The notes under the pieces: generated by a model | What the model was told of the DNA's origin: nothing | The model's database searches: none | What the model saw: only the letters and a program-made list of their open reading frames with translations | Made by a program: the position numbers and the translations under genes | Assembly: GCA_903844645.1 (NCBI GenBank) | Contig: CAIMUP010000013.1 | Location: 1,428-65,427 of the forward strand | Length of the DNA: 64,000 nucleotides | Reading direction: 5' to 3' | DNA from: an uncultured Bacteroidota bacterium | GTDB taxonomy: Bacteria; Bacteroidota; Bacteroidia; AKYH767-A; JABDAW01 | Shown here: piece by piece, positions 1 to 64,000 of the stretch | Layout: each line of letters opens with the position of its first letter | Numbering within the stretch: the stretch's first letter is position 1

Positions 1-1791
1 CACTTGTTCGGTTTCTTCTCGATATTTAATTCCGATGCTATCAATTCCGTGGAATTAATCAAAGGCGGAATGCCTGCACAATATGGTGGTCGGCTTGCCT
101 CGGTCTTGGATATTTCGATGAAGGAAGGCAACAATCAATCCTTCCATGTGGATGGAGGCATCGGGGTGATTGCATCGCGCCTCACCATCCAGGGACCTAT
201 CGAAAAGAACAAATGTTCGTTCATTATTTCTGCAAGACGGACTTATATTGATGTGCTTGCCGCACCGTTCATCAGCAATTCCTCGCCGTTCAAGGGGAGC
301 GGGTATTTCTTCTATGATTTGAATGCCAAACTGAATTATCAATTCTCGGATAAGGATAAACTTTTCGTCAGTGGGTACTTTGGTCGCGATGTATTTTCTT
401 ATAAGAATTCCGACAATGGTTTCTCTGTAGATATTCCATGGGGCAACACCACCGTTTCGGCTCGTTGGAATCATTTATTCAGCAATAAAGTCTTTATGAA
501 TACCTCGCTGATCTATACCGATTATCAATTCCAATCCAGCTTTACGGAGAGCCAGTTCCAGTTCAGTTTATCTTCCGGCATCCGCGACTTTAATGCCAAG
601 TGGGACTTGAATTATTACCCTAACCTTCGTCATAATATTAAATTCGGAGCGATTTATACCTTCCATATCTTCACCCCGAGTACCATCTCTGGGCAGTCGG
701 GTTCGGTGGTGTTTAATCCTGGCAAACTGCACCTGTATGCCCAAGAGCCTGCCCTGTATGTCAGCGATGATTACGACCTTACTGATAGGATTAAAATTCA
801 TGCAGGCTTGCGGTATTCCGCTTTCCAGCAGATAGGTCCTTATAATTTCTTCCTCCATGATAAAAACGGCTCCATCACGGATACGATTCACTATGCCGAC
901 ATGGCTAACGTAGCTTTTTATCAAGGGTTGGAGCCGCGCGTTTCCATCCGATATTCCATCAATAAAAAGTCATCCCTCAAAGCGGGATATACGATTAACG
1001 ACCAGTACATGCACCTCGTGTCGCTGTCCACGGTTACGCTGCCCACCGATGTTTGGATGCCTACTTCGCAGAAAGTGAAGCCCGAAATCGGTACGCAATA
1101 TTCGATGGGTTACTTCCGAAATTTCAAAAAGGAAACGTACGAAACATCGGTCGAGGTGTATTACAAGGAGATGAAGCACATGATTGATTATGCCGATGGC
1201 TCGACCTACGGCGATAGCTATCAGGACAACTTCGACAAGTCGTTCGTATTTGGCAAAGGATGGTCGTATGGCGTGGAATTATTCATCAAGAAAGACCTCG
1301 GCAAACTGACGGGCTGGATCGGATATACCCTCTCCTATACCAACCGCAACTTCCCTGATAACAACGATTCGATGACCTTCCCCGCGAAGTACGATCGCCG
1401 CCACGATTTATCAGTCGTCGCGAACTATGTTTTCAATGATCATTGGACGTTCTCCAGCCAATTTGTATATGCTACTGGCGATGCGCTGACGGTCGAAACG
1501 GGGCGGTATTTCATCGAAAACCGGATCATGCCGGAATACGGCGCGAGGAATAATTACCGCCTCGACCCATACCATCGCGCCGATGTTTCGGCGACTTATA
1601 TCCGCAAAAAGCATGAGAAATACCAATCGTCCTGGACGTTCTCGATCTACAATGTGTACAACCGCCACAATCCGTATTTCATCTACCCCTCTACGTATGG
1701 CAGCACGGTGTTGAATAACCTGAAATTAACCGAAAAGGAGGTTTCCTTATTCCCGATTCTGCCTTCCGTCACCTGGAATTTTAAGTTTTAA
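1..1791 (+). CDS. TonB-dependent outer-membrane receptor, C-terminal part (5' end lies outside the window)
   Basis: Plug-domain motif 'ELIKGGMPAQYGGRLASVLDI' near the start of the translated frame; long beta-strand-rich barrel region; C-terminus ends '...TWNFKF' with a terminal Phe, as in OM barrels. The frame is open to the window edge. Confidence 0.85.
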   Translation, partial: HLFGFFSIFNSDAINSVELIKGGMPAQYGGRLASVLDISMKEGNNQSFHVDGGIGVIASRLTIQGPIEKNKCSFIISARRTYIDVLAAPFISNSSPFKGSGYFFYDLNAKLNYQFSDKDKLFVSGYFGRDVFSYKNSDNGFSVDIPWGNTTVSARWNHLFSNKVFMNTSLIYTDYQFQSSFTESQFQFSLSSGIRDFNAKWDLNYYPNLRHNIKFGAIYTFHIFTPSTISGQSGSVVFNPGKLHLYAQEPALYVSDDYDLTDRIKIHAGLRYSAFQQIGPYNFFLHDKNGSITDTIHYADMANVAFYQGLEPRVSIRYSINKKSSLKAGYTINDQYMHLVSLSTVTLPTDVWMPTSQKVKPEIGTQYSMGYFRNFKKETYETSVEVYYKEMKHMIDYADGSTYGDSYQDNFDKSFVFGKGWSYGVELFIKKDLGKLTGWIGYTLSYTNRNFPDNNDSMTFPAKYDRRHDLSVVANYVFNDHWTFSSQFVYATGDALTVETGRYFIENRIMPEYGARNNYRLDPYHRADVSATYIRKKHEKYQSSWTFSIYNVYNRHNPYFIYPSTYGSTVLNNLKLTEKEVSLFPILPSVTWNFKF

Positions 1792-1855
1792 TGATGGAAA
1801 GGGAGATTTTGAATCATAAAATGGAGTTCAATAAGGGAATTAGTGCCGCGCAAAT

Positions 1856-2047
1856 GATTATTAGCGGAGCTCGAATAGGTATTAGAGGAGCTCAAATGGT
1901 TATTAGAGGAGCTCGAATAGGTATTAGAGGAGTTCGAATAGGTATTAGAGGAGTTCGAATAGGTATTAGAGGAGCTCTAATAGGTATTAGAGGAGCTCAA
2001 ATAGGTATTGGAAGAGCTCAAATAGGTATTAGAGGAGCTCAAATTCC
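1856..2047. repeat. 21-bp tandem repeat, about 9 copies (unit AGGTATTAGAGGAGCTCGAAT)
   Basis: Direct reading gives units at 1877+21k with single-base variants (ctcAaat, gTtcgaat, ctcTaat, ttgGaaG). The array fills the gap between the TonB receptor stop (TAA 1789-1791) and the next gene start (ATG 2078). Confidence 0.92.
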
Positions 2048-2077
2048 ATCAATTTGTATTAATAAATTAGCTGTATC

Positions 2078-2974
2078 ATGAAAAAACTACTCTTTCTCCT
2101 TGCCCTGATTCCATTCATCTTTATCGGTTGCGAGAAAGATATTGCCGTGAATTTCCCGCCGCCACCCGATTTATTGGTCATCGAAGGGCACATCGAGCCG
2201 GGCGGATTTGCCTACGTTCACGTTACGCGGAATGCCAATTATTTCGCCTCCACGAATACCGATTCGCTGTTGCAATACCTCGTTACGGATGCCATCGTGG
2301 TAGTTTCTGATGGGATATTAATGGATACTTTGAAACAGACATTCGCCCCGTATTTGGACCCTTATTTCCCTGCTCCGGTGATTTATCTGGGGCAATTAAT
2401 CATCGGGCAACCGAACCATACCTACACACTGAAAGTCATTGCCAACGGGCAAACAGTTACCGCCACGACCTCCATCCCCGGGCTTGTACCGCTCGATAGT
2501 ACCTGGTTTAAGGTGGAGAATAACCTCGACAGTTTGGGATATGTTTACGGACACATGCACGACCCCGATTCCTTGGGCAATGCCTACCGGTTTATGATCA
2601 AACGGATTGGGCATTTCTCCGATGGCAAGCAGAAGGATTTGGGATTTATTGCCGATGTGAATTCGGTATTTGATGATAAAGTAATTAATGGGCAGAGCTT
2701 TGATGGCGACTTCAACCGTCCACATCTGCCGCATGATACCTCGGTCGAGAATCACAATATCGAGAATGGATATTTCAAGAAAGGCGATACCATCGTCCTG
2801 AAATGGATGACCCTCGACCACGATCATTACAAGTTCTGGCAAACCGAAGGTATCGCCGCCAATGGCGCGGATAATCCCTTCGCCTCCCCGACCATTATCA
2901 AGAGTAATATCAAAGGCGGCTTAGGTATTTGGGGAGGCTATGGCACGACCTATGACACGATTATTGCGAAATAA
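2078..2974 (+). CDS. lipoprotein, DUF4249-like (TonB-receptor-associated)
   Basis: Signal peptide with lipobox 'IFIGC'; about 300 aa; lies immediately downstream of a TonB-dependent receptor, the usual DUF4249 context in Bacteroidota. The family assignment is from memory only. Confidence 0.45.
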   Translation: MKKLLFLLALIPFIFIGCEKDIAVNFPPPPDLLVIEGHIEPGGFAYVHVTRNANYFASTNTDSLLQYLVTDAIVVVSDGILMDTLKQTFAPYLDPYFPAPVIYLGQLIIGQPNHTYTLKVIANGQTVTATTSIPGLVPLDSTWFKVENNLDSLGYVYGHMHDPDSLGNAYRFMIKRIGHFSDGKQKDLGFIADVNSVFDDKVINGQSFDGDFNRPHLPHDTSVENHNIENGYFKKGDTIVLKWMTLDHDHYKFWQTEGIAANGADNPFASPTIIKSNIKGGLGIWGGYGTTYDTIIAK

Positions 2975-2983
2975 AAGATAACT

Positions 2984-3919
2984 ATGGAAGAAAAAGTAAA
3001 ATGTTTAATCATCGGCTCGGGTCCTGCGGGATATACAGCCGCTATTTATGCCGCCAGAGCCGATATGAAACCCGTGCTTTATCAGGGTTTGCAGCCTGGC
3101 GGTCAATTAACCATCACTACCGAAGTAGAGAACTATCCGGGCTACCCCAAGGGCACTATGGGTCCGGAGATGATGGAGGATTTCAAAGCCCAAGCCGAAC
3201 GATTCGGGACAGATATTCGATGGGGATATGCCACCTCGGTGGATTTCTCTGGTGCAGTTCATAAAGTTATTATTGATGAAACCACGACCATCTTCGCCGA
3301 TACGGTAATCATCGCAACCGGTGCTTCTGCCAAGTGGCTCGGATTGGAATCCGAACAACGACTGAATGGTTTCGGGGTATCGGCATGTGCCGTCTGCGAT
3401 GGTTTCTTTTTCAAGAAGCAAGATGTCGCCATCGTTGGTGCCGGAGATACCGCTGCCGAAGAAGCTACTTACCTCGCCAAGCTATGCAACAAGGTGTATA
3501 TGATTATTCGTCGTGATGAGATGCGAGCTTCCAAAGCCATGCAACATCGCGTGCAGAATACTGCCAACATCGAAATTATTTATAACTCCGAAACCAAAGA
3601 AATCCTTGGCGAGAAGACCGTAGAAGCCGTCTTGGTTTATGATATTAAGAACAAGGTAGAGCGGAAACTCGATGTTACTGGCTTCTTCGTCGCGATAGGT
3701 CATCAGCCCAACACCGATTTATTCAAAGGCATCCTCGACATGGATGAAAACGGCTATTTAATCACCATTCCCGGCACTACCAAAACCAATGTCGGAGGCA
3801 TTTTTGCTGCAGGCGATGTCGCTGACCATGTGTATCGCCAAGCCGTTACCGCAGCCGGAACCGGATGTATGGCAGCCATAGATGCCGAAAGATATTTAGC
3901 CGCCAAAGGCATCCATTAA
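2984..3919 (+). CDS. trxB: thioredoxin-disulfide reductase
   Basis: N-terminal FAD-binding 'IIGSGPAGYTAA', redox-active 'CAVCDG', a second dinucleotide site 'VAIVGAGDTAAEEA', and 311 aa, typical of low-Mr thioredoxin reductase. Confidence 0.9.
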   Translation: MEEKVKCLIIGSGPAGYTAAIYAARADMKPVLYQGLQPGGQLTITTEVENYPGYPKGTMGPEMMEDFKAQAERFGTDIRWGYATSVDFSGAVHKVIIDETTTIFADTVIIATGASAKWLGLESEQRLNGFGVSACAVCDGFFFKKQDVAIVGAGDTAAEEATYLAKLCNKVYMIIRRDEMRASKAMQHRVQNTANIEIIYNSETKEILGEKTVEAVLVYDIKNKVERKLDVTGFFVAIGHQPNTDLFKGILDMDENGYLITIPGTTKTNVGGIFAAGDVADHVYRQAVTAAGTGCMAAIDAERYLAAKGIH

Positions 3920-4043
3920 AAGGGGTAAAATAAATTTTGATTAGATAGCTCGCCTGCCGATCTCCTGAATGTTTTTTCTCATTACAAATTTCCTTTTCTT
4001 GTATTTTTTCGAGTTCCCCGAGGAATGAAATTTCTTTAATCGA

Positions 4044-4357
4044 GGCATTAGGAAAAAAAGCAGGGCATCAAATTACCCAATTTCATACCTTAAGTTTTTG
4101 CTCAAGGCATCACATTACCCGATGTGTGGGGTTGAGCAAAAACTTAATGCTTCACATCATCCAATTTGGAGGTATGGGAAAAAAAGTAATGCCCCACATT
4201 ACCCGATTTTGGGGTATGGCAAAAAACCTAATGCCCCACATTACCCAATGTGATGGTATGGCAAAAAACCTAATGCCCCACCTTACCCAATGCGGGGGTA
4301 TGAGCAAAAAAGTAGTGCCTCACATTACCTAATGTGGGGGTGTGATTTTCAATACAT
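4044..4357. repeat. 42-bp (2x21) tandem repeat, about 7 copies, each unit carrying a short hairpin (CCCCACATT-ACCC-AATGTGGGG type)
   Basis: The homologous 5-mer 'GGCAT/TGCNT' recurs at 4064, 4106, 4148, 4190, 4232, 4274 and 4316, exactly 42 bp apart; the ~4044 copy is only 20 bp upstream, i.e. partial. Units are degenerate but clearly homologous. The array lies in the convergent gap between trxB (+) and the symporter (-). Confidence 0.88.
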
Positions 4358-4551
4358 TCAAATATAAAATAAGAATCTCTAAAAATAGCCTCCAAGGTAG
4401 TGATCAAATAGAGCAATCAAAATAAAATAAAAAAATGATTAAATAAAATAATGAAAATTATGATAGACTTCGCAAAGTATTTTTTAATCCTTTTTATGAT
4501 AAATTCATTTACCGGGATAAATTGAAGCAATTTACCGAGGAAGGAGGTATT

Positions 4552-6069
4552 TTATAAACTCACTTTGGGATGAATTTTGTATTTTGCGATTAATAACAAG
4601 CCGATAAAAGTCAGCAGTCCGTTAATCATCAGCATCTCGAATCCGAATTGATAGGAGGTGAATAATTCTTTTGAATAAGTGTTCAGAAGGTAGCAAATTG
4701 TGGGCGGAAAAAGGGCGATGACAGGCACCAATTTATCCCTTACTTGCAGCTTCGTAAAGAGTCCGAAAACAAACAACCCGAGCAAGGGTCCGTAGGTATA
4801 ATTGGCGATGGTGAAGAGGTTATTCAGCACCGATTCTTTGATGGAGGTCTTGAAATAAACGATGACCAACAGCAAAATTATAGCGAAGCACAAATGCACC
4901 ACGCGGCGTACTTGCACTTGCTTCTTCTCGGTCCAGTTTTTTTCTCTGATACCGATAAAATCTATGCAGAAAGAGGTCGTCAAAGCGGTCAAAGCACCGT
5001 CAGCACTCGGGAAGGCTGCAGATATTAATCCGATAATGAAAAAAATACCGGAAACAGGTCCGAGAAAATGCAAGGCAATGGTCGGGAACAGGTCGTCTGA
5101 ATGCACCGGTATCGCAATGTTTTTCGCAGCAGCGAACAGGTAAAGCAATGCCCCCAAACAAAGGAACATAATGTTCACAAAGAAGAGAATAATACTGAAG
5201 GTGAACATGTTTTTTTGGGATTCTTTGAGGGTCTTGCACGAGATATTCTTTTGCATCATCTCTTGGTCTAAGCCCGTCATAGCGATAGCGATAAAAGCAC
5301 CGCCAAAGAAGTGCTTCAAGAAGAATTTTTTGTCGTTAAAATCAGTAACGAAGATGGCGGAATGCGGACGGTTTTTGATATTTGAAATCATATCGGTAAT
5401 GGAGAAGTTCAGTTCTTTCCCGATAAGATAAATCGTGATTACCACGGCTAATAACATGAAGGTTGTTTGCAAGGTATCTGTCCAAACAATCGTCTTTACG
5501 CCGCCCTGAAAGGTATAAAGTAAAATCAATACGATGAATGCCGCAACCGTTACTGTGAAAGGGATTCCCCACTCATCGAAAACGAATATCTGTAACACAT
5601 TAACCACAATATAAAGCCTGAATGACGCACCAATTACTCGCGAAAGCAGGAAGAAAAAAGCACCTGTTTTGTAACTGTATGCCCCGAAGCGTTGCAGTAG
5701 ATAGGAATAGATGGAAGTGAGGTTTAATCTATAATAAAGTGGCAGTAAGATGGTGGCGATAACAGCATACCCGACCATGTATCCTAAGACCATCTGGAAG
5801 TAAGCGAAGTGTTGCGGACCCACCCCTCCGGGTACCGACATAAAGGTTACACCGGATAGCGAAGCACCGATCATTCCGTAGGCTACCAGATACCATTTCG
5901 AGGACCTGTTGCCGATGAAGTAGGTTTCATTCGTGGCGTTGCGGCTGGTAAGATATGTGATGAGGAAAAGCACCGCAGAATACACCACCACGCAGGTTAA
6001 AAGTAAAGAAGGAGTCATTGTTTTTTTATAAGATGAGCAAAGAAACATAAAAGTATGGTAATTTTGCAA
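4552..6069 (-). CDS. sodium:solute symporter family transporter
   Basis: 505 aa, about 13 predicted transmembrane segments, glycine-rich helices typical of the SSF family. Confidence 0.7.
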   Translation of the reverse strand: MQNYHTFMFLCSSYKKTMTPSLLLTCVVVYSAVLFLITYLTSRNATNETYFIGNRSSKWYLVAYGMIGASLSGVTFMSVPGGVGPQHFAYFQMVLGYMVGYAVIATILLPLYYRLNLTSIYSYLLQRFGAYSYKTGAFFFLLSRVIGASFRLYIVVNVLQIFVFDEWGIPFTVTVAAFIVLILLYTFQGGVKTIVWTDTLQTTFMLLAVVITIYLIGKELNFSITDMISNIKNRPHSAIFVTDFNDKKFFLKHFFGGAFIAIAMTGLDQEMMQKNISCKTLKESQKNMFTFSIILFFVNIMFLCLGALLYLFAAAKNIAIPVHSDDLFPTIALHFLGPVSGIFFIIGLISAAFPSADGALTALTTSFCIDFIGIREKNWTEKKQVQVRRVVHLCFAIILLLVIVYFKTSIKESVLNNLFTIANYTYGPLLGLFVFGLFTKLQVRDKLVPVIALFPPTICYLLNTYSKELFTSYQFGFEMLMINGLLTFIGLLLIAKYKIHPKVSL

Positions 6070-6086
6070 CCTGAATCAAAGAAATC

Positions 6087-7532
6087 ATGATAGAAAAGAT
6101 AAAAGCATTTGAAGAAATAGCACGGCAACTGGAGCCGAATGCCCCTATTCGTAAGGGAGTCAGGAAGAAGGTGATAGATTATACAGAAGATTTTCTGGAT
6201 AACATTTATTCTCTGAAAGCCTACGAACAAACTGATGATCAAGGCAAAGGACTCTTCGATTCTCCCATTAATGATGTTACGATAGACATTGAGGAGGCGA
6301 TACAAATCATCTTCGAGAATGTGGATACGCAAGGATTGAATCCGGCTTCTGGCGGACATCTTGGGTATATCCCCGGTGGTGGCATCTATTATTCTGCTTT
6401 GGCAGATTATATGGCAGCTATTACCAATCGGTATGCAGGAATTTTCTTTGCCTCGCAAGGTGCGGTAAGGATGGAGAACCTGTTGATAAAATGGATGGCT
6501 AATATCGTAGGCTATGACGAAGCCGCAAGTGGAAACCTTACCACTGGCGGCAGCCTTGCCAATCTTATCGCGATAGTTACCGCCAGAGATGCCCATAATA
6601 TTAAAGCGAAAGACATCGAGAAAACCGTTATTTATTTGAGTGAGCAAGCACATCACAGCGTGGAGAAAGCCATCCGTATTGCGGGCATGAATGAATGCCA
6701 AAAACGCTTCCTTCCGATGGATGAAAGGTATCGTATCAAACCTGATGCTTTGGAAGAATATATCAAACAAGATCTATCCGATGGCTTGAAGCCCTGGTTG
6801 GTGATCGCTGCTGCCGGAACGACTGATGTTGGGGCGGTGGACCCCTTGGATAAGATAGGAACCATTGCCAATGAATACAACCTTTGGTTTCATGTGGATG
6901 GTGCTTATGGCGGCTTCTTCGCCTTGACCGATGAAGGTAAAACAATCCTCAAAGGCATCGAGAAATCTGACTCCGTAATCATGGATCCGCATAAAAGTTT
7001 GTTCCTGCCTTACGGGCTTGGCGTGGTCTTGATAAAGGACAAGAAACACCTCTACCATGCCCATCATTACTTCGCCAATTACATGCAAGACACCTTGAAA
7101 AATGCCGATGAATTATCCCCCGCAGACCTCTCGCCAGAACTTACCAAACACTACCGCAGCCTGCGATTGTGGCTCCCCCTGAAACTCCACGGCGTAGCCC
7201 CCTTCCGTGCCGCTTTGGAAGAGAAATTACTACTCGCAAAATACTTCTACGACAAGATAAAAACCACCAAAGGCTTCGAGGTATTGATAGCCCCGCAACT
7301 CTCCGTCATCATCTTCCGATACATCCCCAAAAGCGGCGATGCGAACGCCTTCAACGAACGCATCATTCAGGAAATTCACAAAGACGGACGCATCTTCTTT
7401 TCCTCCACCACCATCAACGGAAACTACATGCTGCGCCTCGCCATCCTCTCCTTCCGAACACACCTCGAAACGGTAGATTTAGCCCTCCAAATCATCAATG
7501 AAAAAGTAGCGTTATTAAACCTCAAACCTTAA
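6087..7532 (+). CDS. pyridoxal-phosphate-dependent group II decarboxylase (aromatic-L-amino-acid / glutamate decarboxylase family)
   Basis: 481 aa; PLP-lysine motif 'VIMDPHKSLFLPYGLG' (the S-x-H-K signature of group II decarboxylases); 'HVDGAYGG' region. Confidence 0.8.
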   Translation: MIEKIKAFEEIARQLEPNAPIRKGVRKKVIDYTEDFLDNIYSLKAYEQTDDQGKGLFDSPINDVTIDIEEAIQIIFENVDTQGLNPASGGHLGYIPGGGIYYSALADYMAAITNRYAGIFFASQGAVRMENLLIKWMANIVGYDEAASGNLTTGGSLANLIAIVTARDAHNIKAKDIEKTVIYLSEQAHHSVEKAIRIAGMNECQKRFLPMDERYRIKPDALEEYIKQDLSDGLKPWLVIAAAGTTDVGAVDPLDKIGTIANEYNLWFHVDGAYGGFFALTDEGKTILKGIEKSDSVIMDPHKSLFLPYGLGVVLIKDKKHLYHAHHYFANYMQDTLKNADELSPADLSPELTKHYRSLRLWLPLKLHGVAPFRAALEEKLLLAKYFYDKIKTTKGFEVLIAPQLSVIIFRYIPKSGDANAFNERIIQEIHKDGRIFFSSTTINGNYMLRLAILSFRTHLETVDLALQIINEKVALLNLKP

Positions 7533-7562
7533 AGCCTTTACATCTTCACGACCATTATTAAA

Positions 7563-7592
7563 TAAAAAAAAGTGGCATTTTTTTATGCCGCT
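7563..7592 (+). terminator. possible rho-independent terminator after the decarboxylase gene
   Basis: AAAAAAGTGGCATTTTTTTATGCCGCTTT: an imperfect GTGGCAT/ATGCCGC stem flanked by A and T runs. Confidence 0.35.
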
Positions 7593-7671
7593 TTATAAAT
7601 ATTTCTTTGATAGAAGTTGGTAAAGTGAGAAATTATTAGTAGTTTTGTGCGCTCAAATAAAAAACACATAG

Positions 7672-8652
7672 ATGAAAAACTCCCACCTACTCTTTTTCTT
7701 TTTTCTTTTTATAATCGGAAAGCCAATGATTGCGCAGAATCTTGTTCCGAACCCAAGTTTCGAGTTACATGATAGCTGCCCTGATAATGAAGACCAAATA
7801 CAAAGAGCAATAGGATGGTCTAAATACAGTAATATTGCTTCTACTCCTGATTATTATAATGCCTGTGATACTGGTGGACAGTTATGCGTGCCACCAGTTA
7901 ATGGGGGATTTACTCAATCATCAGCACATAGTGGTCATGCTTATGGAGCAGTTGTAACATTTGCTAAACAAATTCATAATTATCGTGAGTATATCGGTAT
8001 ACAATTATCTCAATCTTTAACTATTGGTCAGGATTATTTTCTCTCCTTTTATACAACCACTGGAGAAGTATGGGGTTTAGGAATGCCTTCAAATAATCTT
8101 GGTATTCGTTTATCAACTGTTGCTTTTAATCCAAATAATCCAACTCCAATTAATAATTATGCTCATTTATATTCTTCGGCAATTATTAGTGATACCATAA
8201 ACTGGGTACATGTTTCCGGAACAATAACAGCAGATTCGACTTATCATTATTTGGTAATTGGTAATTTCTTTACTGATAGCCTCACGGACACGATTTGCTG
8301 GCGACAGACAAATTCATTAGAATGTTATTATGCAGTTGACGATATTTGCATTACACCTGCTGCTGATTCAATGATATGTATGGAGTTCACTTCAGTTGAT
8401 GAAATAAAATTTCCCGAGGATATTAATGTATTTCCAAATCCGGCAACTGATTTTGTAAATATCGTTTTCGATGAAAATCAAGAAACGGAAATTATATTAT
8501 TTGATATGTTAGGGAATACGATTTACAAGAATCTAATTACAAATAAGAGCGCAAGATTATGTATATCTGCTATTCCGCGTGGATGTTATGAATTAAAAAT
8601 TACCAGCAAGAGAGATTATAAAACTTATATAAAAAAAATTGTTAAACTATAA
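7672..8652 (+). CDS. secreted protein with a T9SS (Por) C-terminal sorting domain
   Basis: N-terminal signal peptide 'LLFFFFLFIIGKPMIAQ'; C-terminal 'INVFPNPATDFVNIVF...GNTIYKN...GCYELKITS' matches the Por secretion tail. Confidence 0.7.
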   Translation: MKNSHLLFFFFLFIIGKPMIAQNLVPNPSFELHDSCPDNEDQIQRAIGWSKYSNIASTPDYYNACDTGGQLCVPPVNGGFTQSSAHSGHAYGAVVTFAKQIHNYREYIGIQLSQSLTIGQDYFLSFYTTTGEVWGLGMPSNNLGIRLSTVAFNPNNPTPINNYAHLYSSAIISDTINWVHVSGTITADSTYHYLVIGNFFTDSLTDTICWRQTNSLECYYAVDDICITPAADSMICMEFTSVDEIKFPEDINVFPNPATDFVNIVFDENQETEIILFDMLGNTIYKNLITNKSARLCISAIPRGCYELKITSKRDYKTYIKKIVKL

Positions 8653-8721
8653 AAAAATAAAATGAAAAACTATTGCTTTCGGTTTAGGAAAAATGCAGGG
8701 CGGTTTAGCTTTTATATTGAC

Positions 8722-8931
8722 CTGTTTAAAGTTTATGTCGGTCTGTTTAAAGTTTGTATCGGTCTGTTTAAAGTTTAAACAGGTCTGTTTAAAGTTTGTA
8801 TCGGTCTGTTTAAAGTTTAAACAGGTCTGTTTAAAGTTTAAACAGGTCTGTTTAAAGTTTGTATCGGTCTGTTTAAAGTTTAAACAGACCTGTTTAAAAT
8901 TTGTACAGACCTGTTTAAAAACTATATTGAC
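8722..8931. repeat. 21-bp tandem repeat, 10 copies, with alternating units CTGTTTAAAGTTTGTATCGGT and CTGTTTAAAGTTTAAACAGGT
   Basis: 'CTGTTTAAA' begins at 8722, 8743, 8764, ..., 8911, exactly 21 bp apart. The second unit type contains the 19-bp palindrome CTGTTTAAAgTTTAAACAG (GTTTAAAC core). Confidence 0.92.
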
Positions 8932-9076
8932 ATAGTAAAATGTTATTAATCATAGCATTTATGCTTTTCAGAGGGTAAAATATGCAATAATTACTAAAAA
9001 TAAATCTTCAGAAAATAGTTTAATCGGAATATTATCCCGTTCTTTGCCGCCGTAAAACCAATAAATACATATTAAA

Positions 9077-9712
9077 ATGTCTAACCTACTACCAGGCACA
9101 CCGATAAAAGCAAGTCGCAAATTCATGACTTTCGGAAGAGTAAAGCTTATTGCTGAATATGAATTAGTGAAAACGGGAATGACCAGTCCTGCCGGCATCG
9201 GTCATTATGCAAATCCTACGGTTGCATTCGCCACCATGGACCCTATCAAGCAGGCAATTACTGATGCCTATAACTTAAAAGATAAGGTAACGATGCGGGC
9301 AAGGATCAAGGATTTGAAAGATGACATGCGCAAGAACGCGACTTTTGCTGAAGAACATTGTAACAACGACCTCGCCACGTTGTTATTGAGCGGTTACAAA
9401 GAAGCTCAACAGGGTGGTGGTCCTGAAATAGCCATTGGCGGCACTACTAATTTGAAAGCTGGCGATACAGGAATTGTTGGCGAAATGAAAGGAACTTACA
9501 GAAGACCAGCTGGAACGAAACATGTCGAGGGATGGAGCAAGTTACACAGTGCTCCGGAAACTGCCTGGGCATTGACTGCTGTGACAGATGTCGGAGAAAT
9601 CTTCTGGACAGGCGTAGCGAAAGGTGTGGAAAACGATTACAAAGTTCGTAGTGGTGCCGGTCGCAGAAAAGGTGCATTCAGTTCGGTAGTTACCGAGATT
9701 TGCAGGTATTAA
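9077..9712 (+). CDS. hypothetical protein
   Basis: 211-aa ORF with no recognisable motifs; the start codon is uncertain. Confidence 0.4.
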   Translation: MSNLLPGTPIKASRKFMTFGRVKLIAEYELVKTGMTSPAGIGHYANPTVAFATMDPIKQAITDAYNLKDKVTMRARIKDLKDDMRKNATFAEEHCNNDLATLLLSGYKEAQQGGGPEIAIGGTTNLKAGDTGIVGEMKGTYRRPAGTKHVEGWSKLHSAPETAWALTAVTDVGEIFWTGVAKGVENDYKVRSGAGRRKGAFSSVVTEICRY

Positions 9713-9733
9713 TTTAAGAATTAAATAAACAGG

Positions 9734-9766
9734 AAAGCCTTCGAATTGCAACATTCGGGGGCTTTT
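9734..9766. terminator. bidirectional hairpin terminator between the convergent 9077-9712 ORF and acpH
   Basis: AAAGCCTTCGAAT-tgcaac-ATTCGGGGGCTTTTT, an imperfect stem followed by a T-run and preceded by an A-run. Confidence 0.45.
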
Positions 9767-10356
9767 TAATTTCTATTTGATGCCAATTTATCTTTCGCGA
9801 ATTCCATAATCTGCGGGAAGAACTCCTTGAATTCCTCGGCATATAAATCGTAATCTTTTTTTAAATCATGAATCGAAAGTTCCATCTTCGATTGGAATTT
9901 GGCACGGCGAGCCATCCCCGCCAACACCCGTTCCATCCCCTCGAAGTTAGCATAATTATAGAGCCAATTATATTCTATCATATACGGCATCATCCGCCGA
10001 ATACCTGCCGGAAGAATGGCATCCCTCGCAAGGACTATCTCGTAACAAGATTCGGAATAATCGCTTAATGAAATGTCGGAATAATCCCCCCAGTTCGCAG
10101 CCAGGAAATGGTCGTAGAAGATGTCAATAATCACCGGGGAATATTTGTGATACATCGGTCTCAACCGAACTTTTCCACGCTCCACAATAGGGTGCGTATC
10201 GGTGAATTCATCAATGCCGCGATGCAGTTCGATGCCTTTAATAATACCTACCGAATAACCATCGTAATGCTTGCCCACGACCTGGTCGGCAATAAAATTC
10301 CCAATCATTACTTCAGGGTCATCCCCCGAAAGGTAAAGATGAGCGAGAAAATTCAA
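9766..10356 (-). CDS. acpH: acyl carrier protein phosphodiesterase
   Basis: Characteristic N-terminus 'MNFLAHLYLSGDDPEVMIGNFIAD' and about 196 aa. Confidence 0.85.
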   Translation of the reverse strand: MNFLAHLYLSGDDPEVMIGNFIADQVVGKHYDGYSVGIIKGIELHRGIDEFTDTHPIVERGKVRLRPMYHKYSPVIIDIFYDHFLAANWGDYSDISLSDYSESCYEIVLARDAILPAGIRRMMPYMIEYNWLYNYANFEGMERVLAGMARRAKFQSKMELSIHDLKKDYDLYAEEFKEFFPQIMEFAKDKLASNRN

Positions 10357-10362
10357 TTGGAA

Positions 10363-10923
10363 TTACTTCACCTTTCCGCAGTAGCCGGAAGTGCGGGTAT
10401 CTATCTTAATAATCTCCCCGATATTCACGAAAAGCGGCACCTGAATCTCGGCACCAGTCTCCAGAGTAGCGGCTTTGAGGGTATTGGTAGCGGTGTTTCC
10501 GCGTTCGCCAGGCTCGGTATAGGTAACTTCTAATTCCACAAAAGTCGGCACATCGCCAATGATCGGGGTCTCGCCCTCGAAGGCTACTTTCACAATCATT
10601 TCTTCTTTGAGGAAACGAACATTTTCCCCGAATAATTCCTCGGGAATATGTACCTGTTCGTAAGTTTCATTATCCATACAAACCAAGTGCTCACCTTCTT
10701 TGTAGATGAATTGCAGTTCCTTGTATTCCATCCTGACCAGCTCCACTTCCTCGCCAGATCGGAAGCGATATTCTGCCGATTTGCCGGTCTTTACATTCTT
10801 CATTTTAGCTTGATAGAAAGCACGAAGATTTCCCGGAGTCCGGTGTTGGTATTCGGTTATTACGCACAATTCGCCGTTGAATCTAATGACCGATCCGAGA
10901 TGAATATCTGATGTTGTTGCCAT
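10363..10923 (-). CDS. efp: elongation factor P
   Basis: 186 aa. Architecture follows EF-P: an N-terminal KOW-like region 'IRFNGELCVITEYQHRTPG' and two OB domains with a 'GETPIIGDVP...VTYTEPG' C-terminal half. Confidence 0.85.
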   Translation of the reverse strand: MATTSDIHLGSVIRFNGELCVITEYQHRTPGNLRAFYQAKMKNVKTGKSAEYRFRSGEEVELVRMEYKELQFIYKEGEHLVCMDNETYEQVHIPEELFGENVRFLKEEMIVKVAFEGETPIIGDVPTFVELEVTYTEPGERGNTATNTLKAATLETGAEIQVPLFVNIGEIIKIDTRTSGYCGKVK

Positions 10924-11009
10924 AGTCTTTATTAAATATAAATTATTATTAAGGGCGGCAAAAATAGGAAAAGGATTTGAGAATGGAATTCGGGCAGTGC
11001 AAATGGTTA

Positions 11010-12275
11010 TTAATTGTTGTTGGATTTTGTTTTAGAATAATGATGCTTCAAGAAAACAAACCAGGCAATGAGTGTACATACCGCCCCCAGCCACATCGTG
11101 AAACTAATCAGTTGAGCCACTACGAAACCCGCTAATATCGGGGGAATGGCTGATGATAGCGAGATGATGCTTTGGTTGATGCCGATGATCTCTCCCTGGA
11201 TTGTTTTATCTGTTGAATTAGAGACGATGGCAAGGGAATTAGGATAGACGAATCCTTGGAATATCGGCAGGAATGGGAACCAGATAAGCGTCATGATGAA
11301 GTCAGTAGGGATGAGCATCAACAGATAACTCAACGCAAAGACGGGCATGAAGATGAGCATGGCGCGTTCCGGCGTGAAATATTTGGTAATCGGGCGGATG
11401 AGGATGCCTTGCGTGATGCCCACCCAGAGGCTGAACCAGGCAATGACATAGCCTAATGTCTTGACATCGAAATCGAACTTTATCTTGGCATATTCCTGAT
11501 AATAAATAATGAAAAAAGCGAAGCCGAGATTCATCAAGAAGATGACAGCGAAGATGTTCTTGAGGTCAGCATTGCGAAAGGCTGTCCTTACATTCCGGAA
11601 GCCTGTAAGAGGAGAAATAATGCTGTCGGGATTGCTGTGAATCATGTCAGGGAATTTAATCAGAAGGAAAATAACATTGGCTAAGGAAAGCAAAGCGATG
11701 AAGAAAAAGGGAGTTGCGAAATTGAACCAACTGACAATGGAAGGGTCAGATAAAAGCCCGCTGCATATAGCTCCTACGATGAATCCCATGCCGAAGCCAA
11801 CGCCGACTAATCCGAAGTTCTTTGCCTTGTTTTCATCCGTACTGTAATCTGCTATGGCAGATTGAACCACCGGCAAACTTGTTCCGCCTAAGCCCGCCAA
11901 AGTCCTTGCGGTGAGCAGTATATAATATTCTTTAAGATAGATTCCAAGCGCGAAAAGCAAGTAGCAAAAGATATTCACAGTGAAGGCAAAAGCGATGACT
12001 TTCTTTCTCCCTATCCTATCCGATATGGCTCCGAGAATAGGTGCTCCGATGAATTGTCCCAGCGACCAGAAGCCCGCCATCAGCCCGAACTTCAAGGTCT
12101 TTTCTGATAATGGAACGGAGGAAGCGAAGATGCTTTGCTTGGCATCGAAATAGATGGAAGCAAAGATCGGGAACGCTACTCCCATCGCGAAATAGTCAAT
12201 GAAGACGGTGAGGAAAATGATGAACAGCGAGAGGTTTGTGTTTTTGTTATTTGGAGAGGATGTTAGCATTGGCAT
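11010..12275 (-). CDS. MFS transporter
   Basis: 421 aa, 12 predicted TM helices, an MFS signature-like 'GAISDRIGRKK' loop between TM2 and TM3. Confidence 0.75.
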   Translation of the reverse strand: MPMLTSSPNNKNTNLSLFIIFLTVFIDYFAMGVAFPIFASIYFDAKQSIFASSVPLSEKTLKFGLMAGFWSLGQFIGAPILGAISDRIGRKKVIAFAFTVNIFCYLLFALGIYLKEYYILLTARTLAGLGGTSLPVVQSAIADYSTDENKAKNFGLVGVGFGMGFIVGAICSGLLSDPSIVSWFNFATPFFFIALLSLANVIFLLIKFPDMIHSNPDSIISPLTGFRNVRTAFRNADLKNIFAVIFLMNLGFAFFIIYYQEYAKIKFDFDVKTLGYVIAWFSLWVGITQGILIRPITKYFTPERAMLIFMPVFALSYLLMLIPTDFIMTLIWFPFLPIFQGFVYPNSLAIVSNSTDKTIQGEIIGINQSIISLSSAIPPILAGFVVAQLISFTMWLGAVCTLIAWFVFLKHHYSKTKSNNN

Positions 12276-13794
12276 AATGTTTTTTGTTATGGATTAAATA
12301 ATTCAATTGGTACAAAGAGAATTTAGAATTACTCCAAAGCAAAAGAGGCTTATCGGGATAAATCATTAGGAATTTTTTTGTAGAATCATCGGGGAGGTCG
12401 GTGCAGGTCAAGAGGTATTGAACATTGTACTTCAAATTATTATATGCAATGCTTTCTAATGATTGATTGGCACATAAAATTGTTCGGCGATCAGTATAGA
12501 GATTCAATGCCCTTGGCTTGTTGAATGCAATTTTTGCATCCATCGGAGTATTCCTTTTTATATATTCAAATGCTTCGACAGCTTCTGCTTCCTGCGGTCC
12601 TGGCAAGGTTTCGTTTTGATGTCGGATGATGTTGATGGCACTGAATGAATAAGGAATCAGGATGAATAAGCCGAGAGAAAGGATGATGATATTCTTCTTG
12701 AGTGGGGAATTAATCTTCACCATCATTAAACCAATTACAGTATAATAAATAAGGATGGGAAAGACAGGAAATAAGAATCGCATTCCTGAATTCATATCGG
12801 GATAAAGCAGGAGCGCAAAGAGATAGATGATGACGAAGAAGTCAATGAAATCAACCTTCCTGAAACATTTCTTCAGGAAGCCGATGGTGGTAAATAGCAC
12901 CACCAGCCATTGTGTAAGGATGGCGAGTAAAGGGAATACACCTCCGCCAGACATGAAGAAATATCTGAACGAATGGAGGTAATAACTTGCCTTCATTCGC
13001 AAGATAGGAAAGGATATTGAAGCGAAGTATTCACTGCCGATACCTATTTTAAACAATGCCTTAAAGTCTATCAATACAAACACTATCGTGATGGTGATGA
13101 CTAATGCTCGCTTCATTATTTCAAGTTTTATAGCATTGTTTCTTCTGTTTTTCCATAAGGATATGATGTCTTCAAGAATCAAAGCGGCAAGCAGCACAAT
13201 GCCGATGGTTCGGATGGAAATAAGGATGCCGAGAAGCAATCCGGTAAGGAGATATTTCAATGTCTTGTTTCCTTTTGTCTTTGAATAAACAAGGATCACA
13301 AGGATCAGGAATAAGGTGAATGGAATATCAGACATGATCTCCTCTTTGAAGTTCAAAGTGAAGGGATTATAGGCGAAGATCAGGACTAACAAGATGGAGA
13401 CAAGATCGCTGAAATGCTTGCGGTAGAAGGAAAAGAGTGCTATGCAGAGCAGGAATAGGATAAATGTAACAGTGATGACAAATCCTTTTATACTATTCCC
13501 AACATACAGACAAGTCATTGCCAGGATGAGTGGGAAACCCACAGGACGAGCGGAGATATGCACTCCCGGACTTCTTATATCATCAATGAATCCCGTCGCT
13601 GATTGCGGAATTCCTTTGGTGATGTTTATCGCTTGATGAATGTATTGCGCGAAGTCGTCGCCCCAGTCGTGGCTGTTGCGGATATTGATGAAGAACAAGG
13701 GAATACAGAGGGCATACACAAGTGCAGATGCCATGAACTTCCTCTTAAACAACTTATCCATGATAATCTTGCTCGGCATTGACATTCCAGACAT
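12247..13794 (-). CDS. polytopic membrane glycosyltransferase, GT39/ArnT-like (dolichyl-phosphate-mannose-protein mannosyltransferase fold)
   Basis: 515 aa, many TM helices followed by a soluble C-terminal domain; general resemblance to the GT-C family only. The annotated start overlaps the MFS gene by 29 bp; an internal Met is a more likely start. Confidence 0.5.
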
Positions 13795-15334
13795 TTTCTT
13801 TCGTCGTGATGTCCGCGATAATATTGTCCACGGCGGTCATGGCGCAGAGCATGGAATGGTCTTGGTTGTTGTATTTGTGCATTCCATTGCGACCGATGAG
13901 GAAAAGATTTTGAAAGGCATCGGTGAAAGTTTTAATCTCCTCAAAACGATCGTAAGTACCAAAGTATGCGGGGTAACTTTTCTTCTCTTTGATGATGATT
14001 GCATCGAGAACATCGGAAGCATCAATGAAACCAAGCTGTTGCAATTCGGCGGTAGCAAAAGCTCTCATATCTTCATCCGATTTATTCCACAACGCATCGC
14101 CTTCATCGCAGAAATAATCCAAGCCCAGCCATACTTTCGAGGTGTCATGCAGCATATAGGGACTGAAATTATTATACACCACTATCCGCCCCAGCATTAC
14201 GTTTGGTTCCTGGACATAGATCCAATTATCAGCGATTAAACTCTTGCCATCGCTGTTCTTATAATTCAACTTATTCAACAATAATCCGACGGATATAAAA
14301 TCGCGATAGATAAGACCGCCGGCTACCTCGCTGACATTAGCAGGTACATCCTGCATTGCCGCAATAAGTTGCTTGACGGGCATAGTGGAGAAGAAGTAAT
14401 CGCCATCATAAATTATTTCTTCGGCATTATCAGAAGTGCCGTCGTCAGTAGCTTTGATGGATGTTATGTTATTCCCCGAAGCAATTATCGAAGTAACATT
14501 TTTATTAAAATGTATCGCTCCGCCTTTCGCCAAAATGATACTGGCTACTTCGTCCCACATCTGCCCGGTGCCGAGTTTCGGATAGAGGAAATGCTCGGTG
14601 ATATGTTCATCGGATGTTGAATTATTAATCCCAATAATTTTCTTTAAAGCATGAATAAAAACTTTGGTAACCGATAAGCCCTTGATGCGTTGCGCGCCCC
14701 ATTCCGGCTTGATTTGGTCGCAGGGCACGCCCCAAACCTTCTCGGTATAGTCTTTAAAGAATGTTACATATAGCTCTTTGCCAAAGCGATTAATCAAGAA
14801 ATCTTGTAGCGAGGACTCTTTGCTGATCGGGAATAATTTCACGAGTAGATAACTCCAGAGAATCTTTGAAATCCGCACCAGTCCCAGGTTTCTGATCATT
14901 TCCATACCGAGCGAGACGGGATAAGAGAAGAAACTATGTAGATAAAATATCCGCGTAAAGCGATCTTTAATCAACAGCACTTTATCTTCCGTCAGCGGAT
15001 CGGGACCGGTGGCGGAGAGCGGTATCTTGCGCTTATTATTTTGATAAGAAATCTCAATATCATTTTGGTTAATGCCCTCAATTCCCTGCAACGGCAGGAT
15101 ATTCAGCCACCAGTTCATCACCCGGTCAGATTTTGAGAAGAAGCGATGCGGACCGATGTCTATGCGGTTGCCTTTATAATTAATGGTCTTCGCAAGTCCG
15201 CCCACAACGCTACTTTTTTCTAATATTATCGGCATGATGTCGGTACGCATGAGGAGTTCGTAGGCGGCGGTCAGTCCGGCAGGACCGGCACCGATGATGA
15301 TAGCAGTTTTTTTCTTTCCCTTAATGTCTTCCAT
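13754..15334 (-). CDS. FAD-dependent oxidoreductase (amine-oxidase / protoporphyrinogen-oxidase-like Rossmann fold)
   Basis: N-terminal dinucleotide-binding motif '[20 protein letters not shown]'; 526 aa. Confidence 0.75.
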
Positions 15335-15546
15335 GATGGTGGCAAAGAAAGGAAATTCGTGGGGCAGGGATGGAAAACTTTTTTTTCAGAGAATTGTATT
15401 TCTCCACTATTTTTAGTATCATTGCAACCTCGAACAAAAAATGAAGCCTCAAAACACATATAATAATCTCGCAAATCTCTCCAATAATTTTGGAGGTGGG
15501 GCTTGCATATTAAATAGAGTTTGTGTAAACTCGAAGCCGCCTCAAT

Positions 15547-15577
<31 letters not shown>

Positions 15578-15721
15578 CAAATTTTTTGAAATAACCAAAT
15601 CGGAGAACACTTTTTCTGGTTCGGTTCAAAAAATTTCGTTTTCCTTTTCTAATCTTTCATTAAAGTTTCCAAAAATTTCCGCGATTTTTCAGGAATCTTG
15701 GTCAAGTCGCCAGAGTTTTGA

Positions 15722-15950
15722 CCAAAGTTTCATACGCCCCAGCCAAAGTGTGCCGAACTTCAGCCAAAGTTTTGGAAACTTTGACCAAAGTCCAGCGACT
15801 TTGACCAAAGTAGATGAAGATTCGGTTGAGGTTTCTGAAACTTTGACCAAAGTGGGCTTCACCGTGGTCAAAGTTTCTGCTTTCTCGCCCAAAGTTTCCG
15901 GAAATTCCTCCAAAGTTTCCCAAAAATCCCCCAAAGTTTCTGAAACTTCG
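15722..15950. repeat. degenerate 21-bp phased repeat, about 11 units, each anchored on CCAAAGT(T)
   Basis: 'CCAAAG' recurs at 15722, 15743, 15764, 15785, 15806, 15847, 15868, 15889, 15910 and 15931, all on a 21-bp lattice with one unit skipped. The region is open in frames on both strands. Confidence 0.85.
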
Positions 15951-16076
15951 GGACCTGTAGGAAGAATATTGGCTGTAAATCAGTCCATTTCTTTCCTGAC
16001 TTCGATTTTCGAGGTCCTTTTACAAAATCCCGCTAACGGAATCCAAATAGAAATTTAATAACTTAATAAATAAACT

Positions 16077-16778
16077 ATGATCATAAATTACAGAGGTCCT
16101 TACAAAGCGGCTACGCTTGACGGGCAAATTGACCAAATCCGAATCATCGGAGTAAAAATGGGAACGTACAAATTAACGTTGGACCTTCTCCAACCGAACA
16201 TTGACCGGGTGAACAACACCTACCTGATGCTTAAATATGTCGATGGCTGCGAAAACAGCGTGGACGGCTACAAAAAAAATCTGAACGATTACAAGCATGA
16301 ATTGTTGAGCGGCGACAAGGCGCATCAGATGAATGCGTTCCCCGTGATGGAGGCGTTTGCCACCGCCCCTGCCGCTACCAAAGGCGGTATTTGGCATTTT
16401 ATCGAAAGCCAACGGAGCATCATGATGGAGCATGATAATTGGACGGACGGCATCGGCGAAGACATGCACCTTTTAGGTCCGATGCGCCAGTTGGATTCTA
16501 ACCTTTATGTGCCCGAAGTGAGGCTGAAAGTGCGAGCCGGAGTTATCGAAGCGATTACCGATTCGGCGATTATCACGAATCATAAACTCTATGTCGGACC
16601 GCAAGGCATTGACCCGATTCCGTTTATCACCGATTTTAAAGGTGCTAAATACGAATATCACCGCACCATCGCGCCCCCGACGACTTCCGAAAAGCTGAAT
16701 GTAATGATTCGCGGCATGTTCGATAATGAAATTATAGGGCACGATTCGGCAATCGTACAGATAGCTTATAAAGGATAA
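16077..16778 (+). CDS. hypothetical protein
   Basis: 233-aa ORF, no recognisable motif. Confidence 0.4.
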   Translation: MIINYRGPYKAATLDGQIDQIRIIGVKMGTYKLTLDLLQPNIDRVNNTYLMLKYVDGCENSVDGYKKNLNDYKHELLSGDKAHQMNAFPVMEAFATAPAATKGGIWHFIESQRSIMMEHDNWTDGIGEDMHLLGPMRQLDSNLYVPEVRLKVRAGVIEAITDSAIITNHKLYVGPQGIDPIPFITDFKGAKYEYHRTIAPPTTSEKLNVMIRGMFDNEIIGHDSAIVQIAYKG

Positions 16779-17013
16779 TCTGATGAGTGAAATCCTCCCC
16801 ATTCCGCAAGCTGAAATACCTCCTATTAATATAGGAGGTGTTTCGGTTTTGATTCGTGAAATGAGGAAAGAAATTATGGAGGATGAAAATTATACGGAGG
16901 AAGTGGGAATGAATTTTAAATTAATAGGGAAAGAAATAGAGGAGGAAAAATGATGACATAAAAAAAGAGAAACTAAAAACACAAACCATGAATAATGGTA
17001 ATATTATAAGCCT

Positions 17014-17062
17014 AAAAAGGAAACCTCTCACGGAAGTGAGAGCGTTTCCTTTTCTTGTTTTT
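17014..17062. terminator. strong bidirectional rho-independent terminator hairpin
   Basis: AAAAAGGAAACCTCTCAC-ggaa-GTGAGAGCGTTTCCTTTTCTTGTTTTT: a 13-14-bp stem, GGAA loop, T-rich tail and A-run upstream. Confidence 0.65.
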
Positions 17063-17125
17063 ATTCAAGATAAAAGGGATATGCTAATGCCCTAACCAAG
17101 TAGGCGAAACTAAAAAATTAATCTT

Positions 17126-19681
17126 ATGTACAATTTAAACACACAAACAAAAAGTAACCAGACCCAAAAAGGTCAAACCAAAGAAAAAAAGTTTTGCCAT
17201 GCGAAACTTAATCACTATTTTGCAGTCGTTATGATGATTGCAATGAGTACACTTTTAACACCGGGGGCTAAGGCTCAAGGAACAACAGTATCTTTATCAA
17301 CCACCGTTTCGCATTTCGTGGGTGGAGCAAACATTTCGTGTAACAGTAACAGCGATGGTAGTGTTACCTTATCGGTTTCTGGAGGGACTACTCCTTACAC
17401 CTATTTATGGTCGGACGATGAAACCACCAAAGATGTAAGCGGACTGTTAGCAGGTACCTACACCGTTACGGTAACTGATGCCAGTGTAAGCGGAGTAACC
17501 GCCACGGCATCCATTACTTTAACCGAACCAGATTTGATAATTGCCAACATTGATTCCGCTTCTTTAATTAAAGTAGCGTGTAATGGCGGAAACAACGGAC
17601 AAGCGGGGGTTACGGCATTTGGCGGAACGGGAGGATATACCTATATGTGGGGATGGGGTACAGACACCGTTCAAACAACCCCTATCGCCACAGGATTATG
17701 GGCAGGGAAATGGAGCGTAACAGTAACCGATACTAACGGTTGCCAGGCATATAATACGGCAACTGTAAATGAACCACCACCAGATACCCTATTATTATTT
17801 TCTCTATCTTCCTTAACGTATTACGATTTAGATTCTGCACAAAAAGCAAGATACGATACCATTATGTCTTATCAGGATATTAATACACCGATTTATTTTA
17901 TTAATATTGCACAACTCGGAACTAATTGTAATAATGCGGGTACTTATAAAATAGTAATGCCATTTTTTTATTATGACAGCATCACTGTAACTACAAACGC
18001 AATACATTATATCTCTAATGATGATTATGAGTTTGGAGGTAATATTGTTATGTCTTCACCGTATATTAATGATACAACGATCATTGATTCGTTTGCAACT
18101 TCGCATTTTGACATTGGAACTATAAACTTAATTGCAGATAGTGGTGCTAGATATGGGAATTTAATTTACAATAACGATTATTATAATATTACGGACTTAT
18201 CAGGAGGAATACAGATTATTTATAAGAAAATTTTATCTGCTGGAAGATGTGGTGATAATACAAACTCTGATGATAATAGGACCAATCAATGGACTCCAAA
18301 CTCCGATCCTTGTGTTTATAAGAGATTAAAAATTCTTTTTTGTTTTACACAAGCAGGGTGGACAGAAGCTTGGCATAATTATGGCGGTTCTATGCATTCT
18401 GTTGCACAACAATGCTTAACTAGTTTGGCGAATGTTTGGGGTTATAGTCAAAACCTTCCTGACTTTAGCGAAGCATGGGCATCAGCGGGAGAAATTATGA
18501 ATACCAATTTGATTGAAACTAATGATGCATGGGAGGATATTAAAACATTTTCTGATCAGGATATATCCTATTATCATTATAGACAACAGTACAATGCTGA
18601 TTTAGTAATATTTATTACTAATGCAAATTATACTGATGGTACCACAGGGCAATCAAGGAAACTTGGACCATGGCGAGACAGTGCTTTTGCTATTGTTGAA
18701 GCAAATTATCTTTTTGGTAATTATTCTTTTGCTCATGAAATTGGTCATTTATTTGGAGCGAGGCATGAAACATGCAATGATGATCCTGGTTATCCTCTTT
18801 CATGTGATCCAAATACAGATAATTCTATAGCACATGGGGTTGAACATGACTTTGTTTGGTATAATTGGCTTCATTCTGTAGATTATCATTGTTATTATCA
18901 TGACATTATGGCATATAAACAAAGCTATGCAGGAAATCATGTAATTACCACTGTACCTTGTTATTCCAATACTAATGAAAATTTTGATGGTCCCGATGGC
19001 AGTCCGCATAGTTTAGGAGATTATACAACGCATGATGCCGCCGCGGAAATTAGTAACAATTATGCTGAAGTGATAAGTTTTTATACAGATGGCAACATTC
19101 CATTTAGCATCAATGTGTCAACATGGGCTCCGGGGCTTTGCGGTGATCCACATAATTTACGTGCTCACCTTAACGTAGTAAATTGTAATGGACCTGATGC
19201 TTATTATATAGATTGGTATGCAAATACATCGGGGGTAAATCTTAATAATTCTCATTATGCATCAAATGTTGACCATATTGAAATGGCACATGGTCATCAT
19301 TGGGTTGGTTATGTAAAAATTACAGATGCAACTAATTCGAATTTAACATGGACTGCTGGTTTCAATGTAGCTTCACCTGCACCTTGTCATCAAAGATTTA
19401 ATGACCCATCAAATTCTAATAAAAAAAGCACTAATTCAGTAGCTATATTTCCAAACCCTAATAATGGTTCTTTCACACTTAATATAAACAGTATTATTGA
19501 TGATAAGGCAGCTTATGAAATAATAAATGTAATGGGTCAGCAAGTATTTCAAGAGAATATTATTTTGAATAAAGGAGAGAATATTTTTGAAATTACTAAA
19601 AACAATTTTGTAGCAGGGTATTATATAATAAGGGTAAAGGGTTCTTCAATGACAAACAACTTACCGTTAATTATAGAATAA
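17126..19681 (+). CDS. secreted metzincin-type zinc metalloprotease with N-terminal SprB-type repeats and a T9SS C-terminal sorting domain
   Basis: Signal peptide; repeats 'GGTTPYTYLW...GLLAGTYTVTVTD' and 'GGTGGYTYMWGWG...TVTDTNGC' of the SprB-repeat type; zinc-binding 'HEIGHLFGARHE' (HExxHxxGxxH); C-terminal 'SVAIFPNPNNGSFTLNI...GYYIIRVKG' Por secretion tail. Confidence 0.75.
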   Translation: MYNLNTQTKSNQTQKGQTKEKKFCHAKLNHYFAVVMMIAMSTLLTPGAKAQGTTVSLSTTVSHFVGGANISCNSNSDGSVTLSVSGGTTPYTYLWSDDETTKDVSGLLAGTYTVTVTDASVSGVTATASITLTEPDLIIANIDSASLIKVACNGGNNGQAGVTAFGGTGGYTYMWGWGTDTVQTTPIATGLWAGKWSVTVTDTNGCQAYNTATVNEPPPDTLLLFSLSSLTYYDLDSAQKARYDTIMSYQDINTPIYFINIAQLGTNCNNAGTYKIVMPFFYYDSITVTTNAIHYISNDDYEFGGNIVMSSPYINDTTIIDSFATSHFDIGTINLIADSGARYGNLIYNNDYYNITDLSGGIQIIYKKILSAGRCGDNTNSDDNRTNQWTPNSDPCVYKRLKILFCFTQAGWTEAWHNYGGSMHSVAQQCLTSLANVWGYSQNLPDFSEAWASAGEIMNTNLIETNDAWEDIKTFSDQDISYYHYRQQYNADLVIFITNANYTDGTTGQSRKLGPWRDSAFAIVEANYLFGNYSFAHEIGHLFGARHETCNDDPGYPLSCDPNTDNSIAHGVEHDFVWYNWLHSVDYHCYYHDIMAYKQSYAGNHVITTVPCYSNTNENFDGPDGSPHSLGDYTTHDAAAEISNNYAEVISFYTDGNIPFSINVSTWAPGLCGDPHNLRAHLNVVNCNGPDAYYIDWYANTSGVNLNNSHYASNVDHIEMAHGHHWVGYVKITDATNSNLTWTAGFNVASPAPCHQRFNDPSNSNKKSTNSVAIFPNPNNGSFTLNINSIIDDKAAYEIINVMGQQVFQENIILNKGENIFEITKNNFVAGYYIIRVKGSSMTNNLPLIIE

Positions 19682-19684
19682 GTT

Positions 19685-20410
19685 ATGAAATATTATATCT
19701 GTATTTTATTGTTGTTTTTTCTATTAAGCAACAAAGTTTTTAGTCAGAGTTTTTATATAATTGGAGGCATGGGATTAAGTGGAGGTTTAGGATATGGATT
19801 AGATGACCATATTATTTTTAAATATAGTAACGGTGTAACCAAAAAAGTTGATGATTATCTTTCACAAAATCCTATATATGGATTTGGTATTTTCGGTTAT
19901 TGTTTATCCAATAAATTTAACATTGAGGTTGGTATTAATAGTTACGGAAAAAATAATAGCTATAGCCATGATGGTCTTCCTTTTTCATATGATAGTGGTT
20001 CATCTAAAAAGGTTCTTCGGATTATGCCTGCTGTTAAATTCAAGTTCACAAAAACTTCCCATTCTTTTTATTTGAAAGGAGGTGCATCACTTGGCTTTGG
20101 CGGTAATGAGTATCGTGCCTTTAAAATTTATAATGATCTACCTCCTTGGGATTCGGGAGGTTATAAAGTTCGATATTCAGGAGGAATTGCGCCTGGATAC
20201 ATGTATGCTATTGGCAAAGATTTTAGTTTTCATCAAGACAAGTATTTTCATTTTTTCAGTTTCTATGTTGAGTTAGTTTTTATAACTAATTCCTGGACTC
20301 CTGCAAAAGAAACGATACTTGAATCATTTGGAAAGATCAACATTCCTTCACTACAATTCTTTTACTCAACAAAAGCAATTCAGATGGGCTTGAAATACAG
20401 TTTTGATTAA
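19685..20410 (+). CDS. putative outer-membrane beta-barrel protein
   Basis: Signal peptide 'ILLLFFLLSNKVFSQ'; Gly/Tyr/Ser-rich alternating pattern; 241 aa. Confidence 0.4.
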   Translation: MKYYICILLLFFLLSNKVFSQSFYIIGGMGLSGGLGYGLDDHIIFKYSNGVTKKVDDYLSQNPIYGFGIFGYCLSNKFNIEVGINSYGKNNSYSHDGLPFSYDSGSSKKVLRIMPAVKFKFTKTSHSFYLKGGASLGFGGNEYRAFKIYNDLPPWDSGGYKVRYSGGIAPGYMYAIGKDFSFHQDKYFHFFSFYVELVFITNSWTPAKETILESFGKINIPSLQFFYSTKAIQMGLKYSFD

Positions 20411-20432
20411 GCAGAAAAGAGGTAAAAACCAT

Positions 20433-20466
20433 AAAAAGCGGTACACAGTGTACCGCTTTTTTGTTT
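20433..20466. terminator. bidirectional rho-independent terminator
   Basis: AAAAAGCGGTACACaGTGTACCGCTTTTTTGTTT: a perfect 9-bp GC-rich stem with an A-run before and a T-run after; it sits between convergent genes. Confidence 0.75.
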
Positions 20467-20565
20467 ATATTGTAACCCTTTTTTCCTGCTATTGCTACAA
20501 TATTTTATTGAAGGAGGTATTTTAATTTTATTTTTTTGTCCAAAGAATATTTGTAAAATTCCCAA

Positions 20566-21870
20566 TTACTTACCCTTTATCAATTGACCATTGAGGCGCA
20601 TTAATTCTGTCTCTGCAACTTTGGTGTCATAGCGAGCAAGGATTACTGTGTTTTGGGCTCCCTCATAGCTTTGTTGTGCAACGCTCAAATCTAATGCGCT
20701 GCTGGCTCCAAGGCGATAACGTTCCAAGGCAACATCAAGGGTTTCTTTGGCGAGGGTAGAATTTTCTTCGATTAATTTCAGTGCTTCTAAATCGGTTTGG
20801 AAGGTTCTAAAAGCTTTCAAAAGATTTGATGAAACTTGTAATTTAATATCCTCATACATGAAATTATAGTTCTCGATATTGAGCTTCGCATTGCGGATAT
20901 TATGATTGAGAACCGAGCCGTTGAAAAGATTATAATTAATAGTAAACGATGGTCCGATAGCGACGTTTTGACTTTGAATAATAAAGCCCGCAGCATTTTC
21001 CGATCTGGTGCTCGAATATGCAAAACCAACGCCAAGAGTGGGGTAACGCTGCGCCTGCAATTGCCTTAAACCAAGCCTCGCAATCTTGATGTTTCTTTCA
21101 GATAATTGAAGAACCGTATTCTGTTGAATGGTCGAGGTTTTAAGCTCATCGAGAGAAGGTTTATACGTCAGCGAAATGCTATCCAAAACATTAAAATCAA
21201 GCTCTTCATTTCTGGCAATAACCTGGTTAAGATTTGTCTTGGCATTTGCAAGATTGGTATTCTGTTTAATAAGGGTTGATTTCTGAACATTCAAATCAAC
21301 TCGCGCCTGCAAGAAATCAAGCCGTGAACCAGAACCAAGATTGTATTTCTTTTCGGCAAGAGTTACTTTTTCTTCATAGACTTTGATAGCATCTTTTATA
21401 TTTTTTGCAAGTTCCTTTTGACGAACAACATCGTAATAAGAAAGTATGATGGAACTCACCGTGGTCTCAATAGCAATCTTGGAATTCACTTCGCCGATGT
21501 CTTCCAAAACCTTCAGTTTATCGTAAGAAACAAACATGTTGAAGCCATCAAATAATGTCCAAGAAAGAGCCGCACCGTAATTCAAAGCATCTGTCTTGAC
21601 ACCGGATTTATCAACGACATTGCCTGTGGAATAATCTTGATGTGTTTTGTTCATTGCGGTATTTCCATTCGCATAAAGATTCACTTGTGGCAACATCCCT
21701 GCATTGCCCGGAATGTTATTGTTTTTTGCCATTGCAGCGTTATTTTCCGCAACCAGAATGGAATAATTATTCTTCAACCCCAACGCTATTGCTTGGTCAA
21801 GCGTCAAGAGGTCTTGTGAATAGATTGAAACGGAAATAGAGATAAAAATTAATAGGAATAGATTTTTCAT
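20566..21870 (-). CDS. TolC-family outer-membrane efflux protein
   Basis: 434 aa, signal peptide, two long coiled-coil/beta-barrel repeats typical of the OEP/TolC family ('LTLDQAIALGLKNNYSI...'). Confidence 0.8.
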   Translation of the reverse strand: MKNLFLLIFISISVSIYSQDLLTLDQAIALGLKNNYSILVAENNAAMAKNNNIPGNAGMLPQVNLYANGNTAMNKTHQDYSTGNVVDKSGVKTDALNYGAALSWTLFDGFNMFVSYDKLKVLEDIGEVNSKIAIETTVSSIILSYYDVVRQKELAKNIKDAIKVYEEKVTLAEKKYNLGSGSRLDFLQARVDLNVQKSTLIKQNTNLANAKTNLNQVIARNEELDFNVLDSISLTYKPSLDELKTSTIQQNTVLQLSERNIKIARLGLRQLQAQRYPTLGVGFAYSSTRSENAAGFIIQSQNVAIGPSFTINYNLFNGSVLNHNIRNAKLNIENYNFMYEDIKLQVSSNLLKAFRTFQTDLEALKLIEENSTLAKETLDVALERYRLGASSALDLSVAQQSYEGAQNTVILARYDTKVAETELMRLNGQLIKGK

Positions 21871-21876
21871 TGCTAT

Positions 21877-22938
21877 TTAGTGTTTGATAAAATGCTTTTT
21901 CTTTTCAGGAATCAAGAGGGATAAAACGATACTTAAAGTAAGGATGGTACCGATAATTATTAATGAATCTTCGATGGTGAAACCATGTTCTTTGAGCCAA
22001 TCGTTGAAGATCATTTTTATACCGATGAAGACTAATAACACCGATAGTCCATGTTTGAAGAAATGAAATTTATGGATGATATTAATCAATAAAAAGAACA
22101 ATGACCTTAATCCAAGGATGGCAAAAATATTCGAGAAGAAAACGATGTAAGGGTCTTTGGTTACCGCGAAAATAGCGGGAATTGAATCTACTGCGAATAA
22201 AATATCGGTGAATTCTATTATTAATAATACAAGAAAAAGCGGGGTGATCAAATTCTTATGATTTATCTTTACGAAGAATTTATTGCCAACAAAATGTTCA
22301 TGAATGCTAAAATATTTAGAAGCAAATTTCACGACCGGATGGCTCTCTGTTTCTATTTTTTCTTCTTGGTTTCTATTAACGAACATTCTGATGCCGGTGA
22401 AGATTAAAAAGGCGGCGAAGAGATACAATATCCATTCAAATTTTGTTATTAAAAATGAACCGGTAAAGATGAATAGAAACCTAAATAATACCGCCCCTAT
22501 TATTCCCCAAAATAATACGCGATGATACAAACGTTTTTCGACATTAAATGCTGTAAAAATAAGGATGATAACAAAGAGATTATCCATAGACAGTGCCTCT
22601 TCTATGACATAGCCTGTGAGGAATTCCAAAGATAATTCATGACGATAATTGATTACGCTTTGGGTGTAATTATTCTCGATTAAAGCGATCGTTTGTCCGT
22701 ATTTATTAATGTGGAATTTGAGACTCTCCATCGAAGAAATGCCGTGAATATTTTCTCCATAAAAATGAAGAATTAAATAGAAGGCAAAAGCCAAAGAAAT
22801 CCAAACAATGGTTTTCAGTAAAGCTTGTTTAGATCTGACGATATGGTCATGTTTATTGAATACTCCTAAATCAATTATCAGCGCAATGACGATAAAGATC
22901 AGGAAGAAAGAAAAATAGTATAATTCGCCGGAATTCAT
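21877..22938 (-). CDS. TerC/Alx-family integral membrane protein
   Basis: TerC family hallmarks 'EEALSMDNLFVIILIF' and 'EFTDILFAVDSIPAIFAVTKDPYIVFFSNIFAILGLRSLFF'. Confidence 0.8.
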   Translation of the reverse strand: MNSGELYYFSFFLIFIVIALIIDLGVFNKHDHIVRSKQALLKTIVWISLAFAFYLILHFYGENIHGISSMESLKFHINKYGQTIALIENNYTQSVINYRHELSLEFLTGYVIEEALSMDNLFVIILIFTAFNVEKRLYHRVLFWGIIGAVLFRFLFIFTGSFLITKFEWILYLFAAFLIFTGIRMFVNRNQEEKIETESHPVVKFASKYFSIHEHFVGNKFFVKINHKNLITPLFLVLLIIEFTDILFAVDSIPAIFAVTKDPYIVFFSNIFAILGLRSLFFLLINIIHKFHFFKHGLSVLLVFIGIKMIFNDWLKEHGFTIEDSLIIIGTILTLSIVLSLLIPEKKKHFIKH

Positions 22939-22964
22939 GGCGGCAAAGTTATATTAATGGGAGG

Positions 22965-23366
22965 TTATATTCTTTTTGCAAAAAGGTATCCGATAAAGGC
23001 ACAGGGGATGTACAAAAGTTGGCTTGTAATATTGAACCACATTGGCTGATCGGGCAATGAAATGAGATTCATTAATCCTCCAAAAAATATCACTGCTCCT
23101 ACGATTATTGCGGAACGTGCACTCTCTTTTCCGGCTATTAAAGTTGCGACAAATCCTCCCGCAAAACTTCCGATAATATACCCAAAAAGAATAAAAAGAT
23201 ATGCACCAACGGGCATTCCTTTCATCATTTCTTTGACCGATTCGGGGTTCAAAAAATCCATTCTGGCAGGGGCGGGATAAATTTTCCCGCTGATTTTTTC
23301 CATCAAGGCAATTAATCCGATTGCTATTGCCAAACCTATTATTACAGCTAAAATTCTTTTTGCCAT
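22965..23366 (-). CDS. small hypothetical membrane protein
   Basis: 133 aa, 3-4 predicted TM helices. Confidence 0.45.
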   Translation of the reverse strand: MAKRILAVIIGLAIAIGLIALMEKISGKIYPAPARMDFLNPESVKEMMKGMPVGAYLFILFGYIIGSFAGGFVATLIAGKESARSAIIVGAVIFFGGLMNLISLPDQPMWFNITSQLLYIPCAFIGYLFAKRI

Positions 23367-23815
23367 GATTGTTTTATTTTATTCGATTAAAATTTGTTTT
23401 AGGAGGGGCAAAGGTATAAAAAGGGAGGTTTAGGTTTAAATCAGGGTTAATTTCCTTGTTAATTTTCCATTCCCCAAGGTTATCAATAGATGAAAATGGC
23501 TCCAAAACTTGCCCAAAAGCAATAGCAATAGTGCTAATTAGCAAAGTCACAAAACAAGACCGTTTTGCCATTTAGCATTAATACTCTTGTTTTCGGCAGG
23601 ATTTTTAACCTGAATTACATTAAAACAATGCTTGAAAAGGGTGTCGAAAGCAGACGTAAAACTTTCATTAATGAATCAAACAAGCACTCGACAGACAATT
23701 TTATGGTTTTAATTACAGTGAAACCACTCCTTATATTCAGGGCGCATTTTAGGATGGCGAAAATTTGCAGGCAACAGTTTTATAATTTTCAGAAATTAGG
23801 GTTTAATAGAATTCC

Positions 23816-23844
23816 TTGGAATATTTTTAGTTACGATAAATTTG
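23816..23844 (+). promoter_or_regulatory. candidate Bacteroidota sigma-A-type promoter for gyrA (TTG-N18-TAAATTTG)
   Basis: TTG at 23816-23818, an 18-bp spacer, then TAAATTTG at 23837-23844 matching the TAnnTTTG -7 consensus; gyrA ATG is 57 bp downstream. Confidence 0.4.
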
Positions 23845-23900
23845 TGTAGATTTGCAGCCTTAATAAAAGCAAACGATTTAAAAGATAAATAACAGATATA

Positions 23901-26477
23901 ATGGCAGAAAGAGATAGAATAATTCCGATAAATATTGAGGAAGAAATGAAATCGGCGTACATTGATTATTCAATGTCGGTGATCGTATCGAGGGCTTTAC
24001 CGGATGTAAGGGACGGGCTGAAACCGGTGCACAGACGGGTGTTGTATGGGATGCTCGAGTTGGGAGTGTTGTCTAATCGTCCTTATAAAAAATCCGCGAG
24101 AATCGTGGGTGAGGTGCTTGGAAAATACCATCCGCATGGCGATACTTCGGTGTATGATGCGATGGTGAGGATGGCGCAGCATTGGTCGTTGCGGTATCCC
24201 TTGGTTGATGGGCAGGGAAACTTTGGGTCGGTGGATGGCGATAGTCCGGCGGCGATGCGATATACCGAGGCGAGGCTGAAAAAGATTGCGGAGGAATTGT
24301 TGTTGGATATTGATAAGGATACGGTTGATTTCCGGTTGAACTTCGATGATTCTTTGAAAGAGCCGACGGTTTTGCCTGCGAAGATTCCGAATTTGTTGAT
24401 TAATGGAGCCTCGGGAATTGCTGTGGGAATGGCGACGAATATGCCGCCGCATAATATTACGGAGGTGATTAATGCGTGTATTATTTATATTGATAAACGC
24501 GATGTGACGGCAGAGGAACTGGCGATGTTTGTGAAGGCTCCAGACTTCCCGACGGGCGGAATTATTCATGGCGTGGAAGGTGTGAAGGAGGCGTTTACTA
24601 CTGGTCGTGGGCGGATTGTGATGCGTGGAAAGGTGAATGTTGAAGTGATGGATAATGGTCGCGATAGAATTGTGGCGACGGAGATTCCTTATCAATTGAA
24701 TAAGGCTTCGATGATTAAACAAACTGCCGATCTGGTGAACGATAAAAAGATTGATGGGATCTCTGATCTTCGCGATGAATCGGATAGGGACGGGATGCGA
24801 GTGGTTTATGAATTGCGCAAGGACGCGGTGACGAACGTGGTGCTGAATAGTCTGTATAAATATACGGGCTTGCAGACTTCGTACAGTGTGAATAATATTG
24901 CGCTGGTGCATGGTCGCCCGATGATGCTGAACTTGCGGGATATGATTAAGCATTACATTGATCATCGTCATGAAGTGGTGATTCGGAGGACTAAATTTGA
25001 ATTGGCGGAGGCAGAAAAGCGGGCACATATTCTTGAAGGTTTGTTGATTGCTTTAGATCATTTGGATGAGGTAATTAAATTGATTCGTGCATCGCAAACT
25101 GTTGAAGAAGCGAGGACGGGATTGATGACGAACTTTGAATTATCAGAGATTCAGGCACGTGCTATTCTTGATTTGAGATTACAGAAACTGACCGGGCTGG
25201 AGCGTGAAAAGATTAAGGCTGAATATGATGAGTTGATGACCTTTATTGCTTATTGCAAGAGTGTTTTGGCAGATGAAGGATTGCGTTATGATATCATCAA
25301 AAAGGAGTTGAATGAAATGAAGGATAAGTATGGCGATGCCCGCCGTACTGCTATTGAATTTTCGAGTGGCGATATGTCTATGGAAGATTTGATTCCTGAT
25401 GAGGCGGTTGTTGTTACGATTTCTCACATGGGATATATCAAACGGACTTCTCTTTCTGAATATAAAGTTCAGGGACGTGGCGGAAAAGGTGCTAAAGGAA
25501 CCACTACTCGTGATGAGGATTTCGTAGAATATATTATCCCGGCTACTGCGCATAATTATATGCTCTTCTTCACCGAGCAAGGAAAGTGTTTCTCGATGCG
25601 TGTATTTGAAATACCAGAAGGTAGTAGAACGATGAAAGGACGTGCCATTCAGAATATGATTAATATTCCTCCTGATGATAAGATTAAAGCATTTATCACC
25701 GTAAAGAACATGAAGGATGAGGAGTATATCAAGAACAATTATATCATCATGTGTACCAAGAAAGGTGTTATCAAAAAGACAAGGTTGGATCAATATGCCA
25801 AGCCACGTAAGACTGGGCTATTAGCTATAAAGATTAAGGAAGGAGATCAATTGTTAGAGGCTCATTTAACAGATGGTAATTGCGAGATTATGATGGCTGT
25901 GAAGTCGGGTCGTGCAAATCATTTCCATGAGTCTAAGATTAAACCCCAGGGAAGGAATACCGGTGGCGTAATAGGCATCAGAACGAAGAGAGATAAAGAT
26001 GAAGTTATCGGAATGATAGTCCTTAATAAGAGCGAAGGTGAAACCGTGTTGGTAGTATCAGAGAAAGGCTGCGGTAAGCGTTCTAATCCTGAATTTTATC
26101 CATTGAAAAACCGCGGGGGACAGGGTGTTATCACTTTAAAGATTACCGACAAGACTGGCAAGCTCATCGCTATCAAGAAAGTATCTGATAACGACGACTT
26201 GATGATCATCAATAAGTCCGGTTTGGTCATTCGTTTGGATGTGAAGGATGTGAAGTTGCTATCAAGAAATTCATCTGGCGTTATTCTTATTCGTTTTAAG
26301 GACAAGGATAAAGATAAGATTGCTTCCGTTACCAGTGTGCCGCATTTGGATGATGAAGAAGAGGTAGTTGATGGCATCGAAAACAGCATTACCGATGATG
26401 CCGCGAACGATTCCAATGCCCATGACATTCAGGAGAATAGTGCTACGGACGATGTGTTACCTCCCGACTTTGAATAA
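23901..26477 (+). CDS. gyrA: DNA gyrase subunit A
   Basis: 858 aa; '[10 protein letters not shown]' active-site Tyr region, 'QRVLYGM', GyrA-box beta-pinwheel C-terminal domain, acidic tail. Confidence 0.95.
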
Positions 26478-26507
26478 GTTTATTCGCTAACTAATAATAG
26501 TATAAGT

Positions 26508-27665
26508 ATGAAAAGAATTGTGTTTATTATTCTCATGGCATGCGGTTATTTTGCCGCCTATGCACAACCTTCCAATGTTCAGAGTGCTTGGAGGTATCTT
26601 GGTTACAAAGAATTCGACAAAGCAAAGGAGATGATTGATCCTGCCATTACTAATGACAAGACAAAGAACTCTTCCAAGACCTGGTATTACCGTGGTTTGA
26701 TTTATGAGGGTTTCTATGACACCATTAAGTATGATGTTGCCTCCTTGACTACTGCTGTGGAGAGTTATAAGAGGTCCTTGGAGCTTGATAAGAGTGATTA
26801 TGCCGATGAAATAAAGACCCGCTTTCTTATTATCAACATCGAATTCTTTCAGGCAGGTATGAAAATGTACGGAACTAAACGCTTCGATGTTGCGCTGAAG
26901 GCTTTTCAGGGCGTTATCTTGATCAATCCTACCGATTCAGGTGCGATGAAGAACGCGGCAATATGTGCCTGGAAGGGAAACAACAACGCACTCGCCAAAG
27001 AGTATTATGCGAAGCTTATTCAGATGAACTTCAACGATATTTCCATCTATTCTTCCCTCGGTTCCTTGTATTTGGAGGACAAAGACAGCACCAAATATTA
27101 CGAAACCATCAAGGCGGGGAGGACAAGATACCCTGCCAACACCGATTTCATGAACCTCGAGGTCGCGTATCTTATCGCGGCGAACAAATCTAATGATGCC
27201 ATCGAGGGTTTGAAAGCAATATTGAACAAAAACCCTAACGATACGACCATGTTATTCGCCTTGGCGAGCATTTACGACAAGCTCTCGGTGGATTACAGCA
27301 AGAAGGGCGACATGAACGAGTTCCAAAAGAACTTTTCATTAGCCGAAGAGACTTATAAAAAGGCTATCGAGGTGAAGCCGGATTACTTCAAAGCGAACTT
27401 CAACCTCGGCGCACTCTATATCAATATCGCGGTGGATATGATTAACAAAGCGAACGACATTCCTACTGATAAAAACAAGGAATATGAAGCCGCGAAAGCT
27501 AAATACGAAGTCATTTTGCGCCAGGCAAAGCCTTATTTCGAGAAGGCATTAGACTTGCAGCCTAAAGATGAAGGTACATTGACCGCACTACGTCAACTTT
27601 ATGCTCATTTGAACATGACGGACAAGGCGCAGGAGATGAAAAAGCGCCTCGAAGGTAACAAATAA
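26508..27665 (+). CDS. TPR-repeat protein (secreted/periplasmic)
   Basis: Signal peptide; repeated 34-residue 'A...Y..A...Y......' units throughout 385 aa. Confidence 0.7.
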   Translation: MKRIVFIILMACGYFAAYAQPSNVQSAWRYLGYKEFDKAKEMIDPAITNDKTKNSSKTWYYRGLIYEGFYDTIKYDVASLTTAVESYKRSLELDKSDYADEIKTRFLIINIEFFQAGMKMYGTKRFDVALKAFQGVILINPTDSGAMKNAAICAWKGNNNALAKEYYAKLIQMNFNDISIYSSLGSLYLEDKDSTKYYETIKAGRTRYPANTDFMNLEVAYLIAANKSNDAIEGLKAILNKNPNDTTMLFALASIYDKLSVDYSKKGDMNEFQKNFSLAEETYKKAIEVKPDYFKANFNLGALYINIAVDMINKANDIPTDKNKEYEAAKAKYEVILRQAKPYFEKALDLQPKDEGTLTALRQLYAHLNMTDKAQEMKKRLEGNK

Positions 27666-27710
27666 AGCTTAAACATTCGTGCATTCAGAACAAACAACCT
27701 GGATGTTTGT

Positions 27711-27935
27711 TTAATGAGCAGTATTGTCATTAGCAGGTGCTGACCCGCCGGCAGATTGAATACCCCAGCCGTTTTGTTCGGTACCAATCATGATATAATT
27801 ATCCCCGCTGGCATTGTCGGTAAAGGTAACGGTTTCCGTGCCATCAGGGGCGATGGTAGCAGATTGGATAATGATGTTTTTTCCACTCGTGTGCACTCCT
27901 ATTGATAGGAGAATTGCAAGGATAATTTCTAACAT
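27711..27935 (-). CDS. small secreted hypothetical protein (start assigned to an internal Met)
   Basis: The ORF track shows 27711..28058. An internal 'MLEIILAILLSIGVHTSG' resembles a signal peptide, so the shorter version is more plausible. Confidence 0.3.
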   Translation of the reverse strand: MLEIILAILLSIGVHTSGKNIIIQSATIAPDGTETVTFTDNASGDNYIMIGTEQNGWGIQSAGGSAPANDNTAH

Positions 27936-28052
27936 AGCTTGTAGTTTATAGTAATTTTTTACAAAAATAGGGATTGTTTTTACACTATCCAAATTTATTT
28001 CAAAAAATGTTTCACTAATCCGCTTCGTCGTATTGTTGCGCCGCGAAAGCGG

Positions 28053-28646
28053 ATGCATTCATACGACGATGATGGTATTAAATACGACCATCCATACCAT
28101 TCTCTGAAAGAGTATCTTTGCATCCTTAATAATAATAAAGGTATGAAGATAAATTTTATATTGGATGGGTTCGATTTTGATGATACCCACCAGGCTCATC
28201 AGGTGTTTGAGAATATTGGGCAAGAGATGGGGAGGGTAATTACCGATAAATTGCGCCATTTGGTGGGCTTTCAGGATGAGCATGGTCAGTTTGGCGGCAC
28301 GATAGAGATTCATGCGAGCATTCATGGTCCTGATTTGAACAAAGCAGATACCGCCCAATATAATAAGGAGTACGATTACTATTTTGATGTTCAGGATGCA
28401 GACCATATTGTGGTCGTTCCGAAGAAAAAAGGTGGTACCAATCCTGATAATATTACCAAAACGGAGAAGACTTATCTGCAAGAAATGATTGATGGTACTT
28501 CCAATAAAATTATTGCTGATGATCATGACAAAAATATAGAAACGGTGAAGTCAAACAAGAAAAGTATTCGATTTAAGACTAAATGCAAGACTCCGGGGGA
28601 CTTGAAAAAATACGTTGATAAACATAAACTCTTATTAAAAGAATAA
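28053..28646 (+). CDS. hypothetical protein
   Basis: 197-aa ORF; possible alternative start at MKINFIL (28143). No motifs recognised. Confidence 0.35.
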   Translation: MHSYDDDGIKYDHPYHSLKEYLCILNNNKGMKINFILDGFDFDDTHQAHQVFENIGQEMGRVITDKLRHLVGFQDEHGQFGGTIEIHASIHGPDLNKADTAQYNKEYDYYFDVQDADHIVVVPKKKGGTNPDNITKTEKTYLQEMIDGTSNKIIADDHDKNIETVKSNKKSIRFKTKCKTPGDLKKYVDKHKLLLKE

Positions 28647-28854
28647 TTCACCCTTTTGAGGGATTGTTTTAGGAACTAATACCTTGTAATTTTGCATCCT
28701 TAATTACAAACAATGGATCATTACAATCACATAGCGAATACAACGGATAGCAATCACGACAGAGGCAATGCTTCTGGAAGGTTTTTCAATGGTGGCGGTA
28801 GTGATATGGATACAAATTGTAGTTTAAACATATGCCAAAAAAACTCAAACATAT

Positions 28855-29094
28855 CTTTTAGTAACAATAAGATACCTTTTAGTAACAATAAGATACCTTT
28901 TAGTAACAATAAGATACCTTTTAGTAACAATAAGATACCTTTTAGTAACATAAAGATATGTTTTAGTAACAAAAAGATACCTTTTAGTAACAAAAAGATA
29001 CCTTTTAGTAACAAAAAGATACCTTTTAGTAACAAAAAGATATGTTTTAGTAACAAAAAGATACCTTTTAGTAACAATAAGATATGTTTTAGTT
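28855..29094. repeat. 21-bp tandem repeat, about 11.5 copies (unit CTTTTAGTAACAATAAGATAC, variants AAAAAGATAC / GATATGT)
   Basis: Units start at 28855+21k, checked at 28876; read directly. The array is stop-free in several frames, which produces spurious heptad ORFs on both strands. Confidence 0.92.
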
Positions 29095-29205
29095 TTTCTC
29101 ACCATAGTAAAAGCAATAGTTGCTATGGTGATGGGTCTTTTCAGAATGCCCACCCCTCTCCCTTGTATTCAAAACCAAGTAGTAACATAATAAAATAACA
29201 ATAAA

Positions 29206-29973
29206 ATGAGTCTATTAAAATTAGTATTAGTAAAAATTTCTATCTTCATGATCATCACGAAGGCTTCCATCATGAGGCAGTACCTTTTAGATTGTGTCAG
29301 TGCGGGTTCTGCCTCCACTTTGTATGCCAATCCGGCTATTACCACTGCCTTTTATACCTCGATGACGAATGCTGCGGCTGCCATTCAGACAGCGGTAACA
29401 GTTTGTGCGGCGAACAACACGAAGGCAAACAGGGATGCCATTAAAGATGCTATCGCAGCAGGAAAAGTGGTCGCGGCAAGCTATGCTTCGCAAGTTCAGG
29501 TGATTGCCAATCTCCCTATTAATGCCGCTACCCGCGAGGCAGCAAAGACAAATATTGAACAATCGCATCTGACGGCACAAAAATTAAATCAAACAACCAT
29601 AGGAATACCCGAAACCCCTGTATTAACGGGCGAAAATAACGGCATCGGCAAGATAAAAGTAAAGGTTACCAATCCTGGCGTATCGTATGACCCTAAAACT
29701 ATTATTTTTGTTGCTGTTTCCCTGCCCATAGTGCCTGTAACGGTGCCGCCAACACCTCCTCCGGCTGACCCCGTAGTTACGCTCATAGCAGGACAAGTGA
29801 TGGTAAAGACTTCCGTGGCATGCGAAGTGATAACCATCACCCAGGATGGCAAAGGAAGAGAGGTAGATTTGGTTGGATTGACTGCCGGCACTCGCTTTTC
29901 CATCTCTGCCTACACAAAAAATGGCAATAAATTGGTGAGCGTATTGTCGAACGCTATTATCGTACAGGCATAA
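29206..29973 (+). CDS. hypothetical Ala-rich protein
   Basis: 255-aa ORF immediately after the repeat; proline stretch 'VPPTPPPADP'; no known motif. Confidence 0.4.
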   Translation: MSLLKLVLVKISIFMIITKASIMRQYLLDCVSAGSASTLYANPAITTAFYTSMTNAAAAIQTAVTVCAANNTKANRDAIKDAIAAGKVVAASYASQVQVIANLPINAATREAAKTNIEQSHLTAQKLNQTTIGIPETPVLTGENNGIGKIKVKVTNPGVSYDPKTIIFVAVSLPIVPVTVPPTPPPADPVVTLIAGQVMVKTSVACEVITITQDGKGREVDLVGLTAGTRFSISAYTKNGNKLVSVLSNAIIVQA

Positions 29974-30044
29974 AAGGCGGAAAAGGATACTTTCAGGAAA
30001 TTTTGTATCTTTGCCACGAATAAATTGATACTAAAGCTGCCGCA

Positions 30045-30272
30045 ATGAGAAAAATAACCTTAGAGTTACCTGATTCTGTTGAATTAAATGACCAAGAAGT
30101 GGCATTATTAGTAGCCGCAAGTTTCTATGAACATGGAAAACTTTCATTAGGACAAGCCGCCGAACTGGTAGGTCTATCCAAACGGGCTTTTATGGAAGTA
30201 TTGGGCAAGTATGGAGTATCTATATTTAATTATCCTGCCTCCGACCTGTCGAGAGATGTAAAGAATGCATAA
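30045..30272 (+). CDS. UPF0175-family antitoxin (type II TA)
   Basis: 75 aa, 'ELPDSVELNDQEVALLVAASFYEHGKLSLGQAAELVGLSKRAFMEVL' matches UPF0175. It overlaps the downstream PIN-like gene by 8 bp (30265-30272). Confidence 0.75.
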   Translation: MRKITLELPDSVELNDQEVALLVAASFYEHGKLSLGQAAELVGLSKRAFMEVLGKYGVSIFNYPASDLSRDVKNA

Positions 30273-30720
30273 AACAATAGTCTCGGACACGAGTTGTTTT
30301 ATCATCTTTACTAATATTGGGGAATTAGATTTGCTATTTCAGACTTATGGGCAGATAATTACTACCAAAGAAGTCGCTTTAGAATACGGCGAAGAGCTTC
30401 CTGATTGGGTAATTATCAAAGAAGCTAATGATAAAGACTTTCAACATAACCTGGAGAAGAAAATTGATAAAGGAGAAGCCAGTGCCATTGCCTTAGCAAT
30501 AGAAATTATGGATTGTACCATCATTCTTGATGATTATAAAGCCCGGCAAGTGGCAGAACAATTGGGTCTTGATATCACAGGAACGATAGGTGTTATCATT
30601 AAAGCAAAATTAAATGGAATAATACCTTCTATTATACCCTATCTGGATAAAATTAGTAAGACAGATTTCAGAATAACGGATGAACTTAAAGAACAAGCCC
30701 TCACAGAAGCTGGAGAATGA
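30265..30720 (+). CDS. DUF3368-family PIN-like toxin (partner of UPF0175)
   Basis: 151 aa, acidic PIN-like residues (SDTSCFI ... EASAIALAIE ... ILDDYKAR); the canonical UPF0175/DUF3368 pair arrangement. Confidence 0.7.
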   Translation: MHKTIVSDTSCFIIFTNIGELDLLFQTYGQIITTKEVALEYGEELPDWVIIKEANDKDFQHNLEKKIDKGEASAIALAIEIMDCTIILDDYKARQVAEQLGLDITGTIGVIIKAKLNGIIPSIIPYLDKISKTDFRITDELKEQALTEAGE

Positions 30721-30768
30721 TAGTACAAAAGAATAAGTATCTTTGCGCCCTCATAAAATGAACTAACT

Positions 30769-32100
30769 ATGTTTGATAATCTAAGTGATAAGCTCGAAAG
30801 AGCATTCAAAGTCCTGAAAGGGCATGGTAAAATCAGCGAATTAAATGTCGCCGAAACCACCAAAGAGATACGGAAAGCATTGCTCGATGCCGATGTTAAT
30901 TATAAAGTAGCCAAAACCTTCACCGACACGGTTAAAGAGAAGGCATTAGGACAGAATGTGCTCACTTCCCTGACTCCCGGGCAGCTGTTAATCAAGATAA
31001 CTCACGATGAACTTGCCAATCTAATGGGCGGCGAGATGCAAGAGATCAATATGAAGGGTAGCCCTACGGTTATCCTGATGTCGGGCTTGCAAGGAAGTGG
31101 TAAAACGACGCTCTCCGGTAAGCTCGCGTACTATTTAAAGAACAAAAAAGGCAAAAGCCCTATGATGGTCGCCTGCGATGTCTATCGTCCTGCCGCTATC
31201 ACCCAATTAACCGTGCTGGGAGAACAAATAGGCGTCCCTGTTTACTCTGAATTAGAGAATAAAAACCCTGTAGACATCGCCAGGAATGGTATCAAAGCCG
31301 CGAAAGATAAAGGCTGCAACGTAGTCATCATTGATACCGCCGGTCGCCTCGCTGTTGATGAACAAATGATGGCAGAAATCGTCGCCATTAAGTATGCTAT
31401 CAACCCCAGCGAAATACTTTTTGTCGTAGATGCGATGACCGGGCAAGATGCAGTGAATACGGCTAAAACATTCAATGATAGATTAGACTTCGACGGTGTC
31501 ATCTTAACCAAATTAGATGGTGATACTCGCGGCGGAGCAGCCTTATCTATCAAAACCGTAGTGAATAAACCCATCAAGTTCGTCGGAACTGGCGAAAAGA
31601 TGGATGCACTCGAGCCGTTCTATCCCGCGCGGATGGCAGACAGGATACTCGGCATGGGAGATATTGTATCGTTGGTCGAACGTGTGCAAGATCAGATCAG
31701 CGAAGAGGAAGCCGATGCCATGACGAAGAAGATGATGAAGGGAGAACTAACCTTTGCCGACATGCTTTCGCAGATAAATCAGGTAATGAAGATGGGGAAT
31801 ATCAAAGAACTGGCATCCATGCTGCCCGGCGTAGGCAAACAGTTGAAGAATGTGGATATTAGTAATGAAAAGTTTAAGCCTGTTATCGCCATCATACAAT
31901 CCATGACTCCCGATGAACGCAATTGCAAGGTGAAGTTAGACACACGCCGCAAAAGCAGGATAGCAAAGGGCAGCGGCACCACTCCCACCCAAATGAATGA
32001 TTTGATAGCATCCCTCGACAATGCTAAAAAGCAAGCCAAGATGATGACCTCCCCTCAAAACATGAGGAACATGGAGAACATGATGAATAGGAAAAGGTAA
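30769..32100 (+). CDS. ffh: signal recognition particle protein Ffh
   Basis: NG domain with 'GLQGSGKTT', 'DTAGR', 'TKLDGDTRGG' G-motifs; Met-rich C-terminal M-domain. Confidence 0.95.
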   Translation: MFDNLSDKLERAFKVLKGHGKISELNVAETTKEIRKALLDADVNYKVAKTFTDTVKEKALGQNVLTSLTPGQLLIKITHDELANLMGGEMQEINMKGSPTVILMSGLQGSGKTTLSGKLAYYLKNKKGKSPMMVACDVYRPAAITQLTVLGEQIGVPVYSELENKNPVDIARNGIKAAKDKGCNVVIIDTAGRLAVDEQMMAEIVAIKYAINPSEILFVVDAMTGQDAVNTAKTFNDRLDFDGVILTKLDGDTRGGAALSIKTVVNKPIKFVGTGEKMDALEPFYPARMADRILGMGDIVSLVERVQDQISEEEADAMTKKMMKGELTFADMLSQINQVMKMGNIKELASMLPGVGKQLKNVDISNEKFKPVIAIIQSMTPDERNCKVKLDTRRKSRIAKGSGTTPTQMNDLIASLDNAKKQAKMMTSPQNMRNMENMMNRKR

Positions 32101-32103
32101 TTC

Positions 32104-34497
32104 TTATGCCTTATTCAAGGCAACGATAGCATCGTAGATGTCCTCGGTATTAGGCTTCGAGAAATAATCTCCATCAGAGCCGTAAGCAGGACGATGCGGG
32201 TGCGAAGTCATAGTTATTGGCGCAGCATCGAGGTAGCGATAACCATTCTGGAGTTCCAAAACTTGTTGCATCATATAAGCAGTGGCGCCACCAGGTACAT
32301 CTTCATCGAGAAAGAGAATCTTGTTCGTCTTTTTAAGGGAGTTCACAATGCTGCCGTGTATATCAAAAGGCAAAAGAGATTGTACATCTATCAGTTCGCA
32401 GGAGATATTGGCTTGTTGCAGTTGCTTCACGGCATCTTGTGCAATGCGACACATCGAACCATAAGTAACTATGGTAATATCACTACCCTCGCAAAGGATT
32501 TCAGGAACACCTATCGGGACTTTATAATCACCAAGATTGCTTGGAAGTTTCTCCTTCAAACGATAGCCATTTAATGGCTCGATAATAAGGCACGCATCGT
32601 CAGAAGCAAGCATGGTATTGTAGAAACCAGCAGCTTGCGTCATGTTGCGAGGCACTAAAATATAGATGCCACGCAGTGCATTAATAATCATACCCATTGG
32701 GGAGCCGGAATGCCATATCCCTTCCAGCCGATGACCTCTTGTTCTGATGATAACAGGTGCTTTCTGACCACCTTTGGTACGGTATTGCAGCGTGGCGAGA
32801 TCATCGCTAAGGATTTGTATTGCGTAAAGCAAATAATCAAGATACTGTATCTCGGCAATAGGTCTCAAACCCCGCATGGCAAGCCCTATTCCCTGCCCTG
32901 CAATAGTCGCTTCACGAATGCCGGTATCGGTAACTCGTATCTCGCCATATTTTTCTTGCATACCAGCAAATCCTTGGTTCACATCGCCTATCTTTCCGAG
33001 GTCTTCACCAAATGCAAGGACGAGCGGATTGTTCTTAAAGATAACATCGAAGTTGGCTTGCAGAATTTCACGACCATCCATCATTGGGGCATCATCGTTA
33101 TAGGTAGCCTTCACTTCTTTAATGTTTAATGCAGCATCTTTTGATTGGCTATGAAGATAGGAATTGTATCTATCGGAGTTCTGTTCTTTGGCTTTGTTAT
33201 TCCATTTTGTTAAAGCATCTTTTGCAACACTGTTTTCATTCTCTATTAATCTCAAAACCTTCTTTACAGAGGACATTACTTCTCTCCGAGATGGATCAAT
33301 GAAGGTGGTGAGTTCATTCTTTATCTTATTAATGAAAGCCGCATTGATACTGGCTTTCGCAATGTCATCAAAGAGAGAACTTATCTCTGCTATCTCTGCT
33401 TTTATGGGATTATTAAAGTCTTCCCAAGCCTTCTTTTTGCATTCTAAGACATACCTCTTTGCATCATATTCTATAGTATGTAATTCTTCTTCTGTAGCGA
33501 TGGTATTTGCGAGTATCCATTCCTTAAACTTCTTGATGCAATCGAAATCTTCTTCCCATGTAAGCCTGTCTTTTCCTTTATATCTTTCATGAGAGCCTGA
33601 TGTCGAATGCCCCTGTGGCTGTGTCATCTCTTGCACATGGAAGATGGCAGGGATATGTTGCTCCCGACAGATGGCAATACCCTTCTCATACATCTCGCAG
33701 AGTGCTGCATAGTCCCAACCTTTGCAGGTGTAGATGTAATATCCATCCTTATCATCGGTCTTTTCAAAGCCTTTGAGGACTTCTGATATACTGTCTTTCG
33801 TGGTTTGATATTTACGCGAAACAGAGATACCATAACCGTCATCCCAAATAGAAATAGCCATCGGAACTTGCAACACTCCGGCTGCATTAATGGTTTCATA
33901 AAAGATTCCTTCACTCGTGCTGGCATCTCCTATGGTGCCAAAAGCAACTTCATTTCCATCAATAGAAAAGTCGGTATAAGGTTTTAATTCAGGATTGTTT
34001 CGATAGATCTTTGAGGCATACGCAAGCCCTAATAATCGTGGCATCTGGGAGCCTGTGGGAGATATATCGGCAGAGGAATTCTTCATCGCAGTCAATTGTT
34101 TCCAGCTTCCATCAGAGTTTAATGACCTCGTTCCGAAGTGTCCATTCATGCTTCTGCCTGCTGATGCCGGCTCCAATTCTACTGAAGGATTGGCATATAA
34201 TTGTGCAAAGAATTCGGTGATGGAATACTGCTTGATGGCGAACATAAAGGTCTGGTCGCGGTAATATCCCGAACGAAAGTCGCCATCCTTGAAAGCCTTT
34301 GCCATCGCGACTTGTGCCAACTCTTTTCCATCGCCAAAGATGCCGAACTTAGCCTTGCCGGTAAGCACTTCTTTTCTTCCCAAGAGGCTTGCTTGCCGGC
34401 TTTCATTCACTAATTTATAATCCTCTAAAACGGTCTTCTTAAATTCGTCGAACGACAGATCTTTGGTCGCCTCTTTTACTTTATTTTCCTTAGCCAT
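32104..34497 (-). CDS. 2-oxoacid dehydrogenase E1 component, fused alpha+beta subunits (TPP-dependent, transketolase-like)
   Basis: 797 aa: the N-terminal half has the TPP-binding E1-alpha fold; the C-terminal half has the E1-beta pyrimidine-binding domain ('LGEDLGKIGDVNQGFAGMQEKYGEIRVTDTGI') and transketolase C-terminal domains. Confidence 0.8.
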   Translation of the reverse strand: MAKENKVKEATKDLSFDEFKKTVLEDYKLVNESRQASLLGRKEVLTGKAKFGIFGDGKELAQVAMAKAFKDGDFRSGYYRDQTFMFAIKQYSITEFFAQLYANPSVELEPASAGRSMNGHFGTRSLNSDGSWKQLTAMKNSSADISPTGSQMPRLLGLAYASKIYRNNPELKPYTDFSIDGNEVAFGTIGDASTSEGIFYETINAAGVLQVPMAISIWDDGYGISVSRKYQTTKDSISEVLKGFEKTDDKDGYYIYTCKGWDYAALCEMYEKGIAICREQHIPAIFHVQEMTQPQGHSTSGSHERYKGKDRLTWEEDFDCIKKFKEWILANTIATEEELHTIEYDAKRYVLECKKKAWEDFNNPIKAEIAEISSLFDDIAKASINAAFINKIKNELTTFIDPSRREVMSSVKKVLRLIENENSVAKDALTKWNNKAKEQNSDRYNSYLHSQSKDAALNIKEVKATYNDDAPMMDGREILQANFDVIFKNNPLVLAFGEDLGKIGDVNQGFAGMQEKYGEIRVTDTGIREATIAGQGIGLAMRGLRPIAEIQYLDYLLYAIQILSDDLATLQYRTKGGQKAPVIIRTRGHRLEGIWHSGSPMGMIINALRGIYILVPRNMTQAAGFYNTMLASDDACLIIEPLNGYRLKEKLPSNLGDYKVPIGVPEILCEGSDITIVTYGSMCRIAQDAVKQLQQANISCELIDVQSLLPFDIHGSIVNSLKKTNKILFLDEDVPGGATAYMMQQVLELQNGYRYLDAAPITMTSHPHRPAYGSDGDYFSKPNTEDIYDAIVALNKA

Positions 34498-34679
34498 TGC
34501 CTTTTAATTATGAAATGCAAAAATAGAAAAATTATGTTTCATTAAACAAATGCTACCAAGAATTGTATTCCTTTTATTGTTGCTCCCCAAAGGTCGCAAT
34601 CATAAAAGGAACGTAATGAAACATTTATTTTCCGCCAATTAGGATTCCCTCAAAGCGCATTAATACCCCTATTTTTCCC

Positions 34680-34866
34680 AATGTACACGTGTACAATTCG
34701 TCCTGCAACTGTGTCGGAGGCAATGTTCGGTGTACTTTGCCCCAACACAGTTGTGTTTGCCAATTCTACATGTGTACTATTGGCAAACACAGTTACTTTT
34801 GCAGAAGTACACGTGTAGAATTGGCAAACACAACTGTGTTTGCCAAATGTACACGTGTACATTCAA
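34680..34866. promoter_or_regulatory. cluster of alternating perfect palindromes (TGTACACGTGTACA and TTGGCAAACACAACTGTGTTTGCCAA) in a divergent promoter region
   Basis: A 14-bp perfect palindrome at 34682-34695 and again at about 34849-34862 with degenerate copies between; a 26-bp perfect palindrome at 34821-34846 with half-copies at 34745-34764 and 34781-34795; GTGTAC cores about 41 bp apart. Confidence 0.6.
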
Positions 34867-35028
34867 AATCGCCTTATAAAATCACCCTTTTCTGTTTAAT
34901 CAAATGAAACAAAGGATGCCAATCGGGTAGAATCACTCCTTATATATAGGTGTATTATTCGTTTTCTCTTTTCGGGGAATGCCGCCTTTCATCCTTTTAT
35001 CCCTATTTTTAGTATTTTCGCCCCTCGT

Positions 35029-35292
35029 ATGGCAAGATTTATCCTTATATTATTGATTATTTACGTCCTCTTCCGATTGTTTCGGCGGAGTATCTTTGTA
35101 TATACCGTCAATTCGTTTCAGAATAAGATGGAAGAACAAATGCGGAAACAACAACAACAACAAAAGAAAGAATATCAACAACAACAACGCCAAACAAATG
35201 GTAAAACCAAAGTCGAATTCATCCCTCCCGAGAAAAATAAACGCCCCCACGATACCGATGGTGAATATGTGGATTACGAAGAAATAAAATAA
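35029..35292 (+). CDS. small membrane-anchored protein, DUF4834-like
   Basis: 87 aa; N-terminal TM helix 'FILILLIIYVLFRLF' then a Gln/Lys/Glu-rich tail. The family call is from memory. Confidence 0.4.
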   Translation: MARFILILLIIYVLFRLFRRSIFVYTVNSFQNKMEEQMRKQQQQQKKEYQQQQRQTNGKTKVEFIPPEKNKRPHDTDGEYVDYEEIK

Positions 35293-35323
35293 CCGACTTC
35301 CCTTTTATAAAACAAGATATAGT

Positions 35324-37846
35324 ATGAATAAAAACCTCAAAAACCAACTGATAAAACACGCATTAGTAGTTATGGGATTCATCGCCATAACGATGATTTA
35401 CTTCTCCCCATTGATGGAGAACAAAGAACTGAAACAAGGCGATATAGACCACTGGTATGGCGGCGCAAAAGAGATTCTCGATTTCCGCAAAACACACAAT
35501 GCAGAAGCCCTCTGGACGAACTCCATGTTCGGCGGAATGCCAGCCTATCAAATCTCGGTGCTGTATCCCTCAAACCTGATACAGTATGTGAATAAAGCAC
35601 TGACTTTCGGCATCCCGAACCCCGCAAATTATATGTTTTTATACTTCCTCGGCTTCTATCTTTTGCTCTTGGTCATGAAGATAGATTGGCGGCTTGCGGC
35701 ATTAGGAGCTATTGCGTTTGGGCTGTCGTCTTATCTAATAATCATCATCGAAGCAGGGCATAATACCAAGGCAGAGGCAGTAGGATATATGGCTCCCGTA
35801 CTGGCAGGCATCATCCTGACCTATCGCGGAAGATTCCTGATAGGCGGGGCATTAACAGCATTGGCGATGGCGTTGGAAATTAATTCAAACCATCCGCAAG
35901 TAACGTATTATTTGTTCATGATTATCGGATTGATGCTCGCCGTACAACTTTATACCACCTGGAAAGAGAAGGCATGGAAAACTTTTATCACTGCATCAGG
36001 AATTGTAGGCGTGGTAACGGTATTGGCAGTGCTGACCAGCATCACAAGCCTCTGGGCAACGGCAGATTATGGCAAATATTCCACCCGTGGACAGAGCGAG
36101 TTGGCAGCTAAGAAATCATCTACTGGATTGGATAGGGATTATGTCTTCGGATGGAGCTACGGTAATGCCGAAGCATGGACGTTGTTGGTATCTAATTTCA
36201 AGGGTGGAAGCAGTTCCTGGCCCCTCGGTAAAGATGAAAGTACGTTAGAGAAAGTAAGTCCTAATTACCGTCAAAACATTGCGCAATTCCCTTCTTACTG
36301 GGGCGATCAGCAGTTCACCTCCGGTCCGGTGTATGTCGGGGCGATCATTTGTTTTCTGTTCTTCTTAGGATTATTAATAGTGGATGGGAATGACAGGTGG
36401 TGGTTGCTCGGAGCGACTATCCTTTCTATCGTATTGGCATGGGGAAAGAATTTTCCGGCATTTAATTATTGGATGTTCGATCACTTTCCGGCATACAACA
36501 AGTTCCGTTCGGTAACCATAGCATTAATCATTGCCGAGTTTGCGATGCCGATATTGGCTATCCTCGCATTAAATAAAATACTTAATACCCCGAAATTATT
36601 AGAGACAAAACGTAAGCAATTATTCATCGGGATGGGCGTGGCATTGGGGATAACCATTCTCATCGCCGTATCGCCAACCATGTTTGGGGATGTATATAAA
36701 GCCAACGAATACGAACAACTGAAAGGCGAGATTAAAAAACAAGGAGCGAACGATACCCAAGCCGTCGAGTTCTTGGATAATATCGAGATTGCGCGTAAGG
36801 CGGTGCTGTCTGCCGATGCGTGGAGGAGTTTTATATTTATTGCCCTGGCATGCGGGATGATATATGCCTTTACCCGATTCAAATTCAAGAAAGAATACCT
36901 GATAGTGGGCGTAGGATTATTGATAGTTGTAGATTTATGGGCGGTAGATAAACGGTATTTGAATGATAAGGATTTCGTGGAGGTGAAACATGCCGGAGTG
37001 CCGTACGAACCGCATAAGGTGGATCAGGAAATCCTGAAAGATCCTTCGCCGAATTATAGGGTGATGAACTTGCAAGACCCCTTCAACGATGCCCGAACGA
37101 GCTACTTCCATAAATCTATCGGGGGGTATCACGGAGCTAAATTGAAGCGCATCAAAGAACTCATTGATTACCGCCTCGACCCGGAAGTACAGATGATAAT
37201 AGCCTCCTTCAAATCGAAAGATCCGGCAACGATTGACAGAGCTATCGCGAGTGCCACGTGCATCAATATGCTGAATGGAAAATATATTATCTATAGCCAG
37301 GATGCCCCGCCGTTGCCGAATCAACATGCGTTGGGGAATTGCTGGTTTGTGAAGAACTTCAAGATGGTTGCCAATGCCGATTCAGAGATTAATGCTATGG
37401 GGACTTTCGACCCTGCTACATCTGCCGTGGTTGATCATCGGTTCATGCCTTTGGTGGAGGCAATTCATCCTATGTTTGATTCCACGGCGACCATTAAATT
37501 AACCAGCTATCAACCCAATGATTTGAATTATGAATCTAAAGCATCCACAGAGCAACTCGCCGTCTTCTCCGAGATATACTTCGATGGGGGCTGGAATGCT
37601 TATATTGACGGGAAGCTGACCCCTTACTTCCGCACCGATTATTTATTGCGGGGCATGAGTGTTCCGGCAGGGTCGCATAAGATAGAATTCAAGTTTGAGC
37701 CGACACTTTATTCCACTGGGGAACATATTTCCTTGGTCAGTTCCTTGCTATTATTAATCCTGGTGGGCGGGGTTTCCTTCAAATTCATCAAAGAAAAATT
37801 GGCAGAACCAGAGCCGCAATCACAGCCCAAGGCGATGAAGAAATAG
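35324..37846 (+). CDS. YfhO-family polytopic membrane protein
   Basis: 840 aa; N-terminal multi-TM domain, large extracytoplasmic C-terminal domain and final TM helix, matching YfhO architecture. Confidence 0.7.
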   Translation: MNKNLKNQLIKHALVVMGFIAITMIYFSPLMENKELKQGDIDHWYGGAKEILDFRKTHNAEALWTNSMFGGMPAYQISVLYPSNLIQYVNKALTFGIPNPANYMFLYFLGFYLLLLVMKIDWRLAALGAIAFGLSSYLIIIIEAGHNTKAEAVGYMAPVLAGIILTYRGRFLIGGALTALAMALEINSNHPQVTYYLFMIIGLMLAVQLYTTWKEKAWKTFITASGIVGVVTVLAVLTSITSLWATADYGKYSTRGQSELAAKKSSTGLDRDYVFGWSYGNAEAWTLLVSNFKGGSSSWPLGKDESTLEKVSPNYRQNIAQFPSYWGDQQFTSGPVYVGAIICFLFFLGLLIVDGNDRWWLLGATILSIVLAWGKNFPAFNYWMFDHFPAYNKFRSVTIALIIAEFAMPILAILALNKILNTPKLLETKRKQLFIGMGVALGITILIAVSPTMFGDVYKANEYEQLKGEIKKQGANDTQAVEFLDNIEIARKAVLSADAWRSFIFIALACGMIYAFTRFKFKKEYLIVGVGLLIVVDLWAVDKRYLNDKDFVEVKHAGVPYEPHKVDQEILKDPSPNYRVMNLQDPFNDARTSYFHKSIGGYHGAKLKRIKELIDYRLDPEVQMIIASFKSKDPATIDRAIASATCINMLNGKYIIYSQDAPPLPNQHALGNCWFVKNFKMVANADSEINAMGTFDPATSAVVDHRFMPLVEAIHPMFDSTATIKLTSYQPNDLNYESKASTEQLAVFSEIYFDGGWNAYIDGKLTPYFRTDYLLRGMSVPAGSHKIEFKFEPTLYSTGEHISLVSSLLLLILVGGVSFKFIKEKLAEPEPQSQPKAMKK

Positions 37847-37950
37847 GTTGAATATTTCATTCCAAAAGAAAGCCCTCCCGACATAAAATTGGGAGGGCTT
37901 CTTTTTTTAGCTAAAAGGACGATTTGGGAAGCCCGAAAAATTTTTCCGCT

Positions 37951-38202
37951 ATGAATATCTTTTGCTTCGGGATGAATATCCTTTGCTTCGGGATGAATAT
38001 CCTTTGCTTCGGGATGAATATCCTTTGCTTCGGGGTGAATATCTTTTGCTTCGGGGTGAATATCTTTTGCTTCGGGATGAATATCCTTTGCTTCGGGATG
38101 AATATCCTTTGCTTCGGGATGAATATCTTTTGCTTCGGGATGAATATCTTTTGCATCGGGATGAATATCTTTTCATCCGGCTTCAATACATTTTCATCCC
38201 GG
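37951..38202. repeat. 21-bp tandem repeat, 12 copies (unit ATGAATATCCTTTGCTTCGGG, variant ATCTTTTGCTTCGGGGTGA)
   Basis: 'ATGAATATC' begins at 37951, 37972, ..., 38161, exactly 21 bp apart. Confidence 0.92.
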
Positions 38203-38398
38203 GTTAATGTCTTACATGAACTTTTCCCCGTTATAAAACCCGATTTGGAGGGGTAAAAAGGGAGGTTTTTGGAAATTCTCCACCCTCCATTTCCCACTTT
38301 TAAGTCTCCATTCCCCATTTTCCATTCCCCATTCTTTTTCCATTGTCAGGAAATTTTATAGTTTTGCCCGCCTAACACTAAAATTATATCATAAAATA

Positions 38399-40354
38399 AT
38401 GAAAAAAATAGCAGTAAATTTTTTAATCTTAACCATCGCGATAGTAGCTACCATCGCCCTCAAAGCCCAAGGCAATGACCCGTTATTAATTACCATCGGG
38501 AATGAAAAAATCACCAAGTCGGAGTTTGAAAAGGTCTTCCGCAAAAACAACAGCAAAGGCAACCCGTCAGATCAAAAAGCCGCTGCCGATTACCTTGAAC
38601 TGTTCGTCAATTATAAATTGAAGGTCAAGGAAGCCTGCGAAATCGGGATGGATACCGCCAGCACCTTCGTAGCCGAATTGCAGGGATATAAAAAACAATT
38701 GTCCACCCCCTACCTCGTGGATAAAGAAGTTACCGACAAGCTCATGCACGAGGTTTATGACCGCATGAAAAAAGATGTTCATGCCGCCCATATCCTTTTC
38801 AAATGCCCCTCCGATGCGTTGCCCAAAGATACCCTTGAGGCTTATAACAAGGCGATGACGGTACGTATCCATTTAATAAAAGGAGAAGATTTTGCAAAGG
38901 CAGCACGCGAGAACTCTGACGATCCTTCTGCCAAAGAAAATGGCGGAGATTTAGGATATTTCTCTGCCATGCAAATGGTTTATCCGTTTGAATCAGCCGC
39001 CTTCAATGCCAAGGTAGGCGAGGTTTCGATGCCTACCCGCACTAAATTTGGTTATCATTTAATAAAAAAATTAGACGAACGGAAAGACCCGGGAGAAGTA
39101 ACCACGGCACACATCATGGTCAAGATAGCCAAAGATGCGAAGCCTGAAGATTCGACCAAAGCAGCGCAGAAGGTTGCGGAATTAGTTCAGAAATTAAAAG
39201 ATGGCGGCAACTTCGAGGAACTCGCCAAACAATATTCTGATGATGGCGGATCGAGCAAAAATGGCGGCGTTTTGCCAGCCTTCAAAACAGGTCGCATGGT
39301 TCCGGAGTTCGAGGCAGCAGCATTTAATTTGAAGAACAAAGGCGACATATCGGATCCCGTTCGGACTTCTTATGGCTGGCATATAATAAAATTAATCAGC
39401 CGTAAAGACATCGGCAGCTACGACGAAATGCAAACCGAATTGAAAGCCAGTATTGGCAAAGATTCGCGGTCAGAGGTCAGCAAGTCGTCCATGATTGCGA
39501 AGATTAAAAAAGAATATAATTTTAAACAAGACACCAAGACCCGCGATGAGTTTTTTGCTGTTTCCGATTCATCATTGATTAATGGCAAGTGGACTTCTGA
39601 TAAAGCCGAAAAACTGACAAAAACCATGTTCACCTTAGGCGATAAACAATTTACCCAAAAGGATTTCGCGACCTACATCGTTGCCCACCAAACGGCACGG
39701 AAGAATACCACGCCCCAAGCTATCGTGAACGGCATGTATGAATCTTATGTCAGCGAATCCGCGATGACTTACGAGGAGAATCGGTTAGATGTCAAATACC
39801 CTGAATTTAAAGACCTGATGCAAGAGTACAAGGACGGCATCCTCCTTTTTGATTTGACCGATAAAAAAGTATGGTCCAAGGCTGTCAAGGATACTGTCGG
39901 CATGAAAGAATATTATGAAAAGAACAAAATAAAATACCAGTGGGGCGAACGCGTACAGGCTACCATCTACAATTGTTCTTCCGAAGAAATGACCGGAAAA
40001 GTACGGGAGTTAATCAAGAAGAAAACATTGAGCAACGACTCTATCTTGGCTATCATAAACACCACCTCCCAGTTGAATCTTTCTATCAAGGAAGGGAAAT
40101 ATTCCAAGGGCGATAATCAGTTTGTTGATTCCATCAAATGGCAGAAAGGATTGTCGCCGAATGTTGTTTCCGGCAAGTCCTTTGTCTTTGTGGATGTGAA
40201 AGAAAAGCTCGCCGCCACCGGTAAAACATTGGAGGAAGCAAAAGGACTTGTTACCGCCGATTATCAGGCAGCTTTGGAGAAAGAATGGATCGCTACATTG
40301 CGAGCCAAATTTCCATTTACGGTCGATCGGAACGTGTTGGCAACGATTAAATAG
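38399..40354 (+). CDS. peptidyl-prolyl cis-trans isomerase, parvulin (PpiC) type, SurA-like
   Basis: Signal peptide; two parvulin domains ('HAAHILFK...GGDLGYFSAMQMVYPFESAAF' and 'NGGVLPAFKTGRMVPEFEAAAF...GWHIIKL'). Confidence 0.8.
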   Translation: MKKIAVNFLILTIAIVATIALKAQGNDPLLITIGNEKITKSEFEKVFRKNNSKGNPSDQKAAADYLELFVNYKLKVKEACEIGMDTASTFVAELQGYKKQLSTPYLVDKEVTDKLMHEVYDRMKKDVHAAHILFKCPSDALPKDTLEAYNKAMTVRIHLIKGEDFAKAARENSDDPSAKENGGDLGYFSAMQMVYPFESAAFNAKVGEVSMPTRTKFGYHLIKKLDERKDPGEVTTAHIMVKIAKDAKPEDSTKAAQKVAELVQKLKDGGNFEELAKQYSDDGGSSKNGGVLPAFKTGRMVPEFEAAAFNLKNKGDISDPVRTSYGWHIIKLISRKDIGSYDEMQTELKASIGKDSRSEVSKSSMIAKIKKEYNFKQDTKTRDEFFAVSDSSLINGKWTSDKAEKLTKTMFTLGDKQFTQKDFATYIVAHQTARKNTTPQAIVNGMYESYVSESAMTYEENRLDVKYPEFKDLMQEYKDGILLFDLTDKKVWSKAVKDTVGMKEYYEKNKIKYQWGERVQATIYNCSSEEMTGKVRELIKKKTLSNDSILAIINTTSQLNLSIKEGKYSKGDNQFVDSIKWQKGLSPNVVSGKSFVFVDVKEKLAATGKTLEEAKGLVTADYQAALEKEWIATLRAKFPFTVDRNVLATIK

Positions 40355-40405
40355 CAATAAATCGCTGGGCTTGTCGTTAGCTTTTCTTAATCCAATAGAA
40401 CTACA

Positions 40406-41251
40406 TTGTTCAGAATCATTTTTTGCTGCTTAATCATTTCTCTGATGACCTCCTGTTCCTATTTCAAACATAACGACGGCAATGCCGCTGTGGCAAAGGC
40501 TTTCGATGCTACTTTGAATCGGGCTGATGTCGCGGGATTGGTGCCGAAGGGCAGCTCCAAACAGGATAGTGTGATGATAGTGAAGAGCTATATTGACTCT
40601 TGGATTCGGAAGGAATTGGTATTAAGAAAAGCCGAGAAAAACCTCTCCGATGAGGCGAAGGATGTAGAGAAACAATTGGCAGATTATAAGAATTCTTTGA
40701 TAATTTATGCTTATGAAAAGGAACTGGTTCGCCAGCAATTAGATACCACGGTGAAGGATGCGGAGATCGAAAAATATTACAACGAGCACCAGGGAAATTT
40801 TGAATTAAAGGATAATATTATCAAGGTTTTGTACCTTAAATTACCGAAGACTGCGCCGAGACTTTATACCGTGAGGCAATGGTATAAATCCTCCAAGGCG
40901 AATGACCGGAAGTCGCTTGAGGACTATGCGCATCAGTATGCCGTGAATTATTATTTCGATGATAATTCGTGGTTGCAATTCGATGATTTATTAAAAGAAA
41001 TTCCGATTAAAACCTACGATAAAGAGCAGTTCTTGAAGAACAACCGGTATGTCGAAATCGAGGATTCGATGAATCTGTATTTCGTCAATATCAACGGCTT
41101 CAAAACTAAGGAAAGTACCTCGCCGCTCTCGTTTGAAAAGGATAATATCAAGAGCATTATTATCAATAAAAGGAAGCTGAAATTGATTGAGGATATGGAG
41201 AAAAAGGTGTACGACGAGGCGGTGAAGGGCAGCGATTTCAAGATTTATTAA
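40406..41251 (+). CDS. lipoprotein, SurA N-terminal-domain-like (hypothetical)
   Basis: Lipobox 'LMTSCS'; 281 aa; located between two PPIase genes. Confidence 0.45.
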   Translation: MFRIIFCCLIISLMTSCSYFKHNDGNAAVAKAFDATLNRADVAGLVPKGSSKQDSVMIVKSYIDSWIRKELVLRKAEKNLSDEAKDVEKQLADYKNSLIIYAYEKELVRQQLDTTVKDAEIEKYYNEHQGNFELKDNIIKVLYLKLPKTAPRLYTVRQWYKSSKANDRKSLEDYAHQYAVNYYFDDNSWLQFDDLLKEIPIKTYDKEQFLKNNRYVEIEDSMNLYFVNINGFKTKESTSPLSFEKDNIKSIIINKRKLKLIEDMEKKVYDEAVKGSDFKIY

Positions 41252-41284
41252 TAAAATGGACAAAAAGATGCTTTTTCTATTAAA

Positions 41285-41445
41285 TACGACTACAATGATG
41301 CCGTCATCTCCTACAATGATAGCGTCATCTACTACAATTATGCCGTCATCTACTACAATTATGCCGTCATCTACTACAATGATGGCGTCATCTACTACAA
41401 TTATGCCGTCATCTACTACAATGATGGCAACTTCGACTACACATT
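41285..41445. repeat. 21-bp tandem repeat, about 7.5 copies (unit GCCGTCATCTACTACAATTAT/GAT)
   Basis: 'CGTCATCT' occurs at 41302, 41323 and 41344+21k. The array fills the gap between the 40406 gene (stop 41251) and the 41460 gene. Confidence 0.92.
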
Positions 41446-41459
41446 TATTACATTAATTC

Positions 41460-42830
41460 ATGAAAATAATCAAAAATATAACGGGAATTTTTTTCTGCAT
41501 CGCGCTGCTGAATTCCATTGATACCGTGGCGCAGGTGAAAATTCTGGATCAAGTAGCAGGGGTGGTCGGGGATAAGGTGATTCTGCAATCCGACATCGAA
41601 TCGCAATATCAGCAATATATGCTCCAAGGCGGGGTGGATAATCCAGCCATTCGCTGCGAAATTATGTATCAGATGTTGATTAATAAACTGCTCCTGAATC
41701 AAGCAATATTAGATAGCGTAGAAGTTTCGGGCACGGCTGTAGAGGAGGAATTGGATAAACGGATGCGGTATTATATCTCCCAAATCGGCTCGCAAAAGTT
41801 GCTGGAGGAACGTATGGGAAAATCGGTATTGGAGCTGAAAGCCGACTTCAGAACGCTGATTAAAGACCAGATGCTGACGCAACAAATGCAACAAAAAATT
41901 ACGAAAGATGTGAATGCCTCGCCATCGGATGTGAAAAGTTATTACGAACACATCCCGAAGGATAGTTTGCCGAGGGTAGAATCGGAATTTGAGATACAAC
42001 AAATCGTTCGGCATATAGAAGTTACCGATGAGCAAAAAAAGGAAGTGAAGGATAAATTGGAAGGTTATAAACAAGAGATTTTGAAGGGTACTCGGGACTT
42101 TGTCGCCACTGCCGTTTTATACTCTCAAGACCCCGGTACTACTAAAAAAGGCGGTGAATTAGGCTTCTTCGGGAGGGGCGATATGCAACCTGCTTTTGAG
42201 GCTGCCGCATTCCGCCTTCGTCCGGGTGAAATATCGGATATTATTGAAACGCCGTTCGGGTATCACATCCTGCAATTGATTGAAAGAAGGGGCGAACAGA
42301 TTAATGTCAGGCATATCTTATTACATCCAAAAGTAAGCGATGATAATATTGACAAAGCGAGTAAATTTTTGGATAGTTTGAAGACGGAAATTAATAATAA
42401 AACCATCACCTTTGCCGATGCGGCGATGAAATTCTCTGATGATGCAGATACCAAGAACAATGCCGGACTGATGCAAAATGTGCAGGATGGAACAACCAAA
42501 TTTGAGGCTACCACGATGGATAAAACCCTGTTCTTCCAGATAGATAAATTGAGCATCGGGGAGCTATCGAAGCCTGTATCTTATTCTGACAGAGAGGGCA
42601 AGGCTTCGTTGCGGGTATTGATGGTGAAATCGAAAACAGCTCCGCATACCGCGAACTTGAAAGACGATTATCAGAAGATTCGCGGGGCGGCTTTGCAGGA
42701 GAAACAGAACCTCGCCTTGCTGGATTGGGTGAAGAAGAAGCGTGCTAATACGTTTGTGAATATCACGAAAGATTATCGCAAGTGCGATGCCATAAAGGAC
42801 TGGTTGAAGAATACCGCAACAACGAATTAA
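41460..42830 (+). CDS. peptidyl-prolyl cis-trans isomerase SurA-like
   Basis: Signal peptide; SurA N-domain then parvulin domain 'GGELGFFGRGDMQPAFEAAAFRL...GYHILQLIE'. Confidence 0.8.
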   Translation: MKIIKNITGIFFCIALLNSIDTVAQVKILDQVAGVVGDKVILQSDIESQYQQYMLQGGVDNPAIRCEIMYQMLINKLLLNQAILDSVEVSGTAVEEELDKRMRYYISQIGSQKLLEERMGKSVLELKADFRTLIKDQMLTQQMQQKITKDVNASPSDVKSYYEHIPKDSLPRVESEFEIQQIVRHIEVTDEQKKEVKDKLEGYKQEILKGTRDFVATAVLYSQDPGTTKKGGELGFFGRGDMQPAFEAAAFRLRPGEISDIIETPFGYHILQLIERRGEQINVRHILLHPKVSDDNIDKASKFLDSLKTEINNKTITFADAAMKFSDDADTKNNAGLMQNVQDGTTKFEATTMDKTLFFQIDKLSIGELSKPVSYSDREGKASLRVLMVKSKTAPHTANLKDDYQKIRGAALQEKQNLALLDWVKKKRANTFVNITKDYRKCDAIKDWLKNTATTN

Positions 42831-42848
42831 ATAAGAAAAATTAAGACT

Positions 42849-43817
42849 ATGGATATAAAATTTAACTCCGATGTAGAAGCAGTGGATTCCCTGGTGGGGA
42901 CTTACAAGGACCTTCGCAAAGAAATTGGGAAAGTGATTATCGGGCAAGACGATATTGTGAAGGATGTGCTGATCTCTATCTTCGGGCAGGGACATTGCTT
43001 GCTGGTGGGTGTGCCGGGCTTGGCGAAGACGCTGTTGGTGAATACGATTGCGCAGACGTTAGGCTTGACGTATAACCGGATTCAGTTTACGCCTGACTTG
43101 ATGCCGAGTGATATTATCGGGACGGAAATATTGGATGAAACTCGTAAGTTTCGGTTTATTAAAGGACCGTTGTTTGCGAATATTATCCTTGCCGATGAGA
43201 TTAACAGAACTCCACCAAAGACTCAGTCGGCGTTGTTGGAGGCGATGCAGGAACGGACTGTTACTGCTGCCGGAACGCGGTATGATTTGGGGAAGCCGTT
43301 CTTTGTGTTGGCGACGCAAAACCCGATTGAGCAGGAGGGGACTTACCCGTTGCCGGAGGCGCAATTGGATAGGTTTATGTTTAATGTGTGGTTGGATTAT
43401 CCAAAATTTGAGGAGGAGATACAGGTGGTGAAGAATACGACCTCGAATTATAAACCGGAGTTAAAAGTTATTATTCATGGGGAAGAGATTGTGTATTTTC
43501 AGGACTTGGTGAGGAGGATTCCTATTGCGGATAATGTGTTGAATTATGCGGTAACCTTGGCGCAGAAGAGCAGACCGAATACGGCATTGGCTACGGAGAT
43601 GGTGAATACTTATCTGTCGTGGGGTGCTGGTCCGAGGGCTTCGCAGTATTTGGTGATTGGGGCGAAGGTGAACGCGATATTCAATGGGAAATATTCTCCT
43701 GATATTGAGGATGTGCAGGCGGTGGCGGCGGGTATTCTGCGGCATCGTATTGTATTAAATTATAAGGCGGAAGCTGAACGGGTTTCGGTGGAGAGCATTG
43801 TTAAAAGCCTTATTTAA
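42849..43817 (+). CDS. MoxR-family AAA+ ATPase
   Basis: Walker A 'GVPGLAKT', Walker B 'LADEINR', 322 aa, the typical MoxR length. Confidence 0.9.
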   Translation: MDIKFNSDVEAVDSLVGTYKDLRKEIGKVIIGQDDIVKDVLISIFGQGHCLLVGVPGLAKTLLVNTIAQTLGLTYNRIQFTPDLMPSDIIGTEILDETRKFRFIKGPLFANIILADEINRTPPKTQSALLEAMQERTVTAAGTRYDLGKPFFVLATQNPIEQEGTYPLPEAQLDRFMFNVWLDYPKFEEEIQVVKNTTSNYKPELKVIIHGEEIVYFQDLVRRIPIADNVLNYAVTLAQKSRPNTALATEMVNTYLSWGAGPRASQYLVIGAKVNAIFNGKYSPDIEDVQAVAAGILRHRIVLNYKAEAERVSVESIVKSLI

Positions 43818-43867
43818 GAGAAGAATCCGGGGGATTCAAATCAGTTTTTGGTGTCTGGAGCAGTTTA

Positions 43868-44153
43868 ACGGCTGTTGATTGGAGAAAGTCGGCTGTTGAT
43901 TGGGGAAAGTTGACTGTTGATTGGGGAAAGTCGGCTGTTGATTGGGGAAAGTCGGCTGTTGATTGGGGAAAGTTGACTGTTGATTGGGGAAAGTCGGCTG
44001 TTGATTGGGGAAAGTCGGCTGTTGATTGGGGAAACATGGACGTAGATTGGGGAAACATGGACGTAGATTGCGGAAACATGGACGTAGATTGGGGAAACAT
44101 GGAGGTAGATTGTAGAAACATGGAGGTAGATTGCAGAAACATGGAGGTAGATG
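43868..44153. repeat. 21-bp tandem repeat, about 13.5 copies (units GTCGGCTGTTGATTGGGGAAA / GTTGACTGTTGATTGGGGAAA, decaying into CATGGACGTAGATTGGGGAAA and CATGGAGGTAGATTGCAGAAA)
   Basis: Unit starts at 43888 and 43909+21k; two clear sub-families within one array. Confidence 0.92.
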
Positions 44154-44323
44154 GGTTTTACACTTAAAATGCCAATAATTTTAATACAAAATGCTTTGTT
44201 TTTTCTACTTTTCATTTAATTATATCAAAAAAAGCAAAACAATTTCTCCGAAAATTTGGCAGTTACAAGAAATTTTAGTTAATTTGCATCCATAATCTAA
44301 AAGATAGACTTAAAATAACAAAA

Positions 44324-45259
44324 ATGAATCACAGAGAACTCGCACAAATGGAAAGAAACGGAGGACTGTTTACGTTCCTCGCCTTGGCTTCGAGCCATAC
44401 AATTTATGACTCCAATGGCAACTTCGTCATTGAAAGGGATGGACAAGCCGCGAAACATGTTATTACGCTTGACAAAGCCTCGAAAGCGGGGATTGACAAT
44501 AAAGGTTTTAGCGCAGATAAATTGGAAAAGAAAAACCTTTTGGCGGATGAAGCAGCGTTGCTTTCGGGCTACGCATTCGTGAAATGGGGTCCTACTAAAT
44601 TGAACAAACCAGCCTTTGCTTTACAATGCCACACGTTTGCTACGGATTATTTAGGAATTGCCGATGTTGAATGTACCGCTCTTGCACAAGCTGCTCACGA
44701 TTTGATGTTCAATAATAGCGGCGACCTGACGGGTTATGTAGCCGCGGGGGATTTGACACATTTGCAAACAACGATCAACAACTTTACGGCTGCTGACGGC
44801 TCTTCGCAATCGGTGAATGCGGCATCGCCAGCGGATACGGCAGCATTTAAAACGGCATTGAGAAACGAAAATAAGTGTATTCCTGACCTCTTATTTATGG
44901 TGCGACCTTTTAAAACGATTAATAAAACTTTCTACGATAAAGTGGTTCTGTTGTGTGAATTGCCTGCCGTTTCAGTCTTACATACCGATGTGATCGTTAC
45001 GGTTTTGAAGACGGAAAATAATGAGGTGATAACGGATGCGCATGGGACACTTTCGAACACTAAAAAGACGGACGATACGGATATTCATGGGGAATTGGAA
45101 ATAGATGAAGTACATTCTGGCAAAGCCATCTTGACGATTACGCAACCGGATCGGGTAACGATTGTGGAAGAGATAACGATTCAAATAAAGCATGTGAATC
45201 ATTATACGGTACACATGACGCTGAAACCGGTGCCTCCGCCGATACCTCCGGTGGTTTAA
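44324..45259 (+). CDS. hypothetical protein
   Basis: 311 aa, no signal peptide, Pro-rich C-terminus 'PVPPPIPPVV'; no recognised motif. Confidence 0.4.
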   Translation: MNHRELAQMERNGGLFTFLALASSHTIYDSNGNFVIERDGQAAKHVITLDKASKAGIDNKGFSADKLEKKNLLADEAALLSGYAFVKWGPTKLNKPAFALQCHTFATDYLGIADVECTALAQAAHDLMFNNSGDLTGYVAAGDLTHLQTTINNFTAADGSSQSVNAASPADTAAFKTALRNENKCIPDLLFMVRPFKTINKTFYDKVVLLCELPAVSVLHTDVIVTVLKTENNEVITDAHGTLSNTKKTDDTDIHGELEIDEVHSGKAILTITQPDRVTIVEEITIQIKHVNHYTVHMTLKPVPPPIPPVV

Positions 45260-45265
45260 GAAGCC

Positions 45266-45341
45266 TCACCCCTGCCCCTCTCCAAGGGGAGAGGGGTGAA
45301 TAATGAATAAGTCCTCTCGGTGAAAGTCGGGAGGATTTTTT
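45266..45341 (+). terminator. two consecutive hairpins, the second a probable rho-independent terminator
   Basis: A GC-rich imperfect hairpin CACCCCTGCCCCTCTCC-aagg-GGAGAGGGGTG, then TCCTCTCGG-tgaaagt-CGGGAGGATTTTTTTT. Confidence 0.55.
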
Positions 45342-45349
45342 TTGTTTGA

Positions 45350-46390
45350 TTGTATTCTAATTCCCTGAAAAATTTCTACTTTTGCACGATGGAAATAACT
45401 AATAATAACTACGATGAATTGATAGACGGCATCGGCAAATTGCTTCGTCAAGGGAGGCAAAAAGCTGCCCGAGAAGTGAATTCCATTTTGGTAAATACCT
45501 ATTGGGAGATAGGTAAATATATTGTAGAGTTTGAGCAGCATGGAAATGAAAAAGCCGAGTATGGAACGCAATTATTCGACCGCCTTTCAAAAGACCTGAC
45601 GAAGGCTTATGGCAAGGGATTCAGCCGTTCTAATTTTTTTCAAATCCGGTCTTTTTATCTTAAATTCCCAATTGTCCAGACATTGTCTGGACAATTGACA
45701 TGGAGTCATTACATAGAAATTATAAAGGCTGATCACCCATTAGAAATTGGCTTCTATTCCAAGCAATGCGTCAAAGATAAATGGACTGTCAGAGAGTTGA
45801 AACGCCAAATGAAAAGCATGCTCTTTCATCGCCTTGCTTTGAGTACCGACAAGGCTGGCTTTTTGAAATTAGCCAATGTAGGGCATGAGGTAATGGAAGC
45901 TGAAGATTTATTGAAGGAACCCTTCGTACTGGAATTCCTGAATATCCCTGAACATTATCAATATCTGGAAGGAGAATTAGAAGAGAAAATCATCAATAAC
46001 CTGCAACAGTTTTTACTCGAATTAGGCAAAGGATTTGCGTTTATCGGTCGACAATACCGGATGACATTAGGCGGCAAACACTACCGCTTAGACCTCCTGT
46101 TTTATCATCGAATATTAAAATGCTTTGTCCTCATAGACCTTAAACGCGGCGAGATAGACCACCAAGATATTGGACAAATGAATCTCTATCTGAATTACTT
46201 TAAAAAAGAAGAAAATACCGAAGACGACAACGAACCGGTAGGCATTATTTTAGGAGCGACAAAAAACGAAATTTTAGTGGAATATGCCACCGCCAGCATC
46301 ACCAACAAAGTCCTCCTGGCGAAATATCAAATGTACCTGCCCAGGGAAGAACAACTCCGCAATGCTCTCATCAAATTATTAGATGAATAA
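45350..46390 (+). CDS. DUF1016 / YhcG-family PD-(D/E)XK nuclease
   Basis: 346 aa; C-terminal 'RLDLLFYHRILKCFVLIDLKRGEIDHQDIGQMNLY' matches the restriction-endonuclease-like core of DUF1016 (D...ID/ELK). Confidence 0.75.
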   Translation: MYSNSLKNFYFCTMEITNNNYDELIDGIGKLLRQGRQKAAREVNSILVNTYWEIGKYIVEFEQHGNEKAEYGTQLFDRLSKDLTKAYGKGFSRSNFFQIRSFYLKFPIVQTLSGQLTWSHYIEIIKADHPLEIGFYSKQCVKDKWTVRELKRQMKSMLFHRLALSTDKAGFLKLANVGHEVMEAEDLLKEPFVLEFLNIPEHYQYLEGELEEKIINNLQQFLLELGKGFAFIGRQYRMTLGGKHYRLDLLFYHRILKCFVLIDLKRGEIDHQDIGQMNLYLNYFKKEENTEDDNEPVGIILGATKNEILVEYATASITNKVLLAKYQMYLPREEQLRNALIKLLDE

Positions 46391-46423
46391 TTTCCTACTT
46401 TTGCTCCTCAAATCAAACAATAA

Positions 46424-48589
46424 ATGCGCTTGAAAAAGATACTGGTTATACTCATTCTTCACTTTTCAGTGTTCGTTCTTCACTGTTCCGCCCAGCAGGT
46501 TCCAGAATTGTGGGGAATGACTCCTACTGGTGGAAGTGCCTTTAAAGTATATGGTGACGGAACAAACTTCTTAGACTTTCATGATTTCAATAATAACACC
46601 GGAGGTTATCCTGAAGGATATTTTACAATATATAATAACAATGGTATTCTATATGGAGTAGCAAAAATGGGAGGTGCTTATGATAGCGGAGTAATTTTTA
46701 GTATTGATACAAGCACTTTCACTTACACGGTTTTGTATAATTTTAGTGGTCCTTTGGGTACGTTTCCAAATGGAAGTCTTTTGCTTGGCAGCAATAATAA
46801 GTTTTATGGAACTACTAATAGCGGGGGGAATAATAGGAAAGGGGTGATATTTAGTTTTGATCCTTCAACAAACATTTATTCTGTTGAACATTATTTTACT
46901 GACACTACATATTGTAGTGTGGCAACTTTGATGCAGGCGAATAATGGATTAATTTATGGATCATTATGGGCTGGTGGAACTCATCATCACGGTTTAATTT
47001 ACAGCTATGATCCTGTAACCTCTGTTTATAATGATATATATAATTTGGATACTACAATATTTGTAACTAATTCTTCTTCACCAAGATTTATTCAAGCTAC
47101 TAATGGTTTAATTTATGGCTTGGGAGCTGTTGTTGGAAATATTGGAGGGGGTGAAATATTCAGCCTTAATCCAAATACTAATATACTTCAGATTTTATAT
47201 AGGTTTGATACTTCAAATGCAATTGGAGTTGTTCCACACGGTAGCTTAATTCAGGCAAACAATGGCTTACTTTATGGTATGACTTGGTATGGAGGTTCAA
47301 CAGGTTGTGGTGGAATTTTTAGTTTTGATATTTCAACTAATACTTGCATTAATGTATATAATTTCAGTTATCCAACAGGAAAAAATCCAACTGGAAGTCT
47401 TATGCAAGCAAGTGATGGCAAGTTATATGGAATGGCGAGATTGGGAGGATTAAACAATAAAGGCACACTATTTCAATATGATCTTATAACAAATACTTAT
47501 ACCGATATTCATGATTTTAATGGTTCAGATGGTTCTTTGCCAACCTCTGATTTAATAGAGTTTCCTTGTACTTTAAAATCACTAACAACAAGTAGCAATT
47601 CAAGTATGTGCCTAGGAGATAGTATCGTTCTTCATGTTAATGGTGCTATTAATTATCACTGGTATCCTGGGAATTTTACTGATAGTATAATTACAGTTCA
47701 TCCTACTGCAACTACAACCTACCTTGTTACTGGTTCTGTTAATTTATGTAGTAAAACGGATACTATTATTATTACAATTATCCCTCCAATAACCGTCACC
47801 TCTTCCTTCACCGCCGATACCCTCAAAGGCTGTGCTCCGCTTACTATTCAATTCACGAATACGAGCAGTAATGGTGTGCATTATCTTTGGAACTTTGGCG
47901 ATGGTGGTACGAGTACTGCTGTGAATCCTGTGCATACCTATAGCGATTCGGGGAAGTACACGGTTACTCTCACTGCTACCAATGATACTTCGCAATGCGG
48001 AAGGTATGTGAATACGAAGGTGAAAACGAATTATATAGAAGTGGGAAGCCCCATACAGGTAACGAGTAGATTTACCGCCAGTACGGTCTTTGGCTGCGTG
48101 CCGCTGGAGGTTGATTTCACGAATACAAGCATCAACGGAACTACCTTTCACTGGCTGCTCGGCAATGGGGAAACGGATACCGCGAAGAACCCGCATCATA
48201 TCATCTATCCCGATTCGGGCACCTTCCACGTAACGCTGATTGCTTATAACGAAAGTCCGCTCTGCGCCAACTCTCCCGATGTGTGGACTGTGGATATAAA
48301 CACGGGTATCTGCGACCTCGAATTCCCGAATGTCTTCTCTCCGAATGGCGATGATGTGAATGATTATTTTCAGTTCCTCGCGAAGGGATACACGCATTGC
48401 AACCTCATCATCTTCAACCGCTGGGGACAGTTGATTTATGAATCGCCGCTCACCGATACCTTCTGGAATGGCAAAATCAACAACACCGAAGCAGAGGTGC
48501 ATGACGGGACTTATTATTATCTTTTCACGGCTACGGATTTCTATGGAAAGGCTTTTGCGCAGAAGGGGTTTATTACCGTGATTCGGTAA
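46424..48589 (+). CDS. large surface protein: N-terminal beta-propeller-like repeats, two PKD domains, gliding-motility-type (T9SS type B) C-terminal domain
   Basis: Signal peptide; about 7 repeats of 'NGxLYG.t..GG..g.G.IFS.d..t..yt.ly.F'; PKD 'GCAPLTIQFTNTS...WNFGDGGTS...HTY..SGKYTVTL'; C-terminal 'FPNVFSPNGDDVNDYF...IFNRWGQLIYES...WNGK' type-B CTD. Confidence 0.8.
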   Translation: MRLKKILVILILHFSVFVLHCSAQQVPELWGMTPTGGSAFKVYGDGTNFLDFHDFNNNTGGYPEGYFTIYNNNGILYGVAKMGGAYDSGVIFSIDTSTFTYTVLYNFSGPLGTFPNGSLLLGSNNKFYGTTNSGGNNRKGVIFSFDPSTNIYSVEHYFTDTTYCSVATLMQANNGLIYGSLWAGGTHHHGLIYSYDPVTSVYNDIYNLDTTIFVTNSSSPRFIQATNGLIYGLGAVVGNIGGGEIFSLNPNTNILQILYRFDTSNAIGVVPHGSLIQANNGLLYGMTWYGGSTGCGGIFSFDISTNTCINVYNFSYPTGKNPTGSLMQASDGKLYGMARLGGLNNKGTLFQYDLITNTYTDIHDFNGSDGSLPTSDLIEFPCTLKSLTTSSNSSMCLGDSIVLHVNGAINYHWYPGNFTDSIITVHPTATTTYLVTGSVNLCSKTDTIIITIIPPITVTSSFTADTLKGCAPLTIQFTNTSSNGVHYLWNFGDGGTSTAVNPVHTYSDSGKYTVTLTATNDTSQCGRYVNTKVKTNYIEVGSPIQVTSRFTASTVFGCVPLEVDFTNTSINGTTFHWLLGNGETDTAKNPHHIIYPDSGTFHVTLIAYNESPLCANSPDVWTVDINTGICDLEFPNVFSPNGDDVNDYFQFLAKGYTHCNLIIFNRWGQLIYESPLTDTFWNGKINNTEAEVHDGTYYYLFTATDFYGKAFAQKGFITVIR

Positions 48590-48635
48590 GACAATTGTTT
48601 TGCTAATTTTGCGGTTCATAAAATAAATTATCGTC

Positions 48636-49475
48636 ATGAAAAATGTAATCAAAATAATGTTGTTTGTTGCGGTTGCAACTTGCCTTTTCTCTTGTGGAGG
48701 AAACACAAATACGAATGTTGCGAAGACTAAGGATACCATCCCTGTGCCGCCGCCACCTAAACCTTATGCCGAGGAGGTGAATGGCATTAAAGTTTCGGAG
48801 GCTCCGAACTCTCCGGAATTCCCTGATGCGAAGCTGCAATTGCTATCGCCGAAAAAGGATACGGTGTTGAAAATCGGGAATAATAAATTCCATTATCATG
48901 TCGAGAATTACACGCTCGGCATGCTTACCGAAGGTTATTATAAAATGAAATGCGCCAACTCGATGAAGGGTCAGCATATTCATTATATCTTGGATAATAC
49001 GCCGTATTATGCCTCCTACGATTCGGTCTTTGAACGCCCTGTGCCGAGTGGCAAACATTTATTGTTGAGTTTCTTGTCGCGGTCGTACCACGAAAGTATC
49101 AAGAATCAGGACGCGTACACTCTCACTCAACTCGTTGCCGGCAAAGGCACGGATACGCTGAAAGATTATGATATGAATGCGCCGTATCTCTTCTATTCTC
49201 GCCCGAAAGGGGAGTATAAGGGCGAGGCAGAAACGAAGAAATTATTGTTGGATTTCTACCTCGTGAATACCACCCTTTCTCCGACAGGAAACAGGGTGAA
49301 GGCGACCGTCAATGGCAACGATTTTATCCTTACGAAATGGGTGCCTTACATGATTGAAGGCTTGCCGATGGGAGATAATAAAATCACGCTGCAATTGCTG
49401 GATAAAAACAACAAACCGGTGCCAGGCATCTTCAATGATTCAGGCGAAAGGAAGTTTGTTTTGAAAGAGAAATAA
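48636..49475 (+). CDS. hypothetical lipoprotein
   Basis: Signal peptide with lipobox 'LFSCGG'; 279 aa. Confidence 0.5.
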   Translation: MKNVIKIMLFVAVATCLFSCGGNTNTNVAKTKDTIPVPPPPKPYAEEVNGIKVSEAPNSPEFPDAKLQLLSPKKDTVLKIGNNKFHYHVENYTLGMLTEGYYKMKCANSMKGQHIHYILDNTPYYASYDSVFERPVPSGKHLLLSFLSRSYHESIKNQDAYTLTQLVAGKGTDTLKDYDMNAPYLFYSRPKGEYKGEAETKKLLLDFYLVNTTLSPTGNRVKATVNGNDFILTKWVPYMIEGLPMGDNKITLQLLDKNNKPVPGIFNDSGERKFVLKEK

Positions 49476-49505
49476 GAGGTTTTTTTCATTCCGATTATCA
49501 TTGAT

Positions 49506-49913
49506 TTGATGCATAAAAACCAGGAATCATTCTCTATTAAAAAGCGATTCAACAGCTTCGGATATGCCTTCAACGGCATTAAAATATTATTCAGAACCGA
49601 ACACAATACTTGGCTACATTTATTCGCTACGGTGGCGGTACTTGCGGCAGGATTTTTCTTCCATATTTCGGTTTTGAGTTGGTTTATGCTCGTTGTCGCC
49701 ATTGCTTTGGTTTGGATTACGGAGGCATTAAATACTGCCATCGAATACCTCGTTGATTTGGTTTCTCCCGAGTACCATCCCTTAGCTAAAAAAACGAAGG
49801 ATATTGCGGCAGCGGCGGTGTTCATCGCCTCCTTTTTTGCATTCATATTAGGAATAATAATAGTGTATCACGAGTGGATTTTACACTATCAAACCATTTG
49901 TTTAGGGCTTTGA
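49506..49913 (+). CDS. dgkA: diacylglycerol kinase (prokaryotic DgkA family)
   Basis: 135 aa, three TM helices, 'RFNSFGYAFNGIKILFRTEHN' N-terminal amphipathic helix and 'ALNTAIEYLVD' motif. Confidence 0.75.
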   Translation: MMHKNQESFSIKKRFNSFGYAFNGIKILFRTEHNTWLHLFATVAVLAAGFFFHISVLSWFMLVVAIALVWITEALNTAIEYLVDLVSPEYHPLAKKTKDIAAAAVFIASFFAFILGIIIVYHEWILHYQTICLGL

Positions 49914-49925
49914 AAAGGGAAAAAA

Positions 49926-50165
49926 GCCGACCGGATTTGGGAAAGATGCGGTCGGATATTTCCTTTCTCCGGTCGGATATTTCTTTTTTCCGGTCGGATA
50001 TTTCTTTTTTCCGGTCGGATATTTCTTTTTTCCGGTCGGATATTTCTTTTTTCCGGTCGGATATTTCCTTTTTCCGGTCGGAGATTTCTTTTTTCCGGTC
50101 GGAGATTTCCTGTTTCCGGTCGGAGATTTCCTTTTTCCGGTCGGATATTTCCCGTTACCGACCAT
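49926..50165. repeat. 21-bp tandem repeat, about 11 copies (unit CCGGTCGGATATTTCTTTTTT, with GAGATTTC variants)
   Basis: 'CGGTCGG' occurs at 49948, 49969+21k; it begins immediately after the dgkA stop. Confidence 0.92.
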
Positions 50166-50299
50166 TAATTTTTGGCTGATTAACGGAAGAAAATATATCT
50201 TTGACCCCTTACCAAAAAAATGAAGCCGCAAAAAGCGATTCCGAAGGACATAAAATGAATGAAACAAAACATAATAGTAAACTTAAAACAGACAGATAA

Positions 50300-51691
<1,392 letters not shown>

Positions 51692-51721
51692 ATCCCAAAT
51701 AACCTTAATAATGATATAATT

Positions 51722-52849
51722 ATGGAAATAACAATCAAAAAAGTCGAAAACGGAGCCGATAAGAAGAAGTTTATTGACTTCGTTCATGATTTATATGCCG
51801 ATGATCCGAACTATGTGCCTGAACTTTACATGGCGCAAAGCGATTTGATGAATCCTAAGAAGAATCCTTTCTTTTGGCATTCCAAGGCGGATCTTTTTCT
51901 TGCTGAACGCGATGGAAAAGTGGTAGGAAGAATCGCCGCCATAAGGAATAATAATTATAATGAATACGCGAAAACCAAAGTCGGCTTCTTCGGGTTCTTC
52001 GATGTTATAAATGATTATGAAGTGGCTAAGAAATTACTCGATACCGCTAACGATTGGATTAAAAAGGAAGGCTTGACGGACATTATAGGACCTACAAATT
52101 TCTCTACCAATGAAACTTGCGGCTTATTAGTAGAAGGTTTGGATTCTGCGCCTGTAATTATGATGACTTATAACAAGGCTTATTACAAAACCTTCTTAGA
52201 TAAATATGGTTTTACTAAGCAAATGGACCTGATTGCATACGTCCTGGACCCGATGGATATGCCGGAAAAGCTATTGCGATTAGCAAAAGGGATTGAGGAG
52301 CGTTTGAAGAGAAGAAACATTACCGTCCGCAAGATAAATATGAAGGATTTTAACAACGAAGTAGCCAAAGTAAAGGAAATTTATAATGCTGCCTGGGATA
52401 AAAATTGGGGTTTTGTGCCGATGACGGATGACGAATTCAAATTCCAGGCTAAGGATATGAAAATGATATTAGATAAAGACTTCGCGTATGTAGCCGAAGA
52501 CAACGGAAAGGTCATCGCGTTCTCATTAACTATTCCGAATGTGAACGAGGTGTTCAAAACCATCAAGCGGGGCAGGTTATTCCCGACGGGGCTGTTAAAA
52601 TTAGTATTAAATAAGAGCAAAATATCCAGCGTACGTGTGATTACATTGGGGGTGTTGGAGGAATATCGGAAGCTGGGTATAGACGTCGTGTTTTATGCTA
52701 AGAACATGGAAACCGCCCAACAGAAAAAACTTAAATATGCAGAGGCTTCCTGGATTTTAGAGAACAATAAGGAGATGAATTCTCCCTTAATTTCCATCAA
52801 TGCGAAGCCTTATAAAACATATCGTATCTTTGAGAAGAAGATAGTATGA
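51722..52849 (+). CDS. hypothetical protein, possibly a GNAT-fold N-acyltransferase
   Basis: 375 aa; 'VGRIAAIRNN...VGFFGFFDV' resembles a GNAT beta4-alpha3 motif; weak. Confidence 0.45.
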   Translation: MEITIKKVENGADKKKFIDFVHDLYADDPNYVPELYMAQSDLMNPKKNPFFWHSKADLFLAERDGKVVGRIAAIRNNNYNEYAKTKVGFFGFFDVINDYEVAKKLLDTANDWIKKEGLTDIIGPTNFSTNETCGLLVEGLDSAPVIMMTYNKAYYKTFLDKYGFTKQMDLIAYVLDPMDMPEKLLRLAKGIEERLKRRNITVRKINMKDFNNEVAKVKEIYNAAWDKNWGFVPMTDDEFKFQAKDMKMILDKDFAYVAEDNGKVIAFSLTIPNVNEVFKTIKRGRLFPTGLLKLVLNKSKISSVRVITLGVLEEYRKLGIDVVFYAKNMETAQQKKLKYAEASWILENNKEMNSPLISINAKPYKTYRIFEKKIV

Positions 52850-53853
52850 AGAAAGTTCTGATTACTGGTGCTAGCGGCTTTGTTGGTAGCTTCTTGGTGG
52901 AAGATGCCTTAAAAAAAGGCTACGAAGTATATGCCGGAATCCGCGGAAGTAGCAGCCGCAAGTATCTTCCTGATGAACGGATTAAATTTTTATCTCTCGA
53001 CTTCGGGAATACCAATCATCTTACCAAAAGTCTTGACGATTTTGCCCAAGAAAATAACGGCGGTTTCGATTTTATTATTCACGGAGCGGGGATTACGAAG
53101 GCAAATAATATTCAGCATTATTACGATGTCAATTATCTTAATACAAAACATTTTGTCGAAGCATTAATTACCACAAAAACGATCCCGAAAAAGTTTATTC
53201 AGGTAAGTTCGCTCGCCGCTTTTGGTCCGGGCAATCCAAAAACATTAGAGCCGATCAATCATACTCATAAGCCGATGCCGGTAAGTAGTTACGGAAAGAG
53301 TAAATTAGTTGCCGAAGAATATTTTGCTACTCTGAATGACTTTCCTTTTATTATTTTTCGCCCCACGACGGTATATGGTCCGAGGGAGCGGGATCTTTTC
53401 ACGGTTTTCCAGATGGTAAATAATGGTTTTGAATTCTATATCGGGAGGAAACCACAGCATCTTACCTTTATTTATGTCAAGGATTTGGTAACGCTGATGC
53501 TGGATTCGTTGGAGAGGGATATTATTAACAAATCGTACTTTGTTTCGGACGGAAAAAGCTATGAATCGAGCCTGTTGAATACTTATATTAAGCAGGGGCT
53601 GAATAAAAAAACCATCAAACTTACGATGCCGGTCGCGGTGGTGAAGGCTTTGGCGTTTACTTTAGAGAAAAGTTTCGGGTTATTTAATCAAATTCCGACC
53701 TTAAATAGTGAGCGGGTGAAAGAATTTGAGAGTACGAATTGGAAAGTATTCACGGATGACCTTTTCTTAGACTTCAATTTCAAACCGGAGTATGATTTGG
53801 AGCGGGGCGTGATGGAAACCATCGCCTGGTATAAGCAAGAAAAGTGGTTGTAA
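52846..53853 (+). CDS. NAD-dependent epimerase/dehydratase family (extended SDR) reductase
   Basis: N-terminal 'KVLITGASGFVGSFLVE' Rossmann motif; 'SSYGKSK' YxxxK catalytic dyad; overlaps the upstream gene by 4 bp (ATGA). Confidence 0.85.
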   Translation: MKKVLITGASGFVGSFLVEDALKKGYEVYAGIRGSSSRKYLPDERIKFLSLDFGNTNHLTKSLDDFAQENNGGFDFIIHGAGITKANNIQHYYDVNYLNTKHFVEALITTKTIPKKFIQVSSLAAFGPGNPKTLEPINHTHKPMPVSSYGKSKLVAEEYFATLNDFPFIIFRPTTVYGPRERDLFTVFQMVNNGFEFYIGRKPQHLTFIYVKDLVTLMLDSLERDIINKSYFVSDGKSYESSLLNTYIKQGLNKKTIKLTMPVAVVKALAFTLEKSFGLFNQIPTLNSERVKEFESTNWKVFTDDLFLDFNFKPEYDLERGVMETIAWYKQEKWL

Positions 53854-54368
53854 GTCATTTTGAGCCAAAACGGTACCTATTTACTGAAATTCGGTAAGGT
53901 TTTCCCGATATTCTCTGCATAATCCTACGATATTACCTTGATATTTGATTATATATCGAAGGAAATCTCTCATAAATAATCCCAAAAAAGACTTATTTAC
54001 TAAGAATGGTCTATACTTTTATCCAGCGAAACGATGGTTTCATCGGGCTAAACCATAGTTTAAACAGATATTAGACCTCTTTCATTGTTGTCTTTTCAAT
54101 GATCGTATAACAATCTCGGAGGGACGGCATCTTTTTTTATTCGGTAGTAAACGATGATTTATAATAGAGGTCTATTCTTGGGAATAACTATCTAAATCGT
54201 GTGAAATGTGATCTTATACAGGCAGTTTCGGTAGTAAATAGGGGTAGTAATGATCTCGTCCAGAGGGTATTTAATAGTGTTTGGAAGGGTTCTTTAGGTA
54301 ATAATAATGAATGTGTACATACATTTTGTTCGGTGTATATGCCGCCGAGTTATTACAATATAAATTAT

Positions 54369-54775
54369 CCGTCATCATATATGAAAACGGACAATCGTAA
54401 TAGTTATTATTGTATTAACTATTGTAATTATTGCTTTAGCAATAGTAAATATGACCATAACGATACCTTGGGCGATATTTTCTATCGTTACTGCAATAAT
54501 AACATATGTAAAAGGTATCCTTAGGATACCAATTATACGTTTTCATATATGATGACGGACGAAAAGGATAGTAAAAGCTGTTATCACGATAGTTATTGTT
54601 GTTATCACAATGGTAAAAGCGGTTATCACAATAGTTATTGCTGTTATCACAATAGTTATTGTAGTTATCACAATAGTTATTGCAGCTATTACAATTGTAA
54701 AAGCAGTTATTATAATAGCTATAACAGTATTCACGATAGCGATGACAAAAACTGTAAGTACATTCATTAGTAATA
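54369..54775. repeat. AT-rich degenerate 21-bp phased repeats (GTTATCACAATAGTTATTGCT-like) with a 21-bp inverted-repeat pair and a central 17-bp palindrome
   Basis: CCGTCATCATATATGAAAACG at 54369-54389 is the exact reverse complement of 54538-54558; palindrome GGTATCCTTAGGATACC at 54514-54530; 21-bp period clearest at 54579-54720. No convincing CDS lies between 53854 and 54978. Confidence 0.8.
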
Positions 54776-54978
54776 CCATATAAATAGCACAATAGATGAA
54801 GAAATTAAAGGTAAAACGGATGGTTTATATCAGGATTAATGATGTCCCTGACACCCGAATGGTGATTCTTTCCATGTTCCTGACAGGTTTTTTCACCTGA
54901 TAGGTTTTGAGAATTGGAATTCCTATCGTTTCATCAGGTTTTGGGATTACAATTTGGAGGGAAAGGCTTCCTTTTTTA

Positions 54979-55500
54979 TCAAAGCCGATAGTAAAAGGCA
55001 AATTCGGCAGTTACCGTAATGGTTTGGAAGCTGTCGTATCCGCCAAAACCTCCCATTAAATCGACAACGATAGGAGAAGTGCCGGTATATAATTGCAAAT
55101 CCAAGCCGAGACCTGTATTATAGGTCGAATTTGTTTTAACATATCGTTGCCCGGGATAAGTTCCGTAGCCAGAGGCTGGAGTATATTCTTTTTTGTAGAA
55201 GACAGAGTTGGCAAAATAGAAGTAAAGCCCGGCATCTTTAGACTCGCGAAGCCTTTGCAATAACGTAATGCCGAAACTTACTGTAGAATTGTCGTCTTTT
55301 TGATAGTACGGAGCGAAATTGACCATCGCCCCGAAATTTTCGGGAATATATCGGTACGAAAACCCATAGCCCGTCGTGAATCCGGCACCTACGCCGACAT
55401 AATTGTTATAATGTTTTTGCCCGGTAGCATAGTCCTGCGCATGTATTTTATTAATAAAAACGATGGCGATAAGGGCGATTATCAGAAGTTTGTTTTTCAT
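54979..55500 (-). CDS. small outer-membrane beta-barrel protein (hypothetical)
   Basis: Signal peptide 'LLIIALIAIVFINKIHAQ'; 173 aa with Gly/Tyr-rich alternating strands. Confidence 0.45.
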   Translation of the reverse strand: MKNKLLIIALIAIVFINKIHAQDYATGQKHYNNYVGVGAGFTTGYGFSYRYIPENFGAMVNFAPYYQKDDNSTVSFGITLLQRLRESKDAGLYFYFANSVFYKKEYTPASGYGTYPGQRYVKTNSTYNTGLGLDLQLYTGTSPIVVDLMGGFGGYDSFQTITVTAEFAFYYRL

Positions 55501-55609
55501 GAATAATTTGGTTAGCTTGGTTCGTATTTTGAATGGTAAAACGGGGCTTGGCTATGGATTAGTATTTAATTTTATTAAATAAATACCGCCCCCTGATAAG
55601 AATATTTTA

Positions 55610-57781
55610 TTATAAGTTCTTCTGTAAATAATCTAACCACATCTGATACAAATGTTGCCTACTATTTCCTCCCGAAATGCCATGATTTTTGTTCGGATAG
55701 AAGAACGTGTCGAACTGTTTGTTAGCCTTTATCAAAGCATTGACAAACTCCATCGAGTTTTGGAAATGAACATTATCATCCGCCGTACCATGAATCAATA
55801 ATAGCTTTCCTTTTAATTTATCAGCGTAATAGATAGGGGAGTTTTCGTCATATCCTTTCGGGTTTTCTTGTGGCGTTTGCATGTATCGCTCTGTATAAAT
55901 GTTGTCATAGTATCGCCAATTCGTAACGGGGGCAACGCAGATGCCGGTTTTGAATACATCGGCACCCTTTGTCATACAAAGCGCGGTCATAAACCCACCA
56001 TAACTCCACCCTTGGATACCTATTCTGGAGGCATCTACAAAAGGAAGCATCTGGAGGAATTTAGCAGCCTCTATTTGGTCATCACTTTCCAGCTTTCCCA
56101 TGTTAAGATAAGTACATTTCTTAAACTCTTCGCCCCGATTCCCTGTTCCGCGGTTATCAACCGATACAATTATGTACCCATTGTTTGATAAAAGCTGATG
56201 CCAGAAGTAATCCCGACCGCCCCAGGAATCATTGACTGTGTTTGCACCAGGTCCGCCGTAAACAGTCATAAGAACAGGGTACTTTTTGGTAGCATCAAAG
56301 CCCTTAGGCTTAATAATCCAGGCGTTAAGGTCTACATTAATGGGAGTTTTTATAGTGATAAATTCTTTTTTCTGGATATTATAATCCTGGAGCTTTATAT
56401 TTAATTTGGCATTGTCCTCTAATGTCCGAACCGGCTTACCATCATTGGTATTTAAGGATATATATTCCGGCGAATTGGCATCGGTATGGAAGTTTATAAA
56501 GTATTTAAAATTAGAAGAGAAGTCCGCCCGATCGGTTCCCTTATAATTTGTCAGTTGTTTCTTATTCGTTCCATCGGTTTTGATAGAGAAAATATGGCGT
56601 TCCATAGGAGTCGGCTCCGCACTCTGATAATAAACCGTTTTAGTTGCTTCATCTACGCCATAAAAGTTAGTAATATCCGCCTTAGCCGTAGTAATTTTAT
56701 TCTCTAACTTACCATCCATTTTATAAAGGTATAGCTGATGGTAACCTTCCCCCTCACTCGACCAGATAAAGTGTTGCTTATCCTTCAGGAAAACCATGTT
56801 GTCGGTAATCTCTATATAGGTCTTATTCTCTTCTGTAAGTAAGATAGTCGTTCTCCCTGTATAAGCATCGGCAAGCAATAATTCCAGCTTGTTTTGATGA
56901 CGATTCATCTTATAAATACATAGCGTATTCGGGTCTTGCGTCCATTTTATTCTTGGAATATAGATGTCCGAATCCGGTCCTGTATTGAATTGGTTCGTCT
57001 TCCCAGATCTTATATCATAAACATAAATATTTACCAACGAATTTGCCTCTCCCGCCTTCGGATATTTATAGATATATTCTTCCGGGTAAAGCGAACCGTA
57101 TTTTGCTATCTGATACTGCCGAACTTTGCGTTCATCAAACCGATAAAAGGCTATAAAATTCCCATCATTATTCCAAAAAAAAGCGGGAGCAAATTCAAAT
57201 TCTTCTTCATACACCCAATCGCAAGAACCATTGATTACTTCATTCAGCTTTCCATCATACGTTACTTGCTTTTCCGAACCATTGACGAGGTCTTTTACAT
57301 AAAGATTATTATCTCTTGCAAACGCCACTTTATTTCCATCAGGAGAAAGCGAGGCATACTGCTGCTTTCCCTTGTCAGACACAGGAGTCAGGCTCTTTGC
57401 CTTACGATCATAAATATAATAAATAGCTTTATAAGAACGGCGATAAATAGCCACGACATCAGTCTTAATAATGATGCGGCTTTCGTCAGCATTAAATTGA
57501 TAATCGCCAATATTTATCTTCTCTTTTAATGATTTTTCGGAGAGAATGGTATCAACCAATTTGCCTGTTTTATATTCATACCGAAGTATCGCGCCATCGG
57601 CATAAGTAGTGTAATGCAAGCCATCTTTCATGGATGTAATTCCGTTCACAGTCTCGGCTTTGAAGGTGTTATTTTTCCATATATCATCCAGCGTGATGTC
57701 TTTTTTATTCTGCTGCGCAACGATGGTAGTACCTATAAAAAGGAACGCCATCAGTAATTTATTTTTCATATTTCTTTTCAT
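55610..57781 (-). CDS. dipeptidyl-peptidase IV (S9B prolyl oligopeptidase family)
   Basis: 723 aa; N-terminal beta-propeller; catalytic 'GWSYGG' serine nucleophile and C-terminal alpha/beta-hydrolase domain with 'DDNVHF'. Confidence 0.9.
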   Translation of the reverse strand: MKRNMKNKLLMAFLFIGTTIVAQQNKKDITLDDIWKNNTFKAETVNGITSMKDGLHYTTYADGAILRYEYKTGKLVDTILSEKSLKEKINIGDYQFNADESRIIIKTDVVAIYRRSYKAIYYIYDRKAKSLTPVSDKGKQQYASLSPDGNKVAFARDNNLYVKDLVNGSEKQVTYDGKLNEVINGSCDWVYEEEFEFAPAFFWNNDGNFIAFYRFDERKVRQYQIAKYGSLYPEEYIYKYPKAGEANSLVNIYVYDIRSGKTNQFNTGPDSDIYIPRIKWTQDPNTLCIYKMNRHQNKLELLLADAYTGRTTILLTEENKTYIEITDNMVFLKDKQHFIWSSEGEGYHQLYLYKMDGKLENKITTAKADITNFYGVDEATKTVYYQSAEPTPMERHIFSIKTDGTNKKQLTNYKGTDRADFSSNFKYFINFHTDANSPEYISLNTNDGKPVRTLEDNAKLNIKLQDYNIQKKEFITIKTPINVDLNAWIIKPKGFDATKKYPVLMTVYGGPGANTVNDSWGGRDYFWHQLLSNNGYIIVSVDNRGTGNRGEEFKKCTYLNMGKLESDDQIEAAKFLQMLPFVDASRIGIQGWSYGGFMTALCMTKGADVFKTGICVAPVTNWRYYDNIYTERYMQTPQENPKGYDENSPIYYADKLKGKLLLIHGTADDNVHFQNSMEFVNALIKANKQFDTFFYPNKNHGISGGNSRQHLYQMWLDYLQKNL

Positions 57782-58020
57782 ATAATTTGGGGCGAAATTA
57801 GTATAATTAAGGATAATAATATGATGAAGTATTTGATAAAAATAAGGATGACAAAAGGAATGCTACACGACAAATTATTTTTTCATAAACTTCAGATTCA
57901 TCTACTAAATGACTACAATTTTTATCTAATAATTTGGAGAATTAATGCCTGCAAAACGGAACAAATTAAGAGCATAAAAATGTGGCTTCTTTGGAATAAA
58001 ATTCTGAATAAGAGGGATTC

Positions 58021-58152
58021 CGACTCGGCTGCGAATGATTTCGTCGTGACTGCGACTATTTTCATCATGACTGCGACCATTTCCGACTAGATTGCGACTA
58101 TTTTCATCGTGACTGCGACCATTTCCGACTAGATTGCGACCATTTTCATCGG
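58021..58152. repeat. 21-bp tandem repeat, 6 copies (alternating TGACTGCGACCATTTCCGACT / AGATTGCGACTATTTTCATCG)
   Basis: 'TGCG' at 58030, 58051, 58072, 58093, 58114 and 58135. The array lies between the co-directional DPP-IV and TPR-membrane genes. Confidence 0.9.
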
Positions 58153-58436
58153 AAATCCTCCTATGCATGTTTTGCTTATACCAATCAACACTTTAGCTAC
58201 TTCTCAGGGCATCAAAACAGGGTTAAAACGACCAAAAACAGACTAAAAGAGGATTAAAAAGACTATTCGCGGCATGATAAAAAAAGTCCTTCTCCAACAA
58301 AGTATTTGAGACCGAAACGACGAAGAAAAGGACATCCCTCGAAACTTAACGATCCCGAATTATATCCCCATCAAGCACCCTCGGACAGGGCAAAAGTTGC
58401 CTAAATTATGGGGTGCTAAAATTACTTTTAAGAAGA

Positions 58437-60386
58437 TTATTTGCCTCCTGCCGCGGCTTGTGCTTGCTTTTCTTTGGCAAAGCAATCGTTTGCATCAACT
58501 TCATCTTTCATAAAATTATAAGTGATGCCCATCATGTGATAAGTGCTGGCGCGACTGACATTATCCTTCTCATATTTCAACGATTCGTTGAAGTTATCAA
58601 TGGCTTTTTGGTACTGCCCGAAAGTGCCGAAACAACTACCCAGATTTTTCCATGCATCAGAGTAGCGAGGGTTCCACCGAACAGCATTTTGGAAGTCATC
58701 CAAAGCCCGTTGGTACTGCCCTCCTTCAAAGAAAATCACGCCACGATTATTAAATGTTTTATCATCCGCGCGGTTGTATTTTAATGCCGAATCATAGTTC
58801 GCATAAGCGGCAACAGTGTCCCGCATTTTATGATAAATAACCGCCATATCGCGGTAAGCATCGAAGTTTTGTGGGTATAGTTGCGTAGCTATTTTTAATT
58901 CCGCAATGGCATGTTTGTAAATGGCATCTTTCTTCACGGAATCCTTCTCGTTTTTTGCATCTCTGTTCTTTAATTCAATGCCATATAGATAATGATTACG
59001 GGTACTGTTCGGACCATCCACAATGCCTGATAGATAAAGGGACATGTTATCGTACCATACCGGATTTCGCGTAACAGTTTTGAAGGAATATAAAGCCAAT
59101 ATAATGCAAGCTACTCCTATTACTTTTGAATTGGTTTTAAAGAACTCGCCAATCGAAGTATTTGCGGTAGTGATGTTCTCTGTTTTGAAAAGTTTGGTTA
59201 ATAAAAGTGCTACCACCAACGCGAATCCTAAAGAAGGCATAAAGGTTAAACGATCTGCCATTACCGTACCGATGATGACCACAATATTTGACACGATGGA
59301 GATGGTGATTAAGTAGAATAAAATGGCAAATGCGATGGTATCTTTTTCTCTTATTTTATAAACAGCATAACCAGCAATGCAGATATATACCACAACAGAT
59401 AAAAGTATACGCCAATCGGAGAGCGGCAGGAGGTTAATTTCAGAGAAAGAATAATCGTCTGAAAGGTGTATCGGGAATACAATTAAAATAAGATAACGAC
59501 CTAAGACATACATTGCATTTGGCCCGCGAATAAAGAAGTTTGGCGCACTGGCAAGTACATTATCAATGGGTAAAACAGACTTTGTATTGACAATGCCTCC
59601 TAATGCATTTCCACGTAAAGCCATATACACGAAGACGGCGAGAAAAAGAGGTAAGACGGCGGTGATATTCTTGTTTCTCGGGAGGTTTTTAAAGGTAAAT
59701 AACAAGATAGGTATGACTGCAATCATGGTTATCGCGCTTTCCTTTGCCATCATCGCTAAGAAGAATGCGAAGATAGAGAGAAAGAGTTTGGGAGTAGTGT
59801 TCTTTTCAAGATAATCCAACAACCATTGAACTGTTAATATGGAAAAGATAAGACAAAGAATTTCATCGCCGCTCTTTATATTCGCAACTACTTCGGTATG
59901 CACAGGATGCGCCATGAATAAGAGTGTTCCGATGAATGAAATGACTAAATTATTTTTGAATAATCGGGATAGGAAATTAAATAATAAGAAACCGCACAAG
60001 GCATACAAACATATATTAATAAAATGCCCGAATGCCGGAATATCAGGTGCTAATTGCCACTCTATTGCGAACATAACAAGAGATAAGGGTCTGTATAGTT
60101 CATCATTACTTGCCCAATATCCGTAGCGATAGGAGGTATGCAACAATGTTCCGATACCACTAAAGCCTTGTTGCACGACATGGTTCTCTTTTATCGTGGA
60201 ATAATCGTCTAAAGTGTAGGTATAAGGAATAGTTTGCGCATAAAGCAAGAAGCTAAACACGGCAACAATTACTCCTAATGCAAGCTTCAATTGGTTCTTG
60301 CTGGTTTTCTTTTCGGTAGTGATAGGATTAGATGTTTGTGCTAATGCTATCTTCTCTTTTTTCGTTAATTTCTTTTGTTGTGCCAT
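58437..60386 (-). CDS. polytopic membrane protein with C-terminal TPR repeats (TMTC/O-mannosyltransferase-like, DUF1736-type)
   Basis: 649 aa; about 10 N-terminal TM helices, then 5-6 TPR units ('YANYDSALKYNRADDKTFNNRGVIFFEGGQYQRALDDFQNAVRWNP'). Confidence 0.55.
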   Translation of the reverse strand: MAQQKKLTKKEKIALAQTSNPITTEKKTSKNQLKLALGVIVAVFSFLLYAQTIPYTYTLDDYSTIKENHVVQQGFSGIGTLLHTSYRYGYWASNDELYRPLSLVMFAIEWQLAPDIPAFGHFINICLYALCGFLLFNFLSRLFKNNLVISFIGTLLFMAHPVHTEVVANIKSGDEILCLIFSILTVQWLLDYLEKNTTPKLFLSIFAFFLAMMAKESAITMIAVIPILLFTFKNLPRNKNITAVLPLFLAVFVYMALRGNALGGIVNTKSVLPIDNVLASAPNFFIRGPNAMYVLGRYLILIVFPIHLSDDYSFSEINLLPLSDWRILLSVVVYICIAGYAVYKIREKDTIAFAILFYLITISIVSNIVVIIGTVMADRLTFMPSLGFALVVALLLTKLFKTENITTANTSIGEFFKTNSKVIGVACIILALYSFKTVTRNPVWYDNMSLYLSGIVDGPNSTRNHYLYGIELKNRDAKNEKDSVKKDAIYKHAIAELKIATQLYPQNFDAYRDMAVIYHKMRDTVAAYANYDSALKYNRADDKTFNNRGVIFFEGGQYQRALDDFQNAVRWNPRYSDAWKNLGSCFGTFGQYQKAIDNFNESLKYEKDNVSRASTYHMMGITYNFMKDEVDANDCFAKEKQAQAAAGGK

Positions 60387-60431
60387 AAGTTATTTGTTAT
60401 TGAAGGGGACAAAATTAAAGATTATCGGTGA

Positions 60432-61655
60432 TTACTTCTCACCTTCTAAATCATGCCCCATTTTATCCCGTTTCGTGTTGAGATAATCCTTGTTATGGAT
60501 GTTCGATTTTATTGCAATCGGTACGTTTTCCACGATCTCCAGACCATATCCTATCAAGCCCGCTCGCTTCGTCGGGTTATTCGACATTAATTTCATTTTC
60601 GTTACGCCCAAATTCCTTAATATTTGAGCACCCACCCCGTAATCCCTTTCATCCATCTTGAACCCGAGAGCAATATTTGCCTCCACCGTATCCATTCCTT
60701 CTTCTTGCAGTTTGTATGCCCTTAATTTATTCAACAATCCGATGCCCCTTCCCTCTTGATTGATGTAAACTAAAACCCCTTTCCCGGCTTCTTCAATCAT
60801 CTTCAAGGCTCTATGAAGTTGAGGTCCGCAATCGCAGCGGCAACTCCCGAAAATATCACCGGTAAGGCATGACGAATGTACCCTTACCAACACCGCTTCG
60901 TCCTTCTCCCATGTGCCTTTGATGATAGCAAGGTGCTCTTGATCGGTGTTGATTTGTTTGTAAGCGATTAACTTAAAATCGCCCCAGGCTGTCGGCAAAT
61001 TCACCGTTACTTCCTTCTCAATAAGGCTCTCTTTCGAGAGGCGGTATTTGATTAAATCCTCTATCGAAATTATCTTCAAATCGAATCGTTCGGCTATCTT
61101 GAAAAGGTTCGGCAGACGCGCCATCGTACCGTCTTCATTCATTATTTCTACCAGCACTCCCGCCGCTTCGAAGCCGGCTAAGGATGAAATATCAACCGTT
61201 GCTTCCGTATGTCCGGCTCTTCTTAAAACACCGCCATGCTTTGCTTTCAAAGGGAAAATATGTCCCGGTCTGCCCAGATCTTTTGGCATGGTTTCAGGAT
61301 TAATTAAAGCCTGAATCGTCTTGCTTCTATCGCTTGCCGAGATGCCTGTCGTGCAGCCATGTCCCAACAAATCCACCGAGATGGTGAATGGTGTTTCATG
61401 CGACGAGGTGTTCTTCGTAACCATCATATCTAATGCCAATTCCGCGCACCGTTCTTCGGTAATCGAGGCACAAATCAAGCCTCTGCCGTGGGTCGCCATA
61501 AAGTTCACAATATCAGGCGTCGCGTTGCGGGCAGCAGTTACGAAGTCGCCCTCGTTTTCGCGGTCCTCATCATCCACTACGATGATTACTTTACCTTGCC
61601 TGATGTCTTCCAGAGCCTCTTCGATGGTATTTAATTTATGTTGTACGATGTTCAT
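60432..61655 (-). CDS. ribBA: bifunctional 3,4-dihydroxy-2-butanone-4-phosphate synthase / GTP cyclohydrolase II
   Basis: N-terminal RibB region '[17 protein letters not shown]', C-terminal RibA with zinc-binding '[18 protein letters not shown]'. Confidence 0.95.
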
Positions 61656-61932
61656 GGCGTGTTTTTTAATTCTATGGCGGCGAAATTAAGAAAATTGTTG
61701 GCGTTCGATTATCCGTTCTCGATCATTCGCAATCTTTATCCAAAGATACGTTTTCTCTCATCAAAAAATACTCGGATTGGTACCAAGAAAAGCATCATGC
61801 AGATACCTTCTCTCGGTATTCATTCAGGGAATCGCGATCTGTTGGTTCAAAGACTCGTTTCTTATACACAATACTGCCTCTGTTGTATTCCATTCAGCCT
61901 CCTTTTAGCTGCTAATCGCGATTCTGAAGCCA

Positions 61933-62239
61933 AAAGTCGAGATATTGAAACAATGAATCGTACCCATTAACCACTTAATTGAAGTGAAAGACTATTTTAG
62001 TATAATGAATGACTCATTAAGTATAATGAAAGACTATTTTAGTATAATGAATGACTAAAACACTAATATGAAAGACTAATTACCAGACATGAAAGACCAC
62101 TTCATGTCTGGCAATTAGTCTTTCATATTAGTGAATTAGTCTTTTACCTTAATAAAGTAGTTAATCATTATACTAAAATAGTCTTTCACTTCAATTAAGT
62201 GGTTAATGGGTACGATTCATTGTTTCAAGGTCTCGACTT
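61933..62239. repeat. about 307-bp palindromic element: 73-bp terminal inverted repeats (2 mismatches), internal 21-bp phased TGAA(A/T)GAC repeats, and a central 73-bp palindrome with a CCAGACATG...CATGTCTGG hairpin
   Basis: Left arm 61933-62008 is the reverse complement of right arm 62165-62239. Inner inverted repeat CACTAATATGAAAGACTAATT (62061-62081) pairs with AATTAGTCTTTCATATTAGTG (62113-62133). TGAA(A/T)GAC recurs every 21-22 bp, spacings read 22/21/21/21/21. Confidence 0.9.
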
Positions 62240-62499
62240 GGAATGATAAAATGGAGGAATGGCATCCGATTATCGAGGTATTTAATAAGATAGAGGCGAT
62301 GAATAATACGATAATGACGATACCGAATCATCTGATCAAGATTCCCCAATAAATACCACCGAATACCGACCGATAGGAGGCGAAATGTGAAAACAGAACC
62401 GCTATTTTCGGTACCTTTCTCGGGAATAAAAGATAATAAGTCGCGATGAACATTCTTAGATATTCATCATCTTTATCAAGCCCGAAAAAAGGGAGTATC

Positions 62500-64000
62500 T
62501 TATTTTAAATTCTTCTTAGCCTGCTCGATAGTAATTTTTTTATCGCCACTAAAAGCGACCACAAAAGCATCTTTGATACCCGCATTCACGACCATATTTC
62601 GTAGCTGAACCGCAGTATCGTAATCCCTTACCGAACCAGCAAAATAATAGGTCAAACCATCAGCATCCTTGGTGTGGGAAATACCTTTGTTGCTTAATTT
62701 TAAGAACAGATCCACCACCTCAAACGGCACCTGCTCGCGGTATGCCCCGAGTTGCACTTTGAAGCTGATCGTAGCCGCATCAATCGTTTCTTCGGTAGCT
62801 TTAAATTCGGGTTGCTTCGGGGGTTGAACAGGCGTAGTGTCTTTAATAATAACAATCGGGTTTGCCTTTACCGGTGCGGGTTCTGGAGTTTTTGTCGGAG
62901 GAATCGGCGTAGTGAATTTCATTGGGATAACGGTCTTTTCCAACTCTCGGGCTTGGTTCAAATTGATTCTGGAACCCTTGTAATATGCAACCACAAAAGC
63001 ATCCGGAACAAGCGTCCTCGCGATGTTGTTTTTAGCTGCATCGGCAGGAGGAAAGTAATTATAAAGCCCCGATAAAAAACGATAATAACCCTTGGCAGTA
63101 ACTTCGGTATTTAATGGTTTTAATGATTCAAGAATACCAGGCGGAGTCGCATTTCCATACACACCAACCTGAACCGTGTAGAACAATCCTTCATTATTTT
63201 TAATGTTAAAAGAAGAGGTGTTGGTAGGCGTGTTGTTGTTTTGAACAGCGGTGTTAGATGCGTTATTCGGGACATCAATAGGGGTTTTGATAGCCGCCAC
63301 CGGGGAGGTTTTTACCGCATTCCTGAAGGTATAAAGATTAATGTCGTTAGCTTCTGGGGCATACTTTTCAGGATAGATATTGTTGGCTTTAAGCACCTTC
63401 GTTTCCTCGACATAAACAAACTGATAGGTTTGCTGTTGAGGCGAAGTGAGGGCATGAATTAGTAAGCCCGCATCGTATATAGAAATCCTTTTTCCATCTC
63501 TGTATGCCACCACAAAAGCATCCCGATAACCCATTGCTCTAATCTCTTTCTTAGCCAAATTAGCACTCTCGAAAGTCTGGAATAAACCCGCAGTATAGCG
63601 CAACCACCCATTAGGTCCGTCCTCATAGGTAACAGGTTGTAAGCCTCTGAAAGCATCTCCCGAAACAGGTGCTCGGAATGCCCCAATCTGTACTTTAAAA
63701 TACAAGCCATCCGGTAATTTTTCGTTATGAGGAATTGGTTTTATTTCATTGTTGACAGTCTTCTCTTTGCTAATGTTAAAGACATATTTATTGGAAGAGG
63801 TATTTGCTTTTTCTTCCTTTAGTTTGTCGTTAATAATTTTTAAAGTATCTTTATTCGGTAAGTCAGATTTGTTGGCAACAACGGTCGTTGTGAGCTTTTC
63901 TTTTAGCATTATTGCCTCCGCTTTTTGATTATCCGATACTCTTGCCAAATCCTTTGCAACAACATAAATACTATCGGCATCATGTTGCTTGATTTCGGCA
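62500..64000 (-). CDS. SPOR-repeat protein (three sporulation-related peptidoglycan-binding repeats); the N-terminus probably lies beyond the window
   Basis: Three copies of 'Y(F/T)VQ(I/V)G(A/V)(F/Y)...A......L......G(Y/I)..AFVV(A/F)' resembling SPOR domains; the frame stays open upstream of the TTG at 63948 to the window edge. Confidence 0.55.
   Translation of the reverse strand, partial: AEIKQHDADSIYVVAKDLARVSDNQKAEAIMLKEKLTTTVVANKSDLPNKDTLKIINDKLKEEKANTSSNKYVFNISKEKTVNNEIKPIPHNEKLPDGLYFKVQIGAFRAPVSGDAFRGLQPVTYEDGPNGWLRYTAGLFQTFESANLAKKEIRAMGYRDAFVVAYRDGKRISIYDAGLLIHALTSPQQQTYQFVYVEETKVLKANNIYPEKYAPEANDINLYTFRNAVKTSPVAAIKTPIDVPNNASNTAVQNNNTPTNTSSFNIKNNEGLFYTVQVGVYGNATPPGILESLKPLNTEVTAKGYYRFLSGLYNYFPPADAAKNNIARTLVPDAFVVAYYKGSRINLNQARELEKTVIPMKFTTPIPPTKTPEPAPVKANPIVIIKDTTPVQPPKQPEFKATEETIDAATISFKVQLGAYREQVPFEVVDLFLKLSNKGISHTKDADGLTYYFAGSVRDYDTAVQLRNMVVNAGIKDAFVVAFSGDKKITIEQAKKNLK

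Follow-up and report, generated by a model that had tools for sequence, protein, structure and literature searches.

Between a TonB-dependent receptor gene and a DUF4249 lipoprotein gene of an uncultured Bacteroidota bacterium, a tandem array of 21-bp units lies within an open reading frame (ORF) that overlaps the stop codon of one neighbor and the start codon of the other, which raises the question of whether this ORF encodes a functional heptad-repeat protein, is a by-product of repetitive spacer DNA, or is kept open for some other reason. The locus belongs to a stretch of 64,000 nt, here called the window, and the initial annotation of this stretch described a 96-aa ORF encoding repeats of IRGARIG with TAATG and ATGA overlaps at its ends, which the sequence, the ORF list and TRF confirmed (Table 1). 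The reading that we favor, with a probability of about 0.5, is that the small ORF may be a pass-through (relay) ORF, and not a functional heptad protein.

Table 1. Coordinates of the features considered in the window
Feature	Position	Strand	Description and basis
TonB-dependent receptor gene, 3' part (595 codons)	4..1791	+	CarboxypepD_reg-Plug-beta-barrel type; stop TAA at 1789-1791; Pfam OMP_b-brl_4 for 4-1788
TAATG junction	1789..1793	+	Receptor stop TAA (1789-1791) overlapping small-ORF ATG (1791-1793); sequence
Gap-filling small ORF (96 codons)	1791..2081	+	Begins MMEREILNHKMEFNKGISAAQMIISGARIGIRGAQMVIRGARIG; proposed pass-through/relay ORF; ORF list
Tandem array	1859..2044	.	Period 21 bp, 8.9 copies, unit TATTAGAGGAGCTCAAATAGG; TRF
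ATGA junction	2078..2081	+	DUF4249 start ATG (2078-2080) overlapping small-ORF stop TGA (2079-2081); sequence
DUF4249 lipoprotein gene	2078..2974	+	Signal peptide with lipobox ...FIGC; Pfam PF14054, E 3e-26, over 2078-2971
Thioredoxin-disulfide reductase gene (trxB)	2984..3919	+	9 nt 3' of DUF4249; Pfam Pyr_redox_2
Parallel ORF (66 codons) over array 41289-41426	41256..41456	+	Fills gap from hypothetical gene (ends 41251) to SurA-like PPIase gene (starts 41460)

The array between the two genes (90% matches, zero indels, TRF score 288) is far beyond chance, and decayed units, when printed in register, continue 5' of it to about position 1817. The open frame by itself is not, as one of the six frames across the array is open; it gains significance when relatives are compared. 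The receptor orthologue in L001 is full length (788 aa), with CarboxypepD_reg, Plug and barrel domains, 597 homologues of the DUF4249 protein were retrieved, and the position of trxB after DUF4249 is kept in relatives. The trxB gene likely belongs to the same operon as the receptor and DUF4249 genes, and would therefore be exposed to polarity. A sigma-70/terminator scan of positions 1500-3100 returned no terminator-like site and a single weak promoter-like site, fewer than in shuffled sequences; none of the inserts found at this junction carries a terminator-like site, and the Bacteroidetes-type TAnnTTTG box is found in none of six inserts, which is weak evidence given that about one is expected by chance. 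No Rfam family was detected in the whole window.

Comparison of the receptor-DUF4249 junction with that of relatives bore out the expectation that the gap is normally about 0 nt, since the receptor stop lies -1 to +6 nt from the DUF4249 start in most of about 70 related genomes (TGATG, TAAnnATG), and the distance in the window is 286 nt. The tight junction is thus ancestral. Inserts of 180-310 nt occur only within the clade with at least 59% DUF4249 identity, where arrays of 21- or 42-bp period were found in the inserts of seven lineages. These arrays fall into five distinct unit families (the window; L005/6; L090/91; L008 and L100 together; L093 and L096, which have the AAGTCATGACTG core in common), and the units and the heptads that they encode are wholly different between lineages, showing that the arrays are independent. 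An apparent homology between the units of L008 and L093 (at best 10 matches in 19 positions, with the units shifted by 1 nt) was indistinguishable from chance and was discarded. Furthermore, clade members L010 and L108, with a 1-nt gap and no small ORF, and the 76% relative P0002, with a gap of 66 nt, show that the insert is dispensable. Three other candidates were set aside: the 545-nt gap of L011 at this junction is due to the insertion of a small gene, with CGCGGAG-type repeats on either side, and holds no array; the 760-nt insert of L005/L007 between DUF4249 and trxB consists of two ordinary small genes without arrays; and the array of L010 3' of DUF4249 lies in a non-syntenic gap that is not tight and has no gap-filling ORF.

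The frame examined in each insert was designated in advance as that of the first ATG following the receptor stop. In all six complete inserts this frame is open through the gap and ends at most 7 nt from the DUF4249 ATG, whereas 1 of the 30 remaining frames is fully open; relatives with stop codons in the array, or with the array in another frame, which would have spoken against a preserved ORF, were thus not encountered. Among the six starts compared, the first ATG lies 3-4 nt past the receptor stop in the five other lineages, where it is carried by a homologous 5' sequence (ATGRAAAnGRnGATTT), and overlaps the stop in the window. The small-ORF stop overlaps the DUF4249 start as ATGA in the window, L005 and L096; in the remaining lineages it precedes that ATG by 0-7 nt. 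The suggestion that the coupling junctions were preserved as a repeat expanded in the gap is supported by these observations, every lineage with an insert having kept a gap-filling ORF on the same strand. Copy-number variants within species also retain the ORF (96 vs 124 aa, 102 vs 88 aa, 58 vs 51 aa): L005 and L006 differ by two units, L090 and L091 by one, and in the species of the window a variant with a 124-aa ORF, an N gap, contigs ending inside the array and a different unit order in L002 were observed. This species is present in samples from stratified lakes, for example ERZ18667851 and ERZ1426621. Since the unit is 21 nt (seven codons), copy-number changes, although frequent, never break the frame.

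A second junction in the window, at the SurA-like PPIase gene (Table 1), repeats this pattern of an array ORF in a junction that is short in relatives, its orthologue measuring 12 nt in L102 and being at most 1 nt or overlapping in L104, L106 and L107. The initial annotation overlooked that the array at the receptor gene is one of about a dozen of 21-bp period in the same window, which TRF found to have units unrelated to each other. The density of such arrays is about 174/Mb in the clade vs 1.8/Mb in outgroups, approximately a 100-fold excess.

Several explanations of the open frame were weighed against these results. The insert could be an untranslated spacer and its ORF a by-product, as a stop-free 21-nt unit yields a long frame automatically and AT-rich gene boundaries supply an ATG and stops. 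Consistent with this, 29 of the 72 frames across the 12 arrays of the window are fully open, ORFs covering arrays on the same strand (8/9) are not significantly commoner than those on the opposite strand (5/9), and on the minus strand of the L005, L008 and L090 arrays the frames are nearly open as well, which shows that an array acquires an open frame at little cost. Any frame that passes the array unbroken will also stop near the DUF4249 ATG almost of necessity, as a gene beginning with ATG AAA contains ATGA and the leader is rich in TAA/TAG. Conversely, a by-product does not readily account for the contrast between the pre-designated frame and the others, nor for the second tight junction with the same pattern. 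When arrays were kept and flanks shuffled, the probability of an open frame was 0.02-0.085 per lineage (5% of trials for the window gap), and when L008 was mutated neutrally to the L008-L100 divergence, the frame survived in 2-5% of trials in this one pair; the combined probability is less stringent than multiplying the per-lineage values would suggest, because the lineages are not fully independent, given the shared 5' end and the unit families common to L008/L100 and to L093/L096. With the frame thus appearing to be kept open by selection, we consider the spacer explanation unlikely.

Selection on the frame would also be expected if the ORF encoded a real, fast-evolving small protein, here a basic Ile/Arg/Gly heptad-repeat helix acting with the receptor/DUF4249 pair, whose repeat region is free or driven to diversify. 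The frame retained in all inserts agrees with such a protein, as do the conserved first residues (M-E/K-x-E/M-I) and the weakly similar C-terminal tails (IPSICINKL, FPSKVHKYL, IPDLIKHDL), but the 5' end is conserved as nucleotides, third positions included. In the sole alignable pair, L008 and L100, 108 of 252 nt differ (33/44/31 by codon position; pN 0.44, pS 0.38), giving a dN/dS of about 1.25 without third-position excess, compared with 0.036 for the receptor and 0.32 for DUF4249. The unit variants within the window array, whose codon-level analysis the initial annotation had proposed, comprise 0 synonymous and 8 nonsynonymous changes and thus speak against one. As judged from these codon comparisons, the peptide is under no purifying selection and evolves neutrally. 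Moreover, the small ORF has no signal peptide and no Pfam match, and a single partial match from the same species was the only homologue among 5.8 billion proteins, so that homologues under purifying selection, the mark of a conserved small-protein gene, are missing; the ORF is absent from L010 and L108, and the heptads of relatives are chemically unrelated (FPFMAPW, ECAIRPT, EVMTGTI, SCGCIAD), with Pro in the L005 and L090 units. In a coiled-coil register the IRGARIG heptad places I and A at positions a and d, but with two Gly and two Arg per heptad, and AlphaFold, run on the single 96-aa sequence, returned one long helix (pLDDT 87.6), which might be taken in favor of a protein; with a pTM of 0.45, we judged this model uninformative, as it is the default for any periodic sequence. 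Therefore, of the heptad micro-protein that had been envisaged, the frame apparently held open by selection stood and the peptide did not, and we regard a functional small protein as improbable. A role at the DNA or RNA level was also considered, in which the array, as a structural element or as a rheostat set by copy number, would adjust the ratio of DUF4249/trxB to the receptor through spacing, through proteins bound in phase along one face of the helix (21 bp being about two turns) or through hairpins, the open frame being a side constraint. Copy number is indeed polymorphic within species, the 21-bp period is common to all clade arrays whatever their sequence or position, convergent gaps included, and internal palindromes are over-represented in the units, the best arm averaging 4.35 against 3.39 in shuffled sequences (arms of at least 5 in 42% vs 10%). 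However, the unit of the array at 1859-2044 has a weak dyad only, the fold of the 1780-2100 transcript is unremarkable (z -1.7), units that are unrelated between arrays and lineages do not fit a single sequence-specific binder, and frame retention is left unexplained by such a role itself; this explanation is thus also rather improbable in our view.

The relay-ORF reading would reconcile an open frame with an unconserved product. A lineage-specific 21-bp minisatellite would have expanded inside the overlapping or adjacent stop/start junction of the receptor / DUF4249-lipoprotein / trxB operon, and such an insert would be tolerated solely as an uninterrupted ORF on the same strand. The small-ORF ATG, which overlaps or closely follows the receptor stop, probably marks the ancestral position of the DUF4249 start; ribosomes ending the receptor gene would re-initiate there, cross the array, and terminate where re-initiation on DUF4249 is possible. 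Translation of the insert would in this manner preserve termination-reinitiation coupling and/or cover 270-310 nt of intra-operon RNA, leaving Rho unable to terminate before DUF4249 and trxB, and no particular peptide sequence would be required. According to a review (PMC12548453), an added distance of less than 20 nt already lowers the efficiency of coupling, and RNA that is not being translated is open to loading by Rho. We infer translation of the small ORF only from the retention of its frame, and the effect under selection would be coupling or anti-polarity; frame retention is also the only observation that argues for a dependence of downstream on upstream translation. Independently initiated genes of Bacteroidetes have AT-rich upstream sequence, and the DUF4249 ATG is preceded by such sequence, so that coupling may be unneeded.

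The locus shares features with several known systems. Engineered bicistronic designs, in which a short leader cistron ends with a stop that overlaps the start codon of the gene to be expressed, were reportedly described by Mutalik and colleagues in 2013. Similarly to these, a product-irrelevant leader ORF with overlapping stop/start would here let arriving ribosomes open and initiate the next gene, but the present ORF is natural, about 50-125 codons long, repeat-built, variable in length, and apparently itself coupled upstream. REP elements belong to a single dispersed family, which a RAYT transposase mobilises; the present arrays resemble REP/BIME in their intercistronic location inside operons and in the dyad symmetry of many units. 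Unlike these, for 9 of 11 units there was no copy with four or fewer mismatches outside the own array, the other two having a few four-mismatch matches, and the array flanks have no common motif beyond A-rich gene starts; a mobile or dispersed element (REP/BIME, MITE) was rejected because units are locus-specific and flanks lack a shared motif. Termination-reinitiation coupling through ATGA or TAATG overlaps (review PMC12548453; Huber et al. 2019, 2023 cited there) is matched in geometry, with co-oriented ORFs whose stop and start codons overlap or lie at most 7 nt apart at both small-ORF ends and an ancestral receptor/DUF4249 junction typical of coupled overlaps; here, conversely, two putatively coupled junctions are chained via a hypervariable-minisatellite ORF with an unconserved product.

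As tandem repeats, the arrays correspond to bacterial VNTRs/minisatellites and in-frame coding repeats (overview in PMC6749651), given their head-to-tail copies, copy numbers polymorphic between strains, 42/63-bp higher-order variants and broken assemblies. Most prokaryotes, however, have fewer than 4 satellites/Mb (Subirana & Messeguer 2019, PMC6749651), and the clade combines its array density with one period (21 or multiples) across unrelated locus-specific units, mostly intergenic and without frameshift-type phase variation; a phase-variable contingency locus is not indicated at the receptor-DUF4249 junction, as the unit is 21 nt, there are no indels, and every observed variant is in frame. 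The TAACTGA heptanucleotide sets of Beggiatoaceae, Cyanobacteria and five Bacteroidetes are abundant intergenic direct repeats (PMC4679880) that likewise form many arrays per genome, often near start codons, with unit-step indels and in patchy lineages, but they consist of one 7-nt unit genome-wide, whereas TRF detected here a period of 21 only, with no 7-nt sub-period, and units unrelated between loci, so that an assignment to the TAACTGA / STRR type fails. Our search of the literature on 21-bp arrays in Bacteroidota or on repeat-built coupling ORFs found nothing specific.

We put forward, as a speculative and rather doubtful extension, that a dedicated process of the clade duplicates exactly 21 bp in tandem, the length of seven codons or of two helical turns, at sites that are arbitrary and often have dyad symmetry, and seeds a new kind of bacterial satellite DNA (about 170 arrays/Mb), whose intra-operon arrays would be domesticated as translated 'sequence-free' relay ORFs selected only for openness, from which repeat peptides could naturally arise de novo. 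The approximately 100-fold excess, together with one period and unrelated units, points to a length-measuring mutational process or constraint in bacteria, and the arrays account for the fragmentation of metagenome-assembled genomes (MAGs) at intergenic sites in this freshwater clade. If the relay reading is true, the locus would represent a natural ORF that is kept only in order to be translated, as a coupling or anti-polarity bridge, and rebuilt repeatedly from unrelated minisatellites, recognisable by frame retention without peptide conservation. This would bear on the tolerance of operons to insertions and on de novo gene birth, as well as on the handling of repeat ORFs by gene callers, Prodigal having called these ORFs hypothetical proteins of 51-124 aa.

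Re-examination of the sequence, its ORFs and its TRF arrays bore out the coordinates and features of the initial annotation. A TonB-dependent receptor gene, present here as its 3' part (4..1791; Pfam OMP_b-brl_4) and with a full-length orthologue that comprises CarboxypepD_reg, Plug and barrel domains, is followed by the small ORF (1791..2081), a DUF4249 lipoprotein gene (2078..2974; Pfam) and, 9 nt further on, the thioredoxin reductase gene trxB. The small ORF has 96 codons, MMEREILNHKMEFNKGISAAQMI followed by heptads of the IRGARIG type; its ATG (1791-1793) overlaps the receptor TAA (1789-1791) as TAATG, and its TGA (2079-2081) overlaps the DUF4249 ATG (2078-2080) as ATGA, both as described. 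The underlying array was located by TRF at 1859-2044 (period 21, 8.9 copies, 90% matches, 0 indels), with decayed copies reaching upstream to ~1817.

The receptor/DUF4249 junction was surveyed on the contigs of DUF4249 homologues and in 80 GTDB loci (L numbers denote loci or contigs from relatives). In most of ~70 genomes the receptor stop lies -1 to +6 nt from the DUF4249 start (TGATG, TAAnnATG), so that the ancestral state was a classic coupled junction with a near-zero gap. Array inserts are confined to one clade (DUF4249 identity of 59% or more), where the NJ tree places them in both subclades; all tabulated lineages display periods of 21 or 42, and their units form five distinct families, since the units of L008 and L100 are of a common family and those of L093 and L096 have a core in common. 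L010 and L108, members of this clade, have a gap of 1 nt, and P0002, a relative at 76% identity, one of 66 nt. A different kind of insertion occupies the junction in a 45%-identity relative (L011 946-1496), namely a 545-nt insert flanked by short repeats (CGCGGAG / CTCTGCG) and encoding a ~125-aa small protein, which we take to be a putative GxxExxY/PD-(D/E)XK-like product.

Inserts at the receptor/DUF4249 junction, and other arrays of 21-bp period called by TRF in the window
Feature	Position	Length	Unit or heptad
Window insert		286 nt	TATTAGAGGAGCTCAAATAGG; IRGARIG
L005 / L006 insert		309 / 267 nt	FPFMAPW / RFWFMAPI
L090 / L091 insert		180 / 159 nt	ECAIRPT
L008 insert		266 nt	SCGCIAD / SLVALAG
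L100 insert		266 nt	unit family common to L008
L093-95 insert		302 nt	EVMTGTI / KVRTLSE
L096-99 insert		all contigs break in array	KVMTERL; AAGTCATGACTG core common to L093
Array	4111-4341
Array	8711-8919
Array	28847-29093
Array	37951-38213
Array	41289-41426
Array	43869-44152
Array	49949-50152
Array	51563-51690
Array	54568-54722
Array	58018-58151
Array	61985-62200

Such arrays are not restricted to this junction. Whole-window TRF returned ~12 of them, with unrelated units and a period of 21 (or 42/63/126), filling most long intergenic gaps regardless of flanking-gene orientation. In the window and three relatives the period is a multiple of 21 in 21 of 24 arrays (174/Mb), as compared with 2 of 12 (1.8/Mb) in outgroups (1.13 Mb, 78 loci); most species in a published survey of prokaryotic satellites have <4 per Mb (PMC6749651). 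Units are specific to their own locus, no flank motif common to the arrays was found, and internal palindromes are enriched in units (mean best arm 4.35 vs 3.39 in shuffles, ~6 SD). The junction pattern is independently repeated at 41256-41456, where an ORF over array 41289-41426 fills the gap that separates a SurA-like PPIase gene from the hypothetical gene upstream of it, starting 4 nt past the upstream stop and ending 3 nt before the downstream ATG; this junction measures 12 nt in an 82%-identity relative, and ≤1 nt or overlapping in distant relatives.

Relatives with stop codons or another frame were not seen: the frame that opens at the earliest ATG past the receptor stop is uninterrupted in 6/6 complete inserts, with the caveat that minus-strand frames are near-open in L005, L008 and L090. 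In the window this ATG overlaps the receptor stop; in the other five it is found 3-4 nt downstream of it, as part of a homologous stretch (ATGRAAAnGRnGATTT). The frame terminates with an ATGA overlap of the DUF4249 start in the window, L005 and the partial L096, directly before the DUF4249 ATG in L090, and 4-7 nt before it in L093, L008 and L100, a proximity that follows almost automatically from the ATG AAA start of the gene and the abundance of TAA/TAG in its leader. By itself, a single array with an ORF over it is weak evidence, as open frames over arrays are common (29/72 in the window). Among the other frames of the six complete inserts 1/30 is fully open; with flanks shuffled and the array kept, 2-8.5% of the trials for each lineage left the designated frame open, as did 2-5% of those with L008 mutated to L100-level divergence. 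The chance of the open frames is ~1e-4 even with only three lineages taken as independent; we consider an untranslated chance ORF unlikely.

The peptide itself appears, from comparison of the inserts, to be under no constraint on its sequence. Those of L008 and L100, equal in length (84 codons), differ at 108/252 nt, distributed 33/44/31 by codon position (pN 0.44, pS 0.38); dN/dS between these genomes is 0.036 for the receptor and 0.32 for DUF4249. Codon-level analysis found 8/8 distinct unit variants of the window array to be nonsynonymous in the ORF frame, and heptads are chemically unrelated between lineages, with proline in the L005 and L090 units. A conserved small-protein family was rejected, there being no Pfam match and one partial, same-species protein match for the product. 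AlphaFold models a single long helix, as expected from any periodic sequence. Of the two alternatives in the initial annotation, a coupling junction kept during repeat expansion is supported, given the ~0-nt ancestral gap and the open frames; a functional, fast-evolving heptad micro-protein we hold quite improbable. A primarily DNA- or RNA-level role of the array, in which the open frame would be a secondary constraint, has the palindromes on its side and the retained frames to accommodate, and seems unlikely.

The best-supported reading, at a probability of about one half, is a pass-through ORF. A minisatellite would have expanded within the coupled junction, and only in-frame, stop-free versions would persist, possibly because initiation of DUF4249 relies on ribosomes coming from the receptor gene, or because 270-310 untranslated nt would open the operon, trxB included, to Rho-dependent polarity. 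An extra distance of <20 nt is known to weaken coupling, and untranslated RNA is where Rho loads (PMC12548453). No terminator-like site or TAnnTTTG box was found in the inserts. The small-ORF ATG occupies the position of the outgroup DUF4249 ATG (e.g., TAACAGGATGAAAAG in L051 vs TAACAGGATGAAAGA in L005), which suggests that the insert may have arisen just inside the DUF4249 5' end or by junction duplication. By analogy, the system would operate in the manner of termination-reinitiation coupling and of the leader cistrons in engineered bicistronic designs.

Individual arrays display further features. Array 51563-51690 (AGKDDNY units; region 51459-51722) shares its reading frame with the genes on either side, one for an aminotransferase (end at 51544) and one with a GNAT domain (start at 51722); a single TAA divides it from the former, whose last residues, AGDDDNL, are a repeat unit in their own right, and it apparently expanded from, or into, that gene's 3' end. 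The ORF 54543-54779 (- strand) encodes a very hydrophobic repeat (VITAITI) and is the sole array with mostly synonymous unit variants in an open frame (8 synonymous / 4 nonsynonymous; 7 / 5 on the + strand); this ORF may truly encode a small membrane peptide. The composite array 43869-44152, with subfamilies CGGCTGTTGATTGGGGAAAGT then TGGACGTAGATTGGGGAAACA and a 63-bp higher-order structure, shows that unit sequence turned over in place. Upstream of an orthologous PpiC-type gene, L102 24-152, whose unit is a palindrome with 7-bp arms (CCGAAGC A GCTTCGG), and window array 37951-38213 share a GCTTCGG(G/A) core and otherwise differ, which suggests that orthologous arrays persist while units drift. 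A large inverted repeat at 61934-62239 (arms 125 nt, 86% complementary, spaced 56 nt) is made up of two opposed 21-bp array copies (TGAAAGACTA... / TAGTCTTTCA...) together with their flanks and is crossed by 0 open frames. Few clade arrays have a period other than a multiple of 21; among them are window 34744-34861 (period 41) and a pair of opposed 7/8/15-bp arrays in L005 (2708-2812 and 2837-2952; GGTATAAGGGTATAG and its reverse complement), which lies downstream of a HupE/UreJ_2 gene and makes up a long palindrome able to form a hairpin. In many independent samples, short-read contigs stop within arrays or have N gaps at them (L002-L004, L007, L092, L096-L099 and L101 end in arrays; also L001 5757-5856), so arrays systematically break the assemblies of clade MAGs.

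The coding constraint does not account for the period of 21, since multiples of 3 equally include 15, 18 and 24, and those arrays that lie in convergent gaps, where no frame is needed, keep it. We speculate that it matters that 21 is the smallest length with whole codons and whole (two) 10.5-bp helical turns, and, equally speculatively, take the dyad symmetry of many units as a hint of symmetric binding or cutting when an array is born; the 42/63/126 patterns agree with ordinary slippage or unequal exchange thereafter. By structure the window array matches a VNTR. A frameshift-type contingency locus was rejected, the period-21 array having 0 indels, as were a dispersed REP-like family, units being locus-specific and a flank motif absent, and, for the window arrays, the heptanucleotide-repeat system (PMC4679880). 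Taken alone, the ORF question is of moderate interest; more surprising are the 21-bp satellites that lie behind it and run through the whole clade.

Follow-up and report, generated by a model that had tools for sequence, protein, structure and literature searches.

Why do 13 or 14 tandem arrays in one short stretch of a bacterial chromosome share a unit length of 21 bp and no sequence? Tandem repeats usually vary in unit length, which is set by chance microhomologies. The stretch analysed here (64,000 nt, hereafter the window) belongs to an uncultured Bacteroidia chromosome that carries type IX secretion genes. An earlier note on it had described at least 13 arrays with a common 21-bp period and unrelated units, and had held that such sharing of length exceeds chance.

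One repeat length, many sequences

TRF and a lag-spectrum scan recover 13-14 arrays in the window, all of period 21 save one of period 42 (Table 1), in agreement with the count first given. The autocorrelation check that had been proposed, run here with a criterion of at least 55% self-match in 84-bp windows at lags 5-99, gives a signal only at 21 and its multiples 42, 63 and 84; every other lag has at most 4 positions. Lag 21 covers approximately 2,200 positions at the 55% threshold and approximately 2,600 at 50%, about 4% of the window. In the TRF output for the window, arrays have 6-13 copies and 0% indels, with units that abut without spacers. Inside arrays there are higher-order repeats of 42, 63 and 84 bp. 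The repeats are degenerate at array edges and in old arrays, where an indel is found now and then, and no proto-arrays of two to four copies were found in the window.

The units are unrelated in sequence from one array to another, as had been claimed, and none has copies outside its own array beyond chance at up to 4 mismatches. Their base composition is unbiased, and circular autocorrelation of the units gives no excess at shift 7 or 14 that would indicate a 7-bp sub-period. Arrays occupy about a third (∼30%) of the intergenic gaps, with similar occupancy of co-directional gaps (29%) and others (31%). Nine of the 13 arrays do lie between co-directional genes, as was remarked at the outset, but 31 of the 44 gaps in the window are co-directional, so there is no enrichment. 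One exact length combined with arbitrary sequence, over ∼4% of the DNA and ∼30% of the gaps, implies that something reads length and not sequence.

Table 1. Arrays and associated features of the window (arrays have a 21-bp period unless stated; arrays are named in the text by their first position)
Feature	Position	Strand	Description
Array, ~10 units (AGGTATTAGAGGAGCTCAAAT)	1835..2047		Between TonB-dependent receptor-like gene and DUF4249 gene; TRF 1859-2044, 8.9 copies, 90% matches, no indels
Gap-filling ORF over array 1835	1791..2081	+	ATG shares a base with upstream stop (TAATG); stop overlaps downstream start (ATGA)
42-bp array, ~7 units	4044..4357		Between convergent genes; TRF 4111-4341, period 42, 5.5 copies; no lag-21 signal; unit is a 9-bp-stem hairpin plus A/T run, terminator-like on minus strand
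Array, 11 units	8700..8931		63-bp higher-order repeat; TRF 8711-8919; one variant of the unit is almost a perfect palindrome (CCTGTTTAAAGTTTAAACAGG)
Degenerate array, 11 units	15722..15952		Inside orphan ORF 15441-16058; weak yet genuine, highest lag-21 match 0.71, one 1-nt phase slip, conserved CAAAGT anchor
Array, 12 units (GTAACAAWAAGATACCTTTTA)	28840..29093		TRF 28847-29093, 92% matches
Intrinsic terminator of gene 35324-37846	37870..37909	+	12-bp stem, 7 G-C pairs, T-run; directly upstream of array 37951
Array, 12.5 units	37951..38213		Between intrinsic terminator and next gene; TRF 96% matches
Array, 7.5 units	41289..41447		Between 268-aa gene and SurA-like gene; TRF 41289-41426
66-aa gap-filling ORF over array 41289	41256..41456	+	Begins 4 nt past upstream stop, ends 3 nt before downstream ATG
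Array, 13.5 units	43869..44153		Two sub-families with GATTGGGGAAA in common; TRF 43869-44152
Array, 11 units	49941..50171		TRF 49949-50152, 95% matches
Array, 9 units	51499..51690		TRF 51563-51690; covers final 46 nt of aminotransferase gene 50300-51544 and fills gap to next gene
Complex region, ~17 units	54386..54742		TRF 54568-54722; inverted pair 54368-54559, then direct array 54554-54742
Array, 6.6 units	58018..58156		42-bp higher-order repeat; between two minus-strand genes; TRF 58029-58151
Two inverted arrays forming ~306 bp palindrome	61930..62243		TRF 61985-62057 and 62116-62200; arms 61934-62058 and 62115-62239 are 86% complementary

A lineage-specific trait

The preference extends beyond the window. 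In 153 kb of DNA from this species together with four relatives, the period is 21 or 42 in 27 of 28 non-coding arrays, compared with 2 of 23 in 1.48 Mb from other Bacteroidota, and the density of such arrays differs ∼130-fold between clade and outgroup. Out of sample, the 7.9 kb next to the window holds two additional 21-bp arrays. These counts uphold the claim that the shared length exceeds chance; the period-21 observation is stronger than first stated, and one length shared by unrelated arrays reflects neither chance nor ordinary slippage.

Arrays of 21 bp occur in relatives L086, L089, L092, L095 and L101 and are absent from L102, L103 and L110 (GyrA 71-74% identical). The trait is clade-wide and lineage-specific, with a sharp boundary of presence and absence between close relatives. 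Are the arrays internal coding repeats of the flanking genes, a possibility raised in the earlier note? In relatives the orthologous junctions are array-free and the flanking genes intact. The site of array 41289 is a 12-bp gap without an array in L095, the genes flanking array 51499 are only 3 bp apart in L089, again with no array, and orthologous junctions in L086 and L087 are likewise empty. Comparison with relatives did not trace the array units to the sequence of these empty sites. Every array, with its own unit, was born separately where relatives have an empty site, and positions are not conserved at orthologous sites among relatives whose proteins are ∼70-90% identical. The empty sites permit the births to be reconstructed.

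Copy-number change and assembly support

Copy number was compared across assemblies, a check that had been suggested earlier. Relative to the window, assembly L081 has 168 bp (8 units) less in array 37951 and 63 bp (3 units) less in array 49941, and L105 has one unit (+21 bp) more in array 54386; all the differences are whole units, although they may in part reflect short-read collapse, the two largest affecting the arrays of highest homogeneity. Expansion and contraction keep the register and involve one to several units at a time. Together with head-to-tail units in the range of 10-100 bp without spacers, such whole-unit differences are those of a minisatellite or VNTR, with the proviso of collapse for the most homogeneous arrays.

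Could the arrays themselves be an artefact of assembly, as when a de Bruijn graph loops at a k-mer size of 21? The number 21 is a frequent starting k-mer size in assemblers, scaffolds have N-gaps within arrays, and short-read contigs terminate in arrays, among them at the palindrome 61930-62243, within which contig L104 begins. However, identical arrays and unit variants are recovered from several samples and pipelines (k141 contigs, scaffolds and Logan contigs), the arrays contain point variants and 42-84-bp higher-order structure, and relatives from other projects have 21-bp arrays of their own. An artefact is extremely improbable.

Translation, RNA and specific binding

A unit of 21 bp is also seven codons, and the earlier note had offered translated heptad micro-ORFs or linkers as a candidate. 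Its statement that several arrays exactly fill the intergenic gap stands for ORFs 1791-2081 and 41256-41456, whose starts and stops are coupled to the neighbouring genes, and in part for 51498-51719 and 28713-29198; at tight operon junctions, gap-filling ORFs span three or four arrays. ORF 1791-2081 encodes 96, 117 or 124 residues in three assemblies, differing by 7 and 21 residues between samples, and is intact in all three length alleles, each of which keeps both overlaps with the neighbours. Some array ORFs are also predicted by gene callers. Against translation, a search of 1.84 billion representative proteins found no homologue of ORF 15441-16058, and one of 5.8 billion clusters found none of the 66-aa ORF 41256-41456; unit variants in open frames are mostly non-synonymous, and differences between units show no bias towards any one codon position. 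These results for the two ORFs searched and for the variants reject a coding repeat of a conserved protein, such as a heptad repeat, and leave the proposed micro-ORFs unsupported.

The frames themselves, open at no more than background level, point the same way. The gene strand has no excess of open frames (11 of 27, compared with 8 of 27 on the other strand), and the description of all arrays as stop-free in several frames on both strands does not hold in general: arrays 4044, 54386 and 61930 lack a fully open frame altogether, and arrays 1835, 51499 and 58018 each have a single one. A strong terminator precedes one array, and other multiples of three are missing as periods, an absence that coding constraint alone would not predict. 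It is thus improbable that the arrays are translated as seven-residue-repeat micro-proteins or linkers with a function of their own.

We are similarly sceptical that the arrays act as RNA, whether as terminating hairpins, as stabilisers of upstream mRNA or as regulatory or scaffold RNAs. Arrays internal to operons must be transcribed, the 42-bp units at 4044-4357 resemble tandem minus-strand terminators, and several units hold short hairpins, including those at 5945-6151 of relative L095. Nevertheless many units are hairpin-free, at least one array follows a strong terminator, and an RNA role would leave the fixed 21-nt period without a reason. No match to an Rfam family was found at gathering thresholds over the whole window, which rejects a known RNA family.

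The period also recalls plasmid iterons, which are few direct repeats of ∼17-22 bp beside a rep gene and origin, with a spacing of about two helical turns that puts bound proteins on one face of the helix. Each array might then be a set of iteron-like sites for its own sequence-specific DNA-binding protein, and short anchors are indeed kept at 21-bp spacing in older arrays (CAAAGT at 15722, ATGAAAGAC at 61972 and the motif shared by both sub-families at 43869). The likeness lies in unit length and two-turn spacing; the arrays here occupy dozens of chromosomal loci with differing sequences, and there is no rep-like gene among the annotated genes of the window. More than two dozen unrelated units in 150 kb would require as many specific proteins, conserved positions in units show no significant clustering overall (Fisher p = 0.06), and arrays are unconserved between relatives. 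We regard this as highly improbable.

What sets the length?

Our preferred reading, held tentatively and short of probable, is that the arrays are non-coding, fast-turnover minisatellites of one uncultured Bacteroidia lineage, whose unit length is set by a seeding bias or a two-turn constraint. Growth and shrinkage would occur through misaligned replication or unequal exchange between units; since either process keeps the starting period, the shared period would be set at seeding. We favour a seeding bias, specific to this lineage, whose step is two helical turns (21 bp, with 42 bp as four turns), together with a frame filter at gene ends and tight operon junctions, where only frame-neutral arrays that keep a bridging ORF would survive. 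The bridging ORFs 1791-2081, 41256-41456 and 51498-51719 are consistent with such a filter, as is the persistence of the first in its three length alleles. The arrays would then need no function of their own. We know of no mechanism with a 21-bp step. It is possible, if on balance doubtful, that a process able to measure two helix turns was acquired in this lineage. This would be either a duplication or repair machine that copies exactly 21 bp wherever it acts, regardless of sequence, in line with the length-measuring candidate of the earlier note, or a chromosome-organising system that selects helically phased DNA independently of sequence.

Selection for helical phasing fits the same facts equally well. 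Here the arrays would be structural DNA, selected for period and not for sequence: repetition at 21 bp would stack small intrinsic bends on one face of the helix to give a curved or wrap-ready segment, on which a nucleoid-associated protein or gyrase might sit or which might anchor supercoils or plectonemes between transcription units. The periods are only 21 and 42, as expected for even multiples of 10.5 bp, and three arrays lie just past terminators. In a wedge model, strong curvature is predicted for the arrays: they contain 82% of the top-1% curved 126-bp windows, 11 of 13 fall within the top 5%, and array 28840 is the most curved segment of the window. The predicted ratio of end-to-end to contour length is 0.60 at period 21, compared with 0.91 at 20 and 0.83 at 22, where curvature is largely lost. 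Units are predicted to bend by 19.5 degrees, compared with 15.9 for random 21-mers of the window (p = 0.03), and dyad symmetry is modestly enriched (mean score 4.05, compared with 3.44 in shuffles, p < 0.01). The phased binding platform that had been proposed is compatible with the data, though only through this model calculation.

However, the predicted curvature is largely a consequence of the period itself, the extra bend of the real units is marginal, several units have no dyad, and no curvature is predicted for the 42-bp array or for array 8700. The lack of conservation at orthologous sites, with decay by indels, argues against sustained selection, and co-directional and other gaps are filled about equally. 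Selected structural DNA therefore seems to us rather unlikely.

Whatever sets their length, the arrays remodel the 3′ ends of genes and alter protein C-termini, create orphan ORFs and spurious gene calls, and break short-read assemblies; they are also ready VNTR markers for an uncultured organism. If either two-turn process is real, it would imply hundreds of unrelated 21-bp arrays genome-wide and a new principle of bacterial genome architecture.

Comparison with known systems

The same pattern, a fixed 21-bp unit with unrelated sequences, was not found in the literature searched. CRISPR repeats are 23-47 bp long and are separated by unique spacers of similar length; a CRISPR array is rejected here, where units abut without spacers at a period of just 21 bp. 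Two units had no viral match in 2.9 million viral contigs. Mycobacterial MIRU-VNTRs are tandem units of 40-100 bp in operon gaps that form a related family and vary in copy number. Their small ORFs overlap flanking stop and start codons, with which the ORFs at 1791-2081 and 41256-41456 may be compared, but the units here are unrelated and of 21 bp.

The REP/BIME elements of enterobacteria resemble the present arrays in lying between genes, frequently right behind a gene or between a convergent pair. They are also partly palindromic; here dyad symmetry is enriched on average but missing from several units. Binding of gyrase or nucleoid proteins and stabilisation of upstream mRNA have been proposed for them. 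REPs form a single family of dispersed sequences, moved by a dedicated transposase, whereas the arrays have no common sequence and consist of strictly head-to-tail units of fixed period; such a family is rejected by the lack of dispersed unit copies.

BrickBuilt is a MITE with an internal minisatellite from Porphyromonas gingivalis (PMC4596501). Its multiple mobile copies end in inverted repeats and share a single repeat sequence, with a unit of ∼20-odd bp and no spacers. It offers a spacer-free minisatellite of similar unit length in a member of the Bacteroidota. The arrays here differ in sharing neither ends nor units: their flanks revealed no terminal inverted repeats, target-site duplications or common motif, and flank comparisons at the null level for 19 of 21 arrays reject a MITE of this kind.

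Cyanobacterial STRRs are intergenic heptamer tandem repeats. In the SPADE survey heptamers were the commonest intergenic tandem repeats of prokaryotes, a preference left without explanation (PMC6344855); they share with the present case one preferred unit length over many intergenic arrays, and three such units would span 21 bp. The relatives themselves have two small heptamer arrays. The TAACTGA repeats have one sequence at all loci (PMC4679880), whereas the arrays here have none in common, and STRR-like repeats are rejected by the absence of a 7-bp sub-period. The old puzzle of period preference in prokaryotic intergenic repeats is nevertheless made testable by this lineage.

The tandem repeats of Borg extrachromosomal elements are likewise pervasive and specific to a genome type, each region having its own sequence and a recent, independent origin; they vary in copy number within populations, lie between genes, within ORFs or across ORF ends, are flanked by partial units, and cause assemblies to collapse or contigs to terminate (PMC9879509). 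The present lineage, too, has many independent, sequence-unique, recent arrays in one genome type. Borg repeats differ in being near-perfect and A-rich with varied unit lengths (PMC9879509); the arrays here are fixed at 21 or 42 bp, of unbiased composition and hosted by a bacterial chromosome, so that a Borg-like spread of lengths and A-richness is rejected (27 of 28 non-coding arrays). Borg tandem repeats and prokaryotic heptamer repeats are the closest analogues of this system.

Arrays of one period and unrelated sequence

The intergenic tandem arrays of this window are sequence-unique, lineage-specific 21-bp minisatellites. Tandem Repeats Finder recovers every array for which the earlier note gave coordinates, and it assigns a period of 21 bp to all arrays of three or more copies in the window except 4111-4341, whose period is 42 bp without a 21-bp sub-period. 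Within the window, the excess at 21 and 42 bp that had been predicted is borne out by a lag scan (self-match at each lag from 5 to 99, in 84-bp windows). At a threshold of at least 55%, only lags 21, 42, 63 and 84 exceed a handful of positions in the window, all others giving four or fewer; lag 21 accounts for some 2,200 positions at this level and some 2,600 when the threshold is lowered to 50%, or about 4% of the window. Printed in a 21-bp register, the units run head to tail, clean inside the arrays and degenerate at their edges. Array 15722-15952 is weak but real, with a lag-21 match of up to 0.71 and one 1-nt phase slip.

Consensus units are unrelated between arrays, and no unit has copies beyond its own array above chance in the window, ruling out a dispersed family. 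Circular autocorrelation gives no excess at shifts of 7 or 14, so the units are not diverged heptamer triplets, and a conserved anchor joined to a variable half is overall not significant within units. The arrays are not CRISPRs, having no spacers between units, and the two units tested as phage-derived spacers matched nothing in viral contigs. A mobile element is likewise rejected, since the flanks have no common motif, terminal inverted repeats or target-site duplications. The only recurring flank piece is a generic A-rich start context, TAAAATGG, and flank repeats are at the null level except at array 54386 and at L095 19105 (L095 being a relative's contig), where the flanks are inverted units. 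Assembly artefact, an unlikely explanation, was discarded because the arrays turn up again in other samples and pipelines, with variants inside them.

No proto-arrays of two to four copies, at any period, were found in the window. Its only low-copy 21-bp repeats, at 38287-38334 and 35145-35184, are described in the table, as is a threefold 41-42-bp repeat that may belong to the 42-bp class as well or form a cluster of operators.

Features of the window and of relatives' contigs (window coordinates unless a contig is named)
Location	Feature	Upstream side or content	Downstream side or setting
1791-2081	Bridging ORF	ATG shares a base with upstream stop	Stop overlaps downstream ATG (ATGA)
28713-29198	Bridging ORF	Starts 66 nt past upstream stop	Ends 7 nt before ATG
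41256-41456	Bridging ORF	Starts 4 nt past upstream stop	Ends 3 nt before ATG
51498-51719	Bridging ORF	Starts within 3' end of upstream gene	Ends 2 nt before ATG
4044-4357	Array of 42-bp units	9-bp-stem hairpin then T-run in each unit, minus strand	
15547-15574	Microsatellite	Perfect (AC)14	Divergent gap shared with array 15722
34744-34861	41-42-bp unit, three copies	Two long palindromes per unit (GGCAAACACAGTTGTGTTTGCC, TGTACACGTGTACA)	Divergent gap, genes 32104-34497 / 35324-37846
35145-35184	21-bp repeat, 1.9 copies	Low complexity (GAAACAACAACAACAACAAAA)	Within small DUF4834-like gene upstream of 35324
37870-37909	Strong intrinsic terminator		Directly upstream of an array
38287-38334	Weak 21-bp repeat, 2.3 copies	CCATTCCCCACTTT...	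75 bp past array 37951
54302-54329 / 54745-54772	28-nt inverted repeat	71% complementary	Encloses entire 54386-54742 array region; sole MITE-like outline among arrays
61934-62239	Palindrome, ~306 bp	Pair of inverted 21-bp arrays with 86% complementary arms	Short-read contigs begin or stop within it
24001-26000	High local GC skew	0.32	Within gyrA
42001-44000	High local GC skew	0.28	SurA/MoxR region
L089 1-3202	Very large protein, 1,776 aa as called	Collagen-like GXY repeats; DNA periods 9, 18, 45, 99	
L089 9824-9874	Small heptamer array	TGTTCAC, five copies	
L095 18777-18812	Small heptamer array	TCATTAT, five copies	
L101 4295-4874	21-bp array	At least 27 units (lower bound, short-read assembly); two 100-N scaffold gaps inside	Begins right after intrinsic terminator

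A trait of one clade

The window is ordinary chromosomal DNA, with gyrA, ffh, ribBA, efp, SurA/PpiC chaperones and several type IX secretion substrates bearing Por_Secre_tail, CHU_C or SprB domains. Its cumulative GC skew climbs throughout, consistent with one replichore. The nearest relatives of its GyrA that carry a name share about 70% identity with it and are only 'Bacteroidia bacterium' MAGs and Sphingobacteriales. Among the MoxR matches listed from GTDB species representatives, the best is 72-73% identical. A cyanobacterial origin, or repeats of the STRR kind, is rejected by the absence of HIP1 sites from the window, by the Bacteroidota type IX secretion genes and by the lack of a 7-bp sub-period.

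The window species, with the same arrays, is present in several independent metagenome assemblies, and its relatives have arrays of their own, each with a new unit sequence. Several 21-bp arrays occur on contigs L089, L092 and L095 (GyrA/BioF at least 90% and SurA 82% identical to those of the window), two 21-bp regions on L101 (GyrA 77%), one of them at least 580 bp with N-gaps, and one array of 13 copies on L086 (SurA 69%). There are none on L102, L103 and L110 (GyrA 71-74%) or on L096-L100 (SurA about 40%). When arrays of at least three copies and a period of at least 8 are pooled, the clade (the window species and four relatives) has 35 arrays in 152.8 kb, 27 of them of period 21 or 42 (26 and one, respectively), compared with 2 of 23 in 1.48 Mb of other Bacteroidota, where the periods are scattered. 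The anticipated enrichment of 21 and 42 bp over other lengths is present in this sample. Seven of the eight remaining clade arrays lie inside protein-coding genes (periods 9, 45, 33 and 156), and the eighth is an A-rich 15-bp low-complexity run. Outside this sample, the 7.9 kb immediately left of the window, taken from another assembly, hold two arrays between genes, each with a period of 21. The 21-bp arrays characterise the clade and are not peculiar to the window.

The small heptamer arrays of L089 and L095 are scored by Tandem Repeats Finder at period 21 too, a possible hint of a link between 7- and 21-bp repeats.

Birth, turnover and copy number

The arrays are not found again at the orthologous sites of relatives. 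The gap between a 268-aa gene and a SurA-like gene is 208 bp in the window, where it holds array 41289, compared with 12 bp in L095 and 51 bp in the relative's contig L087, and in L086 the two genes overlap. An 8-amino-7-oxononanoate synthase-like aminotransferase (50300-51544) is followed by an array in the window and lies 3 bp from the next gene in L089. The two proteins (414 aa in the window, 417 aa at L089 10001-11254) are at least 90% identical, and their roughly 15 C-terminal residues differ entirely because the array has replaced, and now encodes, about the last 15 codons. The orthologous junctions in L095 and L089 are empty and do not show the window's arrays as internal coding repeats of the flanking genes. 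No derivation of the units from the relatives' empty-site sequence is detectable.

Higher-order repeats of 42, 63 and 84 bp are common inside arrays, showing amplification by multi-unit blocks. When assemblies of the window species are compared, arrays are shorter or longer by exact multiples of 21 (-168, -63 and +21 bp). The two largest differences fall in the most homogeneous arrays, which short-read assembly is likely to have collapsed, and the +21-bp difference in a heterogeneous one. Three samples give lengths of 96, 117 and 124 residues for the ORF over array 1835, and the ORF over a neighbouring array has 74 or 88. Arrays are born at empty sites, change length in register and are quickly lost on an evolutionary scale. 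In-register slippage preserves any starting period, from which we infer that the common period is imposed at seeding or by survival.

Placement and reading frames

The gene map of the window has 45 genes and 44 gaps, 13 of which hold an array. The location between co-directional genes that the earlier note pointed out proves to be at the background rate (9/13 array gaps, 31/44 of all gaps), and a bias toward the upstream stop codon is rejected at five of nine cases. The arrangement of an array just past a terminator is repeated in L101 and L095, and further arrays occupy very short gaps within apparent operons. Between convergent genes there are three arrays, made of hairpins or inverted arrays; the one at 4044-4357 resembles a tandem series of five to seven intrinsic terminators that follows a minus-strand symporter gene. 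RNA elements are an unlikely reading of the arrays. No tRNAs, Rfam matches or other known RNA families were found in the window.

Open frames are not in excess, contrary to the idea that all arrays are stop-free in several frames on both strands: the nine co-directional arrays have 11 of 27 sense and 8 of 27 antisense frames open, and three arrays have no open frame. Unit-to-unit variation in the open frames is largely non-synonymous and not focused on one codon position, and functional peptides are an unlikely explanation. A search of 1.84 billion representative proteins gave no homologue of the 205-aa ORF at 15441-16058, around array 15722; this ORF is either spurious or a gene born from the repeat. 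Nor did 5.8 billion clusters yield a homologue of the 66-aa ORF across array 41289. A relative whose SurA is 71% identical to the window's also has a 66-aa ORF called at the matching junction (contig of P0003, sample ERZ1426548, 3313-3513), which, given that search, is apparently dissimilar.

A sense ORF spans the tightest gaps from one gene to the next (table), and these bridging ORFs look non-random. Both overlaps of 1791-2081 are preserved in all three length alleles, and by our rough estimate two doubly coupled ORFs among nine arrays would be unlikely by chance. A frame filter in operons would explain this most simply: the surviving arrays would be those that let ribosomes read on to the next start, so that the unit would have to be divisible by three. 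Such a filter alone does not account for the absence of 18, 24 and 27.

Why 21 bp?

In B-DNA 21 bp make two turns and 42 bp four, and no smaller whole number of base pairs is in phase with the 10.5-bp helix. In a Bolshoy-Trifonov wedge model, whose parameters and figures here are approximate, tandem copies of any 21-mer sum their net bend in phase. Arrays contain 82% of the 126-bp windows in the top 1% for curvature, and 11 of the 13 arrays rank in the top 5%. The same units resized to 20 or 22 bp lose most of their modelled curvature, which is mainly an effect of the period. The bend of real units exceeds that of random window 21-mers marginally (19.5 versus 15.9 degrees, p = 0.03). Dyad symmetry in the units is modestly enriched, though not universal (4.05 versus 3.44, p < 0.01). 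Iteron-like sites are an unlikely reading.

We lean, with less than even confidence, towards a seeding bias of two helical turns peculiar to this lineage, combined with mostly neutral arrays and the operon frame filter. Seeding would favour a two-helical-turn step, and the arrays would thereafter be mostly neutral. The main rival, selection for helically phased structural DNA, accounts for 21 and 42 bp as well as a seeding bias does. Array positions are not conserved, arrays decay by indels and their phylogenetic onset is sharp, all of which argues against long-term selection on each array. We give the structural rival a lower probability than the seeding bias.

Comparison with known systems

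Full-text searching of the literature gave no description of a 21-bp-specific repeat class. We file the arrays among minisatellites, a known kind, while noting the possibility that they reflect a new length-measuring process. REP/BIME, MIRU, BrickBuilt repeats and plasmid iterons each match in one or two traits and fail on common sequence or architecture. The nearest precedent for one length across arrays is the intergenic heptamer repeats, the most abundant intergenic repeats in a SPADE survey of 7,006 genomes and unexplained there (PMC6344855), from which the arrays differ in that their units are not heptamer-based. The nearest analogue is the tandem repeats of Borgs (PMC9879509), which are likewise pervasive, sequence-unique and quick to turn over, have partial units at their flanks and break contigs, but differ in their varied unit lengths and A bias.

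Follow-up and report, generated by a model that had tools for sequence, protein, structure and literature searches.

The trxB/symporter junction

The window, the whole 64,000-nucleotide stretch of DNA from an uncultured lake Bacteroidota bacterium that we analyzed, is ordinary chromosome carrying gyrA, ffh, efp and ribBA (Pfam searches). Near its start, a trxB-like gene and a sodium:solute symporter gene converge on a 632-bp intergenic region, in a neighborhood that also includes a decarboxylase gene and SusC-like genes. Pfam matches agree with the initial annotation that the 3' ends of these two genes flank a tandem repeat array (Table 1). An identical TrxB-like protein is encoded on nine metagenome contigs, and the symporter was called as 488 aa on all contigs examined.

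Table 1. Positions in the window of the array, its parts and the flanking genes.
Feature	Position	Strand	Basis
Thioredoxin-reductase-like gene (trxB), 3' end facing the array	2984-3919	+	Pfam Pyr_redox_2, E = 1.6e-47
Decayed spacer-like remnant GGCATTAGGAAAAAAAGC	4044-4061	+	In-register print; consensus alignment, 4020 block 19/42
Unit 1: diverged hairpin CATCAAATT-ACCC-AATTTCATA, spacer inverted (T-run on + strand)	4062-4103	+	In-register print, repeat search
Imperfect palindrome with 47-nt arms, centered on the loop of unit 2	4069-4168	.	Inverted-repeat search, 70% complementary
Units 2-6, 42 bp each: 22-nt palindrome (CCCCACATT ACCC AATGTGGGG) plus 20-nt spacer (GTATGGCAAAAAACCTAATG)	4104-4313	+	Repeat finding, motif search
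Unit 7, truncated: hairpin 4318-4339, A6 upstream, GTGTGATTTT downstream	4314-4349	+	Folding, terminator scan
AT-rich gene-free spacer, array to symporter stop codon	4358-4551	.	GC content, ORF scan
Sodium:solute symporter gene, 488 aa, 3' end facing the array	4552-6018	-	Pfam SSF, E = 1.6e-22

Seven 42-bp tandem units lie between the convergent genes, as the initial annotation had proposed. An in-register print places their starts at 4062, 4104, 4146, 4188, 4230, 4272 and 4314, in strict register over 4062-4355 and preceded by a remnant at the left edge, and Tandem Repeats Finder also recovers the array (4111-4341, period 42, 5.5 copies, 78% matches, 4% indels, score 240). The array was said to fill the intergenic region; it occupies 313 of the 632 bases, about half. 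The DNA beyond it is AT-rich and gene-free as described, with 24.7% GC against 41% in the window and no real-looking ORF.

The ungapped identity of units 1 to 7 to the consensus is 18, 31, 33, 39, 40, 35 and 29 of 42 positions, so the center of the array is homogeneous and its edges are decayed; units 4 and 5 are the best conserved. Such a center-to-edge gradient is typical of arrays evolving by unequal exchange. Despite 22% divergence, the 42-bp register is held without net indels, with compensating indels in units 2 and 6. Six of the seven units share one orientation. An A-rich tract accompanies the hairpin in units 2-6, as claimed for every unit, but not in unit 1, where the spacer is reverse-complemented (TTAAGTTTTTGCTCAA versus TTGAGCAAAAACTTAA). 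Because of this inversion, the left part of the array forms a long imperfect palindrome with a perfect 16-bp core (TTAAGTTTTTGCTCAA / TTGAGCAAAAACTTAA), and this palindrome is the main stem of the minimum-free-energy fold of the array.

The autocorrelation of the array is 0.70 at lag 42 and 0.65 at lag 84. At lag 21 it is 0.21, which is no enrichment, and the best match between the two halves of the 42-bp unit is 11 of 21 positions (p = 0.14). We rejected a 21-bp substructure inside the unit on these two results.

Hairpins and terminator potential

The hairpin core CCCCACATT-ACCC-AATGTGGGG has four matches at up to three mismatches, against 0.00 expected in shuffled sequence. The initial annotation placed a hairpin in every unit. 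Remnants of the stem are present in all units (6-8 of 9 pairs kept, counted by eye), but a good hairpin is kept by unit 7 only. The consensus stem has 9 bp with 4-5 GC pairs and is intact in unit 7 and partly so in units 4-6. The unit 7 hairpin (8 of 9 pairs plus a G-U) has a predicted energy of -11.4 kcal/mol (z = -3.5); those of the other units range from -1 to -9.8 kcal/mol. RNA folding, which had been proposed as a check, predicts that the array as a whole is more stable than shuffled sequences on the + strand (z = -4.5) and on the - strand (z = -3.5).

Intrinsic terminators have a GC-containing stem of at least 5-7 bp with a loop of 3-8 nt after a stop codon, and a U-tract within 0-2 nt of the stem. 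The consensus hairpin of the array fits the stem, the loop and the position. A U-tract so close to the stem is absent from the internal units: on the + strand their stems are followed by an A-run, and on the - strand U6 begins 6-7 nt past the stem. A lenient terminator scan was passed by the two outermost units only, one per strand: unit 7 on the + strand, and unit 1 on the - strand, which reads GGGTAATTTGATGCCC then TGCTTTTTTT. Canonical strong intrinsic terminators occur elsewhere in the window, at 9732-9767, 37870-37900 and 45309-45338, with a perfect bidirectional one at 20433-20461; outside the array, none lies in the 632-bp spacer at the trxB/symporter junction. These predictions lend weak support to a terminator or RNA-stability role, and the array would act, at most, as a weak terminator or RNA stabilizer.

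The motif at a single locus in the sequences searched

The initial annotation had proposed a genome-wide search for the CCCCACATTACC motif, with a motif unique to this locus counting against its reading. A dispersed family found no support: the 42-bp motif proved to be confined to a single locus in the window, 90 fetched loci, JGI, IMG/VR, plasmids and phages. Neither the 64-kb window nor the extra flanks of L001-L003 hold a further copy; within the source genome the search covered about 71 kb. Among the 90 fetched loci, the motif is present in L001-L003 only, each time at the same locus. JGI metagenomes gave one chance-like match on an unrelated high-GC soil contig (L084), IMG/VR gave none, and blastn against plasmids and phages found nothing. 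Four assemblies have the array and its flanks in 100% identical form and thus show no dynamics within the species.

Rfam 15 returned no match for the array at the gathering threshold, and the best permissive match, manA (17.7 bits, threshold 55.2), is noise; a known structured RNA was rejected on these matches. No tRNA or tmRNA was found. A CRISPR array is likewise a poor description: the 20-nt "spacers" repeat one sequence, and the window has no cas domains (Pfam).

Arrays with 21n-bp units throughout the window

Counting arrays with a period of at least 10 and at least three copies, we found 13 in the window, all with a period of 21 or 42. They make up about 4% of the window and are strictly intergenic; of its 19 intergenic regions longer than 120 bp, 13 are occupied by them. 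Their units form ordered variants and higher-order 42- or 63-bp patterns, and whole inverted arms are present at 61985-62200. In the other 79 Bacteroidota loci (about 1 Mb in total) there are 12 arrays of assorted periods, among which only L004 (period 21) and L005 (period 42) have multiples of 21. The 21n rule is restricted to one lineage. Full-text literature searches found no description of period-21 arrays.

We defined a class of lineage-specific 21n-bp intergenic arrays from this window and related genomes. The 42-bp array has a unit of 21n bp with no net indels, and that unit is intergenic and private to its locus; its sequence shows no derivation from a 21-bp unit. The proposed tie to a 21-bp family therefore holds by period and position and fails by sequence, given the missing lag-21 signal, and the link of the 42-bp array to the 21-bp arrays is one of period and position alone.

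Two further properties were considered for the class. Dyad symmetry is significant (p < 0.05) in only 3 of 15 arrays (1859, 28847 and 34744) and was rejected as a class property; the array at 8711 looks palindromic by eye and is marginal at p = 0.10. A wedge model predicts that most of the 21-bp arrays rank with the most strongly curved stretches of the window. It puts the 42-bp array at the 52nd percentile, and intrinsic curvature was rejected as the function of this array.

Turnover among related genomes

In three of the four related genomes examined (L004, L085 and L090), a period-21 array lies right after the symporter stop codon. In these relatives the symporter is 77-80% identical, and the array unit differs in each. 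The related genomes thus have an array of unrelated unit at the same site, with L094 as the exception: its symporter is 83% identical, no array lies at the position and the synteny differs. The similarity of units between the arrays of related genomes is not above shuffled expectation; homology suggested by eye (GATTC...CAT, and GGTATG plus an A-run) failed against shuffled controls.

The closest comparison is between L004 and L085, which are 96% identical over 6 kb and whose arrays do not align. Inversion of the whole array between them was rejected, since direct and reverse-complement comparisons are equally poor (10 versus 11 of 21). Like the 42-bp array, that of L004 has an inverted unit at its edge. 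The L004-type unit is also present in two other assemblies and in a Logan contig, which breaks off after 1.3 units; in one of these records the copy number differs. Variation in copy number between strains was discarded as evidence of dynamics: one scaffold has an N-gap inside its array and contigs end within arrays, which makes copy numbers unreliable.

Comparison with known systems

REP/BIME elements of enterobacteria form clusters of imperfect 20-35-nt palindromes at the 3' ends of genes, frequently where two genes converge, and have been assigned roles in protecting mRNA 3' ends and in partial termination. They are dispersed in hundreds of copies whose orientation alternates inside a cluster, and they rely on RAYT transposases. 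The 42-bp array resembles them in having an imperfect palindrome at gene 3' ends between convergent genes. Unlike them, its motif has no dispersed copies in the 64-kb window and the extra L001-L003 flanks, its units run head to tail at a fixed 42 bp rather than in alternating orientation, and no RAYT or other transposase gene was found by Pfam among the 44 genes of the window. A REP-like dispersed family was rejected on the single locus in everything searched. The array is also like a bidirectional intrinsic terminator, with an A-run, a GC-containing stem and a T-run at a convergent junction, especially around unit 7; it differs in that the runs are 6 nt off the stem, the stem is weaker and the whole is repeated sevenfold.

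The sopC centromere of plasmid F is built of 12 x 43 bp, every unit containing its own inverted repeat, and R6K has seven 22-bp iterons beside an AT-rich segment. The 42-bp array is like these in its tandem arrangement, with inverted repeats inside units of a similar length (about 21 or 42-43 bp), in its helical phasing and in the adjoining AT-rich DNA. It differs in its chromosomal housekeeping setting without partition or replication genes, in its degenerate sites and in the dozen unrelated arrays nearby. MIRU-type mycobacterial VNTRs are a dispersed family in operon spacers, with a small ORF that reaches over the stop and start codons on either side. The window arrays are likewise tandem repeats of tens of base pairs, and an overlapping small ORF of this kind was seen in the 21-bp arrays at 1791-2081 and 41256-41456; the 42-bp array differs in lying between convergent genes and in lacking such an ORF.

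BrickBuilt elements of Porphyromonas gingivalis are, like the arrays here, strain-variable intergenic minisatellites of Bacteroidota whose units, of about 21-23 nt, follow one another without spacers (PMC4596501). BrickBuilt is one sequence family with 19 elements per genome and a leader and tail with inverted-repeat ends (PMC4596501), whereas each array here has its own unit; the array flanks, compared by eye, have no common sequence and no conserved leader or tail with terminal inverted repeats. The arrays here also have parallels in Borg repeats (PMC9879509). In both, one genome contains numerous arrays, no two of which need share a unit; they lie between genes or extend into gene ends, have partial or degenerate flanking units that suggest local seeds, evolve fast, are missing from relatives and in some cases form hairpins. 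The Borg arrays are almost perfect and enriched in A, and their units come in many lengths, only 14-38% of the intergenic ones being divisible by three (PMC9879509). The units here differ in being always 21 or 42 bp and imperfect and in lying on a bacterial chromosome, whereas Borgs are extrachromosomal.

Alternative explanations

Could the array be a selected stack, in which each hairpin would end or protect the transcripts of the two convergent genes, in the manner of REP elements at 3' ends? Its convergent location in a spacer with no other canonical terminator, its folding stability on both strands, the outermost units that pass the lenient scan on one strand each, the hairpin followed by U6 that the symporter-sense strand reads in every unit and three apparent compensatory stem changes in unit 1 (read from the sequence) would all be explained. 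We nevertheless consider such a stack unlikely, because most stems have lost 2-3 of 9 pairs, with weak predicted energies of -1 to -6 kcal/mol, z-scores are near 0 for units 1-3, on the - strand the U-run is displaced from the stem, with an A-run in its place on the + strand, and the real terminators of this genome have longer GC-rich stems with an adjoining T-run. Moreover, the same-site arrays of related genomes have no hairpins and carry a T-run on either strand. Phased binding sites, with the dyad CACATT-N4-AATGTG recurring every 42 bp (four helical turns) beside AT-rich DNA so that a dimeric protein would sit on one helix face as at sopC-type centromeres or iterons, would fit the dyad-symmetric core, the exact phasing kept by compensating indels and the adjoining 25%-GC region. 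This is decidedly improbable. No ParA/ParB, Rep or other candidate binding-protein gene is nearby on what is ordinary chromosome with no plasmid or phage similarity, the window has no other copy of the dyad (two 2-mismatch matches are within chance expectation), the half-sites are degenerate in most units, and thirteen unrelated arrays in 64 kb cannot each have a dedicated protein.

A non-coding RNA gene on the - strand is also improbable. In such a gene the Bacteroidetes-type -7 box TATATTTG at 4366-4359 (- strand) would drive a repeat RNA of about 290 nt ending at the terminator-like element 4078-4053. A match to the box at the array edge, a sigma-70-like match at 4487-4460 (- strand) and a terminator-like hairpin with T7 at the far end, again on the - strand, point in this direction, and Borg intergenic repeats have been proposed as regulatory RNAs (PMC9879509). 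The -7 box is, however, a weak, chance-level match, TANNTTTG occurs in the window at chance frequency (67 observed versus 64.6 expected), no -33 element was found by eye, Rfam gives no match and no sequence conservation extends beyond this species. The array is non-coding. A small protein of 14-residue repeats (GMAKNLMPHITQCG) from the 68-aa ORF 4126-4332 (+) has in its favor a unit length divisible by three and an ORF covering about five units, but we give it very little credence: its GTG start codon would lie within a hairpin, the ORF is called as a gene on none of 6 contigs, no frame is open across 4104-4344, and Pfam has no significant match (Caerin_1 at E = 1e-3 is meaningless). Over all arrays, open frames show no excess in sense (13/33) over antisense (10/33). 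With no open frame, sense bias or gene call, a coding array was rejected. An assembly artefact is scarcely credible, even though a common metagenome assembler has 21 as its smallest k, the assemblies behind several contigs have k141 names and contig breaks or N-gaps fall within arrays. Against it, the 42-bp array is identical in four assemblies, the units form ordered variants and higher-order patterns, the arrays are strictly intergenic, the same units are found in ENA, JGI, NCBI and Logan records (the last from a different assembler), and other MAGs of the same projects have no such arrays.

Origin and significance

The explanation that we favor, with confidence only modestly above even, is that the array is a locus-private non-coding minisatellite, amplified in place, and a member of a lineage-specific population of 21n-bp arrays. 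We infer its origin as follows. A seed of about 42 bp at the convergent trxB/symporter junction would have had the architecture of a bidirectional intrinsic terminator, with an A-run on one side of a 9-bp-stem palindrome and a T-run on the other; the candidate for this ancestral seed is unit 7. Tandem amplification by slipped-strand or unequal-exchange events may then have produced the array, with one fold-back (inverted) event at its left edge, and ageing would have left a homogenized center and decayed edges with the 42-bp register kept. Any present effect on RNA would be secondary. In symporter-sense RNA, every unit reads as a hairpin with U6 after it. The weak terminator-like element on each strand, that is, the unit 7 hairpin and the inverted unit 1, suggests that the array may be a leaky bidirectional terminator or 3'-end stabilizer.

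Plain slippage does not account for periods that are exclusively 21n. A bolder and rather doubtful possibility is that an undescribed process in this small freshwater Bacteroidota clade acts as a 21-bp "ruler", by which arrays would arise from local seeds, their unit would be fixed at 21n bp and their sequence would be swapped wholesale between 96%-identical genomes. Twenty-one base pairs are two helical turns and also seven codons, and the ruler could be an enzyme that drives duplication or template switching, or else selection that favors helical phasing.

Taken alone, the 42-bp array is a modest curiosity, a decaying hairpin minisatellite and possible weak terminator. Its importance is that of a clear and datable case of a genome-wide 21n rule of which no description was found, and the interest lies in what sets the 21-bp period rather than in a fairly ordinary array. 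Arrays of unrelated sequence with an invariant 21n-bp unit account for about 4% of the DNA of this clade and for most of its long intergenic spacers, and they turn over far faster than their flanks. In practice, the arrays break or distort short-read assemblies of these MAGs. If the ruler were real, hypervariable non-coding loci of a new class would be at hand, and for many of these strong curvature is predicted. A specific mechanism behind the period, if there is one, would give bacteria a new source of programmed variation in non-coding DNA and would offer a natural experiment on helically phased DNA, to be compared with Borg repeats and with eukaryotic minisatellites matched to the helical repeat.

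Structure of the 42-bp array

The seven 42-bp tandem units described in the initial annotation are real: Tandem Repeats Finder reports a period of 42 with 5.5 copies, 78% matches and 4% indels at 4111–4341, and all seven units can be printed in register. Each unit consists of a 22-nt palindrome (the hairpin core) and a 20-nt spacer, with the consensus AATG-CCCCACATT-ACCC-AATGTGGGG-GTATGGCAAAAAACCT; the core gives 4 matches at ≤3 mismatches and the spacer 3, with 0 expected by chance for each. The converging genes are likewise as annotated. The repeats had been said to fill the intergenic region between them, yet they occupy only 313 of its 632 bases. The AT-rich, gene-free stretch downstream is present at 4358–4551, where GC is 24.7% versus 41% overall and a search found no credible ORF.

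From left to right, the units match the consensus at 18, 31, 33, 39, 40, 35 and 29 of 42 positions. The edges are decayed while the centre is homogeneous, which is the pattern expected of an array shaped by unequal exchange. Paired insertions and deletions in units 2 and 6 leave the register at exactly 42. The spacer of unit 1 is the reverse complement of the spacers of the other units, and this inversion creates an imperfect palindrome with 47-nt arms (4069–4168) around a perfect 16-bp core.

The hairpins themselves are modest. By eye, each unit keeps 6–8 of 9 stem pairs, folding energies in 28-nt windows range from −1.0 to −11.4 kcal/mol across units, z-scores for units 1–3 are ~0, and only unit 7 retains a well-preserved hairpin (4318–4339). 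Folding of the array, a check proposed at the outset, shows that the whole array folds better than shuffled sequence (z = −4.5 on the + strand, −3.5 on the − strand), with the long palindrome around unit 2 contributing much of this.

Genes and arrays at the junction, in the window and in related genomes (positions in the last three rows refer to the related contigs)
Feature	Position	Strand	Unit	Copies
trxB-like oxidoreductase	2984–3919	+
Spacer-like remnant, left of unit 1	4044–4061
42-bp units 1–7 (starts)	4062, 4104, 4146, 4188, 4230, 4272, 4314			7
Sodium:solute symporter	4552–6018	−
Period-21 array	1859–2044
Period-21 array	8711–8919
Period-21 array	28847–29093
Period-21 array	37951–38213
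Period-21 array	41289–41426
Period-21 array	43868–44152
Period-21 array	49949–50152
Period-21 array	51563–51690
Period-21 array	54399–54722
Period-21 array	58018–58151
Period-21 array	61985–62200
L004 array	3968–4122		GATTCTCATACAAATAAAACA	7.4
L085 array	4151–4305		GATTCACATGTTTTTTTTTCT	7.4
L090 array	5721–5853		ATTCAAGGTATGTAGAAAACA	about 6

Possible terminator function

The initial annotation read the stacked hairpins as terminators or RNA-stability elements. Textbook intrinsic terminators occur in the window at 9732–9767, 20433–20461 (perfectly bidirectional, in a convergent spacer), 37870–37900 and 45309–45338, and none of that quality lies at the trxB/symporter junction. On the + strand of the array each stem is followed by an A-run, and on the − strand, the symporter sense, U6 begins 6–7 nt past each stem. 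A lenient scan passes only unit 7 (+; then GTGTGATTTT) and the unit-1 remnant (−; then TGCTTTTTTT). The internal units have the look of passengers. Unit 7, whose hairpin is the best kept and has A6 upstream and a T-run downstream, probably descends from an ancestral bidirectional terminator that acted as seed, and it may still work weakly as one. A Bacteroidetes-type −7 box (TATATTTG, − strand, 4366–4359) touches the array edge; such boxes are not enriched in the window (67 observed versus 64.6 expected), in keeping with chance.

Elsewhere, the strong canonical terminator at 37870–37900 lies between the stop of the gene at 35324–37846 and the 21-bp array that follows, which places that array outside the upstream transcript and in the promoter-proximal region of the gene downstream.

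Period of the arrays across the window

With thresholds of period ≥10 and ≥3 copies, the window contains 13 arrays, every one with a period of 21 or 42. The unit differs in each and indels are almost nil. All are intergenic, and together they cover ~4% of the window; of its 19 spacers above 120 bp, 13 are occupied by arrays. A 41/42-bp palindromic array (34744–34861) is additional to the 13. The proposed tie between the 42-bp unit and the 21-bp family finds support in period and place but not within the unit: autocorrelation is 0.70 at lag 42 and 0.21, without enrichment, at lag 21. In 79 loci from other Bacteroidota species (~1 Mb in total, fetched through the symporter gene), only 12 such arrays occur, with periods of 10, 11, 11, 14, 14, 21, 29, 33, 36, 36, 41, 42 and 44, and the only multiples of 21 are in L004 (21), the closest relative, and in locus L005 (42). 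Array density in the window is ~20× that of these other sampled loci.

Several arrays have features of their own. At least twelve intergenic arrays repeat at exactly 21 bp, and some of these also show a higher-order pattern of 42 or 63 bp. Another array rich in hairpins, the second of its kind, has a ~42-bp unit (34680–34870; palindromes TTGCCAAATGTACAC/GTGTACAATTGGCAA and AACACAGTTGTGTT), sits in a divergent 826-bp spacer (34498–35323) and is the sole array in a divergent spacer. Inverted units recur at array edges: the left flank of the L004 array is the reverse complement of its unit, and at 61937–62237 21-bp units are opposed on the two ~145-bp arms of a near-perfect ~300-bp palindrome centred near 62087. 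This palindrome lies in an 843-bp spacer upstream of ribBA (60432–61655, −) and matches no FMN riboswitch or other Rfam family.

One 21-bp array (51521–51721; AGKDDNY-type heptads) starts inside the 3' end of an aminotransferase gene (50300–51544), is broken by that gene's single TAA stop, and then runs in frame and stop-free to the ATG (51722) with which the following gene starts; it is in frame with both neighbouring genes over 51521–51690. Two small ORFs over 21-bp arrays exactly fill gaps between co-directional genes, an arrangement similar to MIRU, although the unit variants are non-synonymous: one (1791–2081) overlaps the upstream stop and the downstream ATGA start, and the other (41256–41456) begins 5 nt past the upstream stop, with 3 nt left between its end and the following ATG. 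Across arrays between co-directional genes, open frames are no commoner on the sense than on the antisense strand.

Dyad symmetry is not general to the arrays, being significant in 3 of 15; the unit of the array at 8711 is palindromic by eye and statistically marginal. Curvature was estimated with a wedge model, and the values are indicative only. When 147-bp segments of the window are ranked by curvature in this model, the first 25 all lie within or next to 21-bp arrays, and the top 5% includes 10 of 14 arrays. Any DNA with a 21-bp period curves in this way, because 21 bp corresponds to two helical turns (10.5 bp each). The 42-bp array ranks at the 52nd percentile, and curvature thus cannot be its function. 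By the same indicative model, the most curved DNA lies at 28847–29093, 51563–51690, 1859–2044, 41289–41426 and 61985–62078, with an end-to-end/contour ratio of 0.36 at 28939 versus a window mean of 0.94.

Alternative identities

Could the array belong to a dispersed family? Neither the core nor the spacer has further copies in the 64-kb window, and among 90 fetched loci they occur only at the same locus on 3 other contigs of the same population. A degenerate 25-mer scan returned one single-copy match in JGI metagenomes, on an unrelated high-GC contig, and 0 in IMG/VR; blastn against plasmids and phages found no match to the array. The JGI hit (L084:700–860), the sole metagenome match to the degenerate hairpin pattern, is on a soil contig with its own short repeat (GATGCCCCAC...ACACA), and we judged it a chance match. 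Within the sequences covered, the motif search suggested in the initial annotation leaves the hairpin at a single locus. A known RNA was ruled out, with no match for the array, and no tRNA or tmRNA is present. The "spacers" are themselves repeated, so the array is not a CRISPR. Coding is very unlikely: no open frame crosses 4104–4344, no gene is called at the array on 6 contigs, and a 68-aa ORF begins at a GTG within a hairpin. The neighbourhood is ordinary chromosome (gyrA, ffh, efp, ribBA, T9SS cargo genes and SusC-like genes), with no partition, replication, recombinase or reverse-transcriptase genes.

Replacement of arrays between relatives

The source is an uncultured freshwater Bacteroidota, and contigs from lake metagenomes encode an identical trxB protein. 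Four assemblies from the same population agree at all 646 bases around the array; the flanks are equally identical, so this carries no information on constraint. The nearest symporter relatives are L004 and L085–L089 (80% identical) and L090 (77%). In three of these related genomes (L004, L085 and L090) a period-21 array lies shortly past the symporter stop with a different unit in each, and these units and the halves of the 42-bp unit resemble one another no more than shuffled sequences do. In L094 (symporter 83% identical) there is no array, and the downstream gene is different.

On the two sides of the array, L004 and L085 share 96% identity over 6 kb and their intergenic flanks align almost perfectly, whereas their arrays cannot be aligned (L091, L092 and L093 are also involved). 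About 10 of 21 positions differ per unit, mostly an A-run versus a T-run. The two arrays still share their place and their register, and their assembled lengths are one unit apart. Under neutral concerted evolution, the unit consensus should change no faster than the flanks. The arrays are far more diverged than that, which indicates that they were replaced or re-seeded rather than diverging slowly. The two genomes also have unrelated spacers past the neighbouring decarboxylase gene, each with period-21 arrays of its own.

A k = 21 assembly artefact was also considered. The L004-type unit recurs on one further scaffold and in a separate assembly (only three units there), and a Logan contig from a different assembler ends 1.3 units into an L004-type array; this reproduction argues against an artefact. 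The same comparison shows that assembled copy numbers are not trustworthy. Short-read assemblies break, carry N-gaps and possibly misjoin at arrays (L002:7012–7111, the ends of L092 and L093, and L003 after 6892, where synteny differs directly after the 8711-type array), which makes the copy numbers of these MAGs, and some of their junctions, unreliable.

Origin and significance

The 42-bp array is most likely a single-locus minisatellite amplified in place. We propose that its seed was a terminator-like palindrome at the trxB/symporter junction, amplified by slippage and fold-back in a lineage-specific process that would be common to all the other 21n-bp arrays, and that the array is now decaying from its edges with its register preserved. 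At most, it would contribute in a weak and secondary way to the termination or stability of the convergent trxB and symporter transcripts. The analysis establishes the structure of the array, its uniqueness and non-coding nature, the 21n period, the restriction to one lineage and the rapid replacement; the seed, its amplification mechanism and any influence on RNA are proposals. The initial observation is thus confirmed and its interpretation partly supported.

Among known systems, Borg tandem repeats are closest in behaviour, with numerous private arrays that have local seeds, turn over rapidly and are missing from relatives, but they have no fixed unit length, are near-perfect and reside on archaeal extrachromosomal elements (PMC9879509). 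BrickBuilt of P. gingivalis, a 23-nt minisatellite from the same phylum, differs in being one dispersed MITE family with leader and tail (PMC4596501). In TAACTGA heptamer arrays, one motif is shared by all (PMC4679880). At least one tested defining feature separates the 42-bp array from REP/BIME elements, from sopC and iterons, from MIRUs and from CRISPR arrays. Eukaryotic minisatellites remodelled to the helical repeat, as described in a 2026 preprint (10.64898/2026.08.08.743475), are a conceptual parallel only. A full-text literature search turned up no description of bacterial arrays with a period of 21.

Twenty-one is the smallest length with whole helical turns and whole codons. Speculatively, copy-number changes in steps of 21n would spare rotational phasing and any overlapping frame, and the array in frame with both of its neighbours is in line with this idea. 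As an intergenic minisatellite with hairpins, the 42-bp array itself belongs to a familiar type. What sets the class apart and deserves follow-up is the 21n rule, together with the way in which whole arrays are replaced between genomes that are nearly identical, and the class would be more interesting still if a period-setting mechanism exists.

Follow-up and report, generated by a model that had tools for sequence, protein, structure and literature searches.

The palindromes between the divergently transcribed E1 dehydrogenase and DUF4834 genes are the junctions of a single tandem array. This array is a dyad-symmetric member of a known repeat class, and it lies in a clade where array density is extraordinary and turnover is fast. 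As the overall explanation, we favor, at slightly better than an even chance, a locally amplified array that is constrained to 21 bp and acts as a phase-locked protein platform.

The window, i.e., the whole stretch of 64,000 nucleotides that was analyzed, comes from an uncultured freshwater Bacteroidota, and the exact E1 protein is found only on metagenome contigs of lake samples. Lake metagenomes that contain this population include ERZ18667851, ERZ18667900 and ERZ1426548. The gap between the two divergent genes measures 531 bp, in agreement with the 530 bp given in an earlier note on this DNA. The array is inside this gap, with about 150-330 bp between it and the start codons of E1 and DUF4834, and there is no regulator gene among the adjoining genes. 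The array and its surroundings are as follows.

34682..34861, no strand: whole array, 180 bp; about 4.4 units of 41-42 bp, i.e., eight alternately inverted 21-bp half-units
32104..34497, minus strand: E1 gene, a fused 2-oxoacid dehydrogenase E1 alpha/beta of 797 aa (Pfam E1_dh, Transket_pyr, Transketolase_C)
35029-35292, plus strand: DUF4834 gene, divergent from E1
35324-37846, plus strand: yfhO gene, encoding a YfhO-like membrane protein; second gene of the DUF4834-yfhO pair (35029..37846)
about 37870-37908: intrinsic-terminator-like hairpin, 3' of yfhO and before the next 21-bp array (37951-38213)

Since the terminator-like hairpin precedes the 37951-38213 array, this neighboring array lies between transcription units, at that site at least. 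L001 and L002, metagenome assemblies that are independent of each other, have the same sequence for the target array, which rules out an assembly artefact. The feature described in the earlier note is real, with two exact copies of TGTACACGTGTACA and further degenerate copies in phase with them.

When the array is cut at its dyad centres and alternate pieces are reverse-complemented, the pieces align as eight copies of a 21-bp half-unit, GTGTACAWTTGGCAAACACAR. The 14-mer is the head-to-head junction of this half-unit and the 26-mer is its tail-to-tail junction. The successive junctions, to none of which a strand is assigned, are listed below.

34682..34695: TGTACACGTGTACA, perfect 14-bp palindrome; head-to-head junction, dyad 34688.5
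34697..34723: TTCGTCCTGCAACTGTGTCGGAGGCAA, decayed tail-to-tail junction; its left half GTGTACAATTCGTCCTGCAA is similar to the unit GTGTACACGTCCGTGCAA of the L168 array
34724..34736: TGTTCGGTGTACT, strongly decayed copy of the 14-mer, dyad near 34730
34737..34763: TTGCCCCAACACAGTTGTGTTTGCCAA, decayed junction of the 26-mer type, dyad 34750.5
34765..34778: TCTACATGTGTACT, degenerate 14-mer with 3 mismatches; dyad 34771.5, the midpoint of the two perfect 14-mers
34780..34806: TTGGCAAACACAGTTACTTTTGCAGAA, decayed junction of the 26-mer type
34806..34819: AGTACACGTGTAGA, degenerate 14-mer with 2 mismatches, dyad 34812.5
34821..34846: TTGGCAAACACAACTGTGTTTGCCAA, the sole intact tail-to-tail junction; 12-bp arms TTGGCAAACACA and TGTGTTTGCCAA around AC, dyad 34833.5
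34848..34861: second perfect copy of TGTACACGTGTACA, dyad 34854.5; it grows to an 18-bp perfect palindrome at 34846-34863

In any 42-bp repeat that is its own reverse complement, two kinds of dyad necessarily alternate at a distance of half a period, so the two palindromes are not independent motifs. The earlier note had proposed two regulators or a composite site. The composite site stands, while two regulators are unnecessary and not supported, since both palindromes are junctions of one half-unit. The 14-bp palindromes at the two ends of the array are perfect, and the inner copies are degenerate. The 26-bp palindrome, described as perfect, is not: the central AC of TTGGCAAACACAACTGTGTTTGCCAA is non-palindromic, 2 positions differ from its own reverse complement, and the other three copies are decayed. 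The spacing of roughly 41 bp and its tie to a 2x21 periodicity are both borne out by the measurements. Start-to-start spacings of the 14-mer are 83, 41 and 42 bp, Tandem Repeats Finder (TRF) gives a period of 41, and dyad centres (34688.5, 34730, 34750.5, 34771.5, 34812.5, 34833.5 and 34854.5) fall every 20.5-21 bp. The centres of the 14-mer and the 26-mer are 21 bp apart, or about two helical turns, which puts them on one face of the helix.

The symmetry of the array is well beyond chance. Its reverse-complement self-identity is 0.71, compared with 0.44 +/- 0.03 in column-permuted controls, none of which (0/200) reaches 0.71. The array is homogeneous in its right half but decayed in its left half. 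If up to 3 mismatches are allowed, the 14-mer matches at 4 places in the window, where 1.02 would be expected, and all of them are within the 180 bp. The window holds 6 perfect palindromes of 14 bp versus 5.2 +/- 2.1 in shuffles, so one alone is ordinary. What is non-random is the repetition in phase, together with the 12+2+12 inverted repeat, which has no counterpart elsewhere in the window.

The array is non-coding and intergenic. A 70-aa ORF (34650-34862) coincides with it, for which no Pfam match is on record in the metagenome annotation, and the 41/42-bp spacing breaks any reading frame. A coding origin of the period (21 nt being 7 codons) was rejected, as codon-like variation is absent in 22 of 23 arrays and only the array at 54568 shows it (p = 0.003). 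A CRISPR array was also rejected, since both alternating segments are themselves repeated and unique spacers are absent. A replication origin with iterons did not hold either: DnaA-box-like matches number 24 against 19.4 expected, with none in the gap, the flanking genes are E1 and DUF4834, and the window has no clear GC skew switch. The AA/TT dinucleotides of the units are not helically phased (z = 0.00 on average across 27 units; z = -1.1 for the target), and thus the simplest version of intrinsic curvature is not supported.

The target array is one of many. TRF detects arrays with periods of 21, 42 or 63 and mutually unrelated units in no fewer than 14 places of the 64-kb window (1859-2044, 4111-4341, 8711-8919, 28847-29093, 37951-38213, 41289-41426, 43869-44152, 49949-50152, 51563-51690, 54568-54722, 58018-58151 and 61985-62200, plus several shorter sites). 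On a crude ORF map of the window, 13 of the 16 gaps that are 170 bp or longer contain arrays and the shorter gaps contain none, and arrays occupy tandem, convergent and divergent gaps alike. Their combined length of about 2.6 kb is roughly 30% of the non-coding DNA. Across the clade set (the window, L003, L005, L006, L007 and L168), the density is 19.9 arrays per 100 kb; in 2.1 Mb of sequence from Bacteroidota outside the clade, it is 0.7 per 100 kb. Of the 30 clade arrays, 28 are in the 21-bp family. The similarity of units between loci is no higher than in shuffled controls. Dyad symmetry is a feature of a part of the arrays: 8 of 24, the target included, beat all 200 column-permuted controls. 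Some arrays, such as those at 43869-44152 and L168:3061-3270, combine a constant core of about 11 bp with a switching segment of about 10 bp. In L001 a scaffold gap (a run of N) falls inside the array at 37951, and the L004 and L007 sequences end inside arrays. As nearly every long gap has a 21-bp-period array of its own sequence, one dedicated regulator per array is implausible.

These arrays turn over fast at fixed positions between near-identical relatives. The YfhO proteins of L007 (MAG Umea1_bin-0439) and L168 are 99% identical. Their arrays at two fixed positions, one downstream of cinA and the other upstream of DUF4834, are only 41-44% identical, compared with 80-88% for the flanks. Both keep the exact 21-bp register, although indels have to be introduced to align their units best. 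The array that follows yfhO, a third one, has hardly changed between them. A 12-mer, GCCAAATGTACA, is common to the target and the L007 array downstream of cinA.

The site upstream of DUF4834-yfhO is occupied by arrays in some relatives and empty in others. The two sister-species cases are the following.

L007, YfhO 72% identical: direct 21-bp array upstream of DUF4834-yfhO, 9.3 copies, unit GCTAACACGTGTGAGGGTGTT
L168 and L169, YfhO 71% identical: 21/42-bp array upstream of DUF4834-yfhO, core ACGTCCGTGTA and GTGTACACGT variants

The sister species (L007, and L168/L169) has ACACGT-core arrays at the orthologous site. Over all loci, ACACGT occurs two or more times in 4 of 64 array entries, two of which are the same array in L003 and L004, whose sequences are identical. 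This leaves three distinct ACACGT-bearing arrays, and two of them (the target and L007) are upstream of DUF4834. When the target is aligned to the L007 and L168 arrays, 15-20 of 300 column permutations reach the observed score (p about 0.05). Since this permutation support is marginal, we regard the target as only probably homologous to these two arrays. Given the ACACGT arrays of the sister species, a locus-specific protein site at the CACGTG core is conceivable. There is no array upstream of DUF4834-yfhO in L167 (YfhO 77% identical) or in L087 and L088 (65%). The closest YfhO relatives (84%) are P0122 and P0241, both represented by gene maps only. In P0122 the gap upstream of DUF4834 is just 186 bp, which leaves no room for an array, so the closest relative seems to be without one at this locus.

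We assign the target with high confidence to the class of tandem repeats described by Subirana and Messeguer, which have a constant size of 20-21 nt and a variable sequence, and are non-coding and species-specific (PMC8161180). A few related repeats of 40-41 nt are noted alongside this class, whose length corresponds to two helical turns (PMC8161180). The target has the features of the class: a period of 41 with dyads 20.5-21 bp apart, many other arrays of the same length and different sequence around it, and a non-coding, species-specific sequence. Thus, it resembles the repeats of Subirana and Messeguer in being tandem and intergenic, with a 21-nt period and a sequence that varies by locus and by species. 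It differs in that the half-units alternate in orientation, giving a dyad-symmetric 41-42-bp repeat, and in its host, a freshwater Bacteroidota known from uncultured material. The density also differs and is far higher here: there are about 14 array loci in 64 kb, whereas the Bacillus species listed as rich in 21-nt repeats have 22-29 of them in a genome of 4.4-5.5 Mb (PMC8161180, Table 4), though the detection criteria are not the same. A further difference is that, in near-identical relatives, one array is seen to have taken the place of another at fixed positions. Some of these points may already be described by the same authors (J Bacteriol 2020). Subirana and Messeguer state that the function is unknown, and they propose, without evidence, nucleoid-protein polymerisation or small RNAs (PMC8161180). 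Our literature searches found no later explanation of the class.

Two other systems are similar in part. Plasmid iterons and ParR-bound parC sites (repeats of 10-11 or 20 bp) share with the target tandem units of about 20 bp and sites on one face of the helix. However, a replicon has just one of those arrays, adjoining the rep or par gene that goes with it, whereas the target has no such gene or DnaA-box cluster next to it and the clade arrays are in nearly every long gap of a chromosome. The repeat units of Borgs have many different lengths, whereas the period here is locked at 21, 42 or 63. In a preprint (bioRxiv 10.1101/2022.05.18.492195), the tandem repeats of these Methanoperedens extrachromosomal elements are described as pervasive, fast-evolving, locally formed and intergenic, and on that description they are like the clade arrays.

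In the explanation that we favor, slipped-strand or unequal exchange would amplify the array locally, both giving rise to it and renewing it. The right half is homogeneous and looks young, while the decayed left half, with its resemblance to the L168 unit, looks old. The 21-bp period would be maintained by a ruler or a constraint. The array would thereby offer identical dyad-symmetric sites, one every two turns, to a cooperative and probably dimeric DNA-binding protein. At this locus, its role may be architectural, or that of an insulator, between the divergent promoters of E1 and DUF4834-yfhO, rather than that of an on/off operator for two dedicated regulators. The functional part of this proposal, a platform for protein binding that is locked in helical phase, is more tentative than the whole, and we put it somewhat below an even chance. 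Because unit sequences differ between loci, a single sequence-specific binder cannot serve all arrays, and a non-specific binder has no obvious need for repeats, which counts against the platform. The arrays in convergent gaps, where no promoter is expected, also count against it, as do the fast turnover and the seeming lack of an array in P0122; these last three points fit a functionless by-product equally well. The perfect 14-mers at the ends, retained while the inner copies decay, are a hint of site-specific constraint that a generic model does not predict.

The strongest competitor is that the arrays are a functionless satellite, with the anatomy and origin unchanged. They would be the by-product of a clade-specific mutational process, in which about 21 bp of any sequence at hand is duplicated, and would be tolerated in intergenic DNA only, with no role for the flanking genes. 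We regard this as unlikely on balance, though well worth weighing. It accounts for the occupation of gaps of every orientation and for the restriction to long gaps, which the arrays themselves lengthen. It is also consistent with the unrelated unit sequences between loci, the divergence of the L007 and L168 arrays relative to their flanks, the confinement of array enrichment to the clade, the short gap of P0122 and the absence of A-tract phasing. However, no mechanism is known that would act as a 21-bp ruler, and bacterial deletion bias should purge useless DNA, yet arrays make up about 30% of the non-coding DNA here. Against it as well are the persistence of a related ACACGT-core array at the orthologous locus in a species whose YfhO is only about 72% identical, the exact 21-bp period of both the L007 and L168 arrays despite the indels in the best alignment of their units, and the report of the 20-21-nt length across phyla (PMC8161180).

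Bolder than the platform is the idea that the clade has a dedicated 21-bp molecular-ruler system, and that the CACGTG-core array is kept across species for a locus-specific role. We consider this doubtful. Such a ruler could be a cooperative protein with a 21-bp pitch, for which the arrays would be loading or insulating platforms between transcription units. Alternatively, it could be an enzyme that repeatedly duplicates exactly 21 bp in place, for example through staggered cuts of the kind by which the repeat is duplicated in CRISPR integration.

A gene-specific operator cluster was the reading of the earlier note. Here, the 14-bp and 26-bp palindromes would be the targets of one or two dimeric transcription factors that regulate either E1 or DUF4834-yfhO, or both, possibly with looping between the two perfect 14-mers, which are 166 bp apart. 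In its favor, the 14-mers at the array ends are perfect while the inner copies are not, and the ACACGT core is found again in L007 and L168, in arrays that precede the orthologous DUF4834-yfhO pair. TGTAC-N4-GTACA, which we take to have the 5-4-5 geometry of Crp/Fnr-family sites, likewise gives a perfect 14-bp dyad of the right size for a dimeric regulator. Unlike the operators of such regulators, the sites here are part of a decaying tandem array, do not recur and lie off the likely core promoters. Neither palindrome has another copy in the 64-kb window (the 14-mer was sought with up to 3 mismatches). The half-unit GTGTACAWTTGGCAAACACAR was not found beyond same-strain contigs among 170 loci from relatives, and the 26-mer has no exact match in 185,579 species-representative genomes, a collection without the source genome. 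Over this window and these collections, the palindrome search that the earlier note recommended for defining a regulon pointed to none, and with most long gaps having arrays of their own sequence, a regulon-defining operator is not supported. The motif is absent upstream of E1 orthologues that are 87, 83 and 81% identical, where the upstream neighbors differ, so that the comparison is an indirect one; the locus with the E1 of 89% identity (L170) has just 80 nt of upstream sequence. The loci of these E1 relatives (81-87%) also carry 21/42-bp arrays, and in L005 one of them is directly upstream of E1. With the motif missing upstream of DUF4834-yfhO in L087, L088 and L167 as well, no adjacent regulator gene, unrelated arrays in nearly every long gap and a homology to the L007 and L168 arrays that is marginal, we find an operator improbable.

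The promoter candidates also place the array outside the likely core promoters, at its distance of about 150-330 bp from either start codon. The scan used TAnnTTTG, which is presumably the Bacteroidota -7 box, and two matches are near the gene starts.

34518..34525, minus strand: TATTTTTG, exact TAnnTTTG match from a regex scan, about 20 nt upstream of the E1 start, outside the array; likely the E1 core promoter element, judging by motif and position
35004..35011, plus strand: TATTTTTA, relaxed -7-like match about 18 nt upstream of the DUF4834 start, outside the array; putative promoter element

Exact TAnnTTTG matches inside the array (34794 on the plus strand, 34851 on the minus strand) were not taken as promoters. 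Sigma-70-type promoter-like sites are at chance level.

Highly improbable is a transcribed structured RNA, i.e., a small RNA or a long 5' leader with stacked hairpins that would act in cis or in trans. The hairpin potential is certainly very strong: as single-stranded DNA, the array folds at -60.6 kcal/mol (z = -12). There is also a precedent in the 52-nt repeats of B. coagulans, which Subirana and Messeguer report to be transcribed (PMC8161180, PMC8625621). However, this large hairpin or cruciform potential is demanded by the symmetry of the array, which is at the DNA level, so that both strands fold equally well, and arrays without fold symmetry are equally common. Rfam 15 has no match at gathering thresholds in the whole window, and over the array only generic miRNA-hairpin matches are found, far below threshold and on both strands. 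Further, the candidate -7 boxes of both genes sit between the array and the genes, and a terminator scan found no terminator-like site in the array region.

Least credible is the insertion, between the two genes, of a mobile palindromic element of the REP/BIME or MITE type. REP/BIME elements are imperfect palindromic units that alternate in intergenic clusters, with architectural proteins (gyrase, IHF) as proposed binders, and the target resembles these enterobacterial elements, such as the BIMEs of E. coli, in its alternately oriented units. But such elements are dispersed multi-copy families, and BIMEs are one genome-wide sequence family tied to RAYT transposases, whereas the target sequence is unique to its locus, with no second copy in 64 kb or in 170 loci, a 21-bp period is the rule, and terminal inverted repeats with a target-site duplication are not evident.

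The findings from this study bear on how intergenic DNA in this clade is annotated and understood. Seen out of context, the cluster of palindromes has the look of a textbook operator, and annotators or motif hunters could take it for a regulon signal. The arrays also spawn spurious ORFs, and gene callers have already placed one of 70 aa on the target. In addition, they break short-read assemblies, as the gap in L001 and the ends of L004 and L007 illustrate. Since period and position are kept while the sequence is replaced, this clade is well suited to asking what fixes the 20-21-nt length, for which a protein ruler, DNA geometry and the duplication mechanism are the candidates. If the ruler reading is true, the 'enigmatic' repeat class would become a defined genome-architecture system.

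Tandem arrays with a period of 21, 42 or 63 bp are found in most long gaps of the window: on a crude ORF map, 16 gaps measure 170 bp or more, and 13 of these contain arrays. They occur with any orientation of the neighboring genes, and the unit sequence differs from one array to another. Besides the target array between the divergent E1 and DUF4834-yfhO genes (34682-34861), they include the following.

1859-2044, tandem array
4111-4341, tandem array
8711-8919, tandem array
28847-29093, tandem array
37951-38213, tandem array
41289-41426, tandem array
43869-44152, tandem array
49949-50152, tandem array
51563-51690, tandem array
54568-54722, tandem array
58018-58151, tandem array
61985-62200, tandem array

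Certain arrays take up nearly the whole gap, for example 51563-51690, which lies between a stop codon at 51544 and a start codon at 51722. The array at 4111-4341, in a convergent gap, has a 42-bp period and 5.5 copies, and a CACATT-ACCC-AATGTG hairpin motif is present in every unit. Directly 3' of yfhO, before the following array begins, there is a hairpin with a run of T that clearly resembles an intrinsic terminator (37870-37908, AAAGCCCTCCC...GGGAGGGCTTCTTTTTTT).

Several arrays are crossed by ORFs of 70-161 aa.

34650-34862, minus strand, ORF
37911-38318, minus strand, ORF
28713-29198, plus strand, ORF

The first two appear as genes in the public annotations of metagenomes, where no Pfam hit is recorded for them. 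All three are probably artefacts of repeat units that lack stops. Codon-like, 3-base periodicity of the variation among units was detected in the array at 54568-54722 only (p = 0.003), in which each third column shows no variation. This array sits within a 118-aa ORF (54436-54792, minus strand) in a "gap" of 1125 bp. Instead of being non-coding, it may code for a peptide of heptad repeats. A different type of repeat, a perfect (AC)14 dinucleotide run (15547-15574), lies within the ORF 15441-16058.

TAnnTTTG is the -7 promoter box of Bacteroidota. The junction sequence of the target array, TACATTTGG / TACTTTTGC, fits it at 34794 (plus strand) and 34851 (minus strand). The 12-mer GCCAAATGTACA is common to the target array and the array downstream of cinA in a related locus, L007 (L007:6014-6279), all units of which contain TACATTTG. 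In L007, the Flavo-1 RNA motif (RF01705) occurs four times within 12.5 kb, at 51-56 bits (gathering score, 42), and there is no copy in the window.

L007:42-124, Flavo-1 copy
L007:5872-5953, minus strand, Flavo-1 copy
L007:6357-6438, Flavo-1 copy
L007:9182-9264, Flavo-1 copy

Two of these lie on either side of the cinA-downstream array, both directed outward, and another is located between DUF4834 and the array upstream of that gene.

Because short-read assemblies break or carry N runs within arrays (L001:5900-5989, in an independent metagenome assembly whose target array is identical to that of the window; the starts of L004 and L018; the end of L007), array copy numbers from MAGs are unreliable. 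L007 and a second relative, L168, encode YfhO proteins that are 99% identical, and the flanks of their paired arrays are 80-88% identical. The arrays at the same positions (L007:6014-6279 and L168:262-538; L007:8801-8996 and L168:3061-3270) are 41-44% identical, with an equal 21-bp register in both. In the window, the array at 43869-44152 is a composite, in which nine GATTGGGGAAA+GTCGGCTGTT units are followed by GATTGGGGAAA+CATGGACGTA units. Since the two successive unit types have GATTGGGGAAA in common, the array combines a constant core of 11 bp with a switching segment of 10 bp. It looks as if it had been caught while one unit variant was displacing another, starting at one end.
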